DNA of 64,000 nt from assembly GCA_965228735.1 (NCBI GenBank), contig OZ245838.1, positions 6,720,001 to 6,784,000 on the forward strand, given 5' to 3'. Origin of the DNA: Planctomycetota bacterium (lineage in GTDB: Bacteria > Planctomycetota > UBA1135 > UBA2386). How positions within the stretch are numbered: the first letter of the stretch is position 1; the number at the start of each line of letters is the position of its first letter. The translations under genes were made by a program, and so were the position numbers. Positions 1-64,000 of this stretch are shown here, in pieces. The notes beneath the pieces were generated by a model that searched no databases, was not told where the DNA came from, and saw only the letters and a list, made by a program, of their open reading frames with translations.

Positions 1-1
1 T

Positions 2-697
2 GACACGACGATCGCCAACCTGCAGCAGAACCTCGTCGACAAGGACGACGAGATGAACCGCAAGGCCGAAGAGAACACGGCGAACGAGAAGAAGCTCAAG
101 GGCGAGATCGCCGAGCTGCGCAACCAGAACAGCTACCTCACCTCGCGTGAGACGCTGCGCAAGCCCGCCAACGTCGCCGACGGCAAGGTCATCGCGGCCC
201 GTCAGGGTGTCCGCACGGCCTACATCGACCTCGGCAAGAAGGATCTGCTGCAGGAGAACACGATCTTCCGCATCCAGAACCCGCGCAAGGAAGGCGTGAA
301 GGGCTACGCCCGCGTCATCCGCGTCGAGCCGACCCGCGCCGAGGTCGAGATCTCCGGCGTCGTCGACCCGGTCGGTGACTTCGTCCGCGAGGGCGATCTG
401 CTCTTCAACGACCTCTACACCCCGAACATGCCGCGCACGATCTACCTGATGGGTCGCTTCAGCGCGCCCTACAACAAGGACACGATCGCGACGCTGCTCC
501 GCGGCCTCGGCAACAAGGTCGTGACCCGCATGGGCCCGGGCGTCGACACGGTCGTCCTCGGCAACGACCCGCTCACCGAGGCCGGCGACGGCTTCGCCAA
601 GATCGAGGACAGCGAGGAGTACAAGAAGGCGGTCCAGCTCCGCGTCGAGTTCGCCCCGCTGCTCAAGATCCGCGACCTGATCACGCCGACCCGCTGA
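2..697 (+). CDS. Partial (5' end outside window) coiled-coil protein with C-terminal BRCT-like domain
   Basis: Frame is open from base 2. Coiled-coil N-part; C-terminal IYLMGRFSAPYNKDTIATLLRGLGNKVVTRMGPGVDTVVLG resembles a BRCT motif. Confidence 0.6.
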   Translation, partial: DTTIANLQQNLVDKDDEMNRKAEENTANEKKLKGEIAELRNQNSYLTSRETLRKPANVADGKVIAARQGVRTAYIDLGKKDLLQENTIFRIQNPRKEGVKGYARVIRVEPTRAEVEISGVVDPVGDFVREGDLLFNDLYTPNMPRTIYLMGRFSAPYNKDTIATLLRGLGNKVVTRMGPGVDTVVLGNDPLTEAGDGFAKIEDSEEYKKAVQLRVEFAPLLKIRDLITPTR

Positions 698-738
698 TTC
701 TGCTGGCCCGCTGATCCAACCGCGATCCTGAGATCCGG

Positions 739-773
739 AGAACGGCCGCTCCCGCAAGGGGGCGGCCGTTCTT
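739..773 (+). terminator. Probable intrinsic terminator hairpin
   Basis: AGAACGGCCGCTCCC-GCAA-GGGGGCGGCCGTTCT just after the stop at 697; U-tract is short. Confidence 0.65.
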
Positions 774-832
774 GCGTACGGTACGCGGTTCAAACTGCCG
801 GACTCCGGCAGTTTGAACCGCGTACCGTACGC
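774..832. repeat. Perfect palindrome with 29-bp arms, REP/REPIN-like family copy 1
   Basis: GCGTACGGTACGCGGTTCAAACTGCCGGA-C-TCCGGCAGTTTGAACCGCGTACCGTACGC. Confidence 0.9.
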
Positions 833-846
833 TAGAGTCTGGCGGA

Positions 847-1854
847 ATGGTGCAGCTCGACGACCCGAACCTCGGTGCGGACCTCGATCAGGGAGGGGGG
901 GAGCTGGCGCGGATGTCGTTCGGGGATCACCTCGACGAGTTGCGCAAGCGGTTGATCCGGTCGTTGCTGCTGGTCTTCGTCGCGATCCTGGCGGTGATGC
1001 CGTTCAAGACGGAGGTGCAGGCGATCGTCACCGAGCCCTATCGCGTGCAGTGGCGCATCGGGTTCGAGAACTGGGTCGCCGAGCTCGAGCGGCAGGAGGC
1101 CGAGGGCGAGCTCGCGGAGGATCCGGAGGGGCGCGAGATGCTCGCCTATTGCCGTGAGCACATGGAGTCGATCCTCTCCGGCGACAAGAAGCACAAGCAC
1201 CTGCTCGATGACAAGACTGGCTACCCGGTGCCCTACACCCTCGCCGCGATCAACGGCCTCGAGGACATGTTCAACTACATGCTCGCCTCGGTGCTGTTCG
1301 CCCTCGTGCTGGTGTCGCCGTTCGTCGTGTGGCAGGCGTGGGCGTTCGTGGCCGCGGGCCTCTATCGTCACGAGCAGCGGCTATTCTACCGCTACTTTCC
1401 GTTCATGGTCGCGCTGTTCGCATCGGGCGTGGCCTTCGGCTACCGGATCGTGTTGCCGTTCAGCCTCGGCTTCCTGATCTCGCTGATGAACCCCGACCAG
1501 GTCGGTGCCATGCTCGCCGTGGGGCAGTACTTCACCCTGCTGTTCTGGCTGACGGCGGCGATGGGGCTCATGTTCCAGCTGCCCCTCGTGATGCTCGCGC
1601 TGCAGCGCGTCGGCCTCGTGACCCACAAGGGCTTCCGCAAGCACTGGCGGATCACGCTGCTGATCATCTTCATCGCGGGCGCGATCTTCACGCCGCCGGA
1701 GCCGATCTCGATGCTGCTGACGGCGACGCCGATGGTGATCCTCTTCGGGCTCGGTCTGCTCCTGACCTACTTCGGCCAGAAGGGTGAGGCGCGCATCGCG
1801 GTCGAATCGGCCGCGGCAGCCGCCGCCGAAGAAGCGGACGGCGAGAAGTCCTGA
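847..1854 (+). CDS. tatC: Twin-arginine translocase subunit TatC
   Basis: MSFGDHLDELRKRL, WQAWAFVAAGLYRHE, FQLP, AIFTPPEPISM motifs; multiple TM helices. Confidence 0.95.
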   Translation: MVQLDDPNLGADLDQGGGELARMSFGDHLDELRKRLIRSLLLVFVAILAVMPFKTEVQAIVTEPYRVQWRIGFENWVAELERQEAEGELAEDPEGREMLAYCREHMESILSGDKKHKHLLDDKTGYPVPYTLAAINGLEDMFNYMLASVLFALVLVSPFVVWQAWAFVAAGLYRHEQRLFYRYFPFMVALFASGVAFGYRIVLPFSLGFLISLMNPDQVGAMLAVGQYFTLLFWLTAAMGLMFQLPLVMLALQRVGLVTHKGFRKHWRITLLIIFIAGAIFTPPEPISMLLTATPMVILFGLGLLLTYFGQKGEARIAVESAAAAAAEEADGEKS

Positions 1855-1867
1855 GGCCGGTCGCAGC

Positions 1868-3100
1868 ATGACCCTCCAGGCCCAGGTTCTCGCGATCGGT
1901 GACGAGCTCGTGCACGGCGCAGCACTCGACACCAACAGCCGCTACCTCGCGCAGCAGCTCGAACGCCTCGGCCTCGTCGTGCGCCGCTTCACGGTCGTCG
2001 GCGACGACCCCGACCACCTCGAGCAGGCGATCACCGCCGCGTGCGAGCACGCCGACGTCGTCGTCGCGACGGGCGGACTCGGGCCGACGCTCGATGACCG
2101 CACGCGCGAGGTCGTGGCGCAGATCCTCGGCGTCGAGCTGCTGTTCGACGAACCGAGCTGGCACCACGTGCGCGACTGGCTGCGGCAGCGGAAGCGCCCC
2201 GTGCCCGAGAGCAACCGGCGGCAGGCGATGTACCCCGCGGGCGGCGATCTGCTCGCGAACGCGTGGGGCACGGCACCCGGCTTCGCGGTGACGATTCGCG
2301 GTGCCCGCTTCTTCGCGCTGCCCGGCGTGCCGCGCGAGATGCGCGCGATGTTCGCGGAGCACGTCGAACCGGCGGTCGCGGCGATGCCCGGACTGACGCC
2401 GACGACCGACCTCAAGCTGCGCGTGCTCGGCCCGTCCGAAGCCGCGCTCGGCGAGAAGCTCGCGCCGTTCATGGCCGCCGGCCGGAACCCCGCGGTCGGC
2501 ATCACGGCGAGCGGCGGGCTGCTCACGGTCCGCATCGTCGCGACGGCCGGCGACCGCGCGGCCGCGACCGGACTCTGCGAGGCGACGGCGCAGCAACTGC
2601 GGCCGCTGCTCGGCGATGGGCTGTTCGCGGAGGGCGAGGGCGAACTGCCCGAGCTCGTCCTGCAGGCGCTGCGCGAACGTGGTCTGACGCTGGCCGCCGC
2701 CGAGTCCTGCACGGGCGGCAAGATCGCGGCGCAGCTCGTCGACGTCGCGGGCGCATCCGACGTCTTCTGCGGCGGCGTCGTCGCCTACAGCAACGCGAGC
2801 AAGACCGCGCTGCTCGGTGTGCCCGCCGAACTCATCGCGGACCACGGCGCCGTCAGCGAGCCCGTGGCGCGGGCGATGGCCGTGGCTGCGCGCGAACGCT
2901 TCGGGGCCGATCTCGCGGTCGCCACGACCGGCATCGCGGGGCCGGCCGGCGGCTCGGCCGAAAAGCCCGTTGGCACGGTCTGTTTCGCGCTCGTCGGCCG
3001 CGACGGCGAACGCGTCTGGACGAGCCGCATTCCGGACCTCGGCCGCGAGTTCATCCGTGACCGCGCGGTCTACGAGGTGTTCCGCGCGCTCATCCGGTGA
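1868..3100 (+). CDS. cinA: CinA family protein (MoCF domain + NMN deamidase PncC domain)
   Basis: IGDELVHG..DTNS, TGGLGPTLDDRT, LPGVPREM, AESCTGG, YSNASK, HGAVSE, TGIAGP. Start placed at ATG 1868. Confidence 0.93.
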   Translation: MTLQAQVLAIGDELVHGAALDTNSRYLAQQLERLGLVVRRFTVVGDDPDHLEQAITAACEHADVVVATGGLGPTLDDRTREVVAQILGVELLFDEPSWHHVRDWLRQRKRPVPESNRRQAMYPAGGDLLANAWGTAPGFAVTIRGARFFALPGVPREMRAMFAEHVEPAVAAMPGLTPTTDLKLRVLGPSEAALGEKLAPFMAAGRNPAVGITASGGLLTVRIVATAGDRAAATGLCEATAQQLRPLLGDGLFAEGEGELPELVLQALRERGLTLAAAESCTGGKIAAQLVDVAGASDVFCGGVVAYSNASKTALLGVPAELIADHGAVSEPVARAMAVAARERFGADLAVATTGIAGPAGGSAEKPVGTVCFALVGRDGERVWTSRIPDLGREFIRDRAVYEVFRALIR

Positions 3101-3148
3101 GGCGTTCGTGTCCGGTCACCGACGGGTACCGACTATGATGGGTCACCG

Positions 3149-6100
3149 GTGAACATCTGTCTGTCGTGCGAGGGCGTGACGGCCACAACGGCCAAGCGCT
3201 GCGGCCACTGCGGGGCCTTCCTGCTGCCGCTGGACGACGTCCACTTCCCGACGCGCCGCGGCGAGGCCGATGCCGGCCACCCGATGCTCGGCGCCGTCGT
3301 CGACGGCAAGTACCGGCTCGAGGGCGTGCTCGGCCGCGGCGGCCTCGGCACCGTGTTCCAGGCCGAGCACGCCGGTTCGCTGATGAAGGTCGCGGTCAAG
3401 CTGCTGCACCCGCGGTTCTCCGAGCGGCCGGAGTATCAGAAGGCGCTGCTGCCCGAAGCGCGCCGGGCGGCGACCGTCACCAACGAGCGGTGCGCGCGCC
3501 TGCTCGATGTCGGCGAGACCGCGGACGGCGGCACCTACCTCGCGATGGAGCTCGTCGACGGCGACACGCTCGACACGCTCGTCAAGTCGGGGCCGGTCGC
3601 GCCGTCGCACGCCGTCGACATCCTCGTCGACATCGCCGAGGCGCTCGTCGCGATCCACGAGGTCGGCCTCGTGCACTGCGACCTCGCGCCGCGCAACGTG
3701 ATGGTGTCGCAGCGCAGCAGCGGTCTCGTGGCGAAGGTGCTCGACTTCGGCATCGCGCGGTCGGTGTCCGTCACCGCGGGCGAACGGCTCGAACACGGCG
3801 AGTTCCGCGGCTTCGCGAACCCCGCGTTCTCCGCACCCGAGCAGCTCGCCGGGCAGGACGTCGATCCGCGCGCCGATCTCTACTCGCTCGGCGCGCTCGG
3901 CTGGTTCCTGCTCACGGGCAAGCCGCCGATCGAAGAAGGCGATTCGTCGCGCGCGGCGCGCGCCGCGGTCGCCGGCGAGCTCGTCGACTGGCCCGGCGTG
4001 TCCGGGGTGCCGCGCCGGCTGCAGCGGTTGTTGCAGCGTTGCCTCGCGCGCGACCCCGGAGCGCGGCCGGCGTCCGCGGCGGCCGTGCGGCGCGAGCTGA
4101 TCACGATCGCCGGGACGCGCCGGCCGGCGCTGACCAGGTTGGCCGTGTTCGCGCTCGCGGTGGCGGCCGTGCTCACCGTCGCGGTGTCGTTCGCCGGGCA
4201 GGAGGCCTACCTGCAGTCGGTCGGCGGCCCGCTCGTGCTCAGCGAGCGCACCTCGATCGATGTCGTGCACCTGCAGAGTCGGCAGCTCGAGACCGTGCAG
4301 CTGCGCTTCGGCGGTTTCCGCGCGGATCGGCTGCGTCTCGACATCGCGCGCGACGGCACCGTGCTGCGTCAGTGGCCCCTCGGCCCGCAGGTCGACGCCA
4401 ACCAGGAGACGCTGACGCTCAGCGTCGCCCAGCCCGAGTGGCAGCGCGCGCTGCAGAGCATCCTCGACAGCAGCCGGGACAACGCGGTGGATCTGACGTT
4501 CGTCGTGCCGGGTCGGCCGCCGCTCGGCACCTGCCGCGTTCGGCTCGACGACGACCCGCCCGCGCTCGAGCTGACGCTCAACGACCCCGATACGGCGGGG
4601 ATCTCCGCCGGGACGGTAGCCCAGTGGCAGGTCGACGACCGAACGGGCCTCGTCGAGGCGCGGTTGGTCGTCGAACTCGAAGGGGGCCGGACGTTCGGCT
4701 TCGACCTGCCGGTCGCGTCGGCCGGCGGCGGTGAGGTCGCGCTCGGCCGCGACCTCGCGACCCGGATCGACGAGGTCCGTTCGAGCGGCGGCGGTGCGAT
4801 CCGCATCGTCGCCGCGGATCTCGCGGGCAACGTCGCGAATCGGATCGTGCACGAGTTCGACTGGCTCGACGTGCGCGCGCCGAGCGTGCAGGACGTCACG
4901 GGGCCGACTGGCGAGGACTACCTGCCGAGCGTCTCGGGCCGGATTCGGATGCGGGTGCAGCTGTCCGCCCCCGAGCCCGGCAGTCGGCTCGTCGTGCGGA
5001 ACGTCGACGGCAGCGAGGTCGCGCGGCGGCAGCTCGAGGAGGCCAGCGTCTGCGTCCTCGAGATCGACGCCGATGCGCCGGAGGTCGGGCCGCCGAGCGC
5101 CTCGAAGCGTTACGAGTTCGAAGTCGTCGACCCGGTCGGCAACCGCTCGACGCGGACGGTCACGTGCGCGGTGCGTGACAGTTCGATCGGGCTGCAGTTC
5201 CTCGGCGACGGGCTGAGCTTCGTGACGGTCGGCGAGGAGCTCGTCATCGGCCCCGACGGCGCGGACGCGACGTTGCGGTGTTCCCCGCTCTACCGGGTCG
5301 CAACGATGCGTATCGAGTCCGAGAACGCGGCGGCCCAGAAGGCGACGATCGACTTCCGCGCTCAGCCGGGCACGACCGCGGTCACGTTCGGCAGCGTGCC
5401 GCCCGGTCGCCATCGCCTCGCGATCGAGCTCACCGAGAGCGCGGGCGACGGCGCGCTGCGCGTGCGGGAATGGCTGCCGCTGCGGGTCCTGCCGCCCGCG
5501 ATCGAGGTGCACATCGCGCCGCCGGCCTCGCGCTTCCTCGCCGGGTTGGTGCGCGCCGGTGTGCTGGCCGAAGCGGGCGATGGCTACCGCGAAGGCAACG
5601 GCTGGGGGCTCGACCCCGACCTGCGGACCTACGTGCGCGGCTCGGTCTGGACCGGGTTCACGCTCGGCCCGATCCCGCTGCCGATGGTGGCCGATCCGAG
5701 CGATCCGCTGCTGCCCGAGCTGCGTCCCCTGCCGGGTCACAACGTTCTCGCGCTCGATCTCGTCGACGTGCTCGATCGTGACGTGCGCGTCCTCGTCGGG
5801 GATGCCGCGCCGCCGCGCCGCCTCGTGGGCGGTCGCAGCGTCGACGTCATCGCCGAGTTCTTCTGGCACAACGAGCCGCCGGTGGCCGTCGGCGAGGAGT
5901 TGCTCGTCGAGCATGGTCAACCGGCGCGCCTGCGGCTGCGTTTCCCGCTGCCCTACGACGAGCGCGACGCGTTGCGACTGAGCCTCTCCGAGAACGAGTT
6001 GCTGCCGGTCGGCATCGAGTCCGAGGGGGCCGGGGACGATCGGTCGATCGCGACCTACGAGATCCCGTTCGAGATCTGGCGGTCCGCGGCGGGCCTGGTC

Positions 6101-7282
6101 GACACACCGCGCGAGCGCTTCGCCGACCAGTTGCAGCGCCCCGTCGAGATCAGCGTCGAGACGCCCGTCGAGCGCTACGACCTGCGGCTGTCGCTGCGGA
6201 CGACGCGTTCGACGCTGCGGGCCGTGGAGCTGGGCGAACTCGCCGATGTCCCGGCAGCGCTCGCGGACCTGCGGCTGCTGCCGCTCCTGGCACCGACCGG
6301 CCCGTTCCCGGAACCGGTCCCGGACGGGGCACCGCCGCGAGCGCTGTATCGACCCCAGGTCGCCGCCGCGGTTCGCAACATTCACGACCTCGTCCTGCAG
6401 GACCGCGAACTGACGGCCGAGCAGGCCGTCGCGATCGTCGACGTCGGACTCGCGCGGCGCGGGGATCTGCCCGCGAGTGCGCTCGTGCACGTCGCCGATC
6501 CGCTGCAGCACGAACGGCTCACCGCTCGCGCGCTGTTGCCGGAGTCGGCCCGGCGCGGTCGACCCGGGGCGCCGCTCACGGGCATCGACTTCTACCAGGC
6601 CTACACGCTGTGCCGCCTGCTCGGTGTCGCCGTCGCGGGTGACCCCGAGCTGTTCCGGTTGCCGTTCGGCGTCGAACTCGAACTCGCGGCGTTCGGAACA
6701 GTGCCGACAAGCGCGTGCAACGGGCCCGCGGCGCGCGGGCAGCCGGTGTCGATGCCCGCGTTCCGCGCCGCGAGGACGCGGCTGTCGATCGGGCGCGCGC
6801 CGACGGTGGCGGAGAGCCTGCGCGCGGGCGACGTCGCACCGGGTGCGGCGGGCGGCGAGTTCGTCGGCCTCGACTTCGGGGTGCGCGAATGGGTCGGCGA
6901 TCTGCCGCACGTGCCCGAGCAGAAGTCGCTGCTCGAGGAGTGGATCGGCGACCACGAGAGTCACGTCGCGCGGGTTGCCGGTTTCGCGGACGGCACGAAG
7001 ATGCCGCCCGCCGAGCTCGCGGGCCCGTTGCGCACGTTCGGCGTCGTGCGTGGCCTCGCGCTCGGCGAAGTCGCTGGCCTGCTCGCGGCGTCCGGACAGC
7101 GGCTCGAGCCGATGGGACTGACCACGGTCCCCGCGTCGGTGCCGGGCGTGTTGCGCAGCGAACAGCTGCGACGTGACGGGCGCGATCTGCTCGCGGACCG
7201 CCCGGATCCCCGGCTGCAGGTCGTCGGCTTGCGCGTGGCCGGCACGACGGCATTCGTCGCGCGCTTGCGAGGACTCGAATGA
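3149..7282 (+). CDS. Membrane Ser/Thr protein kinase with N-terminal Zn ribbon and large extracytoplasmic region ending in a degenerate FGE/SUMF1-like domain
   Basis: CLSC..CGHC; LGRGGLGTVF, VAVK, HCDLAPRN, DFG, SAPE, ADLYSLG; TM LAVFALAVAAVLTVAVSF; C-terminal FRLPFGVELELAA, GVREWVGD, VGLRV. Confidence 0.88.
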   Translation: MNICLSCEGVTATTAKRCGHCGAFLLPLDDVHFPTRRGEADAGHPMLGAVVDGKYRLEGVLGRGGLGTVFQAEHAGSLMKVAVKLLHPRFSERPEYQKALLPEARRAATVTNERCARLLDVGETADGGTYLAMELVDGDTLDTLVKSGPVAPSHAVDILVDIAEALVAIHEVGLVHCDLAPRNVMVSQRSSGLVAKVLDFGIARSVSVTAGERLEHGEFRGFANPAFSAPEQLAGQDVDPRADLYSLGALGWFLLTGKPPIEEGDSSRAARAAVAGELVDWPGVSGVPRRLQRLLQRCLARDPGARPASAAAVRRELITIAGTRRPALTRLAVFALAVAAVLTVAVSFAGQEAYLQSVGGPLVLSERTSIDVVHLQSRQLETVQLRFGGFRADRLRLDIARDGTVLRQWPLGPQVDANQETLTLSVAQPEWQRALQSILDSSRDNAVDLTFVVPGRPPLGTCRVRLDDDPPALELTLNDPDTAGISAGTVAQWQVDDRTGLVEARLVVELEGGRTFGFDLPVASAGGGEVALGRDLATRIDEVRSSGGGAIRIVAADLAGNVANRIVHEFDWLDVRAPSVQDVTGPTGEDYLPSVSGRIRMRVQLSAPEPGSRLVVRNVDGSEVARRQLEEASVCVLEIDADAPEVGPPSASKRYEFEVVDPVGNRSTRTVTCAVRDSSIGLQFLGDGLSFVTVGEELVIGPDGADATLRCSPLYRVATMRIESENAAAQKATIDFRAQPGTTAVTFGSVPPGRHRLAIELTESAGDGALRVREWLPLRVLPPAIEVHIAPPASRFLAGLVRAGVLAEAGDGYREGNGWGLDPDLRTYVRGSVWTGFTLGPIPLPMVADPSDPLLPELRPLPGHNVLALDLVDVLDRDVRVLVGDAAPPRRLVGGRSVDVIAEFFWHNEPPVAVGEELLVEHGQPARLRLRFPLPYDERDALRLSLSENELLPVGIESEGAGDDRSIATYEIPFEIWRSAAGLVDTPRERFADQLQRPVEISVETPVERYDLRLSLRTTRSTLRAVELGELADVPAALADLRLLPLLAPTGPFPEPVPDGAPPRALYRPQVAAAVRNIHDLVLQDRELTAEQAVAIVDVGLARRGDLPASALVHVADPLQHERLTARALLPESARRGRPGAPLTGIDFYQAYTLCRLLGVAVAGDPELFRLPFGVELELAAFGTVPTSACNGPAARGQPVSMPAFRAARTRLSIGRAPTVAESLRAGDVAPGAAGGEFVGLDFGVREWVGDLPHVPEQKSLLEEWIGDHESHVARVAGFADGTKMPPAELAGPLRTFGVVRGLALGEVAGLLAASGQRLEPMGLTTVPASVPGVLRSEQLRRDGRDLLADRPDPRLQVVGLRVAGTTAFVARLRGLE

Positions 7283-8415
7283 TGCACCGGCAGCCATGTT
7301 CGCCAACGCGTCGCCCGGCGGCGCGCCTGATGCTCGCGCTCGTGGCGTCGCTGCTCGCGCTGGTCGGTTGTCAGTCGACGGCATCCGAGGTCGGCGGCCT
7401 CGCCGCGCTGCCGCCGCTCGATTGCGCCGTGCTCGTCACGGGCGGCGCGTTCCTCACGGGGAACGACGACGTCGCCGGCACGTTCTACGACGCGCCGGAT
7501 CCGGCAGCGGCGCCGGCGGGTGCGACCGATCCGGCGCGCGAGGTCATCGCCCTCGACGCCGTCGTCGACGTGCTCCGTCGCGCGCGGGTCTTCCGCCGCG
7601 TCGAGATCGACGCGGATCTCGGGCGCCGTCGGGCGGTCTCGTCGGCGCTTGCCGGCGATGCGGGCAGCGCGGTCATGCCGGCCATGCTCGCGGAGGCGCG
7701 GGAACGGGGGTTCGACTTCGTGCTCGTGCTCGAAGAGCTGCAGGATGGCCCGATCGACGAGCAGGGCATCAACGGCCGCTGGCCCGTGACGTTCGCGACG
7801 TGGATCCTGCTCGGTGTCGGCGCCCTGATTCCGGATCACACGTTCGAATCCCGCGCGACGTTGCGCGCTACGCTGCGCGAGCTGCAGGCCGGCCGCCCGG
7901 TGCACGACCCCGTGTTCGTCGGCGGCCCGATCGAACTCGCCCTGACCGAGCGCACCGACGTGCTCGGGTTGATCCTGTCGATCCTCGTCCCGCCGTTCTG
8001 GGTCGGCAACGATCGCGAGAACCTCGTGGATTCCGTGCGTCAGGTCACGCGGCGGCGCCTGCTGCTGTCGCTCGCGCGCGACCTCAAGAGCGAGACCGTG
8101 CGCCGGCGGTTGCGGGAGGGCAGCGCCGCGGCGGTGACGCTCGTCGAAGGCGGGGAGGACGAGGGCGCGGTCGTCGTCGTCGACACCGTGGAGAGTCTCA
8201 CGGCCGTGCGGCTGCGCGCCGAACCCGCGCTCGATCGCGAAGTCGCTCTGGTGTTCCAGGCCGAGCTGCTCGCGTCGCTCGAGAACATCGGGGGGCGCTT
8301 CCGCTACCGCGCGCGACTGCCGGCCGCGGCCGATGGTCGGCTCGTGCAGGTGCTCGTGGCCACGATCCGCGGCTCCGTCGCGTCCGCCACGTTCCGGCCC
8401 GGGGAAGCGCGGTGA
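7279..8415 (+). CDS. Putative lipoprotein, unknown function
   Basis: Lipobox LLALVG-C; ATGA overlap with kinase stop; two internal hydrophobic segments. True start may be ATG 7329. Confidence 0.7.
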   Translation: MMHRQPCSPTRRPAARLMLALVASLLALVGCQSTASEVGGLAALPPLDCAVLVTGGAFLTGNDDVAGTFYDAPDPAAAPAGATDPAREVIALDAVVDVLRRARVFRRVEIDADLGRRRAVSSALAGDAGSAVMPAMLAEARERGFDFVLVLEELQDGPIDEQGINGRWPVTFATWILLGVGALIPDHTFESRATLRATLRELQAGRPVHDPVFVGGPIELALTERTDVLGLILSILVPPFWVGNDRENLVDSVRQVTRRRLLLSLARDLKSETVRRRLREGSAAAVTLVEGGEDEGAVVVVDTVESLTAVRLRAEPALDREVALVFQAELLASLENIGGRFRYRARLPAAADGRLVQVLVATIRGSVASATFRPGEAR

Positions 8416-9311
8416 ACGTGCCGGCGGCATTCGTGCTCGGCGCGGCGTCCCACACCGGGCACGTGCGGGTCAACAACGAGGACGACTACCTCGTGGGGGC
8501 GCTGCTGCCGCCGGCCGACGAGTTGCTGTTCTGCGCGGTCGCGGACGGCATGGGCGGCGTCGCCGGCGGGGCCGAAGCGAGCCGCGCCGCGCTGCGCGCT
8601 CTCGGGGCGACGGTGCTCGACGGCGAGGCCGACGCCGGCGTCGACGATCGGCTGGCCAACGGCTTCGCGGCGGCGGCCGAACGCGTCGCCGAACAGGCGC
8701 TCGCGGTGCCCGCACTGCGGGAGATGGGAACGACCCTCACGGCGATCTGCCTCGTGCCCGGGCGGGCGCTGGTCGGTCACATCGGTGACACGAGGCTGTA
8801 CCGCGTGCGGGCGACCGAGGCCGAGCTCATGACGATGGATCACGCGCTGCGGTCGCCGAACAACGTGCTCACGAAGTGCATCGGCGGCGGCCACGCGACC
8901 TGCGAGCCCGATCTCGTCGACTTCGACACGCGCCCTGGGGACCGGTTCTTGTTGCTCTCGGACGGGGTGTGGAGCGTGCTCTCCGCAACGGACGTGGCGC
9001 GCCTGGGTCGCGGGAGCGAACCGCAGGCCGCGGCCGAGGCCCTCGTCGCGGCGGCGTTGCGCGCGGGCGGACCCGACAACGCGACGGCGATCGTGGTCGA
9101 CGTCTCGGCGACCGCGGCCTCGGCGGCCGGGCACGAGCTCGAACTCGAGCGCGGCGAACGCCCCGACGCCCGGTCGGTCTGGCCGCGGCCGCGTTCGCTG
9201 CGGCCGCCGCTGTGGCCGTGGCTGGTCCTGATTCTCGCCATGGTCCTGATCGCGCTGGCGCTGATGTCATGGGCGTTCGACTGGACCCTCTGGGGCCTCG
9301 TGCGCCGCTGA
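8412..9311 (+). CDS. PP2C/PPM-family Ser/Thr phosphatase with C-terminal TM anchor
   Basis: SHTGHVRVNNED, VADGMGG, GHIGDTRLY, LLSDG, GGPDNAT; GTG start overlaps the upstream TGA. Confidence 0.92.
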   Translation: MNVPAAFVLGAASHTGHVRVNNEDDYLVGALLPPADELLFCAVADGMGGVAGGAEASRAALRALGATVLDGEADAGVDDRLANGFAAAAERVAEQALAVPALREMGTTLTAICLVPGRALVGHIGDTRLYRVRATEAELMTMDHALRSPNNVLTKCIGGGHATCEPDLVDFDTRPGDRFLLLSDGVWSVLSATDVARLGRGSEPQAAAEALVAAALRAGGPDNATAIVVDVSATAASAAGHELELERGERPDARSVWPRPRSLRPPLWPWLVLILAMVLIALALMSWAFDWTLWGLVRR

Positions 9312-9408
9312 TCGTCGGGCCGGGCCAGCCGCGCACGGGCGGGCTGCCGCGGGCTTTCGGTGACCGTTCGGCCGCGGCTCGCTATGCTGCCCGGGCCCCT
9401 CGAGTCGT

Positions 9409-10566
9409 ATGCCGAAGAAGCTCCAGCGCAAACTCTCCGTCCAAAAGGCGAGCCCGGCCAAAGCCGTGGCGAAGAACGGCACGCCCAAGAGCGGCGGCGG
9501 GTTCTCGCTCGGCGGCAACCGGGTCACGCCGCGGGTGCTGACGCAGTTCACGAATCAGCTCGCGGTGTTGCTCAATGCCGGCATCCCGATCGCGAAGAGC
9601 CTGCGAGTCATCGAGGGTCAGCTCCCGGCGGGCCCGATGAAGCGCATCTCCGCGGGCCTCGTCGAGGAGGTCGAGGGCGGCACGCCGCTGTCCGAGGCGA
9701 TGCAGAAGCACGACGCCGTGTTCGATCCGCTCTACACCAACATGGTGCGCGCGGGTGAGGCCGGCGGTGTGCAGGAGGAGATCCTCAACCGCCTCAGCGG
9801 CTTCCTCGAGCAGAGCGAGACGATCAAGTCGCGGGTGAAGGGTGCGCTCGCGTATCCGATCGCGATCCTCGTCGTCGCGATCGCGGTGCTCGCGCTGATC
9901 TTCATCTTCGTGATCCCGCGGTTCCGGTCGGTCTTCGAGAGCATGGGCCAGGGCGATGCGATGCACTGGACCACGGAGACCGTGATCGCCATCGGCGAAC
10001 ACCTGCAGGGGTTCTGGTGGGTCTACCTGCTGTCGATCGTGGGCATCGTCGCGCTGCACCGGCTGCTGATGGCGAAGGCCATGGGCTACAAGCGCGTGAT
10101 GCACCGGCTCGCGCTGAAGATGCCGCTGTTCGGTACGCTGGTGCACAAGAGCATGGTCGCGCGATTCGCGCGCACGTTCGGCACCCTGATCGAGAGCGGC
10201 GTGCCGCACCTCGACGCGCTCGAGATCCTCATCGCGTCGACGAACAACGTGCACATGAAGGACGCGGTCGACGCCGTGCAGACGTCGATCAAGGAAGGTG
10301 CCGGTTTCGCGTCGCCGATGGGCGAGAGCCGCATGTTCGACGACATCGTCGTCAACATGGTGGACGTCGGCGAACAGACCGGTGAACTCGACCGCATGTT
10401 GCAGAAGGTCGCGGACCGCTACGAGATCGAGGTCGACCGCACCGTGGAGACGACGTTCAAGGTCATCGAGCCGATTCTGCTCGTCGTGATGGCCGTGGTC
10501 GTCGGCTTCATCGTGTTCGCGCTGTTCATGCCGCTCCTGACGATGATGCAGAACCTCAAGCGGTAA
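9409..10566 (+). CDS. pilC: Type II secretion GspF / type IV pilus PilC platform protein
   Basis: FTNQLAVLLNAGIPI, NMVRAGEAGG, ALAYP, RFARTFGTLIESGVP, VGEQTGELD, IEP..LFMP. Confidence 0.93.
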   Translation: MPKKLQRKLSVQKASPAKAVAKNGTPKSGGGFSLGGNRVTPRVLTQFTNQLAVLLNAGIPIAKSLRVIEGQLPAGPMKRISAGLVEEVEGGTPLSEAMQKHDAVFDPLYTNMVRAGEAGGVQEEILNRLSGFLEQSETIKSRVKGALAYPIAILVVAIAVLALIFIFVIPRFRSVFESMGQGDAMHWTTETVIAIGEHLQGFWWVYLLSIVGIVALHRLLMAKAMGYKRVMHRLALKMPLFGTLVHKSMVARFARTFGTLIESGVPHLDALEILIASTNNVHMKDAVDAVQTSIKEGAGFASPMGESRMFDDIVVNMVDVGEQTGELDRMLQKVADRYEIEVDRTVETTFKVIEPILLVVMAVVVGFIVFALFMPLLTMMQNLKR

Positions 10567-10570
10567 CCCA

Positions 10571-12058
10571 TTGTCGCTGGCCTGGCGGATCCTGCTGATC
10601 GCGCTGCTGCTCAACGTCGCGACGCTGGGCGGCGTCCAGGTCATCGTCCACAGCAACCAGCAGGCCTGGTTCCAGCGCGAGCGCACCAACTTCATCAACT
10701 CGGTCTTCGACTCCGGTCGCGAGCTGGCGCGCGTGTATTCGCCCGAGTCGCTGAGCGACGACAGTGCCGAGGCGCTGCAGGTCCGCAGCCTGATCAGCAA
10801 CACCACGATCCGCAGCGAGTTCGCGGACGTGATCGTGACGAGCGGTCGGCCGCCGCACGGGCGCGTCTACCTCAACCCGGGCGGCGCGGTGCACCGCGAC
10901 CCCGACGCGTTCCCGCATGCGACGATCGTCGCCGCGATGAATCGCGCGGCCGAGGTCAACGGCACGGTGCCGGTCGCGGGCGGCACGTGTTTCGCCGTGC
11001 GGCAGAAGAAGGCCGGCGTCGAGGAGGTCGTCGGCTTCGTGTGGTTCCGCCCGAAGTCGGCCGCGCTGCCGTCGGCGCTGCCGTTCTGGGGCAGTCTCGT
11101 CGCGCTCTCGATCGGCGTCCTGCTGTTCGGAGCCGCGCTGTTCGTCGGGATCCGTCGTACTGTCGGGCGTCCGCTCGAGCAGCTCCACGCGGCCGCGTCC
11201 GACGTCGCGAGCGGGCGCTACGGCGCGCGGCTGCCGACGAACCTGCCCGGCGCCGAGTTCGCGCCCGTCGTTACCGCATTCAACCACATGGCCGGCAAGG
11301 TCGAGGACCACACCGCGACGCTCGAACGGGCGGTGCAGGAGGCCGTCGCCGAGGCCAAGCAGAAGGAGCGCGCGCTCGTGATGAGCTCGCGCCTCGCGAG
11401 CATCGGCACGCTGGCGGCCGGTGTCGCGCACGAGATCAACAACCCGATCGGCGGTATGCAGAACGCCGTCCAGCGGCTGCTCGCCGCCGAGGACCTGACC
11501 GACAAGCAGCGCACCTACCTGCGCCTCGTGCAGGACGGCCTGCAGCGGGTCGGTCGCACCGCGCGCCGACTGCTCGACTTCTCGCCGAAGGAGGGCCAGG
11601 CTGCCGAGTTCGCGCTTGCCCAGGCGGTCGAGCAGGCGGTCGCGCTCGTCGAGCACCGGCAGAAGTCGGCGGCGGTCGCGCTCGACGTCGACGTCCCGGC
11701 GAGCCTGCCTGCCCTGCGCGGCGACGCGCACGAGATCCAGCAGGTCGTGCTGAACCTGTTGCTCAACTCACTCGACGCGCTCGAGCAACGCGGCGCCGGC
11801 GGCCGGATCACGGTGCGGGCCGAATCGACGGGCGAGGGGATGGTGCAGCTCCGCGTCGAGGACGACGGCCCCGGCATGGACCAGGCCCTGCTCGATCGCG
11901 TGTTCGACCCGTTCTTCACCGAGAAGGAACGCCCCGACGCGAGCGGCCTCGGCATGTTCATCAGCTTCTCGATCGTGCAGAACCACGGCGGCACGATGAC
12001 CGTCGACAGCGCCCCGGAGCAGGGCTTCCGCGTCGAGATCCGGCTGCCGGTGGCGTGA
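10571..12058 (+). CDS. Membrane sensor histidine kinase (HAMP, HisKA, HATPase)
   Basis: Two TMs, HAMP, GVAHEINNP H-box, NLLLNSLDA, DDGPG, FDPFFTEK, GLGMFIS. Confidence 0.93.
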   Translation: MSLAWRILLIALLLNVATLGGVQVIVHSNQQAWFQRERTNFINSVFDSGRELARVYSPESLSDDSAEALQVRSLISNTTIRSEFADVIVTSGRPPHGRVYLNPGGAVHRDPDAFPHATIVAAMNRAAEVNGTVPVAGGTCFAVRQKKAGVEEVVGFVWFRPKSAALPSALPFWGSLVALSIGVLLFGAALFVGIRRTVGRPLEQLHAAASDVASGRYGARLPTNLPGAEFAPVVTAFNHMAGKVEDHTATLERAVQEAVAEAKQKERALVMSSRLASIGTLAAGVAHEINNPIGGMQNAVQRLLAAEDLTDKQRTYLRLVQDGLQRVGRTARRLLDFSPKEGQAAEFALAQAVEQAVALVEHRQKSAAVALDVDVPASLPALRGDAHEIQQVVLNLLLNSLDALEQRGAGGRITVRAESTGEGMVQLRVEDDGPGMDQALLDRVFDPFFTEKERPDASGLGMFISFSIVQNHGGTMTVDSAPEQGFRVEIRLPVA

Positions 12059-12067
12059 TGACGATCG

Positions 12068-13438
12068 TCAGACCGGCTGCCAGTCGAGCGACTCGCGCAG
12101 TGCGTCGGTGACCGCCTGCGCGGCGCCGTAGCCCGCGCCGAACAGCGAGTCGAATCGCACCTCGCCGTTCTCGATGCGGAGCCGGGCGCTGCCGCTGGGC
12201 GAGCGTTCGTAGAGATCCGGGTGCGCTGCGAGCGTGCGTTCGACGACCGGCGCCGGCAGGTGGTCGAGGCCGCCGACGTAGTGGTGGCCGTTGCGTTCGG
12301 CATGGGGGAGTCCGAGCACGGCGGCCGTGACGAGGTCCTGCTGCACGCTGAGCACCGGCTGGTTCGTCAGGTCCTCCGAGCTCTGGAACCGCCCGTGGTG
12401 ATCGGCGCAGAACTCGCCGCTCAGCAGCGCGCGGAACACGCCCTTGCAGTTCTTGACCGACACGCCGTCGTAGTCGCTCTCGCGGAACGTGCGGCGCTGG
12501 GCGTCGGCTTCGTCGAGAAGCAGCGGGCGCGCGCGCGGCCAGTCCGACTCGGACGGTCGCTGCAGCGACGCGTGGCGCGGCAGCGGCTGTTCGATCCACG
12601 CGATGCGCGGCAGCAGTTCGCGGCCCGTGGGGCTCGCGGCGAGTCCGCGCCAGAAGCGGTCGAGCTCCGCGATGTCCGGATACTGCTCGTTGCCGTCGAG
12701 GGTGAGCCGCACGGCGTCGAGTCCGAGCTCGTGGAGCAGCTCGGCGATCGCTTCGAGGCGCGCGACGTCGGCGGTCGCGCCAGCACCGATCTTGACCTTG
12801 AGCCAGCGCACGCCGTGCTGTTGCAGCACCTCGTCGAGCGCTTCGGGCTGGCCGTCGTGCAGTCGAACGGCTGCCGGGATCTCACGGCTGCGCAGCGGGT
12901 CGAGGCGGCCAACGGTGTGCCGCACCTCGATGCGACGCGGGTGCGCGCCGCGGTCCTCGAAGGCGCGCCCGAACACGCCGCTCGTCAGGGCTGTGGCGAA
13001 GTCGAGTTCGTGGGCGCGGCAGACGGCATCGAGCATCGCGCGTTCGACGAGCGCGATGCCGAAGCCGCGCTCGAGCAGGTCGGGCACCGTGGGCGCTTCG
13101 CGCTCGACGCGCTCGTGCTGCACCTGCCGCCAAGTCTCGAACACGGTGTTCGCCGGCATCGCACGGAAGCACTCGGCTCCAACATTGACGGCATCGCAGA
13201 GCGCGCGCTGGTCGCCGTCGTGATCCCGGTCGACGTCTTTGCGGAACCACCGCGGCACGAGCAGATCCGCGGCCATGCCGATCGCGGTCTTGCGGCCGTC
13301 GACTGCGAGCGTCGCTGCGACGTGCAGGAGCGGTGCCTCGGTCACCGTCACGCCCCCGAAACGGAACGGGAGGCGCATCCGGCAGTCGACCGTGGCGACC
13401 TCGACGGCGCGAACGGCGACGTGCGGCGCGCGCGTCAC
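12068..13438 (-). CDS. Enolase-superfamily (mandelate racemase-like) protein
   Basis: LPFRFG N-domain, LKVKIG, TLDGNE, IEQP, LDEAD metal-ligand pattern. Confidence 0.75.
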   Translation of the reverse strand: MTRAPHVAVRAVEVATVDCRMRLPFRFGGVTVTEAPLLHVAATLAVDGRKTAIGMAADLLVPRWFRKDVDRDHDGDQRALCDAVNVGAECFRAMPANTVFETWRQVQHERVEREAPTVPDLLERGFGIALVERAMLDAVCRAHELDFATALTSGVFGRAFEDRGAHPRRIEVRHTVGRLDPLRSREIPAAVRLHDGQPEALDEVLQQHGVRWLKVKIGAGATADVARLEAIAELLHELGLDAVRLTLDGNEQYPDIAELDRFWRGLAASPTGRELLPRIAWIEQPLPRHASLQRPSESDWPRARPLLLDEADAQRRTFRESDYDGVSVKNCKGVFRALLSGEFCADHHGRFQSSEDLTNQPVLSVQQDLVTAAVLGLPHAERNGHHYVGGLDHLPAPVVERTLAAHPDLYERSPSGSARLRIENGEVRFDSLFGAGYGAAQAVTDALRESLDWQPV

Positions 13439-14643
13439 TCGGACGCTTCCGAGGTCGTCGGGCCGGGTGGGGTCGGCGAGGCTTCGCCCGGGCGCGGGCC
13501 CTCCGCCGCCTTCTCGTTCGGCTTGCGGCTGGCCTGCGGTCGATCCGCGGCGGCGGCGTCCGCGTGGCCCTCGCTGTAGAGCCAGACCTGGTTCTTGCCC
13601 CGGCGCTTGCTGTCCTGCAGCGCGCGGTTGGCGTTGCGTCGCAGGGTGTCGAGGTTGCTCGCCGTCCGGCCGTCGTAGCTGTCGATGCCGATCGACACCG
13701 TCGCGCGACGTTCGTAGTCGCCGCTCTGCACGACCGTGCTCGCGATGCGATCGCAGATGCGCAGCGCGGTCTGCACGGCCTCGGCCGGGCTCGTCTGCGG
13801 CAACAAGACACAGAACTCGTCGCCGCCGAAGCGTGCCGCGAAGTCGGTCTCGCGGATGTTGTCCTTGAGCGAGGACGCGATGCGGCGCAGCACCTCGTCA
13901 CCGAACTCGTACTCCGTCGAGTCGTTGATGCTCTTGAAGTCGTCGACGTCGATGAGCAGCAGCGAGAGCGGGTTGTGGTGCCGTTGCGCGCGCTTCCACT
14001 CGAGCTCGAGAATGCGCCGGAAGTAGCGATCCGACGTCAGCCCCGTCTTGAAGTCGATGCTGACCTGGTCCTCGAGCATGCGGGCGCGCGACCGCAGACC
14101 GCGGAAGCGACTGCGGTTGGCGAGCGCGAGCTCGAGCCGGTGCACGCACTCGGCGGGGGAGAACGGCTCGAGCAGGAAGTCGCGGAACGGGATGCGCATC
14201 TGCCGCGCGTCCGCGAGCGCCTCGAGGTCGTCGACGATCAGGATCAGCGGGATCGGGTCGTCCTCGCGCTGCAGGGTCTCGATCAGCTCGAGCTCCACGC
14301 CGCCCGAGCACAGCACGAGCGGGTTGAGGATCACGAGGTCTGGTCGTTCGTCCTGTACGAGGCGGTGGCTGTGGGCCAGGGACTCCCCGATCTGCACCGA
14401 GTGGCCGACGCGGGTCAGCGCGTCGCAGAGGCCCTGCAGCTGGTCGCCGCCATGATTCATCACGAGAATCCGGCCGGACCGGGGCGTTTCGGCTTCGCCG
14501 GACCCGTGGCCGGCCGCGCTCTGGCGGCTCTGGCGCGACGCCCCGGGGTCCGTCGTCGTCGGATCGGAAGGCTTCGGCGCCTTCGGATCCGGCCGCGACG
14601 GATCGCGGTCGTCCGGGTTCTTCGAAACGTGCCCCTCGGTCAT
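13435..14643 (-). CDS. Diguanylate cyclase with N-terminal pseudo-receiver domain
   Basis: DFKTGL, LIDVDDFKSIND, RETD I-site, ARFGGDEF. Start uncertain. Confidence 0.88.
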   Translation of the reverse strand: MTEGHVSKNPDDRDPSRPDPKAPKPSDPTTTDPGASRQSRQSAAGHGSGEAETPRSGRILVMNHGGDQLQGLCDALTRVGHSVQIGESLAHSHRLVQDERPDLVILNPLVLCSGGVELELIETLQREDDPIPLILIVDDLEALADARQMRIPFRDFLLEPFSPAECVHRLELALANRSRFRGLRSRARMLEDQVSIDFKTGLTSDRYFRRILELEWKRAQRHHNPLSLLLIDVDDFKSINDSTEYEFGDEVLRRIASSLKDNIRETDFAARFGGDEFCVLLPQTSPAEAVQTALRICDRIASTVVQSGDYERRATVSIGIDSYDGRTASNLDTLRRNANRALQDSKRRGKNQVWLYSEGHADAAAADRPQASRKPNEKAAEGPRPGEASPTPPGPTTSEASE

Positions 14644-14908
14644 GGCCTCATTGTGCGCGGTCTCGTCCCGCACCGGTATCGGCATGTGGGTAGGAAGCGG
14701 CGGTCGGTGCAAAATCTCTCGCTTTTCGCGCCCGCGGAAAGAATTCGTCGGTCGGGGTCCGCGACCCCCGTCCGCCCTCTGGCCCATGGCTCCGCCCGAT
14801 CCGCCGCGTCCGGCGCCGCGCCGTCCTGACCGGAACGACCGCGACATTCGACTCGGCGGGGGTGATCCAAAACGCTAGCGATCGGCCGGTCGGGGTTCCA
14901 GATCGACC

Positions 14909-14936
14909 TTGACCGGCCTGCTTCGCTCACTAGACT
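14909..14936 (+). promoter_or_regulatory. Sigma70-like promoter for the rpsB operon
   Basis: TTGACC-16 nt-TAGACT about 110 bp upstream of rpsB. Confidence 0.55.
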
Positions 14937-15047
14937 GCTTCGCCCCATCTGTCACCGATTCGGGCGACAGAAGGGCCCCGTTCTGGGTAGCCAATTGAAT
15001 CGATTTGTCGTCGCCGGCGTGGTCCGGCGGCCAGGAGCCGTTCGCAA

Positions 15048-16172
15048 GTGCCGCTAGTCACAGCACAGGAATTGATCGACGCCGGGGTCCATTACGGCCA
15101 CCAGGCCAGCCGCTGGAACCCCAAGATGAAGCCGTACATCCACGGCAAGCGGCACAAGATCCACGTGATCAATCTCGAGGAGACGATCCGCGGGATGTAC
15201 GTGGCGACGCACTTCCTGCGCCAGCTGGCGGCTACGGGCGCGCAGATCATGTTCCTCGGCACCAAGCGGCAGATCCGGCCCGTCGTCGAGAGCGAGTCCA
15301 AGCGCTGCGGCATGCCGTGCGTGACGGAGCGCTGGATCGGCGGCACGCTGACCAACTTCTCGACGGTGCGCGAGCGCCTGGCGCGGCTGGTCGAGCTCGA
15401 GAACCTCGAGTCGACCGGGGCGATGGAGAAGTACAAGAAGAAGGACCAGTCGACGATGCGCCGCGAGATGAAGCGCATCGCTCGCAACCTCGAAGGCGTC
15501 CGCGACCTCCACGGCCTGCCGGCGGCGCTCATCGTCGTCGACCCGCGCCGCGAGGAGAACGCGATGCGCGAGGCCAAGCGGATGAACGTGCCCGTCATCT
15601 GCGTGCTCGATACGGATTGTGACCCGACCCTGGCCGACATCGTGATCCCGGCGAACGACGACGCGATGAGCTCCGTGCAGCTCGTGCTCGCGCGCCTCGC
15701 GGATGCGATCGCCGAAGGCCACGCCTCGTGCGACGAGGCCACGCTGCGCGACGCGCAGAAGGCCGCGTCCGAAGACGTGCGCAGCAAGCAGATCCCGGGT
15801 CGCGCCTCCCAAGGGCGCGACGGCCGCGGCGGTCGCGGCGGTGGTGGCGGTCGCTTCGGCGGCGGCGGTCGTCGTGGTGGCCCCGGTGGCGGTCGCTTCG
15901 CCGGCGGTCATGCCGACTCGGTGTCGATCGGCAAGGACAAGCCCGAGTCGGGTTCGCCGACGGCACCCGAGGTGCTGCCGGCCGGCACGCCCGAGGGGGC
16001 GGCTGGCGGCGACGCCGCGGCGGCTCCGGCTGCCGAGGCTCCGCCTGCCGCTGCTCCGGCGGCCGATGCTCCGGCGGCGGATGCGCCCGCGCCGGCTCCG
16101 GCTCCCGATGCTCCCGCTCCGGAGGCCCCGGCCGCCGATGCGCCGAAGCCGGACGAGTCGAAGCCGGACTGA
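15048..16172 (+). CDS. rpsB: 30S ribosomal protein S2 with long low-complexity C-terminal tail
   Basis: LIDAGVHYGH..RWNPKMKPYI, ERWIGGTLTNF, DTDCDP, IPANDDA. Confidence 0.97.
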   Translation: MPLVTAQELIDAGVHYGHQASRWNPKMKPYIHGKRHKIHVINLEETIRGMYVATHFLRQLAATGAQIMFLGTKRQIRPVVESESKRCGMPCVTERWIGGTLTNFSTVRERLARLVELENLESTGAMEKYKKKDQSTMRREMKRIARNLEGVRDLHGLPAALIVVDPRREENAMREAKRMNVPVICVLDTDCDPTLADIVIPANDDAMSSVQLVLARLADAIAEGHASCDEATLRDAQKAASEDVRSKQIPGRASQGRDGRGGRGGGGGRFGGGGRRGGPGGGRFAGGHADSVSIGKDKPESGSPTAPEVLPAGTPEGAAGGDAAAAPAAEAPPAAAPAADAPAADAPAPAPAPDAPAPEAPAADAPKPDESKPD

Positions 16173-16332
16173 TCGAAGTTAGGACAAGACGCACGGCCAG
16201 CGCCGCTCGTTCCTGCGGCACCGTGCAATCGCCCGCGCCAGCGCGCGGGCGCGTCGACCGGCCGGTAATCGCACCGGCAGGTCGGCGTCCAGCCATGATT
16301 CAACCCTGACCCGAACTGCAACTACGAGTGCG

Positions 16333-16959
16333 ATGACCAATATCGACGCCAAGACCGTGATGAAGCTGCGCCAGATGACCGGCGCCCCGATGATGGACTG
16401 CAAAGCCGCCCTCAAGGAGACCGGCGGCGACATGGACAAGGCCAAGGACGTGCTCCGCAAGAAGGGCATGGCCTCCGCCGCGAAGGCCTCGGACCGCGAG
16501 GTCAACGAGGGCAAGCTGTTCAGCTACGTCCACCACAATGGCAAGATCGCGGTGATCGTCGAGGTCGTCTGTGAGACCGACTTCGTCGCGATGAACGAGG
16601 AGTTCAACGCGTTCGGCAAGGGCCTGTGCCTCACGGTCGTCGCCTACAACCCCGAGTACCTCGATCGCGAAGCGGTCGACCCGGCCGCGGTCGAGAAGGA
16701 GCGCGCGTTCGTGCTCGAGCAGACGCGCGAGACGATGCAGGGCAAGCCCGAAGAGGTCGTCGAGAAGGCCGTCGAGGGCCGCATGCGGAAGTTCTTCGAG
16801 GACAAGTGCCTCACCGAGGTCGGCTACGTGAACCCGCTGGATCAGAACGATTCGCGCCGGGTCGAGCAGGTCCGCCAGGAGCTCGTCGGCAAGATCGGCG
16901 AGAACATCAAGATCCGACGCTTCGTGCGCATGGACCTCGGCTCTCCGATCGAGAGCTGA
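16333..16959 (+). CDS. tsf: Elongation factor Ts (short form)
   Basis: LRQMTGAPMMDCKAAL, CETDFVA, IGENIKIRRF; follows rpsB. Confidence 0.97.
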   Translation: MTNIDAKTVMKLRQMTGAPMMDCKAALKETGGDMDKAKDVLRKKGMASAAKASDREVNEGKLFSYVHHNGKIAVIVEVVCETDFVAMNEEFNAFGKGLCLTVVAYNPEYLDREAVDPAAVEKERAFVLEQTRETMQGKPEEVVEKAVEGRMRKFFEDKCLTEVGYVNPLDQNDSRRVEQVRQELVGKIGENIKIRRFVRMDLGSPIES

Positions 16960-16961
16960 TC

Positions 16962-17708
16962 GTGGCTGCCGCGTCCTCCACGACCGTCTCGCCGCCGCGC
17001 ACCCTGAAGCGCATCCTCCTCAAGCTCAGCGGGGAGAGCCTCGGTGACGAGGGCGGCGGGGTCTCGCCCCCGGTCGTGGCGCAGGTCGCCCGGCAGATCG
17101 CGGGCGTACAGCGGCTCGGCGTCGAGGTCGCGGTCGTCGTCGGCGGCGGCAATCTGCTCCGCGGCGCCGAGTTCGCCAAGCAGGGCACCAACCGCGCGAC
17201 GGCCGACCAGATGGGCATGCTCGCGACGGCGATCAACGCGCTCGCGCTGCAGGACGGCCTCGAGCGCGAGGGCGTCGAGACGCGTTCGGCGAGCGCGGTC
17301 GAGATGAAGACGCTGATGGAGCCCTACATCCGCCGCCGCGTGGTGCGCCACCTCGAGAAGGGCCGCGCCGTGATCCTCGCGGGCGGCACGGGCAATCCGT
17401 ACTTCACGACGGACACGGCCGCGGCGCTGCGCGCGACCGAGCTCGGCGCCGATGCGATCTTCAAGGCGACCAAGGTCGACGGCGTCTACAGCGCCGATCC
17501 CAACGTCGACCCGAACGCCAAGCGCTTCGAGCGCCTCACGTTCCAGGATGCGCTGCAGCAGGACCTCAAGGTCATGGATCGCACGGCGTTCACCCTCTGC
17601 ATGGAGAACGGCATGCCGATCATGGTGTTCGACATGTTCGTCGAGGGCAACATGGAGCGCGCGGTGCGCGGCGACTCGATCGGCACCTGGGTCCTCATGC
17701 CGCAGTAG
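16962..17708 (+). CDS. pyrH: UMP kinase
   Basis: RILLKLSGE, VGGGN, DQMGMLAT, GTGNPYFTTDTAAALRA, KVDGVYSADP; GTG start inferred. Confidence 0.96.
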   Translation: MAAASSTTVSPPRTLKRILLKLSGESLGDEGGGVSPPVVAQVARQIAGVQRLGVEVAVVVGGGNLLRGAEFAKQGTNRATADQMGMLATAINALALQDGLEREGVETRSASAVEMKTLMEPYIRRRVVRHLEKGRAVILAGGTGNPYFTTDTAAALRATELGADAIFKATKVDGVYSADPNVDPNAKRFERLTFQDALQQDLKVMDRTAFTLCMENGMPIMVFDMFVEGNMERAVRGDSIGTWVLMPQ

Positions 17709-17802
17709 CGCCCGTACGGTACCTGGTTCGATCTGCAAGGCCGCCGCGCCTCAGCGCGGCGGCCTTGCAGATCGAACCAGGTACCGTACGGGCGCTACTG
17801 CG
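17701..17802. repeat. Perfect palindrome with 49-bp arms and 4-nt loop, REP/REPIN-like family copy 2, overlapping the pyrH stop
   Basis: CGCAGTAGCGCCCGTACGGTACCTGGTTCGATCTGCAAGGCCGCCGCGC-CTCA followed by its exact reverse complement. Confidence 0.92.
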
Positions 17803-17862
17803 CGGATACCCGGGACCGCAGTTCCTTGGCTTTCCGTGCCGCGATAGGATGCGGGGCACGCC

Positions 17863-18432
17863 ATGGAACCCTACGCCGAGATCCTTCTCGAACTCGAAGA
17901 GAAGACCCAGAAGACGGTCCAGCACCTGCGCGAGCAGCTCGGGAGCATTCGCACCGGGCGCGCTTCGCCGACGTTGCTCGACACGGTTCGCGTCGACTAC
18001 TACGGCGCGATGACGCCGCTGCAGCAGGTGGCGCACGTGTCGGTGCCGGAGGCGCGGCAGCTGATGATCAAGCCGTTCGATGCCTCGCCGCCGGTGATGA
18101 AGGAGATCGAGCGCGCGATCCTCAAGTCGGACCTCGGCCTGACGCCGCAGTCCGACGGCAAGGTGCTGCGGCTCATCATGCCGCCGCTGTCGGGTGAGCA
18201 GCGCCAGAAGCTCGTCCACAAGGTCAAGGAGATCGTCGAGCAGAACCGGGTCGCGCTGCGCAACGAGCGGCGCGATGCGAACAAGCACGCCGACCAGCTC
18301 AAGAAGGACGGCGGCCTGACCGAGGACCAGCTCAAGAAGGCCCACGACGAGATCGACAAGGCCCTGAAGTCGGCCGACAAGAAGATGGACGAGATGCTCG
18401 AGAGCAAGAGCAAGGAGATCCTCGAGGAGTAG
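17863..18432 (+). CDS. frr: Ribosome recycling factor
   Basis: IRTGRASP, VDYYG, LGLTPQSDG, RVALRNERRDAN. Confidence 0.97.
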   Translation: MEPYAEILLELEEKTQKTVQHLREQLGSIRTGRASPTLLDTVRVDYYGAMTPLQQVAHVSVPEARQLMIKPFDASPPVMKEIERAILKSDLGLTPQSDGKVLRLIMPPLSGEQRQKLVHKVKEIVEQNRVALRNERRDANKHADQLKKDGGLTEDQLKKAHDEIDKALKSADKKMDEMLESKSKEILEE

Positions 18433-18699
18433 CGGCGACGGCGTCCCGGCCAGGACGCAAGGCCGGGAAGGACGACCGGGAAGAACCGGGCGCCGATCGG
18501 CTCCGATCCCCGGCGTGCCGTCCGGGTGTGCGCTCCGGGTCGGCGCTCCGGGCTGGCCGGATTCCTAGGAACGGCCCTTGTTCGGCGGCGCGCTGGGCCG
18601 AAATCCCCGGTTGCGCAGTCGTTCTGCCGCCGGAATCTCAGAAGGCCCGTTGCGTCGCGGGCACCGGCGCGCTTCGATGCTTCCCCCAATTGTGGCCAC

Positions 18700-18775
18700 G
18701 GGGGCGTAGCTCAGTCGGTAGAGCAGCGGCCTTTTAAGCCGTAGGTCGAAGGTTCGAGCCCTTCCGCCCCTACCA
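18700..18775 (+). tRNA. tRNA-Lys (anticodon UUU)
   Basis: Cloverleaf GGGGGCG-TA-GCTC..GAGC-A-GCGGC-CTTTTAA-GCCGT-AGGTC-GAAGG-TTCGAGC-CCTTC-CGCCCCT-A-CCA; anticodon at 18733-18735. Confidence 0.96.
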
Positions 18776-18817
18776 GTCGTGAGCGTTCGCCGTCCGCGGC
18801 CTGCCGTTCCTATCATC

Positions 18818-19156
18818 ATGATCGATCCGGAGTTCCTGCGCCTGCTCGTCTGCCCGGCGACGCGTGCGCCGCTGCGTGCCGCAGAGGCGGCGGAGCTCGA
18901 CGCCGTGAACGCGGCGATCGATGGTGGAACCGCCCGCAATCGCGCGGGGGCCGTGGTCGAAGGGCGGGTCGACGGTGGCCTCGTGCCGACCGACGGCGCC
19001 GCCTTCTACCCGATCCGCGACGGCATCCCGATCCTGCTGTCGTCCGAGGCGATCCCGCTGGCGGACGGCGCGCCGGTCGCCGGAGAGCCGGTCGTCGGGT
19101 CCGCAGATGACGAGTCCGCCCGAGGCCGGGCAATTGGCGGCGAAACCGAGTCCTGA
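18818..19156 (+). CDS. Trm112/YcaR family protein
   Basis: MIDPEFLRLLVCP...YPIRDGIPILL. Confidence 0.85.
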   Translation: MIDPEFLRLLVCPATRAPLRAAEAAELDAVNAAIDGGTARNRAGAVVEGRVDGGLVPTDGAAFYPIRDGIPILLSSEAIPLADGAPVAGEPVVGSADDESARGRAIGGETES

Positions 19157-19203
19157 AGACGCGCGCCGGCTATCCTGTTCCGGCTCACCCACGCATAGGC
19201 AAG

Positions 19204-21546
19204 ATGTCCAGCACCACTCCTGAAACGAAGACCGCGACCGAGCCCGAAGGCCCGCAGCAAGACCCGATCGTCGACGAACAAACGGGTGTGTATGGCTGGT
19301 TCCGCCGCAACCAGAAGCTGCTGCTCTACACGGTCGGCATGTTCGTGCTCGTGTTCTTCTCGGTGAGTGGCCCGATGCTCGCCCTGATCAACGATTGGTT
19401 CGCGCCGCACGTCGAGCGCCCGGCCATCACGGTGGGCGGCGAAGAGGTCAAGCTGGAGGCGATGGACTACCAGGTCGGCGAGCAGATCGCGAACCGGCCC
19501 GGGGCGCTGAGCTTCGTGCTGCCGATCATCAGCACCGGGGACAACGGCCGTTCGGAAGCGACCGAGGTCTACGCGATCCTGCGCCGCGCGGCGATCACCG
19601 AAGGGCTCGGCATCTCGTTCGCCGAGGTCGACAAGGCGATCGCGACGCGCCTGAAGCAGAGCGCCGGCCAGATGACGTCGGAGACGGCGCTCGCGGCCCA
19701 GGCGGGCTTCAACTCGCTCGCCGCGTTCCGCAACATCGTGGGCGAGGCGATGCGCATCGGCACGCTGATCCACCTGCAGACGCTGGCGCTCGACAGCTCG
19801 GACGCGAGCGTGCTCGAGGACGTGCTCGGCGACCGCGAGAAGGTCAAGTTCAAGGTCGCGACGTTCGACGAGGCCAAGCTCGCCGAAGAGCTCGAAGCGG
19901 CCGGCAACGCGAGCTACGAGGATCTCACGGCCTGGGTCGAGGAGAAGACCACGCTCGAGAAGCGCCAGATGGATGTCCTCGGCGGCAACGAGGTCGCGCT
20001 CGAGATCGCCGGGCTCCTGCTCGCCGACTTCGATCGGACGCAGTGGGAGGACAAATACCTCGCCGAGTTCGAGATCGCGGAGGAGGAGCTGACCCGGCTC
20101 TACAACACCAACCGCGAGCGCTTCAAGCAGGAGGACGAGACTTACCGCGCGCTCGAGGACGAGGGCGTCGCGGAGGAGCTGACGAAGCAGCGCGAGGCCC
20201 AGGAGGTGCTCGTGCAGATGTCGGCCGACATCCGCGAGAAGCAGGCCGAGTTCACGAAGGCCGAGGACGACGCGTTCCGGCAGGCCAACGAGGACGCGTT
20301 CGCCGCGGCGAACGCCGTCACGGAGGCGAAGGCCAAGCTCGAAGCGGATCCCGACAACGAGGACCTCAAGAAGGAACTCGCGGACGCCGAGCTCGCCAAG
20401 ACGCAGGCCGACAACAACCGCAAGGCCGCCGAGGAAGCGCGCGACCAGAAGATCGCCGCGTTCGACTTCTTCGCCGCGTTCACGGAGCTCGCGAGCGACG
20501 AGAACGGCCTGAAGAAGGGCGCCGTCACGAAGAAGGTCGAGCCGCGGCGCGATGCCGAGGCGCTCAAGGACCTCGACTCCGAGGAGCTCGGGCTCGGCAC
20601 CTGGGAGCAGGCGGTGGTCGCGACCTATCTGCGCAAGGTCGGCCAGCTCGGGACGAGCCCGGCCAACACGGACAAGGCGTCGTTCCTCTACCGCGCGACG
20701 GACCTGCTGCTCGAGCCGCTCAAGCCGCGCGAGGAGCTCGAGCCGCTGCTCGCCGGGGCCTACTACAAGGAGAAGGCCAAGGAGCAGGCGGAGGAGAAGA
20801 AGGCGGCCTTCGAGGCTGCGCTGTTGCGGCTCGCCAAGGCCAAGATGCCCGACAGGGTCGCGGAGATCGAAGGTCAGCGCGAGACTCGCATCGAGGAGCG
20901 GTTCACCGAGTGGAAGACCGAGATCGAAGCCGACATCGAGCACGCCAAGGACGTGATCGCGAAGGCTCGCGAGGGCACGATCGCGCACCAGGACTGGCTC
21001 AAGGAGCTCGCCCGCCTCGAGGCCGAGCTCGGCATGGCCGAATCGAAGCGCGAGGAGTTCGGCACCGCGGTCGGTGACGAGATCGACAGCGAGATCGCCG
21101 AGGCCGCGCAGGAGTTCCACGCCGCCGTGCTCGACGAGGCCGCCGCCGAAGCCGGCTTCGTGGTGCAGGAGATCGGGCCGTTGCCGCGCGACGTCGCGCG
21201 CAGTCCGCGCTTCGACAAGAAGTACGACAAGACGGCCGTCTTCCTCTACCGCTCGCACGCCGAGCTCGAGGACGGGGATTCGACCGGCCTCGTCGAGGAC
21301 ACCGCCGAACGCCGGCTGCACTGCGCGGTCGTCACGGGCGTGATGCCGCTCGAGCCGTCCGACGTCCGGCGCGCCGAATTCGTTCGCGCCAAGAAGGGCG
21401 CCGCGAGCGGCTTCTCCGCGTTCGACAGCTACGCCTCGGAGCGCGCCTACACGGCCCAGAGCCAGGCGTTCACCCTGCCGGCCCTCGAAGAGCGCTACGC
21501 CGTCGAGCGCCCGGTCGGCAAGCAGGCCGAACCGAGCGACGGCTGA
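19204..21546 (+). CDS. Large N-terminally anchored acidic helical periplasmic protein, PpiD/SurA-N-like chaperone candidate
   Basis: WFRRNQK followed by a TM, then A..EGLGIS..EVD as in SurA_N/PpiD N-termini; long coiled-coil inserts. Confidence 0.55.
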   Translation: MSSTTPETKTATEPEGPQQDPIVDEQTGVYGWFRRNQKLLLYTVGMFVLVFFSVSGPMLALINDWFAPHVERPAITVGGEEVKLEAMDYQVGEQIANRPGALSFVLPIISTGDNGRSEATEVYAILRRAAITEGLGISFAEVDKAIATRLKQSAGQMTSETALAAQAGFNSLAAFRNIVGEAMRIGTLIHLQTLALDSSDASVLEDVLGDREKVKFKVATFDEAKLAEELEAAGNASYEDLTAWVEEKTTLEKRQMDVLGGNEVALEIAGLLLADFDRTQWEDKYLAEFEIAEEELTRLYNTNRERFKQEDETYRALEDEGVAEELTKQREAQEVLVQMSADIREKQAEFTKAEDDAFRQANEDAFAAANAVTEAKAKLEADPDNEDLKKELADAELAKTQADNNRKAAEEARDQKIAAFDFFAAFTELASDENGLKKGAVTKKVEPRRDAEALKDLDSEELGLGTWEQAVVATYLRKVGQLGTSPANTDKASFLYRATDLLLEPLKPREELEPLLAGAYYKEKAKEQAEEKKAAFEAALLRLAKAKMPDRVAEIEGQRETRIEERFTEWKTEIEADIEHAKDVIAKAREGTIAHQDWLKELARLEAELGMAESKREEFGTAVGDEIDSEIAEAAQEFHAAVLDEAAAEAGFVVQEIGPLPRDVARSPRFDKKYDKTAVFLYRSHAELEDGDSTGLVEDTAERRLHCAVVTGVMPLEPSDVRRAEFVRAKKGAASGFSAFDSYASERAYTAQSQAFTLPALEERYAVERPVGKQAEPSDG

Positions 21547-21573
21547 GCGCGGCGTGGTGGCGGTACCGAACCC

Positions 21574-23565
21574 TTGCGCCAGGCGAAGCCTGGACGGGAG
21601 AAATCATGACCTGACAGGAATGAGAACCCCGTATTGGAGTCCCGCGGGTGACGAAACCCGCCCGGCGAAGGCTAGCCACCAGCCGGAAGCGAGTCTTGCG
21701 TGGCGACCGGGTAACCGCCGCTGCGAAGCGTAGACAGCGAGGATGTGGGCGGCGCGACTGAGCCCCGAAAGTACCGACAGCGAGAGAGCCGACGTGGTGG
21801 GTTCATCGGAAGGCAACATGGAAGGGCCGCAACCGGCTTGGCCCGGAAGTCTCTCCGGGGTCCTGAGAACGACCGCACGCATCCATCGGACTCCCCAGGA
21901 ACCTGGGATCCCCTCGATTGGTCCGATCGTCAACTCCGGCTGGGGCCCGGAAACCAACTCTCCAGGGCCGCGACGTCGTGTCCGCGTCGGTGCCGTCAAG
22001 GAATCCGGACACACGGCCGGTACCGCCGAGCGAAGGAAACGAAGCGACGCGGGACGCCAACGAGGGAGTCGGAGTGCGTCATAGTACCAAAGAGTCCGGG
22101 GAACCCGCCCCACGGGGACCCGGCGGAGGGAAGGGCGTCACCGGCGACAAGGAACCGCTGGACGGACCGACCACGGAGACGACGGGCTCCGAGCAGGTCT
22201 CCACGAAACTCCGGCGGGTAGCGGAGCTGGCGAGGCAGCGACCAGACCTGGTCCTGACCACACTGGCACACCACATGGACATCGCGCTTCTGCGGGAGGC
22301 GTATCGCCGCACGCAGAAGTCCAAAGCTCCTGGTGTCGACGGCGTCACGGCTCGCGACTACGAGCAGGATCTCGAGGGCAACCTCGCGGACCTGCACGAA
22401 CGCGCGAAGTCAGGGCGCTATCGCGCACCACCGGTCCGGCGCGTGCACATCCCGAAAGGGAAGGGTGGCACGCGTCCAATCGGAGTGCCGACGCTGGAGG
22501 ACAAGGTCTTGCAGCGGGCGGTGACGCAAGTGATGGAGGCGGTATATGAGCAGGACTTCTTGGACTGCTCGCACGGCTTCCGTCCCGGTCGCTCGCCGCA
22601 CACGGCACTGGAATCGCTTTGGAAGCATGCGATGTCGATGGGTGGCGGCTGGCTGTTGGAAGTCGACATCCAAGGTTTCTTCGACAACCTGGAGCCGACC
22701 CATCTGCGAGCGATCCTCGACCAGCGGGTGCGCGACGGAGTGTTCCGTCGACTGATCGACAAGTGGCTGAAGGCGGGGGTGCAGGAGGACGGTGCGCTGC
22801 ATCGCTCTCGCAAAGGCACCCCACAAGGAGGCGTGATTTCGCCGCTGCTGGCGAACATCTATTTGCACGCAGTGCTGGACCGTTGGTTTGTCGAGGAAGT
22901 CAAGCCGAGGCTTGCCGGTCGCGCGGAGTTGGTCCGCTATGCGGACGACTTCGTGATCCTGTTTGCCGTCGAAGCCGATGCACGTGCGATGTCGTCGATC
23001 CTGGCCCAAAGGCTCGGGCGCTTCGGCCTCACACTGCATCCGGACAAGACCCGGTTAGTCCGCTTCCAACCGCCCGAAGACGGCGCGGCGGGGAGCGGCA
23101 CTTTCGACTTCCTGGGCTTCACCCATCACTGGTCACGCTCCCGGCGCGGCCGATGGACCGTGCAGCGGCGCACCACACGACACGTCGTGACCCGTACCCT
23201 GACTGGGCTACGGGATTGGTGCCGTCGCAATCGGCACGACAAGGTCCGCGTCCAGTACTCCACCCTGTGCTCGAAGCTACGGGGGCACTACCTCTACTTC
23301 GGCGTGACCGGCAACTCTGCTGCGTTACGTCGCGTATGGTACGAGGCCCGTCGCATCTGGCATCGGTGGCTGAGCCGGCGCTCGCGGGCGGCCTACATGT
23401 CGTGGGCCCGCTTCGAGCAACTGCTGCGTGCATACCCGCTTCCTCCGCCCCGGCTGACCCGGTCGGTCTACGCAGCGAGCCCTTGTCGCTGACGAGCCGG
23501 ATGCGTTAGCCGCGCACGTCCGGATCTGTGGGAGCCCTGGGGGGAGACCCCCAGGGCCACCCGGC
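21574..23565 (+). mobile_element. Complete group II intron (TTGCG...CACCCGGC) with RT/maturase ORF
   Basis: Domain V GAGCCGGATGCG..CGCACGTCCGGATC at 23494-23526; domain VI stem with bulged A23559; EBS1 GGGTTC (21799-21804) and EBS2 GTACCG (21771-21776) pair with 5' exon GAACCC and CGGTAC; removing it restores a split inverted repeat. Confidence 0.93.
21918..23492 (+). CDS. ltrA: Group II intron reverse transcriptase/maturase, no endonuclease domain; true start probably near 22158-22175
   Basis: KAPGVDG, RPIGVPTLEDK, SHGFRPGRS, DIQGFFD, GTPQGGVISPLLANIYL, RYADD, FDFLGF, domain X LRGHYLYF. Confidence 0.93.
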   Translation: MVRSSTPAGARKPTLQGRDVVSASVPSRNPDTRPVPPSEGNEATRDANEGVGVRHSTKESGEPAPRGPGGGKGVTGDKEPLDGPTTETTGSEQVSTKLRRVAELARQRPDLVLTTLAHHMDIALLREAYRRTQKSKAPGVDGVTARDYEQDLEGNLADLHERAKSGRYRAPPVRRVHIPKGKGGTRPIGVPTLEDKVLQRAVTQVMEAVYEQDFLDCSHGFRPGRSPHTALESLWKHAMSMGGGWLLEVDIQGFFDNLEPTHLRAILDQRVRDGVFRRLIDKWLKAGVQEDGALHRSRKGTPQGGVISPLLANIYLHAVLDRWFVEEVKPRLAGRAELVRYADDFVILFAVEADARAMSSILAQRLGRFGLTLHPDKTRLVRFQPPEDGAAGSGTFDFLGFTHHWSRSRRGRWTVQRRTTRHVVTRTLTGLRDWCRRNRHDKVRVQYSTLCSKLRGHYLYFGVTGNSAALRRVWYEARRIWHRWLSRRSRAAYMSWARFEQLLRAYPLPPPRLTRSVYAASPCR

Positions 23566-23631
23566 GCTTCGAATCCGCCACCCGTCCGATTCCGCAACCC
23601 CGGTTCCCACCTGCCGTGCCGCCGTGTGGCA

Positions 23632-23664
23632 GGTGGCGGATTCGAAGCGGGTTCGGTACCGCCA
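23632..23664. repeat. Right arm of a 33-bp inverted repeat whose left arm (21558-21573 + 23566-23582) is split by the intron
   Basis: GGTGGCGGATTCGAAGCGGGTTCGGTACCGCCA is the exact reverse complement of TGGCGGTACCGAACCC+GCTTCGAATCCGCCACC. Confidence 0.9.
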
Positions 23665-23667
23665 GCC

Positions 23668-24423
23668 CTATTGGGGGCGGCCGAGGGCGAACAGCGAGTG
23701 GCCGAGCGGGAAGCGGAGCCAGCGGAGTGGCACGCGTTCGCTCGACATGATCGCGGTGAACACGCGATTGAGCCACGGCGAAAGCTCGACGCTCATGTTG
23801 TTGTAGCCGGCGGGCAGGCGGCCGAGCCTGTCCATGAGCTTCTGCCAGAGCACCGACGGGATGATCAGCGGCAGCAGCAGCGTGTTGAAGTAGCTCACGC
23901 GCAGCGGCGGCAGGCCGGCCGCGCGCATCACCCGCTTGAGGCGGGTCGCGGTGTAGCGCCGGAAGTGATGCGCCGTGCGGTCGTTCTGCGACCACAGCCA
24001 CTGGTAGGCCGGCACGGACACGAAGACGGCGCCGCCCGGCTCGAGCACGCGCCGCACTTCGCGCAGCGCCTGTTCGTCGTCGGGGATGTGCTCGATCGTG
24101 TCGAACAGGCAGACGAGGTCGAACGTGTCGTCCTGGAACGGCAGCTCGTAGCCAGAGCCGCAGAGCACGTTCTGAAAGCCGCGTTCCTTGCAGACGCCGA
24201 CGTACTCGTGATCGATGTCGAGCCCGGCGATGTCGCCGTAGCGCGACAGCGGGCCGAGCATGCCGCCGGCACCGCACCCGATCTCGAGAACCCGGCGGCG
24301 CTTGCCGTCCGTTCGTTCGGGCAGCAGCCGATCGAGCTGGTCGAAGAAGATGCGCCGCCGGCTCACGAACCAGAAGTGCGAGTGCTCCAGTTCCTTGAAG
24401 GTCTCGTAGGCGACGCGATCCAT
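23668..24423 (-). CDS. Class I SAM-dependent methyltransferase
   Basis: EHSHFWFVSRR, VLEIGCGAG, FDTIEHIPDD, VSVPAYQWLWS..HFRRY. Confidence 0.9.
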   Translation of the reverse strand: MDRVAYETFKELEHSHFWFVSRRRIFFDQLDRLLPERTDGKRRRVLEIGCGAGGMLGPLSRYGDIAGLDIDHEYVGVCKERGFQNVLCGSGYELPFQDDTFDLVCLFDTIEHIPDDEQALREVRRVLEPGGAVFVSVPAYQWLWSQNDRTAHHFRRYTATRLKRVMRAAGLPPLRVSYFNTLLLPLIIPSVLWQKLMDRLGRLPAGYNNMSVELSPWLNRVFTAIMSSERVPLRWLRFPLGHSLFALGRPQ

Positions 24424-24449
24424 GCTCTCCGGCGGGCGACGATCCGGGC

Positions 24450-25385
24450 TCAGACCGGTTTGGCCACGACGATGATCTCGTCGCGCGGATTGACGTAGAG
24501 GTTCCAGTTGCGCAGCAGCCCGAGCGGCTTCGCGAGCAGCCCCGGGATGCGGCCGAGCTTGCCGGCGCGTTCGGCGAGGAACGCGAACGAGACGTACTTG
24601 CCCGCATACGAGGCGCCGATGTCCACGGGTTCGAACCCGCAGTCGCGCAGCAGCCGCGAGATCGTCGCGGGCGTGAAGTGGAACAGGTGCTCGTGGTGCT
24701 TGTAGTGGTGCCAGCGCCTGCCGAGCAGCCGGGCCCAGCGCGAGGCGACGTTCTGCGTCTCGAGCAGCAGGTGGCCGTCCGGTTTGACGAGCTCGCGCAG
24801 CTTGTGCAGCACGGACTGCGGCTCCGGCACGTGCTCGATCACGTCCCACAGCGTCACGAGGTCGAACGAGCCGGGCTCGTAGTTCATCGCGGTCACCGCG
24901 TCGTCGAGCGTGCCGACGTGGATGCGGTCCTCGCCGAGCGCCGCCGTGGCCTCCTTGGCGATCGCCTCGGACAGCTCGACGCCGTGCACGTCGTGGCCGC
25001 GCTCGTGCATCACGCGCAGGAAGTAGCCGGCCGCGCAGCCGACGTCGAGGATGCGCGAGCCCGGCCGCAGCCAGCGGTCGACGAGCGCCGTGCGCTTCTG
25101 GAACGTCTTGAGGTAGAGCGCCGATTCGCTGGCGTAGTCGGCGTAGCCGCGCTCCTTCGGGTTCTGGCTCTTCCAGTAGCCTTCGTCGTAGACCGCGACG
25201 AGGTCGTCGCCGACGAGCCGCGGCGTGACGTAGACGAGGCCGCAGTCCTTGCAGGTGACGACCAGAAACGGCGGTTCGGCGAACTTGAGTTCGCGCTCGG
25301 CGCTGCCGCAGACCTGGCAGCGGTCGATCGACTCCGCGTTCTGCAGGGCCTGGCTCGGTGGCGGTGCGGTCTTGGGCGACTGCAT
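24450..25385 (-). CDS. Class I SAM-dependent methyltransferase with N-terminal Zn ribbon
   Basis: CQVC..CKDCG, ILDVGCAAG, WDVIEHV, EHLFHF. Confidence 0.9.
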   Translation of the reverse strand: MQSPKTAPPPSQALQNAESIDRCQVCGSAERELKFAEPPFLVVTCKDCGLVYVTPRLVGDDLVAVYDEGYWKSQNPKERGYADYASESALYLKTFQKRTALVDRWLRPGSRILDVGCAAGYFLRVMHERGHDVHGVELSEAIAKEATAALGEDRIHVGTLDDAVTAMNYEPGSFDLVTLWDVIEHVPEPQSVLHKLRELVKPDGHLLLETQNVASRWARLLGRRWHHYKHHEHLFHFTPATISRLLRDCGFEPVDIGASYAGKYVSFAFLAERAGKLGRIPGLLAKPLGLLRNWNLYVNPRDEIIVVAKPV

Positions 25386-26147
25386 CTACTCGGCCTCCGC
25401 CGCGAGGTGGTCCTTCGGGATCTTCGCGCCGCGTTCGAGGAAGCGCTTGCGGCAGATCGTCCGGAACATCATCAGGGCCGTCTTGGCCTGCCGCATGAAC
25501 GTGTCGCTGTGCTTGCTCTCGCCGCCGACGCGCGGCGAGTAGGTGACGGGGATCTCGATGACGCGGCAGCGCTCCTGCAGCGCGGCGCACATCATCTCGG
25601 GCGAGAATGCCGGGCCGGGTTCTCGGAGGCGCGGCGCGATCTTCTCGAAGGTCGTCCGCGTCAGCGCCCGGTAGGTGCAGCCGACGTCGGTGAACCGCGG
25701 TTCGGCCGGCCGCAGCCAGCATAGTTGCAGGAACTTCGCCATGAACACGTTCCCCCAGCGCAGGAACGAGCGCATGTTGGCGCCCTGCTCGACCATCTGG
25801 CGGGTCGTCCGGGTGCCCATGACCATGTCCGCGTCGTCGAGGTAGCAGAGCATCTTCTCGACGTCGCGCGCACGGAAGCTGCCGTCGGCCTCGACGAGAA
25901 CGAAGATGTCGCCCTTGGCAGCGCGCATTCCGGCCATCAGCGCCGAGCCGTAACCGGGCGTCTCCTCGCTCACGACGCGCGCGCCCTCGGCGGCGGCGAT
26001 CTCGGCGGTCCGGTCGCGGCAGTTGTTGTCCACGACGACGATCTCGTCGAGGTGGGGCTGGCCGCGGAATTCCTCGACCACGCGCCCGATCGTCTCCTCC
26101 TCGTTGTAGGCGGGGATGACGAGTGAAACGGAGCGGTTCCGGAACAT
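25386..26147 (-). CDS. GT2 glycosyltransferase (polyprenol-phosphate glycosyltransferase/DPM1-like)
   Basis: VIPAYNEEETI, VVDNNCRDRT, GYGSAL, EADG, IPVTYSPRVGGESK. Confidence 0.9.
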   Translation of the reverse strand: MFRNRSVSLVIPAYNEEETIGRVVEEFRGQPHLDEIVVVDNNCRDRTAEIAAAEGARVVSEETPGYGSALMAGMRAAKGDIFVLVEADGSFRARDVEKMLCYLDDADMVMGTRTTRQMVEQGANMRSFLRWGNVFMAKFLQLCWLRPAEPRFTDVGCTYRALTRTTFEKIAPRLREPGPAFSPEMMCAALQERCRVIEIPVTYSPRVGGESKHSDTFMRQAKTALMMFRTICRKRFLERGAKIPKDHLAAEAE

Positions 26148-26321
26148 CGGGTGCAGAAGGATAGCCCCGGCTGGCGCGGGCGCCACGGCGGGCCTGAACC
26201 TCGCCCCGCCGTTTCCGTTTGGCCCTAGCGGAGGCCGGTTTATCGTTCTCGTACTGATCCGTTTCCCCGGGGCCTCCCTGACCCCGGACCGAGCTCACGG
26301 ACCCCGACCCCCGACTGCAGA

Positions 26322-28127
26322 ATGCACTTCATTCGCGCCGCGGCCAGCCTGCTGGCCGTCTCCTTCGTTCTTCCCGCCCCGGCCTCGGCGACCGCCACGG
26401 CTTCGGCGTATGCCCAGGCCGACGCCAGCGCGCCCGGTCAGAAGACCGCCCAGAAGGCCGTGCGGAAGACCGGCACGATCTTCAAGTACGACGTCGACGA
26501 CCTCGTCCGCGCGGTGCGCAACGCCGCGGTGGACGGCGTGCTCGGCACGGACGTCGAACACACGGCCAAGGTGCTGGCCGCGATGGGCCACTGCCATCGC
26601 CGCTACCACCGCGGTGACGGCCCCGTCGTCCGGCCCTCGATCGAGTATCTGATCCGGCACCGCCAGGCCGACGGCAGCTTCGGCGACGTCGCGGCGACCG
26701 GGTGGGCGATCGAGGCGCTGAAGGTGATGGACGGCGCCGCGTTCCCCGAGGAGATCGCGCAGGCCGAGAAGTGGCTCGAGCGGAACGCCGATGCCCGGCC
26801 CTCGACGTTCGCCGACCTCGTCGATCGCGTGATCGGCAAGGTCCGCGCGGACGTGTTCCCGCAGCACCTCGGCCAGGACTGGGTCAAGCTCGCGAAGATG
26901 CACGTCGAGCAGGGTGCCGCCATGGATCGCGATGCGGCCGCGGACACTCTCGCGGCGCTCGCGGCGATGCAGACGGCCAACCGGCGCCTCGACTCGTTGC
27001 AGGACCCGAAGGCGGGCGGCAAGAACGTGTTCACCAAGTCGCAGCAGCAGGCGTTCGACTGGTTGCTGACGCAGCACGAGGACGGCGTCGTCTACATCGA
27101 CTACCAGGGGCAGAAGGTGCCGGAGCCCGGGCTCACGGGGTTCTTCCTGCTCGCGCTGCAGACCAAGCCCGAGGGCATGCGGACCGGTGCGGAGCAGAAG
27201 ATCATCGATCAGGGCGTGAAGTGGCTGCTCACGCAGCAGAACGAGGACGGCACGTTCGGGCGCCAGGTGCCCAACTACACGACGTGCGTCGCGGTCGCCG
27301 CGCTCACGCGGGTCTCTGACCCGAGCCTCGCGCCCGTGCTCGAGAAGGCGCAGAAGTCGATCCTCGCGTTCCAGAACATCGAGGCGACGGGCTATCGCGA
27401 GAGCGATCGCGACTACGGCTCGATCGGCTACGGCAACAGCCAGCGCGGCGATCTGAGCAACCTGCACTTCTCGCTGCAGGCGCTCAAGGAGACCGGCCTC
27501 GACGAGAACCACGAGGCGTTCAGCAAGGCGGTGATCTTCCTGCAGCGCACGCAGAACCTGAAGTCGCACAACGATTTCTCCGGCCGCGTTCCGGACCCCG
27601 AGGACGAGGGCAAGATGATCGACGCGATCCCGGGCGACGACGGCGGCGCCGTCTACTACCCGGGCAACAGCAACGCGGGCTACATCGTGCAGCCCGACGG
27701 CAAGGCGATCGCGCGCAGCTACGGCTCGATGACCTACGCGCTGCTCAAGGCCTACATCCTCGCGGGGCTGCCGGCCGGTGACGCGCGCGTGCAGGCCGCG
27801 GTGAAGTGGATCCAGCAGAACTGGGACCTCGCGACGAACCCGGGCGCGGACCCGGCGCTCGGGGAGAAGGTCAAGTTCCAGGGGTTGTTCTACTACTACA
27901 TGGTCCTCGCGCAGGCGCTCGACCTCGCGGGCGTGAAGCACGTCGAGATCCCGGTCGACGGCGGCAAGAACGAGAAGGTCGACTGGCGCGGCGCGCTGAA
28001 GAAGCAGCTCGAGGGCATGCAGCAGCCGAGCGGCGCGTGGGTCAACGGCAAGAACGGCCGCTGGATGGAGAGCCTCGAGCTGCTCTGCACCTGCTACGCG
28101 ATGGTCGCGCTCGAGCGCTGCAACTGA
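26322..28127 (+). CDS. Exported prenyltransferase/squalene-oxidase-repeat (terpene-cyclase fold) protein
   Basis: Signal peptide; QW-type repeats RQADGSFG, QQNEDGTFG, QQPSGAW; DLSN, YGSMT. Confidence 0.75.
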   Translation: MHFIRAAASLLAVSFVLPAPASATATASAYAQADASAPGQKTAQKAVRKTGTIFKYDVDDLVRAVRNAAVDGVLGTDVEHTAKVLAAMGHCHRRYHRGDGPVVRPSIEYLIRHRQADGSFGDVAATGWAIEALKVMDGAAFPEEIAQAEKWLERNADARPSTFADLVDRVIGKVRADVFPQHLGQDWVKLAKMHVEQGAAMDRDAAADTLAALAAMQTANRRLDSLQDPKAGGKNVFTKSQQQAFDWLLTQHEDGVVYIDYQGQKVPEPGLTGFFLLALQTKPEGMRTGAEQKIIDQGVKWLLTQQNEDGTFGRQVPNYTTCVAVAALTRVSDPSLAPVLEKAQKSILAFQNIEATGYRESDRDYGSIGYGNSQRGDLSNLHFSLQALKETGLDENHEAFSKAVIFLQRTQNLKSHNDFSGRVPDPEDEGKMIDAIPGDDGGAVYYPGNSNAGYIVQPDGKAIARSYGSMTYALLKAYILAGLPAGDARVQAAVKWIQQNWDLATNPGADPALGEKVKFQGLFYYYMVLAQALDLAGVKHVEIPVDGGKNEKVDWRGALKKQLEGMQQPSGAWVNGKNGRWMESLELLCTCYAMVALERCN

Positions 28128-28134
28128 GCCCGCG

Positions 28135-29067
28135 ATGACCGCGGCAGGATCCGACTCCGAACTCGTGCTGCCGGCCGCGCCGGCCTGGTTCCGGTTCCTG
28201 CCGGAGACCGGCGGCTCACCGCGCCTCGGCATCGTCGAGCCAACCGCTGCCGGTGGGCCGCGCTACGTCGACCTCGGTCCCGTCGATCCGCATGCCCTGT
28301 TGATCGCCGGCGGCCTCACGGCCGCGGACCTGCAGGTGCGCGCGGCGGGCGGCGCGCCGGTCGCCGCGGACATCATCGCGCGCGCCCGGTTGCTGCAGCC
28401 GCTGCCGCGACCTGGCAAGGTCCTCTGCCTCGCGAAGAACTACGTGGCGCACGCGCGCGAGTTCGGCGCCGAAGCGCCGCCCGAACCGATCTTCTTCAAC
28501 AAGCTGCCGGACTCGCTCTGCGGGCCCGGTGATCCCGTCGTGATCCCGCACTGGCTCGACACGCGCGTCGACCACGAGGCCGAGCTCGCGCTCGTGCTCG
28601 GTTTCGACGACCCGGAGCAGCGCGGTCGGAAGGACGTGGCGGCAGGCGAGGCGCTCGCGCTCGTCGCCGGCTACACGCCGCTCAACGACGTGACCGCGCG
28701 CAAGCTGCAGGGGCAGGACCGCGAGCAGAGGTATCCGTGGCTGCGCGCCAAAGCGCTCGACACGTTCTGCCCGTTCGGCCCGTTCGTCGTGCCGCGTGAG
28801 TCGATCGACGGCAGTGACCTGCAGGTCACGATGCGGGTGAACGGCGAGGTCCGGCAGAGCGCGCGGACGAGCGCGATGGTGTTCTCGATCGAGCAGGCGC
28901 TCGTGGCGATGTCACGCGTGACGACGCTGCGTTCGGGGGACCTCATCGCGATGGGAACGCCCGAGGGTGTGTCCGCGGTGCACGAAGGCGACGTCATGGA
29001 GGTCGAGGTCGAGGGGCTCGGCGTCCTGCGCAACCCGGTCCGAAAGGGCGAGCCGCCCGCGTCGTGA
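28135..29067 (+). CDS. Fumarylacetoacetate hydrolase family protein
   Basis: KVLCLAKNYVAH, DHEAEL, NDVTAR, KALDTFCPFGP, GDLIAMGTPEGV. Confidence 0.92.
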   Translation: MTAAGSDSELVLPAAPAWFRFLPETGGSPRLGIVEPTAAGGPRYVDLGPVDPHALLIAGGLTAADLQVRAAGGAPVAADIIARARLLQPLPRPGKVLCLAKNYVAHAREFGAEAPPEPIFFNKLPDSLCGPGDPVVIPHWLDTRVDHEAELALVLGFDDPEQRGRKDVAAGEALALVAGYTPLNDVTARKLQGQDREQRYPWLRAKALDTFCPFGPFVVPRESIDGSDLQVTMRVNGEVRQSARTSAMVFSIEQALVAMSRVTTLRSGDLIAMGTPEGVSAVHEGDVMEVEVEGLGVLRNPVRKGEPPAS

Positions 29068-30428
29068 CGACAGCCCCGGAGCGACCGCCCCGGCGCGACC
29101 TCGCCCTGCTCGGTCTGTGCGCCGGCGCGGCCGTGATCTGGGTGTTCGTGCTCGCCTGGCATCGCCCCGTGCCGTCGGAGGACGGCGTCTCGTACCTGTG
29201 GATGGCGCAGCGATTCGCGGCCGGCGACTGGGCGGGCGCGACTTCGACGGTCTTTCCGCCGGGCTTCCCGCTGCTCGTCGGTTTCGTCGTGCGGTGCGGA
29301 CTCGAGCTCGAATGCGCCGCCAACGTCGTGAACGCCGCCGCGTTCGGTCTGACGATCGCGCCGCTCGCCGCGATCGCGCGCCGGTTGGCACCGACTCCGA
29401 GCGATCACCAGATCGGCTGGCTCACGGGCCTACTCTTCTTGTCGGGCTCGCTGCTCGCGCGCGTCGCGGCCGAGGTCTACAGCGAGCCGGTGTTCCTGCT
29501 GCTCATGGCGCTCGGCACGGCCGCCGGGCTGCGCGGCGGTCGGTTCTCGCACGCGGTCGGCATCGCTGCCGGCATCGCGTTCTGGTGCCGGCCCGAGGGC
29601 GTGCTGCTCGCGTTGTCGTTCGCGCTCAGCAAGCCGAAGACGATGTGGCCGGCGCTCGTCTGGGCGCTCGCGTTCGTGCTGCTGCTCGGCTGGGCGCGGC
29701 AGGCGTGCGGCCACGGCTTCGACCCGCTGCCGATCCTCGCGTTCCACGAACTGCGCGACGATCTGCCGCAACGCGGCCATGTGTTCGGCAACCTGCTCGC
29801 GGTGCCCGGCGCGTTCCTCGAGGCCTTCGGGCCCGTCGCGCTGCTGCCCGTGCTCCTGCTGTGGCCGCGCTTACGCTCTGGGATCACGCGCGGCCCGGCG
29901 TTGCCGCTGCTCTGGCAGATCGCGCTGCAGACCGGCGCGATCCTCACGTTCGTCGTCCGGCGGCGCTTCTTCCTCTCGGCGGCCGTCCCCGTGATCGCGC
30001 TGGCCGGAGCGGCGGCGGCGCGCCTGCCGCGGCCCTGGCGCGCGCTCGTCGTCGCCGGCTGCGTCGTGTTTGGCGGCATCGGCGCGTGGAACGGGCGGAT
30101 CGATCCCGATCGCATCGCCGAACGGGAGGTGGGGGAGTTTCTCGCCGGTCGGCTGCGGCCCGGCGAGCGCGTGACGGGCGATCTGCCGCGCGTCGTGTGG
30201 TTCGCCGGCATGCGGCCGCCGCCGCCGCGCCACTTCGACACGGCGCAGCTCTTCGCGATGGCGGCCGCGGAGGACGTGCGCTACTTCGTGTTCAGCGAAC
30301 GCAGTCAGCGCAGTTCGTCGCAGACGATCGAAGCCGAGCTCGCCGGCTTGTTCGGGCGCTTCCCGTTGCCCGACGCACTCGCGTCACGCGCCCGCGAGCG
30401 CGGCATCGTCGTGCTCGCCCGGCGTTGA
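29064..30428 (+). CDS. Polytopic membrane glycosyltransferase (GT-C, ArnT/PMT-like)
   Basis: SEDG..Y loop after TM1, PPGFP, YSE, CRPEG; many TM helices. Confidence 0.65.
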   Translation: MTTAPERPPRRDLALLGLCAGAAVIWVFVLAWHRPVPSEDGVSYLWMAQRFAAGDWAGATSTVFPPGFPLLVGFVVRCGLELECAANVVNAAAFGLTIAPLAAIARRLAPTPSDHQIGWLTGLLFLSGSLLARVAAEVYSEPVFLLLMALGTAAGLRGGRFSHAVGIAAGIAFWCRPEGVLLALSFALSKPKTMWPALVWALAFVLLLGWARQACGHGFDPLPILAFHELRDDLPQRGHVFGNLLAVPGAFLEAFGPVALLPVLLLWPRLRSGITRGPALPLLWQIALQTGAILTFVVRRRFFLSAAVPVIALAGAAAARLPRPWRALVVAGCVVFGGIGAWNGRIDPDRIAEREVGEFLAGRLRPGERVTGDLPRVVWFAGMRPPPPRHFDTAQLFAMAAAEDVRYFVFSERSQRSSSQTIEAELAGLFGRFPLPDALASRARERGIVVLARR

Positions 30429-31718
30429 CGCGGCGAGGCCGAAGCCGAGCGCGATCAGCAGCAGGACGATGTCCCAGGCCGTCACGACGTAGATGCTGTT
30501 GAACCACTCGGCGACATCGTCACCGATCAGGTCGCCGCCGAGGAACCCGACGGTGGCTGCCCAGCAGAGCAGCAGGACAGCGAGCCACCAGGCGCGCCGC
30601 CACAGCACGGCCTGCAGCATGAGGACGAACGCGGGCAGCAACGCGACGTGGTGCGCCTTCCAGCTCAACGGGCTCAGCAGCACGGACAGGACGAGCGCGG
30701 CGGCGAACGCCCAGCCGCGAGCCGCCGCGGCCCGGCGGCGGACGTGACCGACGATCAGCACGAGCCCGAGCAGCGCGAGGCCGGTGCCCTTCGCGATCCA
30801 GCCGACGGTCGCGGCATCGAGCCCGAGGCCGGGCCGCACGCCCCCCGGCACCCTGGCCGCGAACTCCGGCGGCACGTCCCCGAACCAGCGCGCGATGCCG
30901 AAGCGCAGCGACTGGTTCATCCACTCGAACGGCGGGAACTCGAGCGCCGGGTCCGCCCACGGGTCGCGCTGCGTCGCGAGCGCCCAGCTGCCCTCGACCC
31001 ACCGCAGCCACGGTCCGATCTCGAGCCGCTGCAGCGCCGCGGTGAGCAGGACGCAGAGCGCGCCCGAAGCGAGGGTCCAGAGGACGGTGCGGTGGTGCCC
31101 GAGCGCGAGCAGCACGGGCAGCAGCCAGACCTGCGTCGGCTTGGTCGCGAGCGAGAACCCGAGCAGCGCGCCGGCCGTCACAGCTCGACCGCGCTCGGCC
31201 ATCGCGAACGCGATCAGACACATCCCGACGTTGATCAGGTTGCCGCCGCCGCCGTGCATGTCGCGGAAGATGAACCGCGCGCCGAGCACGAACGTGAGCA
31301 GCCACAGCACGTGCCAGGCGTTCTCGGAGCGCGGCGGCGCGCGGCCCGCGGTCAGCCGCCGGATGAAGTACGCGGCCAGAGCGACCATGAGCACCTGGAG
31401 GATGGCCCAGGCGCAGCGCGCGGCGCGATCGCCGAGCGTGTCCGCGATCACGGCGAACGGGATCGTCAGCAGGCCGTAGGACGGTGGATACGGCGCGTGC
31501 AGCGGGCGGATCGGCGCGTCCGGATCCGACTTCCACGGCCCGTAGACGTCGTCCCCGGCGAGCAGGCGGCGGCCGAACTCGAGGTGATCGAGGATCACCC
31601 CGCGGGTCGACGGCCGCGTCGTCGCGCGGGCGACGAGGAACACGGCGAGCGCGAGCCACAGCGTGGCCCAGAGGACGCGGGCCGGAGAACGCCTGGGATC
31701 GGAAGCAGTCTCCGGCAC
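30384..31718 (-). CDS. GT87/DUF2029-like polytopic glycosyltransferase
   Basis: PYPPSYGLL, GNL, ATKP, NQSL, SPLSWKAH. Confidence 0.75.
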   Translation of the reverse strand: MPETASDPRRSPARVLWATLWLALAVFLVARATTRPSTRGVILDHLEFGRRLLAGDDVYGPWKSDPDAPIRPLHAPYPPSYGLLTIPFAVIADTLGDRAARCAWAILQVLMVALAAYFIRRLTAGRAPPRSENAWHVLWLLTFVLGARFIFRDMHGGGGNLINVGMCLIAFAMAERGRAVTAGALLGFSLATKPTQVWLLPVLLALGHHRTVLWTLASGALCVLLTAALQRLEIGPWLRWVEGSWALATQRDPWADPALEFPPFEWMNQSLRFGIARWFGDVPPEFAARVPGGVRPGLGLDAATVGWIAKGTGLALLGLVLIVGHVRRRAAAARGWAFAAALVLSVLLSPLSWKAHHVALLPAFVLMLQAVLWRRAWWLAVLLLCWAATVGFLGGDLIGDDVAEWFNSIYVVTAWDIVLLLIALGFGLAASTPGEHDDAALAGA

Positions 31719-31722
31719 CGAA

Positions 31723-33279
31723 TCAGAAGCGCAGCGTCTCGATCGTCGGGGTCGTCGTCGTCGCGTCCTGGCCGCCGAAGAGGATCAACGTGCCGTCGGG
31801 CATCACGGAGGCCGCATGGCCCGAGCGCGGCGCCGTGAGCGCCGGGGCCGCGGCCCAGGTGTTGGTCGTCGGATCGAAGATCTCGACGTCTGCGATCGAC
31901 GTCGGCGCGGTCAGCGTGCCCTGGGCGCCGCCGCACACCGCGACGTTGCCGTTCGGCAGCAGGCTGGCCGAGTGCAGGCCGCGCGCCGTGCTCATGTTGA
32001 CCGCGCTCCAGGTGCCGCCCGGGGTGTAGACCTCGGCGCCGCTGATCGGCGCGGAGTTGGCTGCGCCCGTGATACTCGGAACGAAGATCCCGCCGCTCAT
32101 GAGCACGCGGTCGTCGCCGAGCGTGACCTGGTTGTAGTGGTGTCCGGCGCGGCCCTGGCTCATGCTCGGACCGTTGGTCCAGCTGTTGCTGCCGGGGTTG
32201 TAGAGCTGGACCGAAGTCGTGCTCATGGCCGAGACCGGAATGCCGAAGAAGAAGCCGACCTCGACGCCGCCGCTGACCATCACGAGGCCGTTGCTCAGCG
32301 TCGTGAGGGCGGGCGCGAGGCGGTTGCCGCCGATCGCGGGCCCGCCGCTCCACTGGCCCGTCGCCGGGTCGTAGATCTCCGTCGACCGCAGCGTGTTGGT
32401 GATCGCGCTCAGCACGTCGGCGAGCGTCGAAGTGCCGCCCGTGACCATCACGCGGCCGTCGGGCAGCCTCGTCGCCGCGTGCAGGATGCGCGGCGTGTTC
32501 ATCGCACCCGTCGCGGAGTAGGTGTCCGTCGCCGGGTCGTAGATCTCGCACGAGTCGAGCACGCTGCCCGTGCTGTCGGCGCCGCCGATCAGCAGCACGC
32601 GGCCGTCGTCGAGCCGGACCGGCAGGTGCAGCGCGCGCGCCGTCGTCATCGCGTTCCCCGGTCGCACCGCCATGCGGCGGAAGTCCCAGACCTCGGTCGT
32701 CGCGAGCCCGACCGCGCTCGTCAACGTGCCCGAGCCGCCGCCAGCTACGATGAAGTCGCCGGCGCCCGCGTTGTTGTCGCGGTCGAAGAACCCGGCGCTG
32801 AACGCGCGGGCATTGAGCAGCGAGTCGCGCGCGAGCAGGCCGGTGGCCGGCAGCGATGTCTGGGTCACGACGTCGTTGCTGATCTCGCCGACGATCGTCG
32901 GGCCGCTCACCGGCAGCGTCAGCATCTGCCAGTGGAAGACGAGGTCGTCGAGGCTCGCGAGGTTCGGCAGCGCGAGGGAGTAGTTGCCCGAGCCGGCGCC
33001 CGTGAGGGTGAAGATCCACGCCGCGGACAGCTCGGTGCCGACCAGCACGGAGCGCGGATCCGCCGGATCGACCGCGGACAGCGCCGTCGGGCCGCCGGTG
33101 AACGACGCCATGATCACGGCGAGCGTGTTGGCCGTCGTGCCGTTGTAGGCCAGGTCCTGGCTGCTGCCGAGCGTGCCCGGCGTCGTCTTATCGAGGTCGA
33201 AATCGCCCTGGGCGACCGCCGGGAGAGCGAGCGCGAGCGCGAGCGGCAAGGTGAGGGCGGGGGGGAAGTTGCGGATCAT
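31723..33279 (-). CDS. Secreted Kelch-repeat beta-propeller protein
   Basis: Signal peptide ending AVA-Q; repeats DGRVLLIGG..EIYDP, MNTPRILHAATRLPDGRVMVTGG. Confidence 0.88.
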   Translation of the reverse strand: MIRNFPPALTLPLALALALPAVAQGDFDLDKTTPGTLGSSQDLAYNGTTANTLAVIMASFTGGPTALSAVDPADPRSVLVGTELSAAWIFTLTGAGSGNYSLALPNLASLDDLVFHWQMLTLPVSGPTIVGEISNDVVTQTSLPATGLLARDSLLNARAFSAGFFDRDNNAGAGDFIVAGGGSGTLTSAVGLATTEVWDFRRMAVRPGNAMTTARALHLPVRLDDGRVLLIGGADSTGSVLDSCEIYDPATDTYSATGAMNTPRILHAATRLPDGRVMVTGGTSTLADVLSAITNTLRSTEIYDPATGQWSGGPAIGGNRLAPALTTLSNGLVMVSGGVEVGFFFGIPVSAMSTTSVQLYNPGSNSWTNGPSMSQGRAGHHYNQVTLGDDRVLMSGGIFVPSITGAANSAPISGAEVYTPGGTWSAVNMSTARGLHSASLLPNGNVAVCGGAQGTLTAPTSIADVEIFDPTTNTWAAAPALTAPRSGHAASVMPDGTLILFGGQDATTTTPTIETLRF

Positions 33280-33454
33280 GGGTGAGGTCAGGGTCCGGGC
33301 AGACCCGTACAGTATCCGAGATTCCCGCGGTCGGTGCGGCTCAAGTCGGCGGCTGGTCGTCCGAGAATGAGAACGGACCGGGCTTTCCCGAGCCGGCAGC
33401 CGTCGTTGGCGCCGGGCAGGACTCCGCCGCCCGCGGCTTTGCCGGGATGTCACG

Positions 33455-33961
33455 ATGGCCGAGGATTCGGTGCGACGGACGGAAGCGACCACGAGCCTGA
33501 ACGGCTACGGCTCCCGCGCGCCGGACGAGCACCGTTCGGGCAACCGCCGCGCCGCGCCGCCGGACGAGGTCGACGCGCCACCGAGCCGGGGCGCGGACAG
33601 CGTGGCCGTGCGCTCCGACTTCGTGGCCGCGCTGCGGCTGCTGCGGGAGCGGGTCCTGGCCAACACCCGGGACATGCTCGGGGTCGGCAGCGTCGCGGTG
33701 CCGAAATTCGCCGAGGTCGTCGGCGCGGAGACGACCGCGGCGTTCGTGTCGCGCCTCGTCTCCGACCAGAACCAGCTCGCGGCCCGCGGCGCGTCGGCCG
33801 CGCCGAGCGCCGTGCGCGTGGTCCTCAACGCGGCGTTCGAAGCCGGCAGTACGGAGGCCGCCGAGCTGCTCGCGGCCGTGCCCGACAGTGCCGCTGCGCA
33901 GGCCGCCGTGAGCGCGGCGCGCGCCGAGTTCGGGCGCCGCATCGCCGAACTCGATTCCTGA
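33455..33961 (+). CDS. Hypothetical protein
   Basis: ATG-initiated ORF with host-like codon usage filling the gap before the YchJ gene. Confidence 0.55.
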   Translation: MAEDSVRRTEATTSLNGYGSRAPDEHRSGNRRAAPPDEVDAPPSRGADSVAVRSDFVAALRLLRERVLANTRDMLGVGSVAVPKFAEVVGAETTAAFVSRLVSDQNQLAARGASAAPSAVRVVLNAAFEAGSTEAAELLAAVPDSAAAQAAVSAARAEFGRRIAELDS

Positions 33962-33985
33962 CGCGTCGCTGGTTAGGTTCTGGGC

Positions 33986-34489
33986 ATGAAGTGCCCGTGC
34001 AGCTCCGGCAAGGAGTTCGGTGACTGTTGCGAACCGATCATCGAGCAGAAGCGGCAGGCCGTGACGGCCGAAGAGCTCATGCGTTCGCGCTACACCGCCT
34101 ACGCGCTGGGCAAGATCGAGTGGATCATCGAGAGCCAGTCGCCCGACGGCCGCGCGCACATCGACCGCAAGTCGACCGAGGAATGGTCGCGGCGGTCGAC
34201 GTGGCACGGCATGGCGATCCTCAACGTCGAGCAGGGCGGCGAGTCCGACACCGAGGGCTTCGTGGAGTTCAAGGCGAACTACACGATGGGCGGGGAAGAT
34301 GTCACGCATCACGAGGTCGCGAGCTTCCGCAAGGAGGACGACACGTGGTACTTCGTCGACGGCATCGAGGTGAAGCCGCGGCCCTACAAGCGCGTCGAAC
34401 GCAAGGTCGGGCCGAACGAGCCGTGCCCGTGCGGCTCGGGCAAGAAGTTCAAGAAGTGCTGTGGCAAGCCCGGCGTGCGGGCGTCCTGA
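33986..34489 (+). CDS. ychJ: YchJ family SEC-C motif protein
   Basis: [44 protein letters not shown]. Confidence 0.92.
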
Positions 34490-34862
34490 GGTCGCCATCG
34501 TCGCGCTCACGATCGATGCGTGCGGCGGCAAGCGCGACGATTCCGCAGTCGTCGGCACCCACGAGTTCGATGCCGAGGAGTCCGCGCTGCCGACCCTCGA
34601 GGAGTTGGTTTCTCGACGGCGACGTGCTGCGCCTCGAGATGTCGATTGGTCGGCTCGCGGTCGTCGCGTTCCGGAAGTGCCCGCAGTAGCGGGGCGACGG
34701 TGAGCCGGGCGTTCTTCCCGCCCGGAACGCGACAGCGCGCCGATCCCGCGGCTGCCCGATCGGCCGGAAATTCTGCCGGCTACCGGGGTGACACCTCCGG
34801 CACCGCGTCCCATGATCGAGACCGATCCCCCTGACTCACGTAAACCTGACCGGAGAACCTCG

Positions 34863-35216
34863 ATGCGCCGATTCGCCCTGCTGTTGCCCCTGCTCCTGCC
34901 GTTCGCTGCCTGCACGACCGAGGAGTCGCATCCGCTTGCCGGTCACTGGAACGAGCAGACCGGCACCGAGAAGAAGGGCATCACGATCAACTTCAGCACG
35001 AGCAAGGAGCACTGCTACCTGCACGGTGCGCCGCGCGAGGACGGCACGCACGATCACGACGACGGGCCCTACACGTTCGACGAAGCTACCGGTGCCATCT
35101 CGATCACGTTCGAGACGGCCGGTGAGTGGAAGGGCAAGCTCACTGAAGGCACGCTGTCCGTGAGTGCGGCCGACGGAAAGGCGATGACGTTCAAGGTGGG
35201 CGAGGCCGCGCACTAG
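34863..35216 (+). CDS. Small lipoprotein, beta-rich
   Basis: MRRFALLLPLLLPFAA-C lipobox; GGAG Shine-Dalgarno upstream. Confidence 0.75.
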   Translation: MRRFALLLPLLLPFAACTTEESHPLAGHWNEQTGTEKKGITINFSTSKEHCYLHGAPREDGTHDHDDGPYTFDEATGAISITFETAGEWKGKLTEGTLSVSAADGKAMTFKVGEAAH

Positions 35217-35302
35217 CCGTTGGGTGAACCCCGAAACCGACGATCTGGGGGCCTCGCTTTTGCCCGGGCAGACCCTATCGTTCGGAGCAACCCCAGCCCG
35301 AC

Positions 35303-35722
35303 ATGTCCGATCCGCACTCCAGCAAGCTCACCGAAGGCATCCGGATCCACGCGGCAGCGCAGTACCTGCCGCAGGAGTCGGAGCCGGAAAACCGTCGGTT
35401 CGTCTACGCCTACCGCATCACGATGACCAACGAGAGCGCGACCGGTTCGGTCCGCCTCGTGTCGCGCCACTGGCAGATCGTGGACAGCGAAGGTCGGCGC
35501 GAGGAAGTGCGCGGCCGCGGCGTCGTCGGCGAGTATCCGAAGCTCGCGGTCGGCGAGAACTACAGCTACGTGAGCTACTGCCCGCTCGCGACCAACTGGG
35601 GGACGATGGAAGGCAGCTACACGTTCGAGCGCGACGACGGTTCGCAGTTCGACGTCGCGATCGGTCGGTTCTTCCTCGTGCCGTCCGCGCCCGAGCTCGA
35701 GCTCGAGCAGCCGCAGGCGTAG
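35303..35722 (+). CDS. apaG: ApaG protein
   Basis: FVYAYRITMTN, LVSRHWQI, VRGRGVVGEYP, GTMEGSY. Confidence 0.95.
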   Translation: MSDPHSSKLTEGIRIHAAAQYLPQESEPENRRFVYAYRITMTNESATGSVRLVSRHWQIVDSEGRREEVRGRGVVGEYPKLAVGENYSYVSYCPLATNWGTMEGSYTFERDDGSQFDVAIGRFFLVPSAPELELEQPQA

Positions 35723-35769
35723 CGGTCGATCGCCAGATGTCGTCGGGCGCCCGCTATCGCCGGGCGCGT

Positions 35770-37464
35770 CTAACGTCTGGCCTCGTCGCGCAACGCGATC
35801 AGGTCCTTCATCACGTTCTGCAGCTCGCCCGCGTTCTGCTGACCGCCCGCGCCGCTGAACGCGTCGTGCAGCTGCGCATAGAGCCGGTAGAGCTCGCGAT
35901 AGACCGCGACCGCCGCCTTCCGCGGGCGATAGACCGTGCTCTTCGTGCCCGTCATCCGGCGCTGCGCCGCGGCCACGCTGCGAAACCGCCCGCCCGCGAC
36001 CGCGCCGCAGATCGCCGCGCCGAGCGCGCACGACTCGGCGGAGCGGCTGACCTTCATCGGGCGGCCCGTCACGTCGGCGTAGATCTGCATCACGAGCGCG
36101 TTCTTCTCGGCGATGCCGCCGCAGTTCACGATCTCCTTGACCTTGACCCCGAACTCCTCGAACCGGCGGATGATCGTCAGCGCGCCGAACGCCGTCGCCT
36201 CGATCAGCGCGCGGTAGATCTCGGCGGCGGTCGTGTGCAGCGTCTGGCCGACGATCAGACCCGTGAGGTGCGGATCGACGAGCACCGTGCGGTTGCCGTT
36301 GTTCCAGTCGAGCGCGAGCAGCCCGCTCGCGCCGGGCGCGAGCTTGGCCGCGGCGCGCGTCAGGCGAACGTGCGGGTCGCCCGCACCCTTCGTCGCGCCG
36401 TTCGTCGCGAGGTGCTTCACGAACCAGTTGAAGATGTCGCCGACCGCCGACTGTCCGGCCTCGAGCCCGTAGGCGTCGGGCAGCACCGAGCCCGGCACGA
36501 TGCCGCAGAGCCCCGGGATGTCCGGCAGCCTCTCGTCGAGCGGCCACACCGTGATGTCGCACGTGCTCGTGCCGATGATCTTCACGAGCGTGCCCGGCTT
36601 CACGCCCGAGCCGATCGCGCCCATGTGCGCATCGAGCGCACCGACGGCGACCGGGATGCCTGCTGGCAAAGAGGCGGCGTTGGCCATCTCGGTCGTGAGG
36701 TGACCGGCGACACGGTCGGACGGCAGCACCGCGTCGCCGAACGTGTCGGCGAAGCGCGGCAGCTCCGCATCGAGTCGGCGCAGGAACGCCTTCTTCGGCA
36801 GCCCGCCCCAGTCCGGATGGAACATCGCCTTGTGTCCAGCAGCGCAGACGCTGCGCGCGAGCGACTTCGGCCTCGTGTTGCCCGTGAGGAAGCCCGGCAC
36901 GAAGTCGCACAGCTCGACCCAGCCCGCGGCCGCCTCGATCACGGCGGGAGCGGTGCGGCGACAGTGCAGCAGCTTGGACCAGTACCACTCGCTCGAGTAG
37001 GTGCCGCCGCACTTTCGCAGGTAGCCGTCCTTGCTGCGCGCGGCCTTCTGCGTGATCTCCGCGGCGGCGGCCGCCGACGTGTGATCGCGCCACAGCCACG
37101 CGTGCGCGGCGAGGTTCTTGTGGAACCGGCGCTGTGACGTCAGCGGCCGCCCGTCGGCGTCGACGGGCAGCGGCGTCGAACCCGTCGTGTCGACGCCGAT
37201 GCCGACGATCCGGTCGGGCTTGAAGCCGCGGCGACGCGCTGCCATGCGCACGGCGGCCTGCACCGCGCGTTGGTAGCCGGTCACGTAGTCGGCCGGGTTC
37301 TGCCGCGCGAGGTTGGGGTCCTTGTCGTCGAGCAGGATGCCGTGCTCGCCGCTCTCGTAGTCGTGGGTGGCGACCGCGACCTCGCTGCCGTCGTCGAGGT
37401 CGACGACCACGGCGCGCACGCTGTTGGTGCCGTAGTCGAGGCCGATGGCGTAGTCGTTCTGCAT
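35770..37464 (-). CDS. araB: Ribulokinase (FGGY family)
   Basis: IGLDYGTNSVRA, GIGVDTTGSTP, GGTYSSEW, CAAGHKA, EAGQSAVGDIF, LDWNNGNRT. Confidence 0.92.
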   Translation of the reverse strand: MQNDYAIGLDYGTNSVRAVVVDLDDGSEVAVATHDYESGEHGILLDDKDPNLARQNPADYVTGYQRAVQAAVRMAARRRGFKPDRIVGIGVDTTGSTPLPVDADGRPLTSQRRFHKNLAAHAWLWRDHTSAAAAAEITQKAARSKDGYLRKCGGTYSSEWYWSKLLHCRRTAPAVIEAAAGWVELCDFVPGFLTGNTRPKSLARSVCAAGHKAMFHPDWGGLPKKAFLRRLDAELPRFADTFGDAVLPSDRVAGHLTTEMANAASLPAGIPVAVGALDAHMGAIGSGVKPGTLVKIIGTSTCDITVWPLDERLPDIPGLCGIVPGSVLPDAYGLEAGQSAVGDIFNWFVKHLATNGATKGAGDPHVRLTRAAAKLAPGASGLLALDWNNGNRTVLVDPHLTGLIVGQTLHTTAAEIYRALIEATAFGALTIIRRFEEFGVKVKEIVNCGGIAEKNALVMQIYADVTGRPMKVSRSAESCALGAAICGAVAGGRFRSVAAAQRRMTGTKSTVYRPRKAAVAVYRELYRLYAQLHDAFSGAGGQQNAGELQNVMKDLIALRDEARR

Positions 37465-37601
37465 GGGGCGCTCCGCAGTCCGGGCAACGGGAGCGCGTGG
37501 TCTAACCGTTCGCCGGCCCGCGGCAAAGGCCGCACCGGACGCGGCCCCGCCGGCAGGAGCCCGTTCTTGCCGCCGAAGGGGCGCCGAGCTAGCGTCGCCA
37601 C

Positions 37602-39131
37602 GTGCCCACGATCGCTCTCGGTGAACCCGTCCTGCCCCTGTCCGCGTTCGTCGCGATCGCACGCGGCGGCGCCAGGATCAAGCTCTCGCGCGACGTGCGC
37701 AGTCGGGTCAGGACCAGCCGCGAACAGGTCGAACGGGCGGTGGCCGGCGGCGCGACGATCTACGGGATCAACACCGGCTTCGGCAAGCTCGCGGGCGTGC
37801 GCATCCCCGACGAGCAGCTCGCGCAGCTGCAGCAGAACCTGCTGCTGAGCCACGCGACCGGCGTCGGCCAGCCGTTGCGCCCGGAGGTGAGCCGCCTCGC
37901 GTTCGCGCTGCGGATCCACAACCTCGCGATCGGCAACTCGGGCGTGCGGCTCGCGCTGCTCGAACAGGCGATGGCGTTGTTCGACAACGACCTGATCCCC
38001 GTGATTCCGTCCCAGGGCTCGGTCGGCGCGTCGGGCGATCTCGCGCCGCTGAGTCACATGGCGCTGCCGTTGATCGGGCGCGGTCAGGTGCACTTCGGCA
38101 AGAAGGTGATCTCGGGCAAGAAGGCGCTCGAGAAGATCGGTCGCGCGCCGCTCGAGCTCGCGGAGAAGGAAGGCCTCGCGCTCATCAACGGCACGCAGAT
38201 CATGACGGCGATCGGCTGCCTCGCGGTGCACGATGCGATGACGCTCGCGCGCGCGGCGGACATCGCGTGCGCGATGACGGTCGAGGCGTTGCGCGGCAGC
38301 GACCGACCGTTCGCGGCCCGGGTGCACGAGCTGCGGCCGCACACGGGGCAGATGGCGACGGCCGAGAACCTGCGCGCGCTGCTCGCCGGCAGCAAGATCA
38401 TGGTGAGTCACAAGGACTGCGAGAAGGTGCAGGACGCCTACTCGCTGCGGTGCGCGCCGCAGGTCCACGGCGCGAGCAAGGACGGCATCCGCTACGCGCT
38501 CGAGACGCTCGTGACCGAGGCCAATTCGGTGACCGACAACCCGCTCGTCTTCGACGGCGCGGACGTCGTCAGCGCCGGCAACTTCCACGGCCAGCCCGTG
38601 AGCCAGGCGCTCGACTACCTCGGCATCGCGGTGTCGACGCTCGCGAACATCAGCGAGCGCCGCATCGAACAACTCGTCAACCCGGACATCTCGGGCCTGC
38701 CGCCGTTCCTCGCGAAGCACCCGGGACTCGAGAGCGGCTTCATGATCCCGCAGGTCGTCGCCGCGTCGCTCGCGAGCGAGAACAAGTCGCTGGCGCACCC
38801 GGCGAGCGTCGACACGATCCCGACGTCGGCCAACCGCGAGGACCACGTGTCGATGGGGGTGACGGCCGCGCGGCACGCCGAAGCGATCGTGAGCAACGCG
38901 CAGAAGGTGCTCGGCATCGAGCTGTTGTGCGCCGCGCAGGGACTCGATCTCGGTGAGCAACTGCGGCCCGGTAAGGGCGTGCGGGCGGCGTATCAGGCGC
39001 TGCGCAAGCGCGTGAAGGGGCTCGAGGGCGACCGCTTCCTGGCGCCGGATCTCGCGGTTGCGGAGGAAGTCGTGCAGAGCGGGGAGCTCGTTGCCGCGGC
39101 GGAGAAGGCGGTCGGGGCGCTGGCGTTGTAG
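37602..39131 (+). CDS. hutH: Histidine ammonia-lyase
   Basis: YGINTGFG, GSVGASGDLAPL (MIO), KEGLALING, QDAYSLRC, GNFHGQP, EDHVSM. Confidence 0.95.
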   Translation: MPTIALGEPVLPLSAFVAIARGGARIKLSRDVRSRVRTSREQVERAVAGGATIYGINTGFGKLAGVRIPDEQLAQLQQNLLLSHATGVGQPLRPEVSRLAFALRIHNLAIGNSGVRLALLEQAMALFDNDLIPVIPSQGSVGASGDLAPLSHMALPLIGRGQVHFGKKVISGKKALEKIGRAPLELAEKEGLALINGTQIMTAIGCLAVHDAMTLARAADIACAMTVEALRGSDRPFAARVHELRPHTGQMATAENLRALLAGSKIMVSHKDCEKVQDAYSLRCAPQVHGASKDGIRYALETLVTEANSVTDNPLVFDGADVVSAGNFHGQPVSQALDYLGIAVSTLANISERRIEQLVNPDISGLPPFLAKHPGLESGFMIPQVVAASLASENKSLAHPASVDTIPTSANREDHVSMGVTAARHAEAIVSNAQKVLGIELLCAAQGLDLGEQLRPGKGVRAAYQALRKRVKGLEGDRFLAPDLAVAEEVVQSGELVAAAEKAVGALAL

Positions 39132-39258
39132 CGCCTCGGATGGGCGGGCGCCCCGGCTGCCCCGTGAGCGGGTAGGATGCCGGAGGTTTCGTGGACCCGT
39201 GTCCTGGGCAGCAGTCCGCTGCGCCGACCGGGCAATGGCGTTCGCGGCGGGTGAAGAG

Positions 39259-40527
39259 ATGAACGAACGATTCCTCGCGTTGATCGCGGTGTTGGCTGGC
39301 GTCCTTCCCGCGCAGCGGACCTGGAAGGTGAACTGCAACGGCGGGCCGGGTGTGGACTTCATCGACTTGCCGCCAGCTGTGGCGGCCGCGTCTCCCGGCG
39401 ACACGATCTTGGTGTATCACACGCCTGCAAGTTGTCCGACTGCTTCGAACTACACTGCCCCCCGAATCGACAAGGCCCTCGCTATCGTTGGCTTCATCAT
39501 GCCGGGGTCTCCGGGTAGCTCGACCCCAACGCGAGCGATTGTCGAGGGCGTGCTCGAGATCGGCCCACTGCCCGCCAACGCCAGTGTGACGGTCAGTAAC
39601 GTCTCAATCCTCCAACCGTCGATGTTGGCGTCGCCCATCGCTCATCATGGTATTCGAGTCCACGATTGTGTCGGGCGCGTCTTGCTTGAAGACATCTACT
39701 ATGGCGGCTTCGGGCTGACCAATTCCGTCATGGCGATCGAGCGCTGTGCCGACGTGACGCTCCGCGGCTGCCACTTCAGGCTCTCCGGCGAACCAGCGAC
39801 TTTCGTGGACTCGCGGGGACTTGTTACGTTCTCGCGCCTCGAGCAGCGTGGCCCCTTCTTCGGAGGCGCGCCGTACGCCTACACCGCAACCCGCGAGGCG
39901 CTGCTCGTGCGGCGTTCGGATGTCGCGGTGATCGGCAGCGTTCTCGACGGCGCGAACCGGGTGGCGAACTGGTTCCCGGCGCAGAACTGGGGGCCGCGTG
40001 CGGGGGCGGTTGTCGAAAGTGGCACGCTGTCCATCGGCCCGGCGACGTTGCTACGTGGCGGCTACGATGGCTTCGGTCAGACCTGGGGGTTCTACCTGCC
40101 GCAACCGAGTCAGGCGACGGTCTACGTCGACCCGCGCGCCACGCTCGACACCGTGCCGCTGTTGCCGACAACGACCCGCTGGATCCACGCGGCCTACCAC
40201 GACTGGCTCGTCGCCGGCGAGTCGTACAACGTCTCGGTCGCCGGCCCGCTCGGCAGTTGGGTGATGCTCGGCGTCGGTGCCCTGGCGCCACAGCCGGTGA
40301 ACGTCGGCTTCGGCATGCTCGCGCTCGACCCGGCCGGCGTCGCGGTCATGGGCCTGAAGCAGGCTGGCGGCTTCGGCTACGCGGACTGGACCGGAACGTG
40401 CCACGCGGCCGTGCCGGTCGGCTTCGCGCTCGGATTCCAGGCCGCGCTGCTGGCGCCGAACGGCGAGATCTCGATGTCGCTGCCGTCGCCGTTCACGGTG
40501 GGCTGGCCGCACGGCGTGCAGCCGTAG
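39259..40527 (+). CDS. Secreted protein, beta-helix-like N-region plus shared C-terminal domain
   Basis: Signal MNERFLALIAVLAGVLPA-Q; DFIDLPPAVAAASPGDTILV resembles a beta-helix cap. Confidence 0.7.
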   Translation: MNERFLALIAVLAGVLPAQRTWKVNCNGGPGVDFIDLPPAVAAASPGDTILVYHTPASCPTASNYTAPRIDKALAIVGFIMPGSPGSSTPTRAIVEGVLEIGPLPANASVTVSNVSILQPSMLASPIAHHGIRVHDCVGRVLLEDIYYGGFGLTNSVMAIERCADVTLRGCHFRLSGEPATFVDSRGLVTFSRLEQRGPFFGGAPYAYTATREALLVRRSDVAVIGSVLDGANRVANWFPAQNWGPRAGAVVESGTLSIGPATLLRGGYDGFGQTWGFYLPQPSQATVYVDPRATLDTVPLLPTTTRWIHAAYHDWLVAGESYNVSVAGPLGSWVMLGVGALAPQPVNVGFGMLALDPAGVAVMGLKQAGGFGYADWTGTCHAAVPVGFALGFQAALLAPNGEISMSLPSPFTVGWPHGVQP

Positions 40528-40646
40528 ATCGCCGTTCACCGACGGTGGATGGACGGGTCGATCGACGAGGATCCGACACCGCCGGCCTCGAAACGGGCAG
40601 TTCTGGCCGAGACCACAGGTGGCATGGGTTTCGCTACACTGGGGGC

Positions 40647-41984
40647 ATGCTCCGAAACGCCAGCCTGGTCGCGCTCTGCTTCTCCGGGATCGCTGTCGCG
40701 CAGTCGCCGCAGTGGCGGTCGCTGCCGGCGGTCAACTCGTTTCCGTTGTCCGGCGCGGCGATCACCTACGACCACCAGCGCGATCGTGTCGTCCTGTTCG
40801 GCGGCGCGACCGGTCACCTGCAGACGTCCTACCTGACGGAGTTCGACGGTGCCACCTGGGCCGCGCCGAACTACGGCAGCACGGTCTTCCCGACGCCGCG
40901 CGCCGGTCATCGCGTCGCGTTCGACGGCCGCCGCGGCGAGACGCTCATGGTTGGCGGTGGCGACCTGGGGCCGATCTACTTCACCGACACCTGGGTCTGG
41001 AACGGGGAGACGTGGGCGGAGCGATTCCCGCAGCAGTCGCCCCCGGTGGTCTTCGGCGGCTTCTCGTTGACGTACGACGAACGGCGCGAAGTCATCGTGC
41101 TCTACTCGGGCACGTCGGTGTGGGAGTGGGACGGTGGCAACTGGACGCAGCGCACGCTCGCGACGCTGCCGCCGCCGCGGAGCTACCACGCGGCGGCGTA
41201 CGACAACGTCTTCGGCCGCTTGCTGATCCACGGCGGGCAGACGGTGCCGTGGTCGAGTTCGTGGCAGTCGGACACCTGGGCCTACGACGGTGCGAACTGG
41301 CAGCAGTTGTCCGCCAGCGGACCGGCTGCCAACTACCCGCAGATGGCGTTCGACCGCGAGCGCGAGGTGGCCGTCGTCATGGCCGGCCTCGGTCCCACGC
41401 ACGAGTTCTCCGTCGCGACCTCGACGTGGCTCGCTGGTCCGAACGCGCCGACCTTCGGCCACCTGACGTTCGATCGACAGCGCAACCGCATCGTGCTGGT
41501 CGAGCCGCACAGCGGCAACGCCGGCTCCAACCCGGGGTCGACCTACGTCTACGAGACGCCCGGTCTGGCCGTTGCGCAGCCCTACGGGATCGCGTGCGGC
41601 AGCCCGGCGCTGATCGCCGAGGCGGATCCGGGCGCGCGACCGGTGATCGGCAACACCCTGGCCGTGCAGCTCGACAACGTGCCCGGCTCGGTCGCGTTCA
41701 TGTGCTTTGGCTGGTCGAGTGACAGCGTCCTCGGTCTGACGCTGCCGTACCGAATGGACGCCTGGGGGCTGCCCGGGTGCTGGCTGCTGCAGAGCGATGA
41801 CGCGATTACGCTGCCCTGCACGATGACCGGTGCGGGCACCGCGCGCTTCGACTTCGCGCTGCCGAACGCAGCCGGGTTCGTCGGGCTGCCGTTCTTCCTG
41901 CAGCCATGGGCGCCAGCGCCGGGTCTGAATCCTGCCGGCGCCGCGATCGGCAACGGCGTCGCCGTGACGATCGGCGCGTTTTGA
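40647..41984 (+). CDS. Secreted Kelch-like propeller protein plus shared C-terminal domain
   Basis: Signal ending AVA-Q; repeats YD..R..VLFGG, DTWVWNG, WEWDG, DTWAYDG. Confidence 0.82.
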   Translation: MLRNASLVALCFSGIAVAQSPQWRSLPAVNSFPLSGAAITYDHQRDRVVLFGGATGHLQTSYLTEFDGATWAAPNYGSTVFPTPRAGHRVAFDGRRGETLMVGGGDLGPIYFTDTWVWNGETWAERFPQQSPPVVFGGFSLTYDERREVIVLYSGTSVWEWDGGNWTQRTLATLPPPRSYHAAAYDNVFGRLLIHGGQTVPWSSSWQSDTWAYDGANWQQLSASGPAANYPQMAFDREREVAVVMAGLGPTHEFSVATSTWLAGPNAPTFGHLTFDRQRNRIVLVEPHSGNAGSNPGSTYVYETPGLAVAQPYGIACGSPALIAEADPGARPVIGNTLAVQLDNVPGSVAFMCFGWSSDSVLGLTLPYRMDAWGLPGCWLLQSDDAITLPCTMTGAGTARFDFALPNAAGFVGLPFFLQPWAPAPGLNPAGAAIGNGVAVTIGAF

Positions 41985-42090
41985 CCGAACGGGGGACGAG
42001 CGCTGTCGCTACCCGGATAGCCGGTAGCGCAGGCGCTCCGGCACGCTCGCGGGATCGTGGTACGATTGCGCGCTCTCCCGGTCTCACGCC

Positions 42091-43863
42091 ATGGCCCACA
42101 ACCGATTCGCCGCGTCCGCGGCCGCCGCTCTCATCGGCCTTTCCGCACTGCCGGCGCTCGCCGCGCAGTGCACGATCCACGATCTCAACTCCGGCGCAGC
42201 GGGCACCTGGCCGCAGTTCATCGTGCCCGCGTTCGGTCAGCAGCTCTACATCAACGCCAACATCGGCGGTGCCGGATCCGAACTCTACCGCTGGAATCGG
42301 GCGACCGGCTTTCAGCTGCTCGACATCAACCCGGGCTCCAACAACAGCAATCCGCAGTCGCTCGCCGCGGCGTGCACGCCGGTCGGGCCGCGGGTGTTCC
42401 TGAGCGCGCGCGGTGCGACCGGGGGGCAGGAACTGTGGATGACGGACGGCTCGCCGGCCGGCACGGTGCGCGTGCGTGACATCCTCCCGGGCAACAGCAG
42501 CTCCAACCCGACGCACATGTTCGCGGGTCTGGATCGCGTGTTCTTCCAGGCCAACGACGGCACCAACGGGCGGGAGCTGTGGTCGTCGGATGGCACGACG
42601 GCCGGCACCCAGATGATCCTCGACATCAACCCGGGTTCGGGCAGCTCGCAGCCCGACTTCCTCGCGCTGCTCGGCGGGCGCCCGGTGTTCACCGCGTGGA
42701 CGCCGACCCTCGGCCGCGAACTCTACATCACCGACGGCACCGCCGCGGGCACGATCCTGCTCGCCGACATCCGGCCGGGTTCGAGCTCGTCGTCGATCTT
42801 CGAGGCCGTGGTCCTCGGCGATCGCGCCTACTTCGCGACCGACGATGGCGTCAACGGCTCCGAGCTGTGGGCGACCGACGGCACGCCGGCCGGGACCGCG
42901 ATGCTCGTCAACCTCGCGCAGAACGCGGGCAGCAGCAGCCCGCTCGAGCTCACGAAGAACGGCGACGAGCTGTTCTTCGTCGCGACCGACGGCTTCACGG
43001 GCCAGGAGCTCTACAAGACGGACGGCACGCCCGCCGGCACGGTGCTGGTGAAGGACGTTCGTCCCGGCGCGCTGTCGTCGCAGCCGCGCGACCTGATCGC
43101 GTCGAACGGGCTGGTGTTCTTCTCCGCCGATTCGGTCGGTGGGGCGGGCCGCGAGTTGTGGGTCAGCGACGGCACGAGCGCCGGCACGGTCGAGATCGAC
43201 ATCAACCCGGCGGGCAACTCGTTCCCGCAGTCGTTCGTGGCGGTCGGCACCGGGGTCTGTTTCGCCGCGACCGACGCGATGGGGAGCGAGCCGTGGTTCT
43301 CGGACGGGACGGTGGCGAACACGTTCCGCGTGTGTGACATCGACCCGGGGGCCGGCAGCAGCACGCCGCAGAACCTCATCGTCGCCGCCGGGCGCGTCTT
43401 CTTCCAGGCGTCCGATCCGGCGCTCGGCAACGAGGTGCACGAGATCACGACGCCCGGCGCGCTCGCAGAACGGCGCGGTCACGGCGCGTTGCCGAGTCAT
43501 CCGGAGCTCGTGAGTCGCGGCGGTCGTGCGCCCGTCCTCGGCACCACGGTCGACCTCGATTCGACCGGGCCGGCGACCGGGCTCGGGGTCCTCACCGTGG
43601 GGTTCGGCAAGCTGCCGCTGCCGGGCACGCCGGGTTTGACCGTCGGGGCGTGTGACTGGACCGGTGTCACGAACAACACGGCCGTGGTCGCGGTCCTCGG
43701 GTTCGGGCCGACGTTCTCCTACGCGTTCGCGATCCCGAACGTGCCGGGCTACACCGGGCTCGATCTCGCGTTCCAGACGGTGTGGCTCGTGTCGGGGCAG
43801 ACCCCGGCCGTCGAACCGTCGAACGGACTGCAGCTCGTCCTCGGTGGACCCGTGCCGATGTGA
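42091..43863 (+). CDS. Secreted ELWxxDGT-repeat protein plus shared C-terminal domain
   Basis: Signal ending LAA-Q; repeats ELWMTDGS, ELWSSDGT, ELYITDGT, ELWATDGT, ELYKTDGT, ELWVSDGT with DIxPG. Confidence 0.9.
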   Translation: MAHNRFAASAAAALIGLSALPALAAQCTIHDLNSGAAGTWPQFIVPAFGQQLYINANIGGAGSELYRWNRATGFQLLDINPGSNNSNPQSLAAACTPVGPRVFLSARGATGGQELWMTDGSPAGTVRVRDILPGNSSSNPTHMFAGLDRVFFQANDGTNGRELWSSDGTTAGTQMILDINPGSGSSQPDFLALLGGRPVFTAWTPTLGRELYITDGTAAGTILLADIRPGSSSSSIFEAVVLGDRAYFATDDGVNGSELWATDGTPAGTAMLVNLAQNAGSSSPLELTKNGDELFFVATDGFTGQELYKTDGTPAGTVLVKDVRPGALSSQPRDLIASNGLVFFSADSVGGAGRELWVSDGTSAGTVEIDINPAGNSFPQSFVAVGTGVCFAATDAMGSEPWFSDGTVANTFRVCDIDPGAGSSTPQNLIVAAGRVFFQASDPALGNEVHEITTPGALAERRGHGALPSHPELVSRGGRAPVLGTTVDLDSTGPATGLGVLTVGFGKLPLPGTPGLTVGACDWTGVTNNTAVVAVLGFGPTFSYAFAIPNVPGYTGLDLAFQTVWLVSGQTPAVEPSNGLQLVLGGPVPM

Positions 43864-43891
43864 CGGCCGGCGTGCCGGCTCTCGCGTGGCA

Positions 43892-43921
43892 GCCTTGCGG
43901 TTTGAACCAGGTTCCGTACGG
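43892..43921 (-). repeat. Single-arm copy of the REP-like family (copy 3)
   Basis: 26/30 identical to 17762-17791. Confidence 0.8.
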
Positions 43922-43953
43922 CAGCGCTCGAGCCACCGTCTATCGTTGCCGGG

Positions 43954-45603
43954 ATGCAGCAATCCGCGTCCTTCCAGGCCCCGCGTGGGACGACCCTCAA
44001 CTGCGCCAATTGGCAGATCGAGGCCGCCTACCGGATGATCCAGAACAACCTCGACAGCGAGGTCGCCGAGGATCCCGAACAGCTCATCGTCTACGGCGGG
44101 CTCGGCAAGGCGGCGCGCAATCACGAGGCGCTGAGCAAGATCCTCGCGACGCTCAAGCGCCTGCAGCCGGACGAGTCGATGCTCGTGCAGTCGGGCAAGT
44201 GCGTCGGCGTGCTGAAGACGCACCCGGACGCGCCGCGCGTGCTGATCGCCAACAGCAACCTCGTCGGCGACTGGGCCAACTGGGACGAGTTTCGGCGGCT
44301 CGACGCGCTCGGCCTGATGATGTACGGCCAGATGACCGCGGGCAGCTGGATCTACATCGGCAGCCAGGGCATCGTGCAGGGCACCTACGAGACGTTTGTC
44401 GCCGCGGGCAAACGTCACTTCGACGGCGACCTGCAGGGCACGCTCACGATCACGGCCGGGCTCGGCGGCATGGGCGGCGCGCAACCGCTCGCGATCACGA
44501 TGGCCGGCGGCGTGTGCCTCGCGGCCGACGTCGAGGGCTGGCGGATCGACAAGCGCCTCGAGACGAAGTACCTCGACGAGCGCATCGACGACCCGAAGCG
44601 GGCGCTCGAGGTCGCGCTGCAGAAGAAGGCGGAGGGCGTCGCGTGGTCGATCGGGGTCGCGTGCAACGCGACCGAGCTGCTCACCGTCGTGCGCGACAGC
44701 GGGCACGTTCCGGACCTGCTGACGGACCAGACGTCGGCGCACGACATGCTCATCGGCTACGTGCCCGATGGCATGACCGTCGCAGAGGCCAATGAACTGC
44801 GCGAGCGCGACCCGAAGGCCTACCTGAAGGAGTCGAGCCGGACCGTGGCGCGGCACGTGTCGCTGATGCTCGAACTGCAGGAGAAGGGCGCGATCACGTT
44901 CGACTACGGCAACAACATCCGCACCGAGGCGCGCGACGCGGGCGTGGCCGAGGCCTTCCGGATCAAGGGCTTCATCCCCGAGTACATCCGGCCGCTGTTC
45001 TGCTCGGGGCGCGGACCGTTCCGCTGGGTCGCGCTCAGCGGCAACCCGAAGGACATCGCGCGCACCGACGAGCTGGCGCTCGAGATGTTCCAGGACAACC
45101 CGGCGCTCGTGACGTGGATCGAGAAGGCCAAGGAGAAGATCGCGTTCCAGGGCCTGCCGTCGCGCATCCTTTGGCTCGGCTACGGTGAGCGCGCCCGGTT
45201 CGGCCTCGCGGTCAACGAGCTCGTGAAGCGGGGCGAGATCGAGGCGCCGGTCGTGTTCGGCCGCGATCACCTCGACTGCGGTTCGGTCGCGTCGCCCTAC
45301 CGCGAGACCGAGGCGATGAAGGACGGCAGCGACGCGGTCGCCGACTGGCCGCTGCTCAACGCGATGCTCGCCGTCGCGTCCGGCGCGACCTGGGTGTCGA
45401 TCCACCACGGCGGTGGCGTCGGCATGGGCAAGTCGATCCACGCGGGCCAGGTCACGGTCGCGGACGGCACCGAGGCCGCGGCCGCGCGCATCGGCCGGGT
45501 CTTCACCTGCGACCCCGGGATCGGGGTCATGCGGCACGCGGATGCCGGTTACGAGGACGCGCAGGCGTTCGCCGCGCAGGAGAACATCGACCTCGGCGGC
45601 TGA
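43954..45603 (+). CDS. hutU: Urocanate hydratase
   Basis: [64 protein letters not shown]. Confidence 0.97.
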
Positions 45604-45855
45604 GCCGGGTCGTTCGGGTCGCCCGGGCCGCCCAGACGCGCATTCCCGGCCGGCCGCTGCCGCGGTATACTTGGTATCATAAAGTAGATTTCCTGAGCGC
45701 CGTGTGCCCGTTTCATCGTTGCTACGGGCGATTCCGGCGGTCCACTTCCAGACCCGGCATCGAGCCCGGCGCGACTTGCCACAAGCGACAAGTCGACCCG
45801 TGGTATCGGTCGAAGAGTACAGCCGCGGCGGCGTTCCAGCTGCCGTTCCCACAGC

Positions 45856-46620
45856 ATGTTCCGTCGTCAGAAAGCCGAAGAGCGCGCCCCCGGCACCGAA
45901 GGTGATCTCGTCGTCGTCGTCGACGAGGCGGTCAACCCGTTCCTCGTGATGTTCCACGAGCCGGCGAGCTTCCGCGCCGAGCAGGTCCGCTCGCTGCGCA
46001 ATCGTCTCGTCGCGATGAACCCCGATGGCGAGCCGAAGACGCTCGTCGTGACATCCGCGGTGCGCAGCGAGGGCAAGTCGATCGGCGCGCTCAACCTGGC
46101 GATGGCGTTCTCCGAGCTCGAGTGGCAGAAGGTCGTCATCGTCGACGCCGACCTGCGGCGCCCGAGCTGTGAGAGCTACCTCAACCTCAACCGCGGGAAG
46201 GGCTTCTCCGACGTGCTGCTCGGCGACGCGACGCTCGATGAAGCGCTGCGACCGGCCGGCTTCCGGCACCTGCAGCTGCTCGGCGCCGGCACGCCCGTGA
46301 GCAACCCGGCCGAGGTGCTCGGAATCGGGCGCATCGACGGCCTGTTCCAGCGGCTGAAAGAACGCTTCCAATACATCGTGATCGACACGCCGCCCGTGCT
46401 GCCGTCGACCGACGCCGGCGTGCTGTCATCGCGCGCCGACGGCACGCTCGTCGTCGTGCAGCTCGAGCAGTCCCTCAAGGGCCAGACCAAGGACGCGATC
46501 CGGCTGCTGCAGGATCAGGGCGGCAACGTGCTCGGCACGTTCGTGAACGGCCTGCGCGGCCAGGACCCGGAGAGCGACAAGCGCCTGGCCTACGAGCCGC
46601 GCGAGATCGACGAGGACTGA
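45856..46620 (+). CDS. Soluble CpsD/CapB-type (BY-kinase-like) P-loop protein
   Basis: EQVRSLR, TSAVRSEGKS, DADLRRP, NPAEVL, IDTPPVL; no TM and no C-terminal Tyr cluster. Confidence 0.88.
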   Translation: MFRRQKAEERAPGTEGDLVVVVDEAVNPFLVMFHEPASFRAEQVRSLRNRLVAMNPDGEPKTLVVTSAVRSEGKSIGALNLAMAFSELEWQKVVIVDADLRRPSCESYLNLNRGKGFSDVLLGDATLDEALRPAGFRHLQLLGAGTPVSNPAEVLGIGRIDGLFQRLKERFQYIVIDTPPVLPSTDAGVLSSRADGTLVVVQLEQSLKGQTKDAIRLLQDQGGNVLGTFVNGLRGQDPESDKRLAYEPREIDED

Positions 46621-46622
46621 TC

Positions 46623-47414
46623 GTGAAGCGCTTCAAGGAATCGCTGAAGGACGCCGTGCGCCAGATGGCGTATCGGACGTCCGTGGACAGCCTCAAGAAG
46701 CGCGGCGTCCAGCAGGTCAACGTGCTCGGCATGGACCGCATCGTCTCGCTCGTCGAGGCGGCGGTGCACAAGAGCCTCAAGAGCAGGCTCGTCGGCATGG
46801 AGCGCGAGGCGGTCGCGGATGCGACCAAGGCCGAGTTCGTGCGCCTGATGCGCAACAACGAGGATCTGCAGCGCGAGAAGAGCGAGATCGAGCAGCAGAA
46901 GGAGCGCGCGCAGGAAGAGGTCGACATCATGCGGCGCGAGATCGCGCAGCAGGAGCAGGCCCTCAAGACCCGGCTCGACGAGGGCGCGCTCGAGGTCGCG
47001 AGCCGCTACGAGGGCGAGAATGCCGTGATCGCGCAGAAGGTGGCGGACGTGATGCGTTCGCTCCAGAGCCAGGGCGGCCTCGCGGGGGCCGAGACCAAGG
47101 TCATCGAGCTCGTGATGGACATCGTCCAGGACGAGCGCAAGGAGGCCGAGGAGGCCCGGGCGGCGCTCCGCGACCGCGAGGTCGAGAACCTGCGGCGCCG
47201 GATCACCAAACTCAACGACTCGCTCGCGCAGACCGAACATCGGTTGCAGTCGGTGTCCGCGATGAAGAACATCGACGACGGCATCTCTTCGATCTACCGG
47301 GAGGTCCAGGGGCTCGACGCCTCGGACCAGCAGGCCGGCAAGAAGAAGGAGCTCATGTCCGAGATCTTCCGCGCCAACCTGGAGTTGCAGCAGAAGGTCA
47401 AGAGCCGGCAGTAG
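46623..47414 (+). CDS. Coiled-coil cytoplasmic protein
   Basis: E/K/Q/R-rich heptad pattern; starts 2 nt after the upstream stop. Confidence 0.8.
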   Translation: MKRFKESLKDAVRQMAYRTSVDSLKKRGVQQVNVLGMDRIVSLVEAAVHKSLKSRLVGMEREAVADATKAEFVRLMRNNEDLQREKSEIEQQKERAQEEVDIMRREIAQQEQALKTRLDEGALEVASRYEGENAVIAQKVADVMRSLQSQGGLAGAETKVIELVMDIVQDERKEAEEARAALRDREVENLRRRITKLNDSLAQTEHRLQSVSAMKNIDDGISSIYREVQGLDASDQQAGKKKELMSEIFRANLELQQKVKSRQ

Positions 47415-47479
47415 GCCGCGGGCAGACGCACACGCAGTACAGGCAGCAGCAAGACAGCAGGAACGCAGTAGGGAACAAG

Positions 47480-48559
47480 ATGACGGAATCGCCCAAGAGC
47501 CCGGAGACCGATTCTCCGGAGAAGGACCATGGCGTCCTCTACATCGGGATGGACCTCGGCACGTCGCGCACTTCGGTGTCGGCGAGCAACGGCGTGCGCG
47601 AGACGGTGCACTCCGTGGTCGGCTACCCGAAGGACGTGGTCAGCAAGAAGCTGCTGAAGCGCGACGTGCTGTTCGGCGCCGAGGCGATGGAGAAGCGCCT
47701 GTCGCTCAAGATGTACAAGCCGCTCGAGAAGGGCGTTCTCAAGTACACGGGCGACGCGGAGAAGGACGCCGAGGCCAAGGCCAACCTCAAGGCCGCCGAG
47801 GATCTGATCGGGGAAGCGATCCGGCTCGCGAAGCCGCGCCAGGACGAGCTCGTCTACTGCGTGATCGGCTGCCCGGCCGAGGCCTCGATGAAGAACCGCG
47901 AGGCGATCATCGAGGCCGCGCGGTCGCACGTCGATTCGGTCATGCTCTGCAGCGAGCCGTTCGCCGTCGCCTACGGCCTCGACTGGCTCGAGGACGTGCT
48001 GGTCATCGACATCGGCGCGGGCACGACCGACCTCTGCCGCATGCACGGCACGATGCCGGAGGACGCCGACCAGGTCACGTTCGACGTTGCCGGCGACGCG
48101 GTCGACCAGGCGCTCGACGCCGAGATCGAGAAGAACTGCCCCGGCGCCCAGCGCACCGTGCAGATGGTCAAGGAGATCAAGGAGCGTTGGGGCTTCGTCG
48201 GGGACGCATCGGAGCGCGCGATGGTCTCCCTGCCCGTCAACGGCAAGCCGACCGAGTTCGACCTCACGGACTCGATCCAGACCGCCTGCAAGATCCTCGT
48301 CGACCCGATCGTCGGCGGCATCCACGAGCTGGTCAGCTCGTTCGACCCCGAGTTCCAGAACAAGCTGAAGAACCGCGTCCTCCTCGCGGGCGGCGGCTCA
48401 CTCCTCAAGGGCCTCGACTCGGCGATCGAACGCGCCCTGCAGGAACGCCTCGGCGGCGGCAAGGTCATCCGCATCGAAGAACCGATCTACGGCGGCGCCA
48501 ACGGCGCGCTGAAGATCGCGCATGACATGCCGGCTGACTACTGGGAACAACTCAAGTAG
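47480..48559 (+). CDS. MamK-like bacterial actin
   Basis: IGMDLGTS, SVVGYPKDVV, SEPFAVAYGLD, IDIGAGTTDLC, EDADQVT..AG, IKE, AGGGS, GALKIAHDMPADYWEQL; recalled MamK motifs (SVVGYPKD, DIGAGTTD, EDQVTL, YW.QL) match. Confidence 0.88.
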   Translation: MTESPKSPETDSPEKDHGVLYIGMDLGTSRTSVSASNGVRETVHSVVGYPKDVVSKKLLKRDVLFGAEAMEKRLSLKMYKPLEKGVLKYTGDAEKDAEAKANLKAAEDLIGEAIRLAKPRQDELVYCVIGCPAEASMKNREAIIEAARSHVDSVMLCSEPFAVAYGLDWLEDVLVIDIGAGTTDLCRMHGTMPEDADQVTFDVAGDAVDQALDAEIEKNCPGAQRTVQMVKEIKERWGFVGDASERAMVSLPVNGKPTEFDLTDSIQTACKILVDPIVGGIHELVSSFDPEFQNKLKNRVLLAGGGSLLKGLDSAIERALQERLGGGKVIRIEEPIYGGANGALKIAHDMPADYWEQLK

Positions 48560-48735
48560 TCGGGCCACGCCGCAGCCGCACGCTGGACTGCGTCGGGACT
48601 TCGGTCGCTCGTGCTCAGCGGCCAGGAGGCCGCCTCCGCGCGGCTCCCTTGCCCTCCTTGCCAGCGCACGGCTGCGGCGCGGAGAACCGGTGCCGCGGCA
48701 CGGGCAGACTTGCGGCCTTCGGCCGCTCGTCTTGT

Positions 48736-48787
48736 CACGATGTCACGTGTGACATCGTGCCCGTACGGTACCTGGTTCATGCTGCCG
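48736..48787. repeat. 11-bp-arm palindrome adjoining a single arm of the REP-like family (copy 4)
   Basis: CACGATGTCAC-GT-GTGACATCGTG, then 48759-48778 is identical (20/20) to 17710-17729. Confidence 0.8.
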
Positions 48788-48825
48788 GGTTTCGCCAGGA
48801 GGGGCTGATGTCGCCGGTGGCTGCG

Positions 48826-49545
48826 TCAGACTCCGAAGTGGGTTTGGAGGATGTCGCGGAGTTGGAAGAAGTCGGTGACTTCGTGGTTGGCCTTGGTTTG
48901 GCCTTCTTCCGTGCTGTAGCGGCCGCCGCGGCGGACTCGGACCGTGTGCCAGCCTTCGTTGTTGCAGGGGTCGATGTCGTGGGTGGGGTTGTCGCCGACG
49001 TAGAGGCAGCGGGCGGGCTCGAGCTTCATGTGTTCGAGCACGCGGCGGTAGAGCTTGGGGTTGGGCTTGCTGAAGCCGACCTGGTCCGTGAAGAAGATCG
49101 CGGAGGGGGTGAGGAACTCGAGGACCCCGAGGCGGACGACCTTCTCGGCCTGCTTGATCGTGATGCCGGCGGAGACGACACCGCGGACGAGCGGCTTGTC
49201 GGCGAGCCAGCGCAGGACCTCGTAGACGTCGTCCCAGACCTTGAGCTTGCTCCACTTGGTGTCGTGGTAGGCGCAGACGCCCGCGGCGACGATGACCGCG
49301 CGATTGTTGCCGTCCCAGGTCTCGTGGCCGAGGCGGTCGAGCACCTTGTCGAAGTGGCTGCCGTAGTTGCTCGAGAACTCGGCGATGACCTCCTGCAGCT
49401 CGCGCAGCGCCGCGTCGCGCTCGCAGCGCAGGCCCGCGCGTAGCATCGCGTCGATCGCGGCGCGACGGGCCTGATCGGCGAAGACCGACGTCGAGAACAG
49501 CGTGTCGTCGACGTCGAAGAAGATCGCGTCCAGGGCGGTGCTCAT
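48826..49545 (-). CDS. HAD-superfamily hydrolase, subfamily IA
   Basis: FFDVDDTL, SKPNP, YVGDNPTHD. Confidence 0.92.
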   Translation of the reverse strand: MSTALDAIFFDVDDTLFSTSVFADQARRAAIDAMLRAGLRCERDAALRELQEVIAEFSSNYGSHFDKVLDRLGHETWDGNNRAVIVAAGVCAYHDTKWSKLKVWDDVYEVLRWLADKPLVRGVVSAGITIKQAEKVVRLGVLEFLTPSAIFFTDQVGFSKPNPKLYRRVLEHMKLEPARCLYVGDNPTHDIDPCNNEGWHTVRVRRGGRYSTEEGQTKANHEVTDFFQLRDILQTHFGV

Positions 49546-49621
49546 GGGCGTGCTCAGCTCCTTCGCGTGTCCGGTCCGGCGCTGGCGCGCGGGAAACACG
49601 CCGCGGGGGTCCTGCCTACGC

Positions 49622-49655
49622 AAAAGGCCGCGCCGATCGTAACCGGCGCGGCCTT
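49622..49655 (-). terminator. Intrinsic terminator after the secretin-like gene
   Basis: Stem AAGGCCGCGCCG/CGGCGCGGCCTT ending in TTTT on the minus strand. Confidence 0.75.
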
Positions 49656-49698
49656 CGGGGGGAACGGCTGGGCCGTTCCAATGGGGGGGCTTGTGGTG

Positions 49699-52287
49699 TT
49701 ACCGCCCGACGCTGTTCACGACGTCCGTGATCTGCGCACGCACCATGACCATCAGGCTCTTGTTCTCGTCCACCGAGCCCTCCTGCTTGAACAGGAACGA
49801 GATCAGCGGCAGGCGCGCGAGCAGCGGGACCTCGGCGCGACGCTCCTTGGTCAGCACCTGGCGCAGACCGCCGAGCAGCACCGTGCCGCCGTCCGGCACC
49901 TTGGCAGTGGTCGAGAAGTTCGTGACCACGAGGTTCGGCAGCTGCAGCGTGACCGGCAGCGTCGAACCCGCGAGCGACGTGGTGAACGTCGGGATCGGGC
50001 GGGTCAGTTCGGCGACCGTCGGGTTGAGGTTGAGGATGATGTACTTCCGGTCCTGCTGGATGACCGGCTGCACGTCGAGCACGATGCCGTCCTGGATCAC
50101 GTCGACCTTCGGGTCGGCGATGAACGCCGCCTGCGCGACCTCGACGTCGAAGTCGCGGACGTAGGCCGTCTGGTTGATCACGGCGACATGGCCGCGCTCG
50201 CGGTTGAGCACCGAGAGGATCTGGCTGTTGACCATCTCGACGTCCTGCTGCTTCTCGACGGCGCGCAGGATCACGTTGAGCTGCAGGTCGTCGAGCAGCG
50301 TCCAGCCGGCCGTCAGACCGCCGGTCGGCGACAGCGCGCGGCTCAGGTCGTTGGCGAAGTAGTTCTCCGTGCGGCCGCGGATGTCACCGTCGCCGCCGTC
50401 GTTGAAGAACGCACCCGCGAGCGGGTTGGCCGCCGGATCGCCCGTGCCGCCGTTGTCGAGGCCGCGCGACGCGTTCGACTGCAGGCCGTTGGTCACGTCG
50501 TCGAGCGGCACGACCGTGCCCTTGTTGCCCGAGCCGCCGAGGCCGCGGATGTCGATGCCGACCTCGCTCAGGAAGTTACGCGAGATCGTCAGGAACTTGC
50601 TGTCGATCGTGACGATCGGCGTCGCGAAGCGGCGCATGTCGTTGAGCACCGTCTCGACCTGGGCCTGCATCTCCGGCGTCGCGGTGACCGCGAGGAAGCC
50701 CGAGTCCTCGGCGCGGATCTCGACGCCGTCACCGTCCCAGTAGATCGGGTCGGTCGCCTCGCGAACGTTGGTCACGAGGTCGGCGATCTCGATGTAGGAG
50801 ACCGGGTCCTCGCCCTCGCCACCCGTGCGCGGCACGTCGTCGAAGCCGTCCTCACCCGGGATGTCGCGGATCTTCGGCGGCAGGAACTGCGTGCGCTGGA
50901 AGACCAGGTCGCTGACCGGGTAGATCTCGGTCGTCAGCGTGCCGGCGGCCTGCGACTTGTCGCCGATCAGGATGACGCCGTTCTTGACCGTCCACGCCAG
51001 GTTCTCCGTGCGGTCGGTCATGTGGTTGAGGAAGTCGCGCAGCGTGACCGAGCCGACGAGCTCGATCGCGAGCACCATCGACTCGGTGTCGATGATGTCG
51101 CGCGCTTCCGGCGTCACGATGATCTGCAGCTGCGTGCGCAGGCTCAGATTGCGGATCACGTCGAGGTAGGCGCCCGTGTCCTCCGTGTAGGTCAGCTTGC
51201 CGACCTGCATCGTGTTGACCTGGTCCCAGACCGCCTGGTCCATCGGGTCCATGACGGCCGTCGTCGAACGGCGCGCCTTGCGGCCGTTGGCCCGCGCCCA
51301 GACCGCGAGGTCCATCTCGAGCACCGCCGTCTGCGGCACCTTGAGCTCCTCGTCCGCCTCCAGCATGCGGCGGATCGCCCGCGCGCGCTGCAGGTAGTAC
51401 TGCTGGTTGCTGTCCTCACGCGCGGCCTTGACCGCGGCGTTGTGCATCTCGGACGCGATCACGCTCGACGGATCGACGTCCTTCGCGCGCGTCGCGAGTT
51501 CTTGCGCGTAGGCGAAGCGCTGGTTCTCGAACGCCTTCTGCGCTTCGAGGATCAGCGCATCGTGCTGATCGCGGCGGCGCTTCTCGGCGGCCTCGTTCTC
51601 GGCGCGCAGACGCTCGGCGAGGCGGGCGCTCTCGGCCTCCTGGCTCGCCTTGACCTGCTCGTCGTAGAGCCCCTGCATCTCGTCCGTCTTGGCCGTGACG
51701 CGCTGCGGCAGATCCTGCCAGTCGACGAGGTCCTTGAGCTCGATGACCTGCGCCGCGATGCGCAGCTCCTCGAGCGCGCCGGCGTAGTCCATCGTGGCCG
51801 CGAGCTCGTCGGCCTTCTGCAGCTGCATCTCGACGTTGGTGCGCGCGCGGTCTTCGCCGATCTGGCGCAGACGCGTCTGCTCCTCGGCGAAGCTCACGAC
51901 CGTGCCGACCGGCTCACCGAGCTCGGCCTGCACGCTGATCAGCAGCTCGGCGATCTCGGTGTTGCCGGGCGCCATGCTCACCGCCTTCTGCAGCTCGCGC
52001 TTGGCCGCTTCGAGCTGGCCGCGCGTGCGCAGGGATTGCGCGTTGCTGACGTATCGCTCGACGAGCACCGCGCGGCGCTGCGCGTCGACGCCCTGCGGGT
52101 CCTGCGCCGCGCCACCGGCATTGCCGCTGTTGGCCATGCCGGGGTTGCCGCCCGTGTCGCCGCCAGGGTTGTTGGCCGCGGGGGTCGGGTCCGCCGGCTG
52201 CGGGTCGGCCGGCGACATGGAGCAGGAAGCGCCGAGCAGTGCGGCGATCAAAGAGACAGCGAGAAGGCGCGATTGTTCGAGGGCCAT
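49699..52287 (-). CDS. Secretin-like outer-membrane lipoprotein with TPR/coiled-coil N-terminus (paralog A)
   Basis: Lipobox LLGAS-C; N3-like LAVTATPEMQAQVETVL; C-domain DGIVLDVQPVI, VPDGGTVLLGG, VPLLARLPLISFLF. Confidence 0.85.
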   Translation of the reverse strand: MALEQSRLLAVSLIAALLGASCSMSPADPQPADPTPAANNPGGDTGGNPGMANSGNAGGAAQDPQGVDAQRRAVLVERYVSNAQSLRTRGQLEAAKRELQKAVSMAPGNTEIAELLISVQAELGEPVGTVVSFAEEQTRLRQIGEDRARTNVEMQLQKADELAATMDYAGALEELRIAAQVIELKDLVDWQDLPQRVTAKTDEMQGLYDEQVKASQEAESARLAERLRAENEAAEKRRRDQHDALILEAQKAFENQRFAYAQELATRAKDVDPSSVIASEMHNAAVKAAREDSNQQYYLQRARAIRRMLEADEELKVPQTAVLEMDLAVWARANGRKARRSTTAVMDPMDQAVWDQVNTMQVGKLTYTEDTGAYLDVIRNLSLRTQLQIIVTPEARDIIDTESMVLAIELVGSVTLRDFLNHMTDRTENLAWTVKNGVILIGDKSQAAGTLTTEIYPVSDLVFQRTQFLPPKIRDIPGEDGFDDVPRTGGEGEDPVSYIEIADLVTNVREATDPIYWDGDGVEIRAEDSGFLAVTATPEMQAQVETVLNDMRRFATPIVTIDSKFLTISRNFLSEVGIDIRGLGGSGNKGTVVPLDDVTNGLQSNASRGLDNGGTGDPAANPLAGAFFNDGGDGDIRGRTENYFANDLSRALSPTGGLTAGWTLLDDLQLNVILRAVEKQQDVEMVNSQILSVLNRERGHVAVINQTAYVRDFDVEVAQAAFIADPKVDVIQDGIVLDVQPVIQQDRKYIILNLNPTVAELTRPIPTFTTSLAGSTLPVTLQLPNLVVTNFSTTAKVPDGGTVLLGGLRQVLTKERRAEVPLLARLPLISFLFKQEGSVDENKSLMVMVRAQITDVVNSVGR

Positions 52288-52678
52288 CGGGTCACTCGGT
52301 GCGTGCAGAAGGGCTGAAGGAGCTGCGTCGTTGCAGCTCCCGTGCCCACGTGTCGAGAGGGGCTGAGTGCCGGCACGTGGACGGGACGAAACGACCGCTA
52401 GCTGGGGGCAGGCGGCCGGGAGGGACCGGAAACCTATCTACGGCCAGGGACCGGTGCCAGCGCTTTTTCAAGGTTGGAAGTCGTTGGCAAGGCCGGCGCT
52501 GGGGCCGATTTGCGGGGCGGCGCGGTTGCCCCGGGGCAGCGTTGCGCCGGAGCCCATGCGGCCCGGGTCGCGACGGGCGGCCCGGGTTCGCCGAGGTGTC
52601 GCCGGAGGGGGCTCTGGCGGGCCATGCGGCGCTCTCGGCCAGGGCCGCGCGAGCGCGGGCCCGGTCCTTTCGGCCCGC

Positions 52679-54244
52679 TCAGCGGCCCGTCAGCTCGTCG
52701 AGGATCGCGCGCGAGCGGGGGTGGGCCTCGCAGACTGTTCGGTCGCGTCGGTCGCGCGCGTGTGGGTCGGCGCCCGCGGCCAGCAGCACGCGGACGACGG
52801 GCCGCGGATCGACGCTGCGCCCGCACTGGAACGCGTGGAACAACGGCGACGCTCCCGTCTTCTCGTCGGGTCGGTCGACGTCGGCGCCGGCGTCGAGCAG
52901 CGCGGCGACCGTCGCCGCGAACCCGGCCTTCGCCGCGAAGTGCAGCGCGGCGCGGCGCCAGTACGGGTGCACGCGGTCGGGGTCGGCGCCGCAGTCCAGC
53001 AGCGCGCGCACGTACTCGGCGTCGTCCTTCTGCGCGTGGTTGCCGGTGCAGCTCTGCCACTGCCAGCTGCTCCACGGGTCGGATTCGTAGTTCACGTCCG
53101 CGCCGTGCTCCAGCAGCAGCGGCGCGAGATCGCCGTCGAGCACCCAGCGGCCGCAGCCGACGCGGGTCGCGTCGGCGCCGCGATCGAGGAGTTGCCGCAG
53201 CAGCTCGGGGTCGGGGGCCTCGGCCGCGTGCCGCACGAGTTCGTGGCTGCGTTCGCCGACCGTGGCGCCGCGGTCGAGCAGAAGCGTTGCGGTCATCGGC
53301 TGGTCGTGCAGGACGGCATGGTAGAGCGGCGTCAGTCCGAGGATGTCGTCAGCCGGGTCGGGCGTCTCGAGCAGTTCGGGGTGGGCGTCGAGCCAGCGCG
53401 ACACGCCGATCCGATCGCCGAGGGTCGCGGCCGTGAAGATGTCGTCGCGCGCGCCGAGCTCGAACAGCAGCTCGGCCGCCGCGGTCTTGCGCTGCCGCAG
53501 CGCGCCGCACAGCGGGGTCGCGAGCGGGCCGCTCCAGTCGATCGAGGTCGCGGCCGCCGGATCGGCACCCGCTTCGACGAGAACGGCGATCACCTCGACC
53601 CGACCGCGCGTCGCCGCGAGGTAGAGCAGGCTCGGGCTGCCCCACGCAGGTTCCAGCAGTTGCGGTCGTTCGGCGAGTGCAGTGCGGATCGCGGCGACGT
53701 CGCCCTTCTTCGCGGCCTTGACCGCCGCGTCGTGGACCGGGTCCTTGCCGCAGCGATGGCGGTCGGGGTCGGGCGGGCCCGTCGGGTCCTCGTCGTTGAC
53801 GAACGCGGTCGCGAGCGGCCGCAGGGTCGCGTGGATCTCGTCGCGCAGATCATTCGATACGCCGGCCATTCGCAGCGCGCGTTCGAAGTGGCCGAGCCAG
53901 CGCTGCGCGTCGCGCGGCGCGATCCGCGCGTGGCGGTGGCGCAGCCGCAGCCCGGCGCGCGCGCGGTGGCGCGAGTAGAGCGGTTCGCCGCCGAACCACT
54001 CCTCGAAGAACATCACCTGGTTCTGCCGTTCGAGCGCCTGGTCGCGCCGGAACATCGGGCGCAGCACCGGGTCGTCGTGGATGCCGTCGTAGAGGCCCTG
54101 CACGATCCGAGCCACGGTCTCGCGGCCGCCGAGCCGGTCGAACAGCGCCGGGTCGGGGCGGAGCCGGTCGACCTGCAGGTGCAGGCCGCCGCGGTGGGCG
54201 AGGGTGGGGTGGGGGGCGTCACCCGCGGGGTGGGGTGGCATCAT
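52679..54244 (-). CDS. Truncated haemoglobin (group II-like 2/2 globin) fused to ankyrin repeats
   Basis: LFDRLGG..LYDGI..DPVLRPMF..FGGEPLY..LRLRH..RWL; then ankyrin repeats LVEAGADP, TPLYHAV, ALHFAAKAG, LLDAGADVD. GAGG SD before ATG 54244. Confidence 0.85.
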   Translation of the reverse strand: MMPPHPAGDAPHPTLAHRGGLHLQVDRLRPDPALFDRLGGRETVARIVQGLYDGIHDDPVLRPMFRRDQALERQNQVMFFEEWFGGEPLYSRHRARAGLRLRHRHARIAPRDAQRWLGHFERALRMAGVSNDLRDEIHATLRPLATAFVNDEDPTGPPDPDRHRCGKDPVHDAAVKAAKKGDVAAIRTALAERPQLLEPAWGSPSLLYLAATRGRVEVIAVLVEAGADPAAATSIDWSGPLATPLCGALRQRKTAAAELLFELGARDDIFTAATLGDRIGVSRWLDAHPELLETPDPADDILGLTPLYHAVLHDQPMTATLLLDRGATVGERSHELVRHAAEAPDPELLRQLLDRGADATRVGCGRWVLDGDLAPLLLEHGADVNYESDPWSSWQWQSCTGNHAQKDDAEYVRALLDCGADPDRVHPYWRRAALHFAAKAGFAATVAALLDAGADVDRPDEKTGASPLFHAFQCGRSVDPRPVVRVLLAAGADPHARDRRDRTVCEAHPRSRAILDELTGR

Positions 54245-54251
54245 GGCCACC

Positions 54252-55240
54252 TCACGAGGGGCCGATCACCGCGGTCGCGGCATCGGACAGGGCGGCGCCC
54301 AGCGCGTTGCCGGCCTGTGGATCGAGCACGAGCGCCTGCAGGTGCAGGGTCCAGCCGACGAGGGTGGGCGTCGGCGGAATCGTGACGGCGATGTCGGCGT
54401 GTCCCGCCGTGCCCTGAACGAACAGCATCACCTCCGGCGCGACCCGAAGCGTGCAACCGGGCAGGCCGAATGCACTGAGCTCGAGCGGGAGCGGCCCGAG
54501 GCCCGAGGACGTCGCGTCGGTGCCGAGCGCGACGATTGCCGCCGCGAGGGGCAGGTTGTCGATGCGAACGACGGCCGTCGCGCCGAGGCGCGGCGGCGCG
54601 CTGGCGGTGAGCGTCGCGCGCGGCAGGCTGCCGGCGCACCCGGCGCCCAACGTCTCGAACGACCCCGGACCGAGGATCGCCGCGCCCTCAGGATGTGGAA
54701 CCCATTGGCCGCGACGGAGATCGCCGTGTACTGCACGCCGGCGGGCAACGTCGGCACGGGGGTCAGCCACGTCAGGTTGCCCCACAGCGTGATGCTCCCG
54801 TCACTGCGGAGGCCGGCGGAGAAGCCGGACCCGGCGGCGACTCCGGTGTAGGTCAGGCCGGGCGGCAGGGCCGGGACGTCGCACTGGTGCGAGTGGTTGT
54901 ACCCCCACGCGAGCGCGACGCCGTCGCTGCGGATCGCGAGCGTGTGCCGGTAGCCCGCGGCCACGGTCGTGTAGGTCTGACCGGGCGGCAGCGGCGGCAC
55001 GAGGCATTGGCCCTCGCGGTTTCGGCCCCAGGCCACGAGCGTGCCATCGGGTCGCAGGGCGGCGGTGTGGAACCCGCCGGCCGCGATCGCCGTGAAGCTC
55101 TCGTCGAGCCACGCGTCGTTCGTGACGGTCTCGCCCCACGTGGCGAGGGTCTGGGCGGCGAGCCCGGATGCGAGGCCAGTTGCGAGGCCGGCTGCGAGGC
55201 ACGGCGCAAGAACTGCGGCTGCGGGGGCCCGCATCAGCAT
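54252..55240 (-). pseudogene. Frameshifted secreted RCC1-repeat protein with shared C-terminal domain
   Basis: Signal plus RCC1 repeats (AAGGFHTAALRPDGTLVAWG, AAGYRHTLAIRSDG) in one frame to ~54690; C-terminal domain continues in another frame to 54252. Confidence 0.75.
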
Positions 55241-55393
55241 CCGCCAACCCGGGCGGCGCAGCGGTGAGTGACATCCCATGTCGGGACATCGTAGCCGATC
55301 GTGGTCACTCCGTACACGACTCGGCCCGCCGGGTCCTCGGGGACGCGGCGGGCCGGGTTGGTGCGGCCCCATCGGTCGGGGCGACTCGGGTCG

Positions 55394-55948
55394 CTACTTC
55401 TTGGCGCCGAGGCCGCCGCCGAAGTTGATCTCTTCGAACTCGGCCTCGTTGGCGGCGTCCGCCGTGCGGGCGACGCTCTCGTAGAACACGCCGGGGTGCG
55501 GCTCGATGACGACCGGCATGAGCTTGCGCGTGCCGGGGTTCTTCGGGTCCGGGACGCGGCTCGCCGGGTCACTCGAGATGCGCTTCAGCTCCTTGGCGAC
55601 GTCCTCGATGTCGTGGAGCGGCTTCGGGCCGACCATCCACTTCACCTTGTAGTTCTCCATGACGAAGCGATACGGGCGGTCGTTGTTGGGGTTGAGGTCG
55701 TTCGGCCCCATGCCGTTCGGATACTTGGGAGAGCCCTGCGATTCGACGTAGATGCCCACGGAGAGCTGCTCCATCGGCTCGACCTGCGTCGACTGGCTGC
55801 CCTTGTCCTTCGGCAGGTAGGCGGGGAGCTTGGCTTCGAGCACTTTGAACTCGATGCAGAGGAAGAAAATGATCATCAGGAAGACGCAGTCGATCATCGG
55901 CGTCATGTCCGCCTTGGCTTCTTCCTGTGCGTCGTCGATGGCACTCAT
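55394..55948 (-). CDS. exbD: ExbD/TolR family protein
   Basis: DMTPMIDCVFLMIIFFL with the conserved TM Asp. Confidence 0.88.
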   Translation of the reverse strand: MSAIDDAQEEAKADMTPMIDCVFLMIIFFLCIEFKVLEAKLPAYLPKDKGSQSTQVEPMEQLSVGIYVESQGSPKYPNGMGPNDLNPNNDRPYRFVMENYKVKWMVGPKPLHDIEDVAKELKRISSDPASRVPDPKNPGTRKLMPVVIEPHPGVFYESVARTADAANEAEFEEINFGGGLGAKK

Positions 55949-56491
55949 CTACTTGCCCTCCAGCAGACTCTTGTTCTTCTCTTTGGTTTCCTTGTCCTCT
56001 TCGGACAGGGCGAGCTCGACCTTCCAGAACGCGATGTGCGGCTGGCTGCACTGCTTCATGATCTCGCCGATGTAGTGCCACTCGGTCCACTTGTCGGCGC
56101 GGATCAGGATCGGGTCGTCGATCAGCTTGACCATCTTGCCGCCGATGTCCTCGTCGACGATCTTGAGCTTGCCGGTCAGTTCGCCCTCGCGGCGGATGTT
56201 CTCGAGCAGGATGCGGATCTTGGTGTAGTCCTTGCCGTCGACGAGCGCGTCGTAGATCACTTCGCCCTCGAAGATCACCGAGCCGTTCTGCAGCACGTTG
56301 ATGATCGGCCGGTTCTCGGGCGGCTGGTCATCGGGCTCCTGGAACTCCGCGCGCGGCAGGATCAGGTCCTCGAGGTTCTTCTGGCTCAGGTCGATGACCA
56401 ACACGAAGAAGATCATCAACAGGAACACGCAATCGATCATGGGCGTCATGTCCATGTCGAGCTGCTCCTGAGCGACTTTTTGCATGTCCAT
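55949..56491 (-). CDS. exbD: ExbD/TolR family protein
   Basis: DMTPMIDCVFLLMIFF, ILIRADK; AAGGAGG SD. Confidence 0.9.
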   Translation of the reverse strand: MDMQKVAQEQLDMDMTPMIDCVFLLMIFFVLVIDLSQKNLEDLILPRAEFQEPDDQPPENRPIINVLQNGSVIFEGEVIYDALVDGKDYTKIRILLENIRREGELTGKLKIVDEDIGGKMVKLIDDPILIRADKWTEWHYIGEIMKQCSQPHIAFWKVELALSEEDKETKEKNKSLLEGK

Positions 56492-56603
56492 TGGTTCGCC
56501 TCCTTTGGCGGTAGGACTTCAGTAGGAGTTGGGAACGCGGACCGACGCCCGATGGTTCAACCCGCTGGCGCGCGGGTCGACTGCCGGGCGTCGATGCTGG
56601 CTC

Positions 56604-57332
56604 CTACTTGCGGAACCGCTCGAACAGGTCTTCCGTGACCGCGTTGATCTCGGTCGACGTGCGGATGACGCGGTTGCGCAGCGTGAAGAACGCGACGCCG
56701 ACCGGGATGGCGACCGTCAGACCGAACATGGTCGTGATGAGCGCCATCTTGATGCCGCCCGCGAGCTGTGCCGGCGACACCGAGCCGCCCGCGTCGGCGA
56801 TCTTGCCGAACGTGACGAACATGCCCGACACCGTGCCGAACAGACCCATCATCGGCGCGATGGCCGAGATCAGCGACAGCCAGCCGATCTTCTGGAACAG
56901 CTTGACCGACTCCTCGGTCTGCATTTCACGAACCGACGTCTGGATCGTCTCGTGCGGGTGGCCGAGCTTGGCCAGGCCGGCGCCGACGACGTTCGTCAGG
57001 TAGTTCTTCTCCTGCTCGCAGAGCTCGACGGCGTCCTGGAAGCTCTCGCCGTCGAACAGCGCTTCGAGCTCGTCGATCAGGTCCGGCGGCGCGAGCTTGT
57101 CGCGCTTGATCGTCATGAAGTTCTCGATGATCAGCGCGACGGCGACGATCGAGAGGACGATGATGAGGTAGCCGATCGGGCCGGCGTTGTCCCACTTGAA
57201 GACCTCGATGATCGGGCTCGAGGACTTGCTGCCCTCACCGCCTTCGGCTTCCTGGGCAAGCAGCGAGGTTGCCAGGACGAGCGGCGTGCCGACGGCAAGG
57301 AGACGAACGAAGGGCACTTGGTTCAGGATCAT
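56604..57332 (-). CDS. exbB: MotA/TolQ/ExbB proton channel protein
   Basis: IAPMMGLFGTVSGM..F, LAGGIKMALITTMFGLTVAIP; N-terminal signal-like segment. Confidence 0.92.
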   Translation of the reverse strand: MILNQVPFVRLLAVGTPLVLATSLLAQEAEGGEGSKSSSPIIEVFKWDNAGPIGYLIIVLSIVAVALIIENFMTIKRDKLAPPDLIDELEALFDGESFQDAVELCEQEKNYLTNVVGAGLAKLGHPHETIQTSVREMQTEESVKLFQKIGWLSLISAIAPMMGLFGTVSGMFVTFGKIADAGGSVSPAQLAGGIKMALITTMFGLTVAIPVGVAFFTLRNRVIRTSTEINAVTEDLFERFRK

Positions 57333-57604
57333 GGTGACGCGATGGCTGCGTTCCGTTCACGCAGCAGTTCAGTTAGGGGAGAGGGGGATACGAACAGCGA
57401 GCCACCGGCGATCGGTCGGCCTGGGTTGGACCGGCGAGGGGCTGGACGCCGAGAGGCAAGAAGGGGGACACCCGAAAGGGGGGCCAGAGTTTGCGGCAGA
57501 AGGCCGGACTGGGGAAGTCCCTAGGGCAGAAACCTGGGGACGGAAAACGGGGTGGTGGCGCCGCGGGCGGCGCCACCCGATGGGGTGCGGACAGCCGCTC
57601 GGCG

Positions 57605-58777
57605 CTACTGCTCCAGGGCCGCTTTGGCCCTGCTGGCCCATTCGGTCCTGGGGTAGTGCTGGACGACCCGGCGGAAGTAGGCTTGCGCGCGCGCCTTGAA
57701 CTCGTCGCCCTCGCGCGCTTGCCCGAGCTCGAGCTGGCAGCGGCCGAGGAAGTAGTTCGCGCGGGCGCTGGTGTCGCCACCGAGCGAGTCCATGACCGCG
57801 GCGCGGGCGAGCGCGAGCTGGGCCTTGCGCAGCATGGCCGGCTCCTTGTTGCCGCCCATCGCCTTGAGGAAGACCGCCTGGCCCTCACCGGCCCACGCGG
57901 CCGCGGCGAGACCCATGTCCTTGCTCTGCGTCAGGCCGTGGAAGAACGACTCGGCCCGCTGGAAGTTCTCGTCGGTGAGGAAGGTCTCGCCCTCGCCGAT
58001 CTTGCTGAGCACCTGCAGTTGCTTCAGTTCTTCCTCGTCGCCGGGCGAGTTCTGCATCGCGCTCTCGGCGGCCGAGTGGGCCGTCTGGAACTGCGTGCGG
58101 GCTTCGCCGGTCTTGTTGTTGGACGCGAGCGTCAGGCCGAGCTCGTACTTGGCACGGGCACTCCACACCGACCCGAACGCTTCGGCGATGGCGCGATCAT
58201 CGAGGGTCTTGAGCACCGTCGCGGCGTCGTCGCCCTTCTGCGCGAGCCGCAGCGCGCGGCCCGCGAGCAGCAGCGCTTCGGGAACGCGCCAATGGTCGTT
58301 GTTGGCCGTGACCCACGCCTGCGCGCGCTCGGCGGCCGTGGCTGCCGCGCTCGCGTCCGTGATCGCGGCGACCGCCGCCTTGATCTGGAAGAACTCGCAG
58401 TCGGTCACGACGAGCGGGCGCTTCGCCGCGCTGGCCGCTTCGCCGAACATCTGCGTCGCGGTGTCGAAGTCGCCGCGCTCGAGCGCGGCGCGGCCGATGA
58501 TGAACGGCTCGGGCAGGTTGCCCCACTCGACGCTCGCGACCGTGCGGCCGGGGATCTCGACCTCTTCGCCACCCTTCTTGGTGGCCTTGACCGTCTCGCG
58601 CTTGAACTCGGTGATCTCGATGCCGCGCATCGTCGCGCCGTTCTTGCGCACGAGGACGTCGCTCTGCGCGGGCGCCGGCGTCACGAACACAGTGGCCGCG
58701 ATGGTGGCGGTCAGGAGGAGCTTCCTGGCAAGGACAGGCTTCCCGGCGAGGGGCTTCATGGTGTTGTCGGTTTGCAT
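57605..58777 (-). CDS. Exported TPR protein
   Basis: Signal ending APA-Q; TPR-like ALLLAG, AKYELG, ANYFLG; CpoB-like ending VVQHYPRTEWA. Confidence 0.8.
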   Translation of the reverse strand: MQTDNTMKPLAGKPVLARKLLLTATIAATVFVTPAPAQSDVLVRKNGATMRGIEITEFKRETVKATKKGGEEVEIPGRTVASVEWGNLPEPFIIGRAALERGDFDTATQMFGEAASAAKRPLVVTDCEFFQIKAAVAAITDASAAATAAERAQAWVTANNDHWRVPEALLLAGRALRLAQKGDDAATVLKTLDDRAIAEAFGSVWSARAKYELGLTLASNNKTGEARTQFQTAHSAAESAMQNSPGDEEELKQLQVLSKIGEGETFLTDENFQRAESFFHGLTQSKDMGLAAAAWAGEGQAVFLKAMGGNKEPAMLRKAQLALARAAVMDSLGGDTSARANYFLGRCQLELGQAREGDEFKARAQAYFRRVVQHYPRTEWASRAKAALEQ

Positions 58778-58794
58778 CGTTCGGGTGCTCCGGA

Positions 58795-61650
58795 TCAGCG
58801 GTTGTAGAGGAACATGTTGAAGAGCTCCTGGCCCTTGCTGCCGAGGCTCTTGAGCGTCGCGAAGTCGTCGGTCGCGCGCGCCTTGCGGTAGAACTTCTGC
58901 GCGGTCTCCTCGTACTTGCTGTCCTTCTTCGCCGCCTGCTTGGCGAACCAGTAGCACTCCCAGTGGAAACGGTACCACTCGTAGCTGTACGGCTGGACCG
59001 CGGGGCGGAGCGCCCACTTGCGGTACTCGGTGTAGTACTTGAGGTAGGCCTCTTCGGCGCGGTCCAGTCCCGGCTCGCGGACACCCTGCCCGGTCGCGTT
59101 GAACTCGAACCAGCCGCCGAGGCAGCGCGAGATCTGGCGCTTGATCTCCCACTGCTCGGGGTTGGCCTCCTCGGCCTTCTCGAGCATCTCGAGCGCGACC
59201 GTGAACTTGCGCTGCTGCAGCAACGCCTCGCCGATCATCGGCCGGACCGTGAGGTCGACGACCTTCTGCGCGGCCGGGTCGGTGTCCTCGCCGTAGAGGT
59301 CGAGCGTCTTGCGCGCGATCTCGCCGACGCGCTGCCACTCACCGAGGGCCTCGAACGCGTTCATCGTGTTGACGAGCACGGCGATCTGCGGCTTGGGTGA
59401 GCTGTTGATGTAGTCGAGGCCGAGCGCGCTGAGCTTCTGCCGCACCTGCTCGAGCTGCTGGCGCGCGGCTTTCTGCGCGGTCTCGTCGTCCTTGCTGATC
59501 GCGGCCGTGAGCTCGTCGTCGAGCGACTTCTCCTGGTTGCGGTACTCGAGGAAGATCTCGGTCGCGAGGCGCGCGGCGCGCGTCTGGTCCTTCTGCTTGA
59601 GCGTCGCGTACATCTCCTCGGCGCGGTCGAGCTCGCCGATGTCGCAGAACAGGCGGCCGAGGTAGGCCGTCGCGATCGGGACGTTGGGGTTGCTCGGGTT
59701 GTTGGTCGAGAACGCCTTGAGCTTGGCGATCGCGTCCTGGTACTTGGTCGCGTCCTTCTCGATGTTGAGCTCCTCGTTGCCGCGCGCCTGGAAGTAGGCG
59801 AGCTGGGCCTCGAGCAGTTCGCCGCTCGCGAGCGCCGCTTCGCGGACCTGCTGCAGGCCAGCGTCGCGCGCGTCGATCTCGTTCTGCTTCGTGTACTCCC
59901 GGTACTCCTCGAGCGTCTTGATCGCCTGGTCGACGTTGCCGCCGAACGCCTCGGCCATCGCAACGCGCACCCGCGCGGTCTCGTACTGCGTGAAGTCCGG
60001 CGGCACCTGGCGGTACTGCTCGGCCGCGCGCTTGTAGTTCTTCTCCGTGAAGGCCGCGTTGCCCTCCTTGTAGAAGATCTTGCCCGCGCCGGCGATCGAG
60101 TAGGTCTTGATCAGGTTGGCGTACTGGTCGAAGACCGGATCGAGCAGCGGGTCGTTGTTGGTCTGGCGCTTGAGGCGGGTGATCGCGCGGTCGAGGCGGT
60201 CGGCAGCGTCGCCGGCCTGGTCCTCGTCGGTCGCGCCGAACTTCTCGAGTCCGGTGCCGAGCGCGATGATGGCCTCGAGGTTGCGCTCGCCGATCGCGAA
60301 CGCGGTGCCGAGCATGTCCCAGGCCTCGAGTCCGACCTCCTGCTCCTCCTGCGCGCTCATCACGGACAGCGCGCGACGCAGGCCCTGGATCGCGGCCTCG
60401 TAGTTGTCGTTCTGGAACTCGCCCTTGGCGATCTCGAACAGCATCTTGCCCGAGACCAGGCTCTGCTGGGCCTCGAGCATGTCGCGCATGGCCGACTTGG
60501 CCTTGATGCCGACGTAGTCGTTGGGGTGCTTGTTGTTGATGCGCTGCACCATCGCGATCGCCTCGGCGATCTTGCCCTGCTCGCCGGACTCGGCCTTGTA
60601 GCGCGCCTCCTCGAGCAGCATGAGGTGGCCCCAGCGCGGCGACACGACCTCGAACACCTCGAGGCCCTCCTGGCCGAACTTGGTCGCGAACTCGCGGAAC
60701 GACGCGAACAGCGCCGGGGTGTCCGGGCTGCCCTGCTCCGACAGCACCTCGGCGGTCTTGTAGAACACCTCCTGCGCCATCTCGTAGAGCAGCGCCTGGG
60801 TCTCGCCCGGCATGCCGGTGTCCGGCGCGTCCTTGAGGCTGGTCTGGATCTGATCGATCGTCGCCTGGTAGATGTCGATCGCGCCGTCGACGTCGCCGTT
60901 GACCTGGAAGCACTGCGCGATCTCGAACAGGCCGCGCAGACCGAGCGCGGTCTCCTCACCGTAGTCGAGGACCATCTCCTCGAGCTCGCCCACGGAGCGC
61001 TCGACGAGCACGTCGCGGTCCTGCTTGACCGCGCGCGCCTGCTCGCGCATGAGCACGCCCTTGCGCATCCAGAACAGGCCATACTCGATGTTCGTCCGCT
61101 CGTCCTTGCGGCGCTGCCCTTCGAGCTCCTCCATGACCTTGCTGCAGGCTTCGATGCCGGCGCGGAACGTGTCCGACGCCTCGCTCTCGAGCTGGCCCAC
61201 GGCCTCGGGGTTCTCCTCGCGCGCGATCTCGAGCTCCTGCAGCAGGAACTGACCGAACTCCTGCGAGGCGTCCGCGAGCGTGCCGCGCGCCTGCAGCAGG
61301 ACCTTGTCGTCGTTGCTGCGGCCGATCAGCTCCTTGGACTTCTCGATCGCTTCCTTGAACAGCGTGCGCTGGACCTCGCGGTCGGCGCGCAGCTTGGCGC
61401 CCTGGTAGCTGATCTGGACGCTGAGTTGGGCGATGCGGTCCTGTTCACCCGCGGCGCGATGCTCCGTCGCGAGGCGGTCGGCCTCGGACTTCGCGAGTTC
61501 GATGAAGCTCATCTTCTCCGCGAGCGCGCGGACGAAGTCGAGCTCGCGATCGAGCGAGTCCTGGGCCAGGAGGAGGGAGGACGAAACGCCGGTCAACGCC
61601 GGGCCGAGAAACGCCGTGAGAATGGCGAGTCGAATGCCGGTCACAAGCAA
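58795..61650 (-). CDS. Large exported TPR/alpha-solenoid protein
   Basis: Signal ending LLA-Q; many TPR-like units (LFEIAQCF..GDVDGAIDIYQ, FYKEGNAAF..NYKRAAEQY). Confidence 0.82.
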   Translation of the reverse strand: MLVTGIRLAILTAFLGPALTGVSSSLLLAQDSLDRELDFVRALAEKMSFIELAKSEADRLATEHRAAGEQDRIAQLSVQISYQGAKLRADREVQRTLFKEAIEKSKELIGRSNDDKVLLQARGTLADASQEFGQFLLQELEIAREENPEAVGQLESEASDTFRAGIEACSKVMEELEGQRRKDERTNIEYGLFWMRKGVLMREQARAVKQDRDVLVERSVGELEEMVLDYGEETALGLRGLFEIAQCFQVNGDVDGAIDIYQATIDQIQTSLKDAPDTGMPGETQALLYEMAQEVFYKTAEVLSEQGSPDTPALFASFREFATKFGQEGLEVFEVVSPRWGHLMLLEEARYKAESGEQGKIAEAIAMVQRINNKHPNDYVGIKAKSAMRDMLEAQQSLVSGKMLFEIAKGEFQNDNYEAAIQGLRRALSVMSAQEEQEVGLEAWDMLGTAFAIGERNLEAIIALGTGLEKFGATDEDQAGDAADRLDRAITRLKRQTNNDPLLDPVFDQYANLIKTYSIAGAGKIFYKEGNAAFTEKNYKRAAEQYRQVPPDFTQYETARVRVAMAEAFGGNVDQAIKTLEEYREYTKQNEIDARDAGLQQVREAALASGELLEAQLAYFQARGNEELNIEKDATKYQDAIAKLKAFSTNNPSNPNVPIATAYLGRLFCDIGELDRAEEMYATLKQKDQTRAARLATEIFLEYRNQEKSLDDELTAAISKDDETAQKAARQQLEQVRQKLSALGLDYINSSPKPQIAVLVNTMNAFEALGEWQRVGEIARKTLDLYGEDTDPAAQKVVDLTVRPMIGEALLQQRKFTVALEMLEKAEEANPEQWEIKRQISRCLGGWFEFNATGQGVREPGLDRAEEAYLKYYTEYRKWALRPAVQPYSYEWYRFHWECYWFAKQAAKKDSKYEETAQKFYRKARATDDFATLKSLGSKGQELFNMFLYNR

Positions 61651-61864
61651 CTCCGGATCGGGGACTGAAAGTCGTCGCGCGCAGTCGTTACCCGGAATGA
61701 GGTAACGAGTTACGGCTATACGAGGGCGGGTCTCGGAGGGGCCGCCAAGAGGCCCGCCGGGGAGGGAGAACGAAGGACTATAGCGACTCGTTCACTCGTT
61801 CCAACGATTAACGACCCCACCGGACGACCCGTCCTTGCCCGATCCGGGCTTCGGCCGCCAATGC

Positions 61865-61898
61865 AAAACGGCCGGCCCCGCGTCGCGGGGCCGGCCGT
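61865..61898 (-). terminator. Intrinsic terminator after secretin-like paralog B
   Basis: Inverted repeat ACGGCCGGCCCCGCG/CGCGGGGCCGGCCGT ending in TTTT on the minus strand. Confidence 0.75.
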
Positions 61899-61950
61899 CG
61901 GAATTGGCCGTCTCGGGATCGGCCGTCTCGGTTGCCGATGGGGGCGGCGC

Positions 61951-64000
61951 TCAGCGCGCGCTCGTCATCAGCACTTCGCCGCTCGGCGTCGTGACCGCGC
62001 GCGGCTCGTGCTCTTCCATGAGGATGATCTTGGCGCGGATCAGGATCAGGATCTTGCGGTTCTGGACCGACGTGCCCTGACGGCTGAAGAGCCAGCTCAG
62101 GCCCGGCAGGCTGCCGAGCAGCGGCACCGTCGAGCGCAGGTTCTGCTTCTCGCTGAGGCGCATGCCGCCGAGCATCATCGTGCCGCCATCGGGCATCGTG
62201 ACCGTCGTGCGGACGCGCTGCAGTGTGACTTCGGGCAGCTGGATCGAGATCGGCTGGCCGACGCCGAGCGTCGTCGTGAACGTCGGGATCGGCAGCTGCA
62301 GCGACATGACCGTCGGGCGCAGCTCCATCGTGATGAAGCGCAGGTCGCTGTCGACCACGGGGCGGACGTCGAGGGCGACGCCGTCGTGGACCGTGCCGAT
62401 GACCGGGTTGGCCACCGCGGCCGCCTGCGCGATTTCGACCTCGAAGTCGCGGATGTAGCTGATGTTCCGCAGGTGGTGCATCGAGGCGCGCGAGTTGTTG
62501 TAGATCAGCAGGCGCGGGGCCTCGATCTGCTCGCTGCGCTCCTGCTTCGCCACGGCGCGCAGCACGATCTCGACCTCGGTGTCGTCGAGGAACGCGTACT
62601 GGAGCGCGAGGCCGCCGGAGTTCTCGAGGCCGCCGTTGCGGCCGCCGAGCGTGCTGTCGTAGAGGCCCTCGGTGCGGGCCATGAGGTCACCGTCGAGGCC
62701 GTCGTCGAGGAAGACGCCCGGCTCGGTGCCGGTGCCGACGAGGCCCGGGGTCGCGGCGTTCTGCTGCTGGCGCGGGCCGAACTCGTCGAAGCCGGCGTTC
62801 GTGCGGATGCCGTTCTTCTCGAGGCCGCGGCCGGCGAGACCTTCGGACGACTGGTTGCCCAGGCCGCGCAGGTCGATGCCGAGGTCCTCGAGGAACTGGT
62901 CCTCGACCTTGAGGAAGCGCGACTCGACGTCGACCTGGATGCCGACGTGGCGGCGCAGCTCGTTGAGCAGGCGGTCGATCTCCATGTGCGCCTCACGATC
63001 GGCGCGGATGTAGAGGATGCCGCTCAGCAGGTTCATCGTGAACGGGTTGCTGTCCCACTTCTCGGGCGCGACCGTCGCGGTCAGCAGCTCCATGAGACGG
63101 CCTTCGTCGACGACCGATGGCATCGGGTCTTCGTCGACCTCGGGGAACAGCGGCAGGTCGTCGCCCGGCACCGGCAGGCGCAGGTCGGGACCCGGGTTGC
63201 TGCGCACGCCCTGGATCAGGTCGGAGACCATGTAGGGCTGCAGGTAGAGCAGGCCGATCGCGTTCTCCGGGCTGACGAGGTGGACCATGCCGTCGCGCAC
63301 GCGGTAGGCGACGCCGGTCTGCGACTGGATCGCGCGCATGGCGTCCGACACCGAACGGTTCGGCAGGCGGAAGTCCTCGAGCGTCGTCTGCTCGGCGGGC
63401 ATGTCGCGGACTTCCTGCGTCACGAAGAACGTCACGCCCGTCAGGCCGGCGTAGTAGCTCGCCCAGTCGTCGACCGTCGCGCTCGAGAAGTTGTGCTCGA
63501 GGCGGGTCTCGTTGAGGATGCGCGCGATCTCGCGGTTCTCCGGCGTGTCGAGCGCGGCCGGCGGGGTGTAGCTCGCGGCGGTCCGCTGCGACACGTTCGC
63601 CCAACGCGTCGGATCGAACACGACCGAGTCGACCTGCGGCAGGTTGCTGTGCTGCAGCTCGAGGAACGTCTTGTTCCACTCGGTGCGCCAGCGCTCGCGC
63701 GCGGTCTCCATCGCCGTCGCGTGGCGCGCGCGGTCCGCGAGGTCACGCAGCGACATCGCCGTCGGGTTCGTCGGGTCGCGCAGCAGCGCTTCGTCGACGT
63801 AGTTGAGCGAGCGCTCGTACTGACCCGACTGGAACGCCAGGTTGGCCTCGTCGAGGATGCGCTGGACCGCGAGCTCCTTGGCCGCGCGGGCCTCGGTCTC
63901 CTGCTTGCGCAGCTCGGCGGCCGACTGCTCTTCGCGGCGCTTGATCTCGTTGACCTGCGCCTCCTGCTGGGCGTCCTGCGCGCGCGCGAGCAGCATCTCG
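61951..64000 (-). CDS. Secretin-like protein (paralog B), 5' end outside window
   Basis: QVDVESRFL, YIRDFEVEIAQ, DGVALDVRPVV, MPDGGTMMLGG, VPLLGSLPGLSWLF. Confidence 0.85.
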   Translation of the reverse strand, partial: EMLLARAQDAQQEAQVNEIKRREEQSAAELRKQETEARAAKELAVQRILDEANLAFQSGQYERSLNYVDEALLRDPTNPTAMSLRDLADRARHATAMETARERWRTEWNKTFLELQHSNLPQVDSVVFDPTRWANVSQRTAASYTPPAALDTPENREIARILNETRLEHNFSSATVDDWASYYAGLTGVTFFVTQEVRDMPAEQTTLEDFRLPNRSVSDAMRAIQSQTGVAYRVRDGMVHLVSPENAIGLLYLQPYMVSDLIQGVRSNPGPDLRLPVPGDDLPLFPEVDEDPMPSVVDEGRLMELLTATVAPEKWDSNPFTMNLLSGILYIRADREAHMEIDRLLNELRRHVGIQVDVESRFLKVEDQFLEDLGIDLRGLGNQSSEGLAGRGLEKNGIRTNAGFDEFGPRQQQNAATPGLVGTGTEPGVFLDDGLDGDLMARTEGLYDSTLGGRNGGLENSGGLALQYAFLDDTEVEIVLRAVAKQERSEQIEAPRLLIYNNSRASMHHLRNISYIRDFEVEIAQAAAVANPVIGTVHDGVALDVRPVVDSDLRFITMELRPTVMSLQLPIPTFTTTLGVGQPISIQLPEVTLQRVRTTVTMPDGGTMMLGGMRLSEKQNLRSTVPLLGSLPGLSWLFSRQGTSVQNRKILILIRAKIILMEEHEPRAVTTPSGEVLMTSAR

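Follow-up and report, generated by a model that had tools for sequence, protein, structure and literature searches.

An uncatalogued domain family on predicted exported proteins of a Planctomycetota clade: a possible surface tether

Domain copies and their neighbours in the window

The stretch of DNA that we analysed (the window, 64 kb of a Planctomycetota genome) holds four copies, and probably a fifth, of one domain on proteins that are otherwise unrelated. The same window contains a cluster of genes for secretins, ExbB, ExbD and TPR proteins. The features, in order of position, are as follows.

32857..33210, minus strand: N-terminal domain copy in the mature form of a Kelch beta-propeller protein (gene 31723-33279); HMM E 2.7e-9, hhalign E 1.9e-5
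40200..40527, plus strand: C-terminal segment of a beta-helix-like protein (gene ~39235-40527), probably a diverged and shortened copy; HMM E 0.015-0.02
41568..41975, plus strand: C-terminal domain copy in a Kelch protein (gene ~40647-41984); profile seed, and the copy used for the structure model
43459..43845, plus strand: domain copy at the C-terminus of an ELWxxDGT-repeat protein (42091-43863; TIGR04534); HMM E 1.5e-17
49699..52287, minus strand: secretin 1 of the twin-secretin cluster (PF00263)
54261..54665, minus strand: copy encoded at the 3' end of an RCC1-repeat gene (~54252-55240) that is frameshifted and shortened internally; profile seed, E 6e-32
55394..57332, minus strand: ExbD, ExbD and ExbB (PF02472 twice, PF01618)
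57605..64000, minus strand: two TPR proteins together with secretin 2, whose gene extends beyond the end of the window

The preliminary description of this DNA had proposed that five segments in the window share one domain. This was clear on three intact genes, borderline for the beta-helix-like protein and, for the RCC1 protein, true of a copy that sits in a frameshifted gene. A profile whose seeds were the Kelch and RCC1 tails recovered the ELWxxDGT tail. It also showed that the first Kelch protein has, at its N-terminus, the same domain in a form that is without the two cysteines described below. That gene has Kelch Pfam matches and a predicted signal peptide followed by Gln, and its arrangement of N-terminal domain and Kelch repeats recurs in a distant genome (G185). 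The tail of the beta-helix-like protein scored at the level of the best decoy in the profile search, and at E 0.12 in hhalign. It is probably a diverged copy, because the sole paralogue that we found carries a recognisable one (E 1.5e-6). The protein is also low in Lys, Glu and Arg (K+E+R), as are other carriers. The RCC1 gene is broken, with its signal peptide and repeats (from 55240) out of frame with the domain owing to a change near 54690; related RCC1 matches have open frames of ~720-1,390 codons. In three public runs, contigs span this stretch without any difference, so the frame change is unlikely to be an error of the present assembly, although the runs may come from the same strain or from the source of this DNA.

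The preliminary description had also suggested that these proteins may be cargo of the twin-secretin/ExbBD cluster, a link that our results do not support. Domain genes are not enriched beside the cluster and occur in the window at background density (4 called, 3.05 expected, P 0.36); the five genes are a sample of ~340 scattered ones and form no local cluster. Furthermore, in a panel of 80 Planctomycetota genomes (34 domain-rich, 5 with a single hit and 41 domain-negative), secretin 1 is phylum-wide, with matches in 33 of the domain-rich, all 5 single-hit and 36 of the domain-negative genomes; two copies often lie side by side. The 949-aa TPR protein could not be profiled in this way, since its sequence has diverged too far (matches in 9 of the 80 genomes). 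A secretin system could still be the route by which the domain proteins are exported.

The domain family and its carriers

The family was delineated with a profile HMM seeded on two window tails only (Kelch 41568-41975 and RCC1 54261-54665) and iterated over 61,526 six-frame open reading frames of the genome, a 7.19-Mb single contig with 69% GC and 93% completeness, whose named homologues point to Planctomycetota. The search converged on 293 domains in 293 reading frames, with one copy per protein and never a tandem within a protein, and with a best reversed-ORF decoy at E 0.025. Among called genes, with filters off, 343 of 5,481 match the profile, compared with none of 5,481 reversed decoys, and the copy is C-terminal in 315 of the 343. 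The figure of 343 is a floor, because many of the 57 remaining exported proteins with low K+E+R have similar-looking tails when judged by eye. Thus, domain genes make up at least 6% of the genes in this genome.

The domain is ~130 residues long (131 HMM columns) and has diverged to a median pairwise identity of 22%. Of the features that the preliminary description had picked out, the near-invariant Gln107 (97%) and Pro94 (93%), the terminal S/T-N motif (Ser/Thr123, 96%) and the two cysteines (Cys10, 77%; Cys67, 71%) are real. Gly28 (89%), Gly7 (87%) and Gly101 (82%) are also strongly conserved. The two cysteines covary, being both present in 169 copies, both absent in 36 and single in 18 (P 3e-25), which suggests a Cys10-Cys67 disulfide. 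None of 75 domain copies had a match below E 0.02 in the copies of Pfam and NCBIfam that were searched, and no PDB sequence matched (best E 0.09). In the ESM Atlas, the matches were 30 unnamed clusters with no Pfam family common to them. In addition, the profile matches 32,703 representatives of clusters at 50% identity. The domain was not described in any of the literature that we searched, with subscription papers and bioRxiv supplements outside the reach of these searches. Planctomycetes, dockerins and T9SS go unmentioned in bioRxiv 10.1101/2023.06.07.544157. This is therefore a real and large domain family that is uncatalogued.

Carriers are otherwise unrelated, and their passengers fall into 124 clusters. 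Of 91 passengers fetched, 75 were scanned against Pfam, and 40 of these had matches, mostly to beta-propellers and hydrolases: Kelch (16), Rax2/DUF5122 (8), peptidases (5), FG-GAP, cytochrome c peroxidase-like and DUF7452 (2 each), and sortilin, sulfatase, beta-lactamase-like, SASA and laminin G (one each). The idea of a lineage-specific module that has been grafted onto varied exported passengers is thereby upheld. Using an in-house heuristic for signal peptides and lipoboxes (not SignalP), we predicted a signal peptide with Gln directly after it for 229 of 295 carriers. The preliminary description had pointed to this Gln as a shared feature, but it is not a specific one: 669 of 3,946 other genes of at least 200 aa have it too, which makes it a genome-wide habit. 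By the same heuristic calls, almost no carriers are lipoproteins, with a lipobox and no signal-plus-Gln in 2 of 295 compared with 199 of 3,946 others, and 290 of the 295 have no later transmembrane (TM) helix. The passengers have a median K+E+R content of 8.0% (n=324), about half of the 17.4% in 630 other signal-plus-Gln proteins, which is consistent with carriers being a separate compositional class that is probably extracellular.

The position of the domain bears on what it might do. Among the 295 carriers, it is C-terminal in 255, followed by a 30-45 aa passenger tail in 13, N-terminal in 12 and nearly stand-alone in 15; ~8 of the last group consist cleanly of signal peptide and domain, and the others have the appearance of fragments. 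The preliminary description had drawn an analogy with the C-terminal domain (CTD) of type IX secretion (T9SS) substrates. The analogy holds insofar as one module occupies a slot on varied passengers, but a strict analogue, cleaved and always terminal, fits poorly with the N-terminal, tail-followed and stand-alone copies. These copies therefore argue against a cleaved T9SS-type signal and in favour of a tether that is retained.

The domain could still be an export signal in a looser sense, namely, a folded tag for which the outer membrane has a translocon of its own, perhaps a secretin system, whether or not the tag is processed later. We consider this unlikely overall, although much of the above would fit: the predominance of C-terminal copies, the single copy per protein, the near absence of lipoproteins among carriers, and the near-invariant Gln107, Pro94 and Gly residues, which could form a recognition surface. 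Against it stand the N-terminal, inserted and stand-alone copies, the lack of co-distribution between domain and secretin cluster, and the results of our survey for machinery. In the 93%-complete genome, there were no matches to PorV, for which the positive control was detected, nor to SprA or TIGR04183, for which the positive controls were silent. The genome holds 7 secretin genes and one weak C25 peptidase that is without T9SS neighbours. It also has one exosortase gene. We searched for partners by translating ~2.3 Mb of G185, which yielded 333 reciprocal best hits among signal-like proteins of the present genome; 89 of these were scanned against Pfam and 20 unannotated ones were read. No clade-specific or co-distributed beta-barrel, and no clade-specific scaffold, came to light among the 89 exported proteins shared by the two genomes. 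An HExxH protein of 1.1-1.2 kaa, found in 21 of the 34 domain-rich and 1 of the 46 other panel genomes, was rejected as an obligate partner because its distribution is too patchy.

Distribution and substitution by other modules

Across the phylum, 65 of 301 sampled genomes have the domain, and 5 of these have one match each; within the order, the count is 120 of 121. In the distant G185, 24 carriers were found in 2.3 Mb. Homologues of the ELWxxDGT protein show what takes the place of the domain elsewhere. With the query included, 54 of 120 end in the domain, as do 13 of 15 from named Planctomycetota. Homologues with a T9SS tail (PF18962, 4 proteins) or a dockerin (PF00404, 2 proteins) are without it, and others have tails that resemble TM anchors when judged by eye. 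The use of this slot by PF18962 is a further point in favour of an export signal.

Dockerins were unevenly spread across the 80-genome panel. No more than 5 dockerin matches occur in any of the 34 domain-rich genomes, and the domain is absent from all five genomes in which dockerin matches number 12-66, although related genomes in this comparison are not independent. The sole domain-negative genome of the order, G015, has 39 dockerin matches, compared with at most 2 in the others. From this genome, we picked 20 stretches for their dockerin matches and obtained 28 dockerin-ended proteins. Seven of the 28 match a protein in the present genome, and six of these seven match domain carriers at 27-49% identity; the other 21 have no match here. 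The fetched stretches of G015 have a GC content of ~0.48, and the genome has no match to the MamK-like actin or to the 1.2-kaa clade protein, so its placement in the order is provisional. The swap for dockerins within the order is one event in one genome. Taken together, these comparisons support the view that, on homologous passengers, the domain stands where other proteins have a T9SS tail, a dockerin or a membrane anchor.

Such an exchange invites the idea that the domain, like a dockerin, docks onto a dedicated protein scaffold, possibly in the periplasm, in which case carriers need not reach the surface. The direct replacement in G015 speaks for this, as does a study proposing non-cellulosomal use of cohesins and dockerins in freshwater Phycisphaerae (PMC6461901). 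However, cohesin (PF00963) and dockerin (PF00404) had no match in the 93%-complete genome even though their controls were detected, and a search that was not exhaustive identified no repeated scaffold. Furthermore, typical periplasmic proteins (DegP-like, PBP-like, cyclophilin, ApbE, NamZ and S41) are found among the non-carriers. We regard scaffold docking as very doubtful.

Predicted fold and possible functions

An AlphaFold2 model of the Kelch tail 41568..41975, made from a 75-row alignment, was obtained with high scores (pLDDT 94.1, pTM 0.87). It consists of eight strands and is nearly all beta, with an insert at about residues 51-90, and the domain is thus predicted to be an Ig-like beta-sandwich. 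Its structural neighbours are generic Ig, FN3, macroglobulin and glycoside-hydrolase accessory domains (best Z 8.7-8.8), and the Ig-like matches superpose at an rmsd of ~3 A over 89-95 residues with Z up to 8.8. Structures of T9SS CTDs, cohesins and dockerins were absent from the best 50 matches of either structural comparison. Foldseek returned nothing at E <=0.001 and, as weak matches, ML domains and BslA alone. The predicted Ig-like fold would also suit an export signal of the T9SS kind. In composition, the domain is more hydrophobic than its passengers (mean hydropathy +0.41 versus -0.07) and contains 0.2% Lys; hydrophobic residues predominate, and charged ones are few, in columns 43-50, 57-64 and 102-111.

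These structural neighbours, along with the flexible position of the domain, might indicate a module for general binding (CBM/FN3/PKD-like), by which passengers would adhere to an external substrate, for example the surface of an alga or animal or a matrix polysaccharide, and which would play no part in sorting. We find this rather improbable, given that a conserved Trp/Tyr platform is absent from the column profile, that there are no tandem copies within a protein in this genome, and that the domain is kept on the 24 proteins of G185 and throughout nearly all of the order.

Known systems offer several points of comparison. The T9SS CTD type A of Bacteroidota (PF18962 / TIGR04183) is one terminal Ig-like domain on hundreds of Sec substrates with the same types of passengers (the model of the present domain resembles Ig-like folds in general), and it takes the same slot on ELWxxDGT homologues. 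The N-terminal Gln seen here resembles the Q-rule of Bacteroidetes (PMC5837995), for which that paper reports experimental data against a role in T9SS targeting. The two differ in that there is no sequence match, in size and cysteines (~130 aa with a Cys pair versus a 72-position model), in the placement of some copies at the N-terminus, inserted or alone, and in that PorV and SprA were not found. Dockerins of type I are ~60-aa, calcium-binding helical duplicates. They resemble the domain in being a single terminal module on many exported proteins that is swapped on homologous passengers, and the expansions of the two are mutually exclusive in the genomes searched. Yet, the domain is a predicted all-beta sandwich that is poor in acidic residues, matches no PF00404 and has no cohesin counterpart that we found. 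For the non-cellulosomal dockerins of Planctomycetota, a 'planctosome' has been proposed (PMC6461901). The PEP-CTERM, GlyGly-CTERM and MYXO-CTERM signals are also many-to-one C-terminal tags on surface proteins, and, judged by eye, TM tails of this kind are found on some ELWxxDGT homologues. Such signals (see PMC11980579) comprise a short motif, a TM helix and a basic tail and are cut by an intramembrane protease; the domain, in contrast, is folded, and nearly all carriers have no TM helix. Finally, ML lipid-binding domains (NPC2, MD-2, GM2AP) and the hydrophobin BslA, the top weak Foldseek matches, are beta-sandwiches with hydrophobic surfaces, but their scores (E 0.005-0.04, TM ~0.3-0.38, rmsd ~11-12 A) make them a lead and not a structural match. 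By analogy, we favour the reading that the domain may work like a dockerin or a T9SS tail while being a member of neither family.

Specifically, the domain could be a retained tether that keeps exported enzymes and beta-propeller proteins attached to the outside of the cell, an explanation to which we give about an even chance. What chiefly sets it above its rivals is the existence of N-terminal, inserted and stand-alone copies, together with the exchange with dockerins. Carriers would be exported by Sec via the heuristically predicted signal peptide, with Gln at +1, and would fold in the periplasm with the Cys10-Cys67 disulfide that covariation points to. They would then pass the outer membrane, most plausibly through a secretin-based system, considering the 7 secretin genes and the failure to find PorV and SprA. 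Attachment, without cleavage, might involve the hydrophobic and nearly uncharged face and the insert loop of the model, with outer-membrane lipid or neighbouring copies in a surface coat as the putative target. Surface location, retention and attachment are all things that we infer. Several observations weigh against the tether. The low K+E+R could stem from the beta-rich folds of the passengers and not from their location, the hydrophobic columns may be buried beneath the insert loop, and the 315 C-terminal copies fit an export signal too. Moreover, the dockerin swap comes from G015 alone, and proteins resembling di-haem peroxidases and sulfatases, both present among carriers, are often periplasmic in other bacteria. 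A more far-reaching version, which we put forward tentatively and hold to be doubtful, is that the domain is a position-independent tile, self-associating or lipid-inserting, that serves as the handle of an undescribed surface-display system in one large Planctomycetota clade. In this system, 6-7% of the proteome would be exported in folded form and assembled into a mosaic coat, with a handle that can functionally replace, and be replaced by, dockerin.

Because the domain is found on at least 6% of genes and in nearly every genome searched from the order, its profile would allow the probable surface proteins of a largely uncultured clade to be annotated in one go. If the domain is a tether, or an export tag with machinery of its own, it would add a further way in which diderm bacteria display proteins. 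There were no cultured strains among the 47 loci matched by the MamK-like actin. Cultured strains of the OM190 group (Saltatorellus, Engelhardtia; bioRxiv 10.1101/817700) exist and may permit tests, if they are domain carriers. The family also has a longer and more Cys-rich sister form, which is expanded in one genome (G024, family f10), where it was recognised in 57 of 57 scored candidates and is homologous to the domain (hhalign E 7e-5). Among the best 120 matches of this sister form, tails on different passengers are 58-75% identical, which suggests that they may have been re-grafted among passengers recently.

Loci elsewhere in the genome

Outside the window, in this genome (G000, contig C1), three loci drew attention.

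4010286-4019087 (also locus L081): conserved operon of ExbB, DUF3450 and a TonB-dependent receptor
1321954-1325325 (also L086, 14064-17729): unannotated exported protein of 1.1-1.2 kaa with an HExxH motif
3582370-3592811: putative type VI secretion spike locus

A 634-residue exported protein adjoins the first operon and ends in the domain both here and in the distant genome G185. This arrangement hints at a surface location. The HExxH protein was found in 21 of the 34 domain-rich genomes of the Planctomycetota panel vs 1 of the 46 others. The third locus presumably resembles a T6SS spike locus, judged by eye from its VgrG-like, pentapeptide-repeat and PAAR-like genes, and it lies close to a C25 peptidase gene.

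Export signals and a dockerin genome

Gln follows the predicted signal peptidase I site in 17% of G000 non-carrier genes; at the same position T accounts for 11%, and E, D, N, H, K or R for 2-6%. This planctomycete thus apparently follows the Q-rule genome-wide. Planctomycetes go unmentioned in the accessible portion of the paper describing that rule in Bacteroidetes (PMC5837995).

A profile search found the domain absent from G015, a genome assigned to the same order that encodes approximately 39 C-terminal dockerins (loci L196-L215).

Other genes of the window

35303-45603: genes read by eye as encoding ApaG-like and ribulokinase-like proteins, histidine ammonia-lyase (37602-39131) and urocanate hydratase (43954-45603)
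45856-48559, plus strand: consecutive genes for a tyrosine-autokinase-like protein, a coiled-coil hypothetical protein and a MamK-family actin (NF040964)
49699-64000, minus strand: cluster of twin secretins, ExbB, two ExbD and TPR
52679-54250, minus strand: truncated bacterial globin (PF01152, Pfam match) fused to ankyrin repeats
54252-55240, minus strand: RCC1-repeat gene whose reading frame changes near 54690, where part of its interior also appears to be lost

The two hut genes, for histidine ammonia-lyase and urocanate hydratase, flank three domain genes. The actin scores 409.9 bits against NF040964 (cut-off, 400), and a relative with 78% identity occurs in a record labelled CL500-15; a MamK-like actin is reported in Saltatorellota (bioRxiv 10.1101/817700).

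The secretin of the twin-secretin cluster is kept in most Planctomycetota genomes searched. Contigs of public runs show the RCC1 stretch without any difference, and pieces of it also turn up in one metagenome labelled coral.

Follow-up and report, generated by a model that had tools for sequence, protein, structure and literature searches.

Amoeba-like shape changes are a feature of the FtsZ-less Saltatorellus group, and the sole named candidate for them is saltatorellin, a MamK-like actin of Saltatorellus ferox Poly30 and its relatives (Wiegand et al. 2019, bioRxiv 10.1101/817700). In that work, the Poly30 protein assembled into filaments both in E. coli and in M. gryphiswaldense. The words "coiled", "operon" and "kinase" are absent from the main text of that paper, and partners of saltatorellin are therefore undescribed there, although its supplement (Fig. 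S6, Table S4) may differ. No literature on such partners was found among titles and abstract openings, and a companion paper of 2020 may mention neighbouring genes. Among the BY-kinases, a review notes the speculation that orphan catalytic domains may borrow the activator of another locus (PMC9800525). Here we describe a locus, lying in a 64,000-nucleotide stretch of planctomycete DNA (the window), that brings these subjects together (Table 1). Its actin has probably been named already (saltatorellin) and its adaptor is previously undescribed; the locus adds a protein with a defined tail that likely binds the actin, a residue that is a candidate for phosphorylation, and a candidate for the activator that an "orphan" BY-kinase would need.

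Table 1. Genes of the locus and the gap preceding them (positions within the window)
Feature	Position	Strand	Description
Kinase gene P0001	45856-46620	+	254 aa; soluble BY-kinase catalytic domain, XrtA-associated tyrosine autokinase type
Adaptor gene P0002	46623-47414	+	263 aa; coiled-coil protein of unnamed family
Actin gene P0003	47480-48559	+	359 aa; MamK-family, saltatorellin type
Upstream gap	45604..45855		252 nt; follows the urocanase gene; presumably where the promoter of the three genes lies

Gene order, host genome and the MamK-like actin

An earlier reading of the DNA, made from its sequence only, had singled out three close co-oriented genes, and this grouping is real: the order kinase, coiled coil, actin is kept in 30 of 30 fetched loci (the host locus counted, and one locus having its actin truncated by a contig end), so the arrangement is not chance. 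No sigma-70-type site was found in the upstream gap, and a promoter/terminator scan gave no signal exceeding shuffles. In many families, inversion notwithstanding, the kinase gene has remained a neighbour of the actin, adjoining the actin pair co-oriented in 7 families of the host class and head-to-head in 21 genomes outside the class. This adjacency spans about 14 families in all, with the remaining flanking genes being family-specific (the neighbour lists are incomplete, the simple gene caller having skipped some genes, with three loci checked for this).

The host is, as had been considered, a planctomycete in which ftsZ was not found (93% complete genome, single contig). It carries a separate mreB locus at C1:306 kb (MreB score 448.8), with transpeptidase and RodA genes, and a third actin of the volactin family; tblastn searches of the genome with single proteins overlooked this actin as well as an adaptor paralogue, whereas profile searches recovered both. 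P0003 itself scores 409.9 bits against the MamK profile NF040964 (cut-off 400; 410.5 in a second profile search), compared with 205.8 for BeeR (cut-off 530) and 68.5 for MreB (cut-off 293). The earlier view that it is MamK-like rather than MreB is thereby borne out, and the assignments to MreB, the true copy of which is encoded elsewhere, and to BeeR are rejected. Its top PDB matches are MamK chains (E 3e-72), followed by BeeR (3e-39) and MreB (4e-12). The phosphate-1 (D25, G27), phosphate-2 (D177-D184) and adenosine (G304-S307) motifs are intact, as is E159; D25, G27, D177, G179, G304 and G305 are invariant in 110 actin sequences, and E159 is conserved in at least 90%. In actins these motifs serve in ATP binding and hydrolysis.

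Actins of this type were found in 111 of 301 phylum genomes (E<=1e-35), including 87 of the 89 good genomes of the host class. The actin tree mirrors families, with the host-class actins forming one clade (FastTree support 0.81) and a BeeR-like protein branching far outside it; a plasmid collection searched for magnetosome MamK gave no match at 1e-20. P0003 is probably the protein that Wiegand et al. 2019 called saltatorellin: its last six residues before the stop, YWEQLK, are, by hand decoding, the C-terminus encoded by the reverse primer in 10.1101/817700, and the comparison with Poly30 rests on these six residues together with the class clade. That MamK-family actins are so widespread outside magnetosome islands, in a pattern that looks vertical, bears on the origin of magnetosome MamK and makes mamK alone an unsafe marker of magnetotaxis.

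The adaptor and its predicted contact with actin

P0002 has no match in Pfam or NCBIfam, and divides into a head (about residues 1-85) with a basic extended segment, long helices (60-148 and 156-215), which are what its structure model consists of, and a conserved tail (218-262). No known fold was recognised. Foldseek returned nothing at E<=0.001, whether given the full-length protein or its head, and the top VIA-align hit (Z 5.9; rmsd 3.6 with 72 aligned) was equalled by unrelated helical proteins, so that these scores are helix-level only. The best ESM Atlas scores, 0.86 and 0.82, are leads only. Novelty of the fold does not follow from these results. PilZ-like adaptor extensions seen by eye (L181-L183, L189, L192) were dropped, having no Pfam support.

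The adaptor tail is encoded immediately 5' of the actin in 103 of 120 actin loci, the other 17 having no such tail upstream. A profile trained on actin-adjacent genes detects the adaptor at E<1e-30 in 78 of 301 phylum genomes and, by hand count, all 78 also carry the actin. The head also precedes the volactin-family actin, and it is missing from 32 tail-bearing loci, most of which have a GGDEF-like domain instead; in family f10 it is swapped for a degenerate GGDEF domain that retains RxxD and is likely a c-di-GMP sensor.

Prediction of the adaptor-actin complex gave a score of 0.61, against 0.00 for the best of three controls; the mark used for this score is reached by 116 of 157 solved complexes and by 2 of 215 mismatched pairs, a benchmark that applies roughly here, as our own alignments were supplied. 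Separate runs share at least 57% of contacts, with partner pLDDT of at least 64. Adaptor residues 218-262 are predicted to bind actin residues 17-21, 35-39, 118-126, 137-148, 155-171, 190-192 and 346-358, and the tail residues at this interface are the most conserved (G220 94%, G230 96%, K241 95%, N252 99%); Y225, conserved at 79%, also sits within it. Judged by residue positions, the contact surface on the actin would correspond to the IA/IIA groove to which ParR and arcadin-2 bind, in which case the adaptor would act on monomers or on one filament end. Because of its conserved upstream position and its predicted docking, we take the coiled-coil protein, already suspected of being an adaptor, to be the actin's true partner.

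The kinase and polysaccharide export

P0001 exceeds the cut-off of TIGR01007 (114.8 against 108.05), as the sole match to do so in the host genome. Its best-scoring family is TIGR03018 (142.6, below the cut-off of 230.65), and its best PDB matches are CapA-CapB chimeras. By the motif definitions of PMC9800525, it has EX2RX2R (E42, R45, R48), Walker A (G73, K74, S75; the first glycine being Ser), Walker A' (D97, D99, R101) and Walker B (D177-P180), and the EX2RX2R oligomerisation motif is invariant in 64 of 64 kinases. The C-terminal tyrosine cluster is indeed lacking, as the sequence-only reading held, with one tail Tyr left (Y246, present in 50 of 69 aligned sequences); a few members of the kinase clade retain 3-5. 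That reading had also pointed to a missing transmembrane activator and to the absence of capsule gene context. No transmembrane stretch was seen on reading the sequence, and no such activator is fused to P0001 or flanks it, but a candidate, a kinase-less co-polymerase, is encoded at C1:996,961-998,583; likewise, the remark on capsule genes holds for the window but not for the genome, where C1:996-1007 kb is occupied by a kinase-less polysaccharide locus of XrtA type.

Within the host's own family, Wza, co-polymerase and ligase genes are consecutive in 12 of 12 loci. The co-polymerase was found in all 23 outside-class genomes with this kinase, as opposed to 1 of 50 genomes that have the actin and lack the kinase, and for this reason the kinase tracks polysaccharide export more closely than it tracks the actin; the kinase without the co-polymerase was seen in 0 of 24 genomes. 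The genomes are kin, so this co-occurrence rests on few independent events, and the training alignment for the co-polymerase included those of genomes G303 and G041. The latter has kinase and co-polymerase without an actin or adaptor match, and five genomes of family f9 have the actin without a kinase or co-polymerase orthologue. Both G303 and G257 have one kinase inside the co-polymerase cluster and another adjacent to the actin, as would be expected if the actin-adjacent copy had a task of its own. Actin-adjacent kinases form one clade (UFBoot 99), and 8 of the 8 nearest outgroup kinases fetched adjoin a Wza-cluster co-polymerase. A kinase orthologue (E<1e-39) lies away from the actin pair in f10, where 104 of 109 genomes have it (hand count), and no actin, adaptor or profiled polysaccharide gene was found at 20 relocated-kinase loci (19 from f10, plus G041). 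About 50 genomes have the actin without this kinase which, together with the f10 separation, means that kinase-actin coupling is not essential. Of the three-part cytoskeletal positioning system originally put forward, a MamK-family actin with a conserved adaptor predicted to bind it therefore remains, whereas the kinase is not an obligatory third part, since actin and adaptor occur without it in many lineages, f10 has it elsewhere in the genome, and its presence follows the kinase-less co-polymerase.

Readings of the locus and known systems

At the level of sequence and distribution, the family assignments, the phylum-wide pairing of adaptor and actin, the single kinase clade and the co-occurrence of kinase with kinase-less co-polymerase are established. 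The reading that we prefer, with a confidence that is about evenly balanced, is that the adaptor tail grips the actin filament and that the kinase is the soluble half of the distant co-polymerase, tying the filament to polysaccharide export. The actin would likely form an ATP-dependent filament, which the adaptor, gripping actin by its C-terminal tail, would likely anchor or cap, and the head would be an exchangeable input module, since it is common to the volactin-actin adaptor and replaced by GGDEF in f10. The kinase would likely serve a co-polymerase encoded elsewhere, the weakest inferred step being that the co-polymerase activates it at the membrane and that it contacts or phosphorylates the adaptor (candidate Y225). 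The outcome would be surface-matrix secretion coordinated with filament placement, i.e. a bacterial actin filament linked to slime secretion. A wider and more doubtful version, offered tentatively, is a modular actin system of deep-branching Planctomycetota, in which two unrelated actins would be under the control of a single adaptor family, its head shared and its tails specific to each actin, with c-di-GMP input in one lineage and a displaced tyrosine kinase wiring it to exopolysaccharide export. Such an actin-kinase-matrix circuit would underlie shape-shifting and the formation of tissue-like aggregates in cells without FtsZ.

It is rather unlikely, in our judgement, that two unrelated functions merely share the locus, with actin and adaptor as a cytoskeletal module and the kinase serving solely polysaccharide export from an inherited, accidental position. 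The kinase does accompany the co-polymerase at each discordant point, it has been kept in f10 beside unrelated genes after leaving the actin, and its single actin-adjacent clade allows a single origin of the adjacency; however, this adjacency has outlasted an inversion across families with otherwise family-specific flanks, only 2 nt separate the kinase stop codon from the GTG start of the adaptor gene here, and G303 and G257 retain the actin-adjacent kinase though their co-polymerase has a neighbour kinase of its own. Tight packing and the two-kinase genomes would suit the autonomous three-part positioning system first proposed, in which the kinase-like protein, no longer part of export, has become a MinD/ParA-like ATPase or a dedicated filament kinase, as would the eroded tyrosine cluster (at most one tyrosine in the tail of 33 of 46 kinases next to the actin, vs 2-5 in 6 of 8 cluster kinases). 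We find this improbable, because P0001 is the sole above-cut-off BY-kinase in a genome with a kinase-less co-polymerase, none of the 24 genomes examined for this has the kinase without the co-polymerase, and the oligomerisation motif of BY-kinases is invariant. The basic segment of the head and the plan of head, stalk and actin-binding tail, which parallels ParR-ParM (PMC5173319), could suggest DNA segregation in cells without FtsZ, the head binding DNA and the tail coupling it to the filament; the replacement of the head, mostly by a GGDEF-like domain, in the tail-bearing loci lacking it makes this very improbable. A magnetosome system or its relic, which the MamK score might suggest, has a negligible chance of being correct, and we reject it on the missing mam genes: profile searches of the host genome placed MamA (57.7, cut-off 200), MamB (105.5, 350), MamM (118.5, 350), MamO (73.6, 800), MamP (30.5, 300) and MamQ (71.9, 250) all far below cut-offs, MamE and MamI being outside the set, and the near-universal, family-mirroring presence of the actin in the class also speaks against it. 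The actin thus stands outside a magnetosome island, as first stated, with no full magnetosome set elsewhere in the genome by these six genes.

Among described systems, MamK (PDB 5ljw, 5jyg) shares about 38% identity with P0003 over 340 residues (hand count), and MamK with its Mad coiled-coil network (PMC12748827) resembles the locus in joining an actin to coiled-coil partners; the host differs in having no magnetosome genes found, and its adaptor no NCBIfam or Pfam match. BeeR of Verrucomicrobiota (10.1101/2023.11.07.565980) is likewise a MamK-related actin of non-magnetotactic PVC bacteria, but P0003 falls short of its profile (205.8 vs 530) and lacks its N-terminal extension of 30-50 residues. 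Split (F-type) or orphan BY-kinases (CapA-CapB; TIGR03018 with TIGR03007) have in common with P0001 all catalytic motifs, EX2RX2R and a separate membrane co-polymerase, whereas the gene of P0001 adjoins an actin module, at a great distance from that of its likely activator, and the protein has its Tyr cluster down to one residue and scores below the TIGR03018 cut-off. ParR-ParM and arcadin-2-crenactin (PMC5173319) place the C-terminal helix of a neighbour's product in the actin groove, an arrangement predicted here; the present adaptor is chromosomal, with an exchangeable head (volactin-adaptor type or GGDEF-like) and no demonstrated sequence likeness to theirs. Saltatorellin itself is matched by a MamK-like actin alongside MreB in FtsZ-less, GC-rich planctomycetes, and where the paper describes two actins per genome (10.1101/817700), the present host adds a volactin-family actin as its third.

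A conserved kinase-adaptor-actin locus

The BY-kinase-like protein (P0001), the coiled-coil adaptor (P0002) and the MamK-family actin (P0003) are encoded by three close, co-oriented genes, flanked by a urocanase gene on one side and a convergent HAD hydrolase gene on the other. This triplet, described in the sequence-only reading, is real and conserved, the gene order being kept in 30/30 loci retrieved by way of the middle gene, the window's own among them, and named relatives are mostly Planctomycetota MAGs. Many loci of the host's own family have a HAD hydrolase, a secretin-domain protein and two ExbD/TolR genes after the triplet (HAD in 26 loci, ExbD in 19), a synteny seen at family level only. 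That reading had also assigned the actin to MamK rather than MreB, which family scores confirmed (409.9 vs a cut-off of 400 for MamK, 68.5 vs 293 for MreB); BeeR identity was rejected as well (205.8 vs 530). The top PDB matches of P0003 are MamK chains, at ~38% identity (hand count), and a separate MreB is encoded at C1:306 kb, with transpeptidase and RodA genes. The planctomycete G390, which has a BeeR-like actin (386.5 bits vs 530), also carries a MamK-family pair.

The host genome, a single 7.19-Mb contig (69% GC, 93% complete) of which the window is C1:6,720,001-6,784,000, gave no match to ftsZ, for which 13/14 control genomes matched, in agreement with the FtsZ-less planctomycete host that the sequence-only reading had considered. 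As judged by six Mam proteins, the actin likewise lies outside a magnetosome island, with MamA, B, M, O, P and Q all far below cut-offs genome-wide. The actin family was found in 162/201 genomes of the class (87/89 of the good ones), in 5/35 of family f9, and in 111/301 across the phylum; many f10 genomes have two copies. In a FastTree phylogeny built without any magnetosome MamK sequence, the class actins form one clade (support 0.81), largely following families.

Coordinates of the genes and loci discussed (window positions unless a contig or fetched locus is named)
Feature	Position	Remarks
Kinase gene, P0001	45856-46620	co-oriented with other two
Adaptor gene, P0002	46623-47414	co-oriented with other two
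Actin gene, P0003	47480-48559	co-oriented with other two
HAD hydrolase, secretin-domain protein, two ExbD/TolR genes	48826-56491	- strand, after the triplet
Ankyrin repeats fused to truncated-globin domain	52679-54250	- strand
Likely secreted protein	42091-43863	+ strand; ELWxxDGT-like repeats by eye, weak Pfam match only
Second adaptor-actin pair	G000:C1:737,680-739,780 (L235:7681-9781)	same-head coiled-coil protein, then PF25216 actin
GGDEF-fused adaptors	L079:4891-5970; L088, L100, L102, other f10-type loci	degenerate, RxxD kept
XrtA/PEP-CTERM-type exopolysaccharide locus	G000:C1:996,000-1,007,000 (L220:8068-18921)	co-polymerase without kinase domain
BeeR-like actin (G390)	L190:4970-6070	

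The adaptor and its actin partners

P0002 has no family in Pfam or NCBIfam, and the unnamed family to which it belongs is large (55/61 relatives; 418 representatives at E<=1e-30). All 78 of the 301 phylum genomes having the adaptor at E<1e-30 also have the actin (counted by hand, with a profile trained on genes next to the actin). We examined 127 loci, some genomes possibly appearing twice, and among the 120 with actin and enough upstream DNA the adaptor tail lay directly upstream of the actin in 103 and the head in 72, with no tail in 17. In the AlphaFold2 model of P0002 (pLDDT 81.7, pTM 0.52) a small head, itself helical, is joined to a tail motif by two long helices. The predicted adaptor-actin complex scored 0.61 vs 0.00 for the best control, passing a mark that is attained by 116/157 solved pairs and 2/215 mismatched ones and is only roughly applicable to P0002-P0003; runs shared at least 57% of contacts, with partner pLDDT of at least 64. 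Although the whole protein was offered, the confident interface comprised only adaptor residues 218-262, which contain the family's most conserved positions, and the model supports binding of the actin by the adaptor tail. Distribution and one prediction together give the two-gene actin-adaptor core good support.

The adaptor is modular. A third actin in the host genome (C1:738,737) is a member of the volactin family (273 bits for PF25216 vs a cut-off of 35), and is preceded by a 321-aa coiled-coil protein sharing the head of P0002. This family was matched in 63/151 phylum genomes, with the head domain directly upstream of the actin in 22/30 loci (of the others, five were clipped by the 1.5-kb flank, two had tandem actins, and one had no actin match with the query used), and these adaptors end in a different conserved tail. 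In many f10 loci and similar named MAGs a GGDEF-like domain replaces the head; 20/50 scanned adaptors pass the Pfam GGDEF cut-off, and public databases annotate such proteins as diguanylate cyclases. The catalytic GG[D/E]EF motif is missing in 27/27 locus proteins and 119/119 homologs, and RxxD, which we take to be a putative c-di-GMP site, is retained in 18/27 and 119/119, respectively. P0002 itself has no GGDEF domain. The adaptors of L181-L183, L189 and L192 carry N-terminal extensions that look PilZ-like by eye, with no Pfam support.

The kinase and a distant polysaccharide locus

P0001 retains the EX2RX2R and Walker A, A' and B motifs, as defined in PMC9800525, and has one tyrosine in its tail. 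It is the sole TIGR01007 match above cut-off in the host genome, and its best family, the XrtA-associated autokinase TIGR03018, falls below cut-off. The absence of capsule context, and with it of a candidate TM activator, stands for the window but not for the genome, where an XrtA-type locus encodes a Wza-like exporter, a 541-aa kinase-less co-polymerase, a TIGR03097 ligase, an amidotransferase, an exosortase and a TIGR03006 deacetylase; only the ligase and deacetylase pass XrtA-specific cut-offs. The first three are consecutive in 12/12 own-family loci, and the co-polymerase appears by eye to end in an additional hydrophobic helix. The next-nearest kinases from other families adjoin such a co-polymerase in 8/8 fetched cases. 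In an IQ-TREE phylogeny (83 sequences, 224 columns, arbitrarily rooted on two cluster kinases), actin-adjacent kinases, relocated f10 and f6 copies and second copies from f68 form one clade (UFBoot 99). The f68 second copies (L280-L290), mostly with a charged C-terminal extension, are distant from the actin and from profiled polysaccharide genes.

Across 74 genomes (groups hand-chosen, kin not independent, G303 and G041 in the profile training set), a full-length co-polymerase (E<1e-48) was present in 23/23 outside-class genomes having this kinase, as well as in G041, and in 1/50 actin-bearing genomes without that kinase. The kinase follows the co-polymerase at the discordant points: G041 has both, with actin and adaptor unmatched, and in five f9 genomes the actin occurs with both missing. 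In f9 and G041, mostly small-genome lineages are without the actin (30/35 of f9) or without the kinase and co-polymerase, and as natural deletions they are useful for a species-tree test. Such discordance is what one would expect if the kinase had no functional link to the actin pair and its adjacency were an accident, as is its retention in 104/109 f10 genomes (E<1e-39, hand count) at sites separate from the actin, where carboxylase-type and CarboxypepD_reg genes are close by. However, in seven families of the class the kinase shares the orientation of the pair, and in 21 outside-class genomes from seven further families it stands head-to-head with the pair, while other flanking genes vary by family, and G303 and G257 retain an actin-adjacent kinase though their co-polymerase has its own kinase neighbor (2/23 loci; three clipped). 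Because of this adjacency pattern and these two genomes, we regard accident as unlikely, and give an even chance to the kinase acting with the co-polymerase while also being coupled to the filament. Borrowing from polysaccharide export best accounts for the kinase. The autonomous three-part positioning system of the sequence-only reading seems improbable, and DNA segregation or a magnetosome relic, taken jointly, highly improbable.

Relation to known actin systems

The actin is already named in the literature: Wiegand et al. 2019 (10.1101/817700) calls such a MamK-like protein saltatorellin and reports filaments on its heterologous expression. The last six residues of P0003 are those encoded by the reverse primer given there, and P0003 is very likely a saltatorellin ortholog. 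The main text of that work does not contain the words 'coiled', 'operon' or 'kinase'; the available part of PMC11032199 mentions saltatorellin and nothing further, and those of PMC10869688 and PMC1569441 hold no information on the actin's neighbor genes. A literature search, with supplements and most subscription papers beyond its reach, returned no paper describing partner genes of saltatorellin. In deep-branching magnetotactic bacteria, MamK and Mad28 are reported to have coiled-coil networks around them (PMC12748827, PMC12713370, PMC10653835). From residue positions, the actin surface predicted to receive the adaptor tail would be the IA/IIA groove, which ParR and arcadin-2 use on their own actins, according to PMC5173319.

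What the first reader, a model, noticed from the sequence alone, without database searches (positions are those of the whole stretch)
49699..64000. Candidate PMF-driven envelope machine: two paralogous secretins bracketing exported TPR scaffolds and ExbB-ExbD-ExbD
Seen: on one strand the order is secretin B, 951-aa TPR, 390-aa TPR, ExbB, ExbD, ExbD, a two-gene interruption, then secretin A. The two secretins share a distinctive core (YVRDFDVEVAQAAFIADP / YIRDFEVEIAQAAAVANP; PIPTFTT) and have TPR/coiled-coil N-termini. Known: T2SS, T3SS and T4P secretins work with cytoplasmic ATPases, whereas ExbBD/TolQR motors act through TonB/TolA. No TonB, pilin or assembly ATPase is in this block. Inference: a proton-powered, possibly heteromeric secretin channel linked to the motor through TPR scaffolds, unlike the classical systems. 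Terminators after both secretins mean this is not a single transcript.
Basis: partly seen in the sequence, partly recalled or inferred. Interest (0 to 1): 0.8.

Follow-up and report, generated by a model that had tools for sequence, protein, structure and literature searches.

The report
Twin secretin pores with proton motor
This Planctomycetota gene block places a proton-motor gene set (ExbB, two ExbD) and two TPR scaffold genes between two outer-membrane secretin pore genes, an order kept in many distant families, and it likely encodes an undescribed proton-powered channel that would bring large molecules through the outer membrane.

Summary
The order secretin B, TPR951, TPR390, ExbB, ExbD, ExbD, secretin A is real, and the interruption is a local insertion. 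The nested order recurs in 42 of 62 related loci from 26 families (loci mostly chosen for a linked secretin pair). None of the 62 carries a pilin, PilB/PilT ATPase or TonB. Motor residues and the secretin lipoprotein cysteine are conserved. Secretins A/B and ExbD1/D2 are ancient paralogue pairs. The genome's TonB and type IV pilus systems have their own ExbBD and secretin. Against obligate coupling: several lineages split the modules, some keep the secretin without a detected motor, and one pairs it with pilins. No binding was tested (complex prediction unavailable). Best reading (0.4): a pilus-derived, proton-driven uptake channel. Bold rival: an exporter for 241 proteins sharing an unnamed C-terminal domain. 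The scan noted this block before on other genomes; I found no paper describing it.

The parts
61951..64000 (-). Secretin B, 882-aa lipoprotein secretin (true start at 64599, beyond the window): TPR/long-helix N-terminus, N0/N3-like domains, secretin core
   Evidence: PF00263 87.3 bits; Cys21 in 40 of 41 orthologues
61867..61899 (-). 15-bp hairpin followed by TTTT after secretin B (terminator-like)
   Evidence: z -4.06
58795..61650 (-). Large TPR scaffold, 951 aa, signal-peptide-like N-terminus
   Evidence: found in most related loci
57605..58777 (-). Small TPR scaffold, 390 aa: signal-peptide-like N-terminus, beta domain (residues 40-84), TPR superhelix
   Evidence: (pLDDT 91.8)
56604..57332 (-). 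ExbB/TolQ-type motor subunit, 242 aa; T167, T200, T201 invariant
   Evidence: 46 of 46
55949..56491 (-). ExbD type 1, 180 aa; transmembrane D20 invariant
55394..55948 (-). ExbD type 2, 184 aa; transmembrane D20 invariant; separate ancient clade from type 1
54252..55237 (-). Interruption gene 1: RCC1-repeat protein with the unnamed C-terminal domain, apparent frameshift near 54690; not part of the conserved block
   Evidence: absent at this place in L002-L004
52679..54250 (-). Interruption gene 2: truncated globin plus ankyrin repeats, 523 aa; not part of the conserved block
49699..52287 (-). Secretin A, 862-aa lipoprotein secretin, full-length paralogue of B
   Evidence: 80.6 bits; Cys22 in 40 of 43
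49623..49656 (-). 15-bp hairpin ending in TTTT after secretin A (terminator-like)
   Evidence: z -4.40
48826..49545 (-). HAD hydrolase (TIGR02253-like, below cut-off), conserved neighbour directly after secretin A; role unknown

Best explanation
The block encodes two paralogous lipoprotein secretins, two TPR proteins and an ExbB-ExbD1-ExbD2 motor with intact conserved residues, which likely form one proton-powered, envelope-spanning machine that would pull macromolecules through the secretin pore into the periplasm. Shown: the gene identities, the conserved nested order, the invariant motor residues, the ancient A/B and D1/D2 pairs, the absence of pilin, ATPase or TonB in the loci examined, and kinship of the upstream module in relatives to Akkermansia MUL2. 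Inferred: ExbB with an ExbD1/ExbD2 heterodimer conducts protons in the inner membrane. The periplasmic TPR proteins, or a TonB-type anchored protein encoded elsewhere, would pass force to the long helical N-termini of the secretins, which gate a ring of A and/or B subunits. The PilM/N-PilO-PilP-like module is an accessory scaffold, not found in this genome. The direction of transport (import) is inferred by analogy only.
For: Order sec-TPR-TPR-ExbB-ExbD-ExbD-sec is complete in 35 of 62 loci, plus 7 with one inner gene undetected, across 26 families (loci mostly picked for a linked secretin pair). In a sample not chosen for linkage, 34 of 39 relatives with a match have both secretins within 20 kb on one contig (counted). 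0 of 62 loci hold a prepilin motif, PilB/PilT or TonB. ExbB T167/T200/T201 and ExbD D20 are 46 of 46; their role as motor residues is recalled from E. coli ExbBD. When the motor is missing from the locus it sits elsewhere in the genome (5 of 5; 4 of 4). The family secretin and an Amuc_1101-like PilM were both not found in f40 (G141, G182) and f78 (G192); their only ExbD1 hits belonged to a different cassette or were absent. PilM' scores 254-263 bits on Amuc_1101 against 148-180 on PilM in 3 of 4 tested, and 95 against 79 in the fourth. The PilO' profile gives a weak, long match to Amuc_1100 (6lad residues 1-212, E 0.029). In A. muciniphila periplasmic glycan accumulation depends on mul genes (PMC13174399, whole text). 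Planctomycete macromolecule uptake is uncharacterised and was tied speculatively to outer-membrane complexes that contact the inner membrane (PMC5394234, passages).
Against: No physical interaction was tested. In cultured-type families the PilM' triad, a single family secretin and the TPR-ExbBDD cassette mostly lie at separate places. Seven of 20 genomes have a family secretin but no cassette-type ExbD1 at E<=1e-20 (G041, G246, G126, G065, G139, G114, G310), as does G195, whose family secretin is partial; G156's only hit is the other cassette. A diverged copy could be missed. In f35 (L119) the same PilM'-O'-P'-secretin run is followed by three prepilin-type genes. The secretins score only 45 and 75 bits on Amuc_1098 (cut-off 750), below MshL and PilQ. 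The sulfatase-like gene before secretin A in 22 of 62 loci has a TLP[AS]H motif in the two members printed, not the canonical sulfatase motif (recalled), so it is weak evidence for glycans. Homology of the TPR proteins to Mul1A could not be tested. Hairpins and strain-specific insertions show several transcription units.
Confidence: 0.4

Rival explanations
1. The secretins serve a type IV pilus-like filament whose pilins and ATPase are encoded elsewhere. The TPR-ExbBD cassette is a separate motor for TonB-type anchored proteins, kept nearby for shared regulation or assembly.
For: The module descends from PilMNOP-secretin. Prepilin-type genes follow the secretin in f35. The genome has pilin and ATPase loci without a secretin in the 20 kb examined (L105/L143, L130, L131). 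It has three SxxxH-anchored proline-rich proteins without neighbouring ExbBD, and such a gene precedes the cassette in 4 of 4 split loci.
Against: The genome has its own PilMNO-PilQ locus (L138) and five canonical secretins. The linking PilM' orthologue was not found in this genome: its fused PilMN groups with another paralogue clade (support 1.0). The motor sits between the secretins in 26 families.
Confidence: 0.22
2. A proton-powered protein exporter, working like the type IX system but through secretins, that delivers the proteins ending in the unnamed ~130-aa C-terminal domain.
For: 241 proteins (6.3% of the genome) carry the domain, 224 within 15 aa of the C-terminus. Their N-terminal parts fall into 94 clusters among 229 proteins. 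There is no Pfam or NCBIfam match in 13 of 13. 67 of 70 genomes with the domain have two family secretins (cross-count). Most known secretins export (recalled).
Against: The converse fails: many twin-secretin families lack the domain (f30 0/11, f26 0/4, f32 0/3, f28 0/2). Kin are not independent. A T2SS-like GspD/E/F locus is also present (L132). No gene with the domain is conserved in the block. Only 127 of 241 pass a crude signal-peptide proxy.
Confidence: 0.17
3. A structural or force-generating tether: the motor pulls on secretin-anchored TPR struts to pin the inner membrane to the outer membrane (crateriform 'press studs') or to move surface adhesins as in Agl-Glt gliding.
For: ExbB plus two distinct ExbD types matches the AglR/Q/S layout (recalled). 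Both TPR proteins give weak CpoB/YbgF hits, and ExbB's best NCBIfam hit is TolQ (72.7 bits, below cut-off). Crateriform structures fasten the two membranes (PMC5394234, passages). The secretins have helices of up to about 60 residues.
Against: Both secretins keep a complete beta-barrel core fold. No Pal/TolB or Glt genes were recognised in the loci; this was not searched by profile.
Confidence: 0.15
4. Inherited neighbourhood without functional coupling.
For: HAD and UDG genes are also conserved neighbours, and the modules are split in several families.
Against: The nested order survives at 20-35% protein identity. Separate secretin duplications in f77/f48/f28 show the same bracketing.
Confidence: 0.06

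Closest known systems
Akkermansia muciniphila MUL2 / Amuc_1098-1102 cluster (with MUL1 as partner locus)
   Same: Relatives carry PilM/N fusion, PilO-like, PilP-like, then secretin in the same order. PilM' best matches the Amuc_1101 family, and PilO' weakly matches Amuc_1100. [quoted passage not shown]
   Different: Two secretins far below the Amuc_1098 cut-off. The motor and TPR genes are nested inside the locus. No Amuc_1102-like pilin was recognised. PilM'/O'/P' were not found in this genome. MUL1's TPR and ExbB/ExbD content is recalled; the Davey 2023 paper was not held.
Type IVa pilus PilMNOPQ / T2SS secretin systems
   Same: Secretin fold (Foldseek BfpB, PilQ, InvG, GspD at E 1e-22 to 1e-17) and a PilM-type scaffold in relatives.
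   Different: No pilin, PilC or assembly ATPase in 62 of 62 loci (for pilin and ATPase). Lipoprotein secretins with a ~250-residue TPR/helical N-terminus, kept as an ancient paralogue pair.
ExbB-ExbD-TonB, TolQ-TolR-TolA and Myxococcus AglR/Q/S motors
   Same: MotA/TolQ/ExbB and ExbD families with invariant Thr and Asp. Two ExbD types as in AglQ/AglS (recalled).
   Different: No TonB/TolA in the locus, and the linked outer-membrane partner is a secretin, not a TonB-dependent receptor or Pal.
Type IX secretion system (Bacteroidota)
   Same: Functional analogy only: a proton-driven system serving many proteins with a shared C-terminal domain (recalled).
   Different: No component homology was found. 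The SprA_N search found nothing here, but also nothing in any control, so it is uninformative.

Membership tests
Secretin family (PF00263) | Secretin core domain over the Pfam cut-off, with the secretin fold | tested here: met
ExbB/TolQ-ExbD/TolR motor | PF01618 and PF02472 over cut-off, with conserved transmembrane Asp and Thr | tested here: met
ExbB-ExbD-TonB transport | TonB (PF03544) partner in the locus | tested here: not met
   TonB-type anchored proteins exist elsewhere in the genome
Tol-Pal | TolQ/TolR equivalog cut-offs | tested here: not met
   TolQ 72.7 of 221, TolR 24.6 of 127.3
Type IVa pilus / T2SS | Pilins or pseudopilins and a PilB/GspE ATPase linked to the secretin | tested here: not met
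   0 of 62 loci; exception among other lineages: L119
Type IVa pilus / T2SS | PilQ/GspD family cut-off | tested here: not met
   PilQ 53.8 and 76.5 of 284; GspD 50.4 and 64.9 of 351
Akkermansia MUL2 | Amuc_1098-family secretin | tested here: not met
   45.5 and 75.4 bits, cut-off 750
Akkermansia MUL2 | Amuc_1101-like PilM/N upstream of the secretin | tested here: not met
   Not found in this genome. In relatives it is the best family but below cut-off (95-263 of 650).
Akkermansia MUL2 | Amuc_1100-like protein | tested here: inconclusive
   E 0.029 for relatives' PilO'; none found in this genome
Akkermansia MUL1 | Homology of the TPR proteins to Mul1A/Mul1B | not testable with these tools
   No Akkermansia sequence was obtained. 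One ESM Atlas look-alike cluster of the small TPR was commonest in Verrucomicrobiota (a lead only).
Akkermansia MUL system | Required for polymer uptake | not testable with these tools
   needs mutants

The most novel reading that the evidence does not exclude
A new class of envelope machine: a heteromeric A/B secretin pore driven by the proton gradient through TPR struts instead of an ATPase. In this family it is stripped to seven genes. It is either the unidentified planctomycete macromolecule importer or a secretin-based counterpart of type IX secretion for hundreds of proteins tagged with an unnamed C-terminal domain.
Probability: 0.45. Interest if true: 0.92.

Novelty: new variant of a known kind. 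Interest (0 to 1): 0.72.

Why it matters
Described secretin systems are powered by cytoplasmic ATPases, and ExbBD-type motors act through TonB/TolA-like proteins (recalled). A secretin coupled to such a motor would be a new energy-coupling route across the Gram-negative envelope. It gives named, deletable genes for a question left open in print: how Planctomycetota take up macromolecules and what crateriform complexes are made of (PMC5394234). The components are also present, though unlinked, in cultured-type families. This family's seven-gene version suggests the minimal set to reconstitute.

Tried and rejected
Complex prediction of ExbD1+ExbD2 with the small TPR was not available, so there is no verdict on binding. 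The search of protein representatives was never accepted, so range outside the phylum is untested. The terminator scanner missed the hairpins, and the single sigma-70-like site at 61804 is at chance level (1 found, 0.5 expected). RNA: two runs of one sample gave only short contigs at depth about 3 on secretin A, both ExbD, ExbB and secretin B, which does not show transcription. The idea that this genome's fused PilMN (G000:C1:1411210) is the relocated PilM' was rejected by tree and by paralogue search in 5 of 5 genomes. A third secretin-A match (G000:C1:5784661, residues 674-804 only) was not a Pfam secretin and was not followed up. Foldseek of the small TPR gave only generic TPR superhelices; PDB sequence searches gave generic hits. 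The SprA_N search was uninformative. The first secretin search (E<=1e-25) gave 0 of 24 for f13, but the profile search found diverged family secretins in 7 of 7 f13 genomes tested, so that apparent absence was a sensitivity artefact. The TPR390 count of 285 of 301 includes generic TPR hits from a different TPR-ExbB-ExbD cassette and is not an orthologue count. Literature searches found no description of the block: 0; 0; 1, unrelated by title and abstract; 8; two read in passages, none seen to describe it; 4, unrelated by title and abstract; 0. Davey 2023 and Hughes 2025 were not held. Supplements of PMC13174399 (MUL2 synteny figures) were not opened and may bear on the range of MUL2-like loci.

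Full report
Observation. The seven conserved genes and the two-gene interruption are present on the minus strand as described. Secretin B starts at 64599, outside the window, and like secretin A begins with a lipoprotein signal; the cysteine is kept in 40 of 41 B and 40 of 43 A orthologues. The two are full-length paralogues (846 aligned columns; 30% identity). The AF2 model of A (mean pLDDT 76.6, pTM 0.39, so the domain arrangement is uncertain) shows a disordered linker, TPR and long helices (65-316), two alpha/beta domains and a beta core that matches solved secretins. Hairpins with four T follow both secretins; the scanner's stricter rule missed them. The interruption is local: the three named relatives lack it, and one has a different insertion after secretin B. 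Record titles and names place relatives in Planctomycetota.

Conservation. Secretin A matched 39 of 41 near relatives, and 34 of these 39 have both secretins within 20 kb on one contig; the other five have split or single matches, mostly near contig ends. Its C-terminal 400 aa matched 210 of 301 phylum genomes. I mapped 62 loci (63 fetched, one duplicate dropped), mostly chosen because two secretin matches lay on one contig, so the fraction is biased upward. 35 show the complete order secretin-TPR-TPR-ExbB-ExbD-ExbD(+)-secretin and 7 more lack one detected inner gene, together covering 26 families. A sulfatase-like gene precedes secretin A in 22 of 62, and a HAD hydrolase usually follows it. 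None of the 62 has a prepilin motif, PilB/PilT or TonB match. On a tree of the core (145 of 146 sequences), first and second secretins form two old clades (support 0.82 and 0.96) across some 20 families, with separate duplications in f77/f48/f28, f19, f53 and f60. ExbD genes split into a first and a second type (0.99 and 0.80). ExbD D20 and ExbB T167/T200/T201 are invariant in 46 of 46; that these are the proton-path residues is recalled from E. coli.

32 of 62 loci carry PilM/N-fusion, PilO-like or FN3-bearing PilP-like genes upstream of secretin B. PilM' best matches NCBIfam's Amuc_1101 family, though below cut-off, and the PilO' profile weakly matches Amuc_1100 (E 0.029). This is the order of the Akkermansia Amuc_1098-1101 cluster (PMC5332112, passages; PMC13174399, whole text). 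None of the 8 loci of this family has the triad (one is truncated upstream). In this single-contig genome (93% complete), profiles found no PilO'/PilP'. Its fused PilMN belongs to a different paralogue clade that coexists with PilM' in 5 of 5 genomes tested. So this family appears to keep a seven-gene version.

Is the block explained by ordinary systems? The genome has seven Pfam secretins, five ExbB-family genes, two TonB_C and 14 T2SSE matches over cut-off. Canonical PilMNO-PilQ, T2SS-like, Tad-like and MSH-like loci, and an ExbB-ExbB-ExbD-TonB locus, lie elsewhere (several of these labels are my reading of the translations). However, three proteins with a TonB-type SxxxH anchor and proline-rich linker have no ExbBD neighbour, and a gene of this kind precedes the cassette in 4 of 4 loci where the cassette has moved away from the secretins. 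The motor may therefore have a partner in trans.

Results against obligate coupling. In f13, f85 and other cultured-type families the triad, one long family secretin and the TPR-TPR-ExbBDD cassette mostly lie apart; triad and secretin are linked in L113 and L116. Eight genomes with a full or partial family secretin had no cassette-type ExbD1 at E<=1e-20, and a ninth had only the other cassette. In f35 the triad and secretin are followed by prepilin-type genes (L119). In favour of coupling, all 9 genomes checked whose secretin locus lacks the motor keep the cassette elsewhere. In f40 and f78 the family secretin and PilM' were not found, and cassette-type ExbD1 was missing with them.

Mechanism. 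I commit to a pilus-derived secretin pore energised by the ExbB-ExbD1-ExbD2 motor through periplasmic TPR struts, importing macromolecules (0.40). Identities, order and residues are shown. Contact, gating, heteromeric rings and direction are inferred. The import reading rests on analogy: mul-dependent glycan accumulation in Akkermansia (PMC13174399), mul1A called a mucin transport gene (PMC12570417, passages), and the uncharacterised uptake system and membrane-bridging crateriform structures of planctomycetes (PMC5394234, passages). Rivals are a pilus secretin with an independent motor (0.22), an exporter (0.17), a tether or motility device (0.15) and mere neighbourhood (0.06). The export rival arose from the interruption gene: its C-terminal domain occurs in 241 proteins of this genome with diverse N-termini and matches no Pfam or NCBIfam model. 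67 of 70 genomes with the domain have two family secretins, but many twin-secretin families lack it, and kin are not independent.

Novelty. The parts belong to known families, but the block fails membership of T4P/T2SS, TonB, Tol-Pal and MUL2 on tested features. My searches found no paper describing it; two key Akkermansia papers were not held. The scan has reported this block on ten other findings and the C-terminal domain on many more. These are unchecked notes, and my MUL2 reading was recorded before I saw them. I rate it a new variant of a known kind, interest 0.72.

Noticed in passing
window 47480-48559 (+), with 46623-47414 and 45856-46620: Actin-like gene over the NCBIfam MamK cut-off (409.9 of 400; BeeR 205.8), preceded by a coiled-coil gene and a CpsD/ParA-like P-loop gene. 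The actin gene abuts the block in 8 fetched loci of this family (L044 duplicating L002).
   Followed up: partly
window 54252-54785, 40257-41984, 42091-43863 and genome-wide: Unnamed ~130-aa C-terminal domain in 241 proteins (6.3% of the genome); found in 70 of 301 phylum genomes, nearly all with twin family secretins.
   Followed up: partly
G000:C1:3922590-3928110 and 3907366-3908403: Proteins with a TonB-type SxxxH anchor and proline-rich linker, two ending in a squalene-cyclase-like domain and one in TonB_C, with no adjacent ExbBD.
   Followed up: partly
L139:6145-14104 (G000:C1:954144-962106): Second cassette: 1044-aa TPR, ExbB, one ExbD, 1219-aa protein with a squalene-cyclase-like domain; also seen in L080-L083. 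It may be the closer counterpart of Akkermansia MUL1 (untested).
   Followed up: partly
L105:6007-12827 (G000:C1:1406006-1412826): Separate fused PilMN, PilO-like, 904-aa TPR and pilin-motif genes, with no secretin seen in the stretch examined; conserved in this family and beyond.
   Followed up: partly
L144:9919-10440: Lone ExbD of type 2 (131 bits) with no ExbB neighbour.
   Followed up: no
window 48565-48794: Repeated element between the actin and HAD genes: read depth is 5-6 times higher and contigs break there.
   Followed up: no
G000:C1:5784460-5786124: ORF matching only residues 674-804 of secretin A (45% identity), not a Pfam secretin; similar partial matches in G001.
   Followed up: no
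L119:7261-17085: In family f35 the PilM'-PilO'-PilP'-secretin run is followed directly by three prepilin-type genes and a PilX-like gene.
   Followed up: partly
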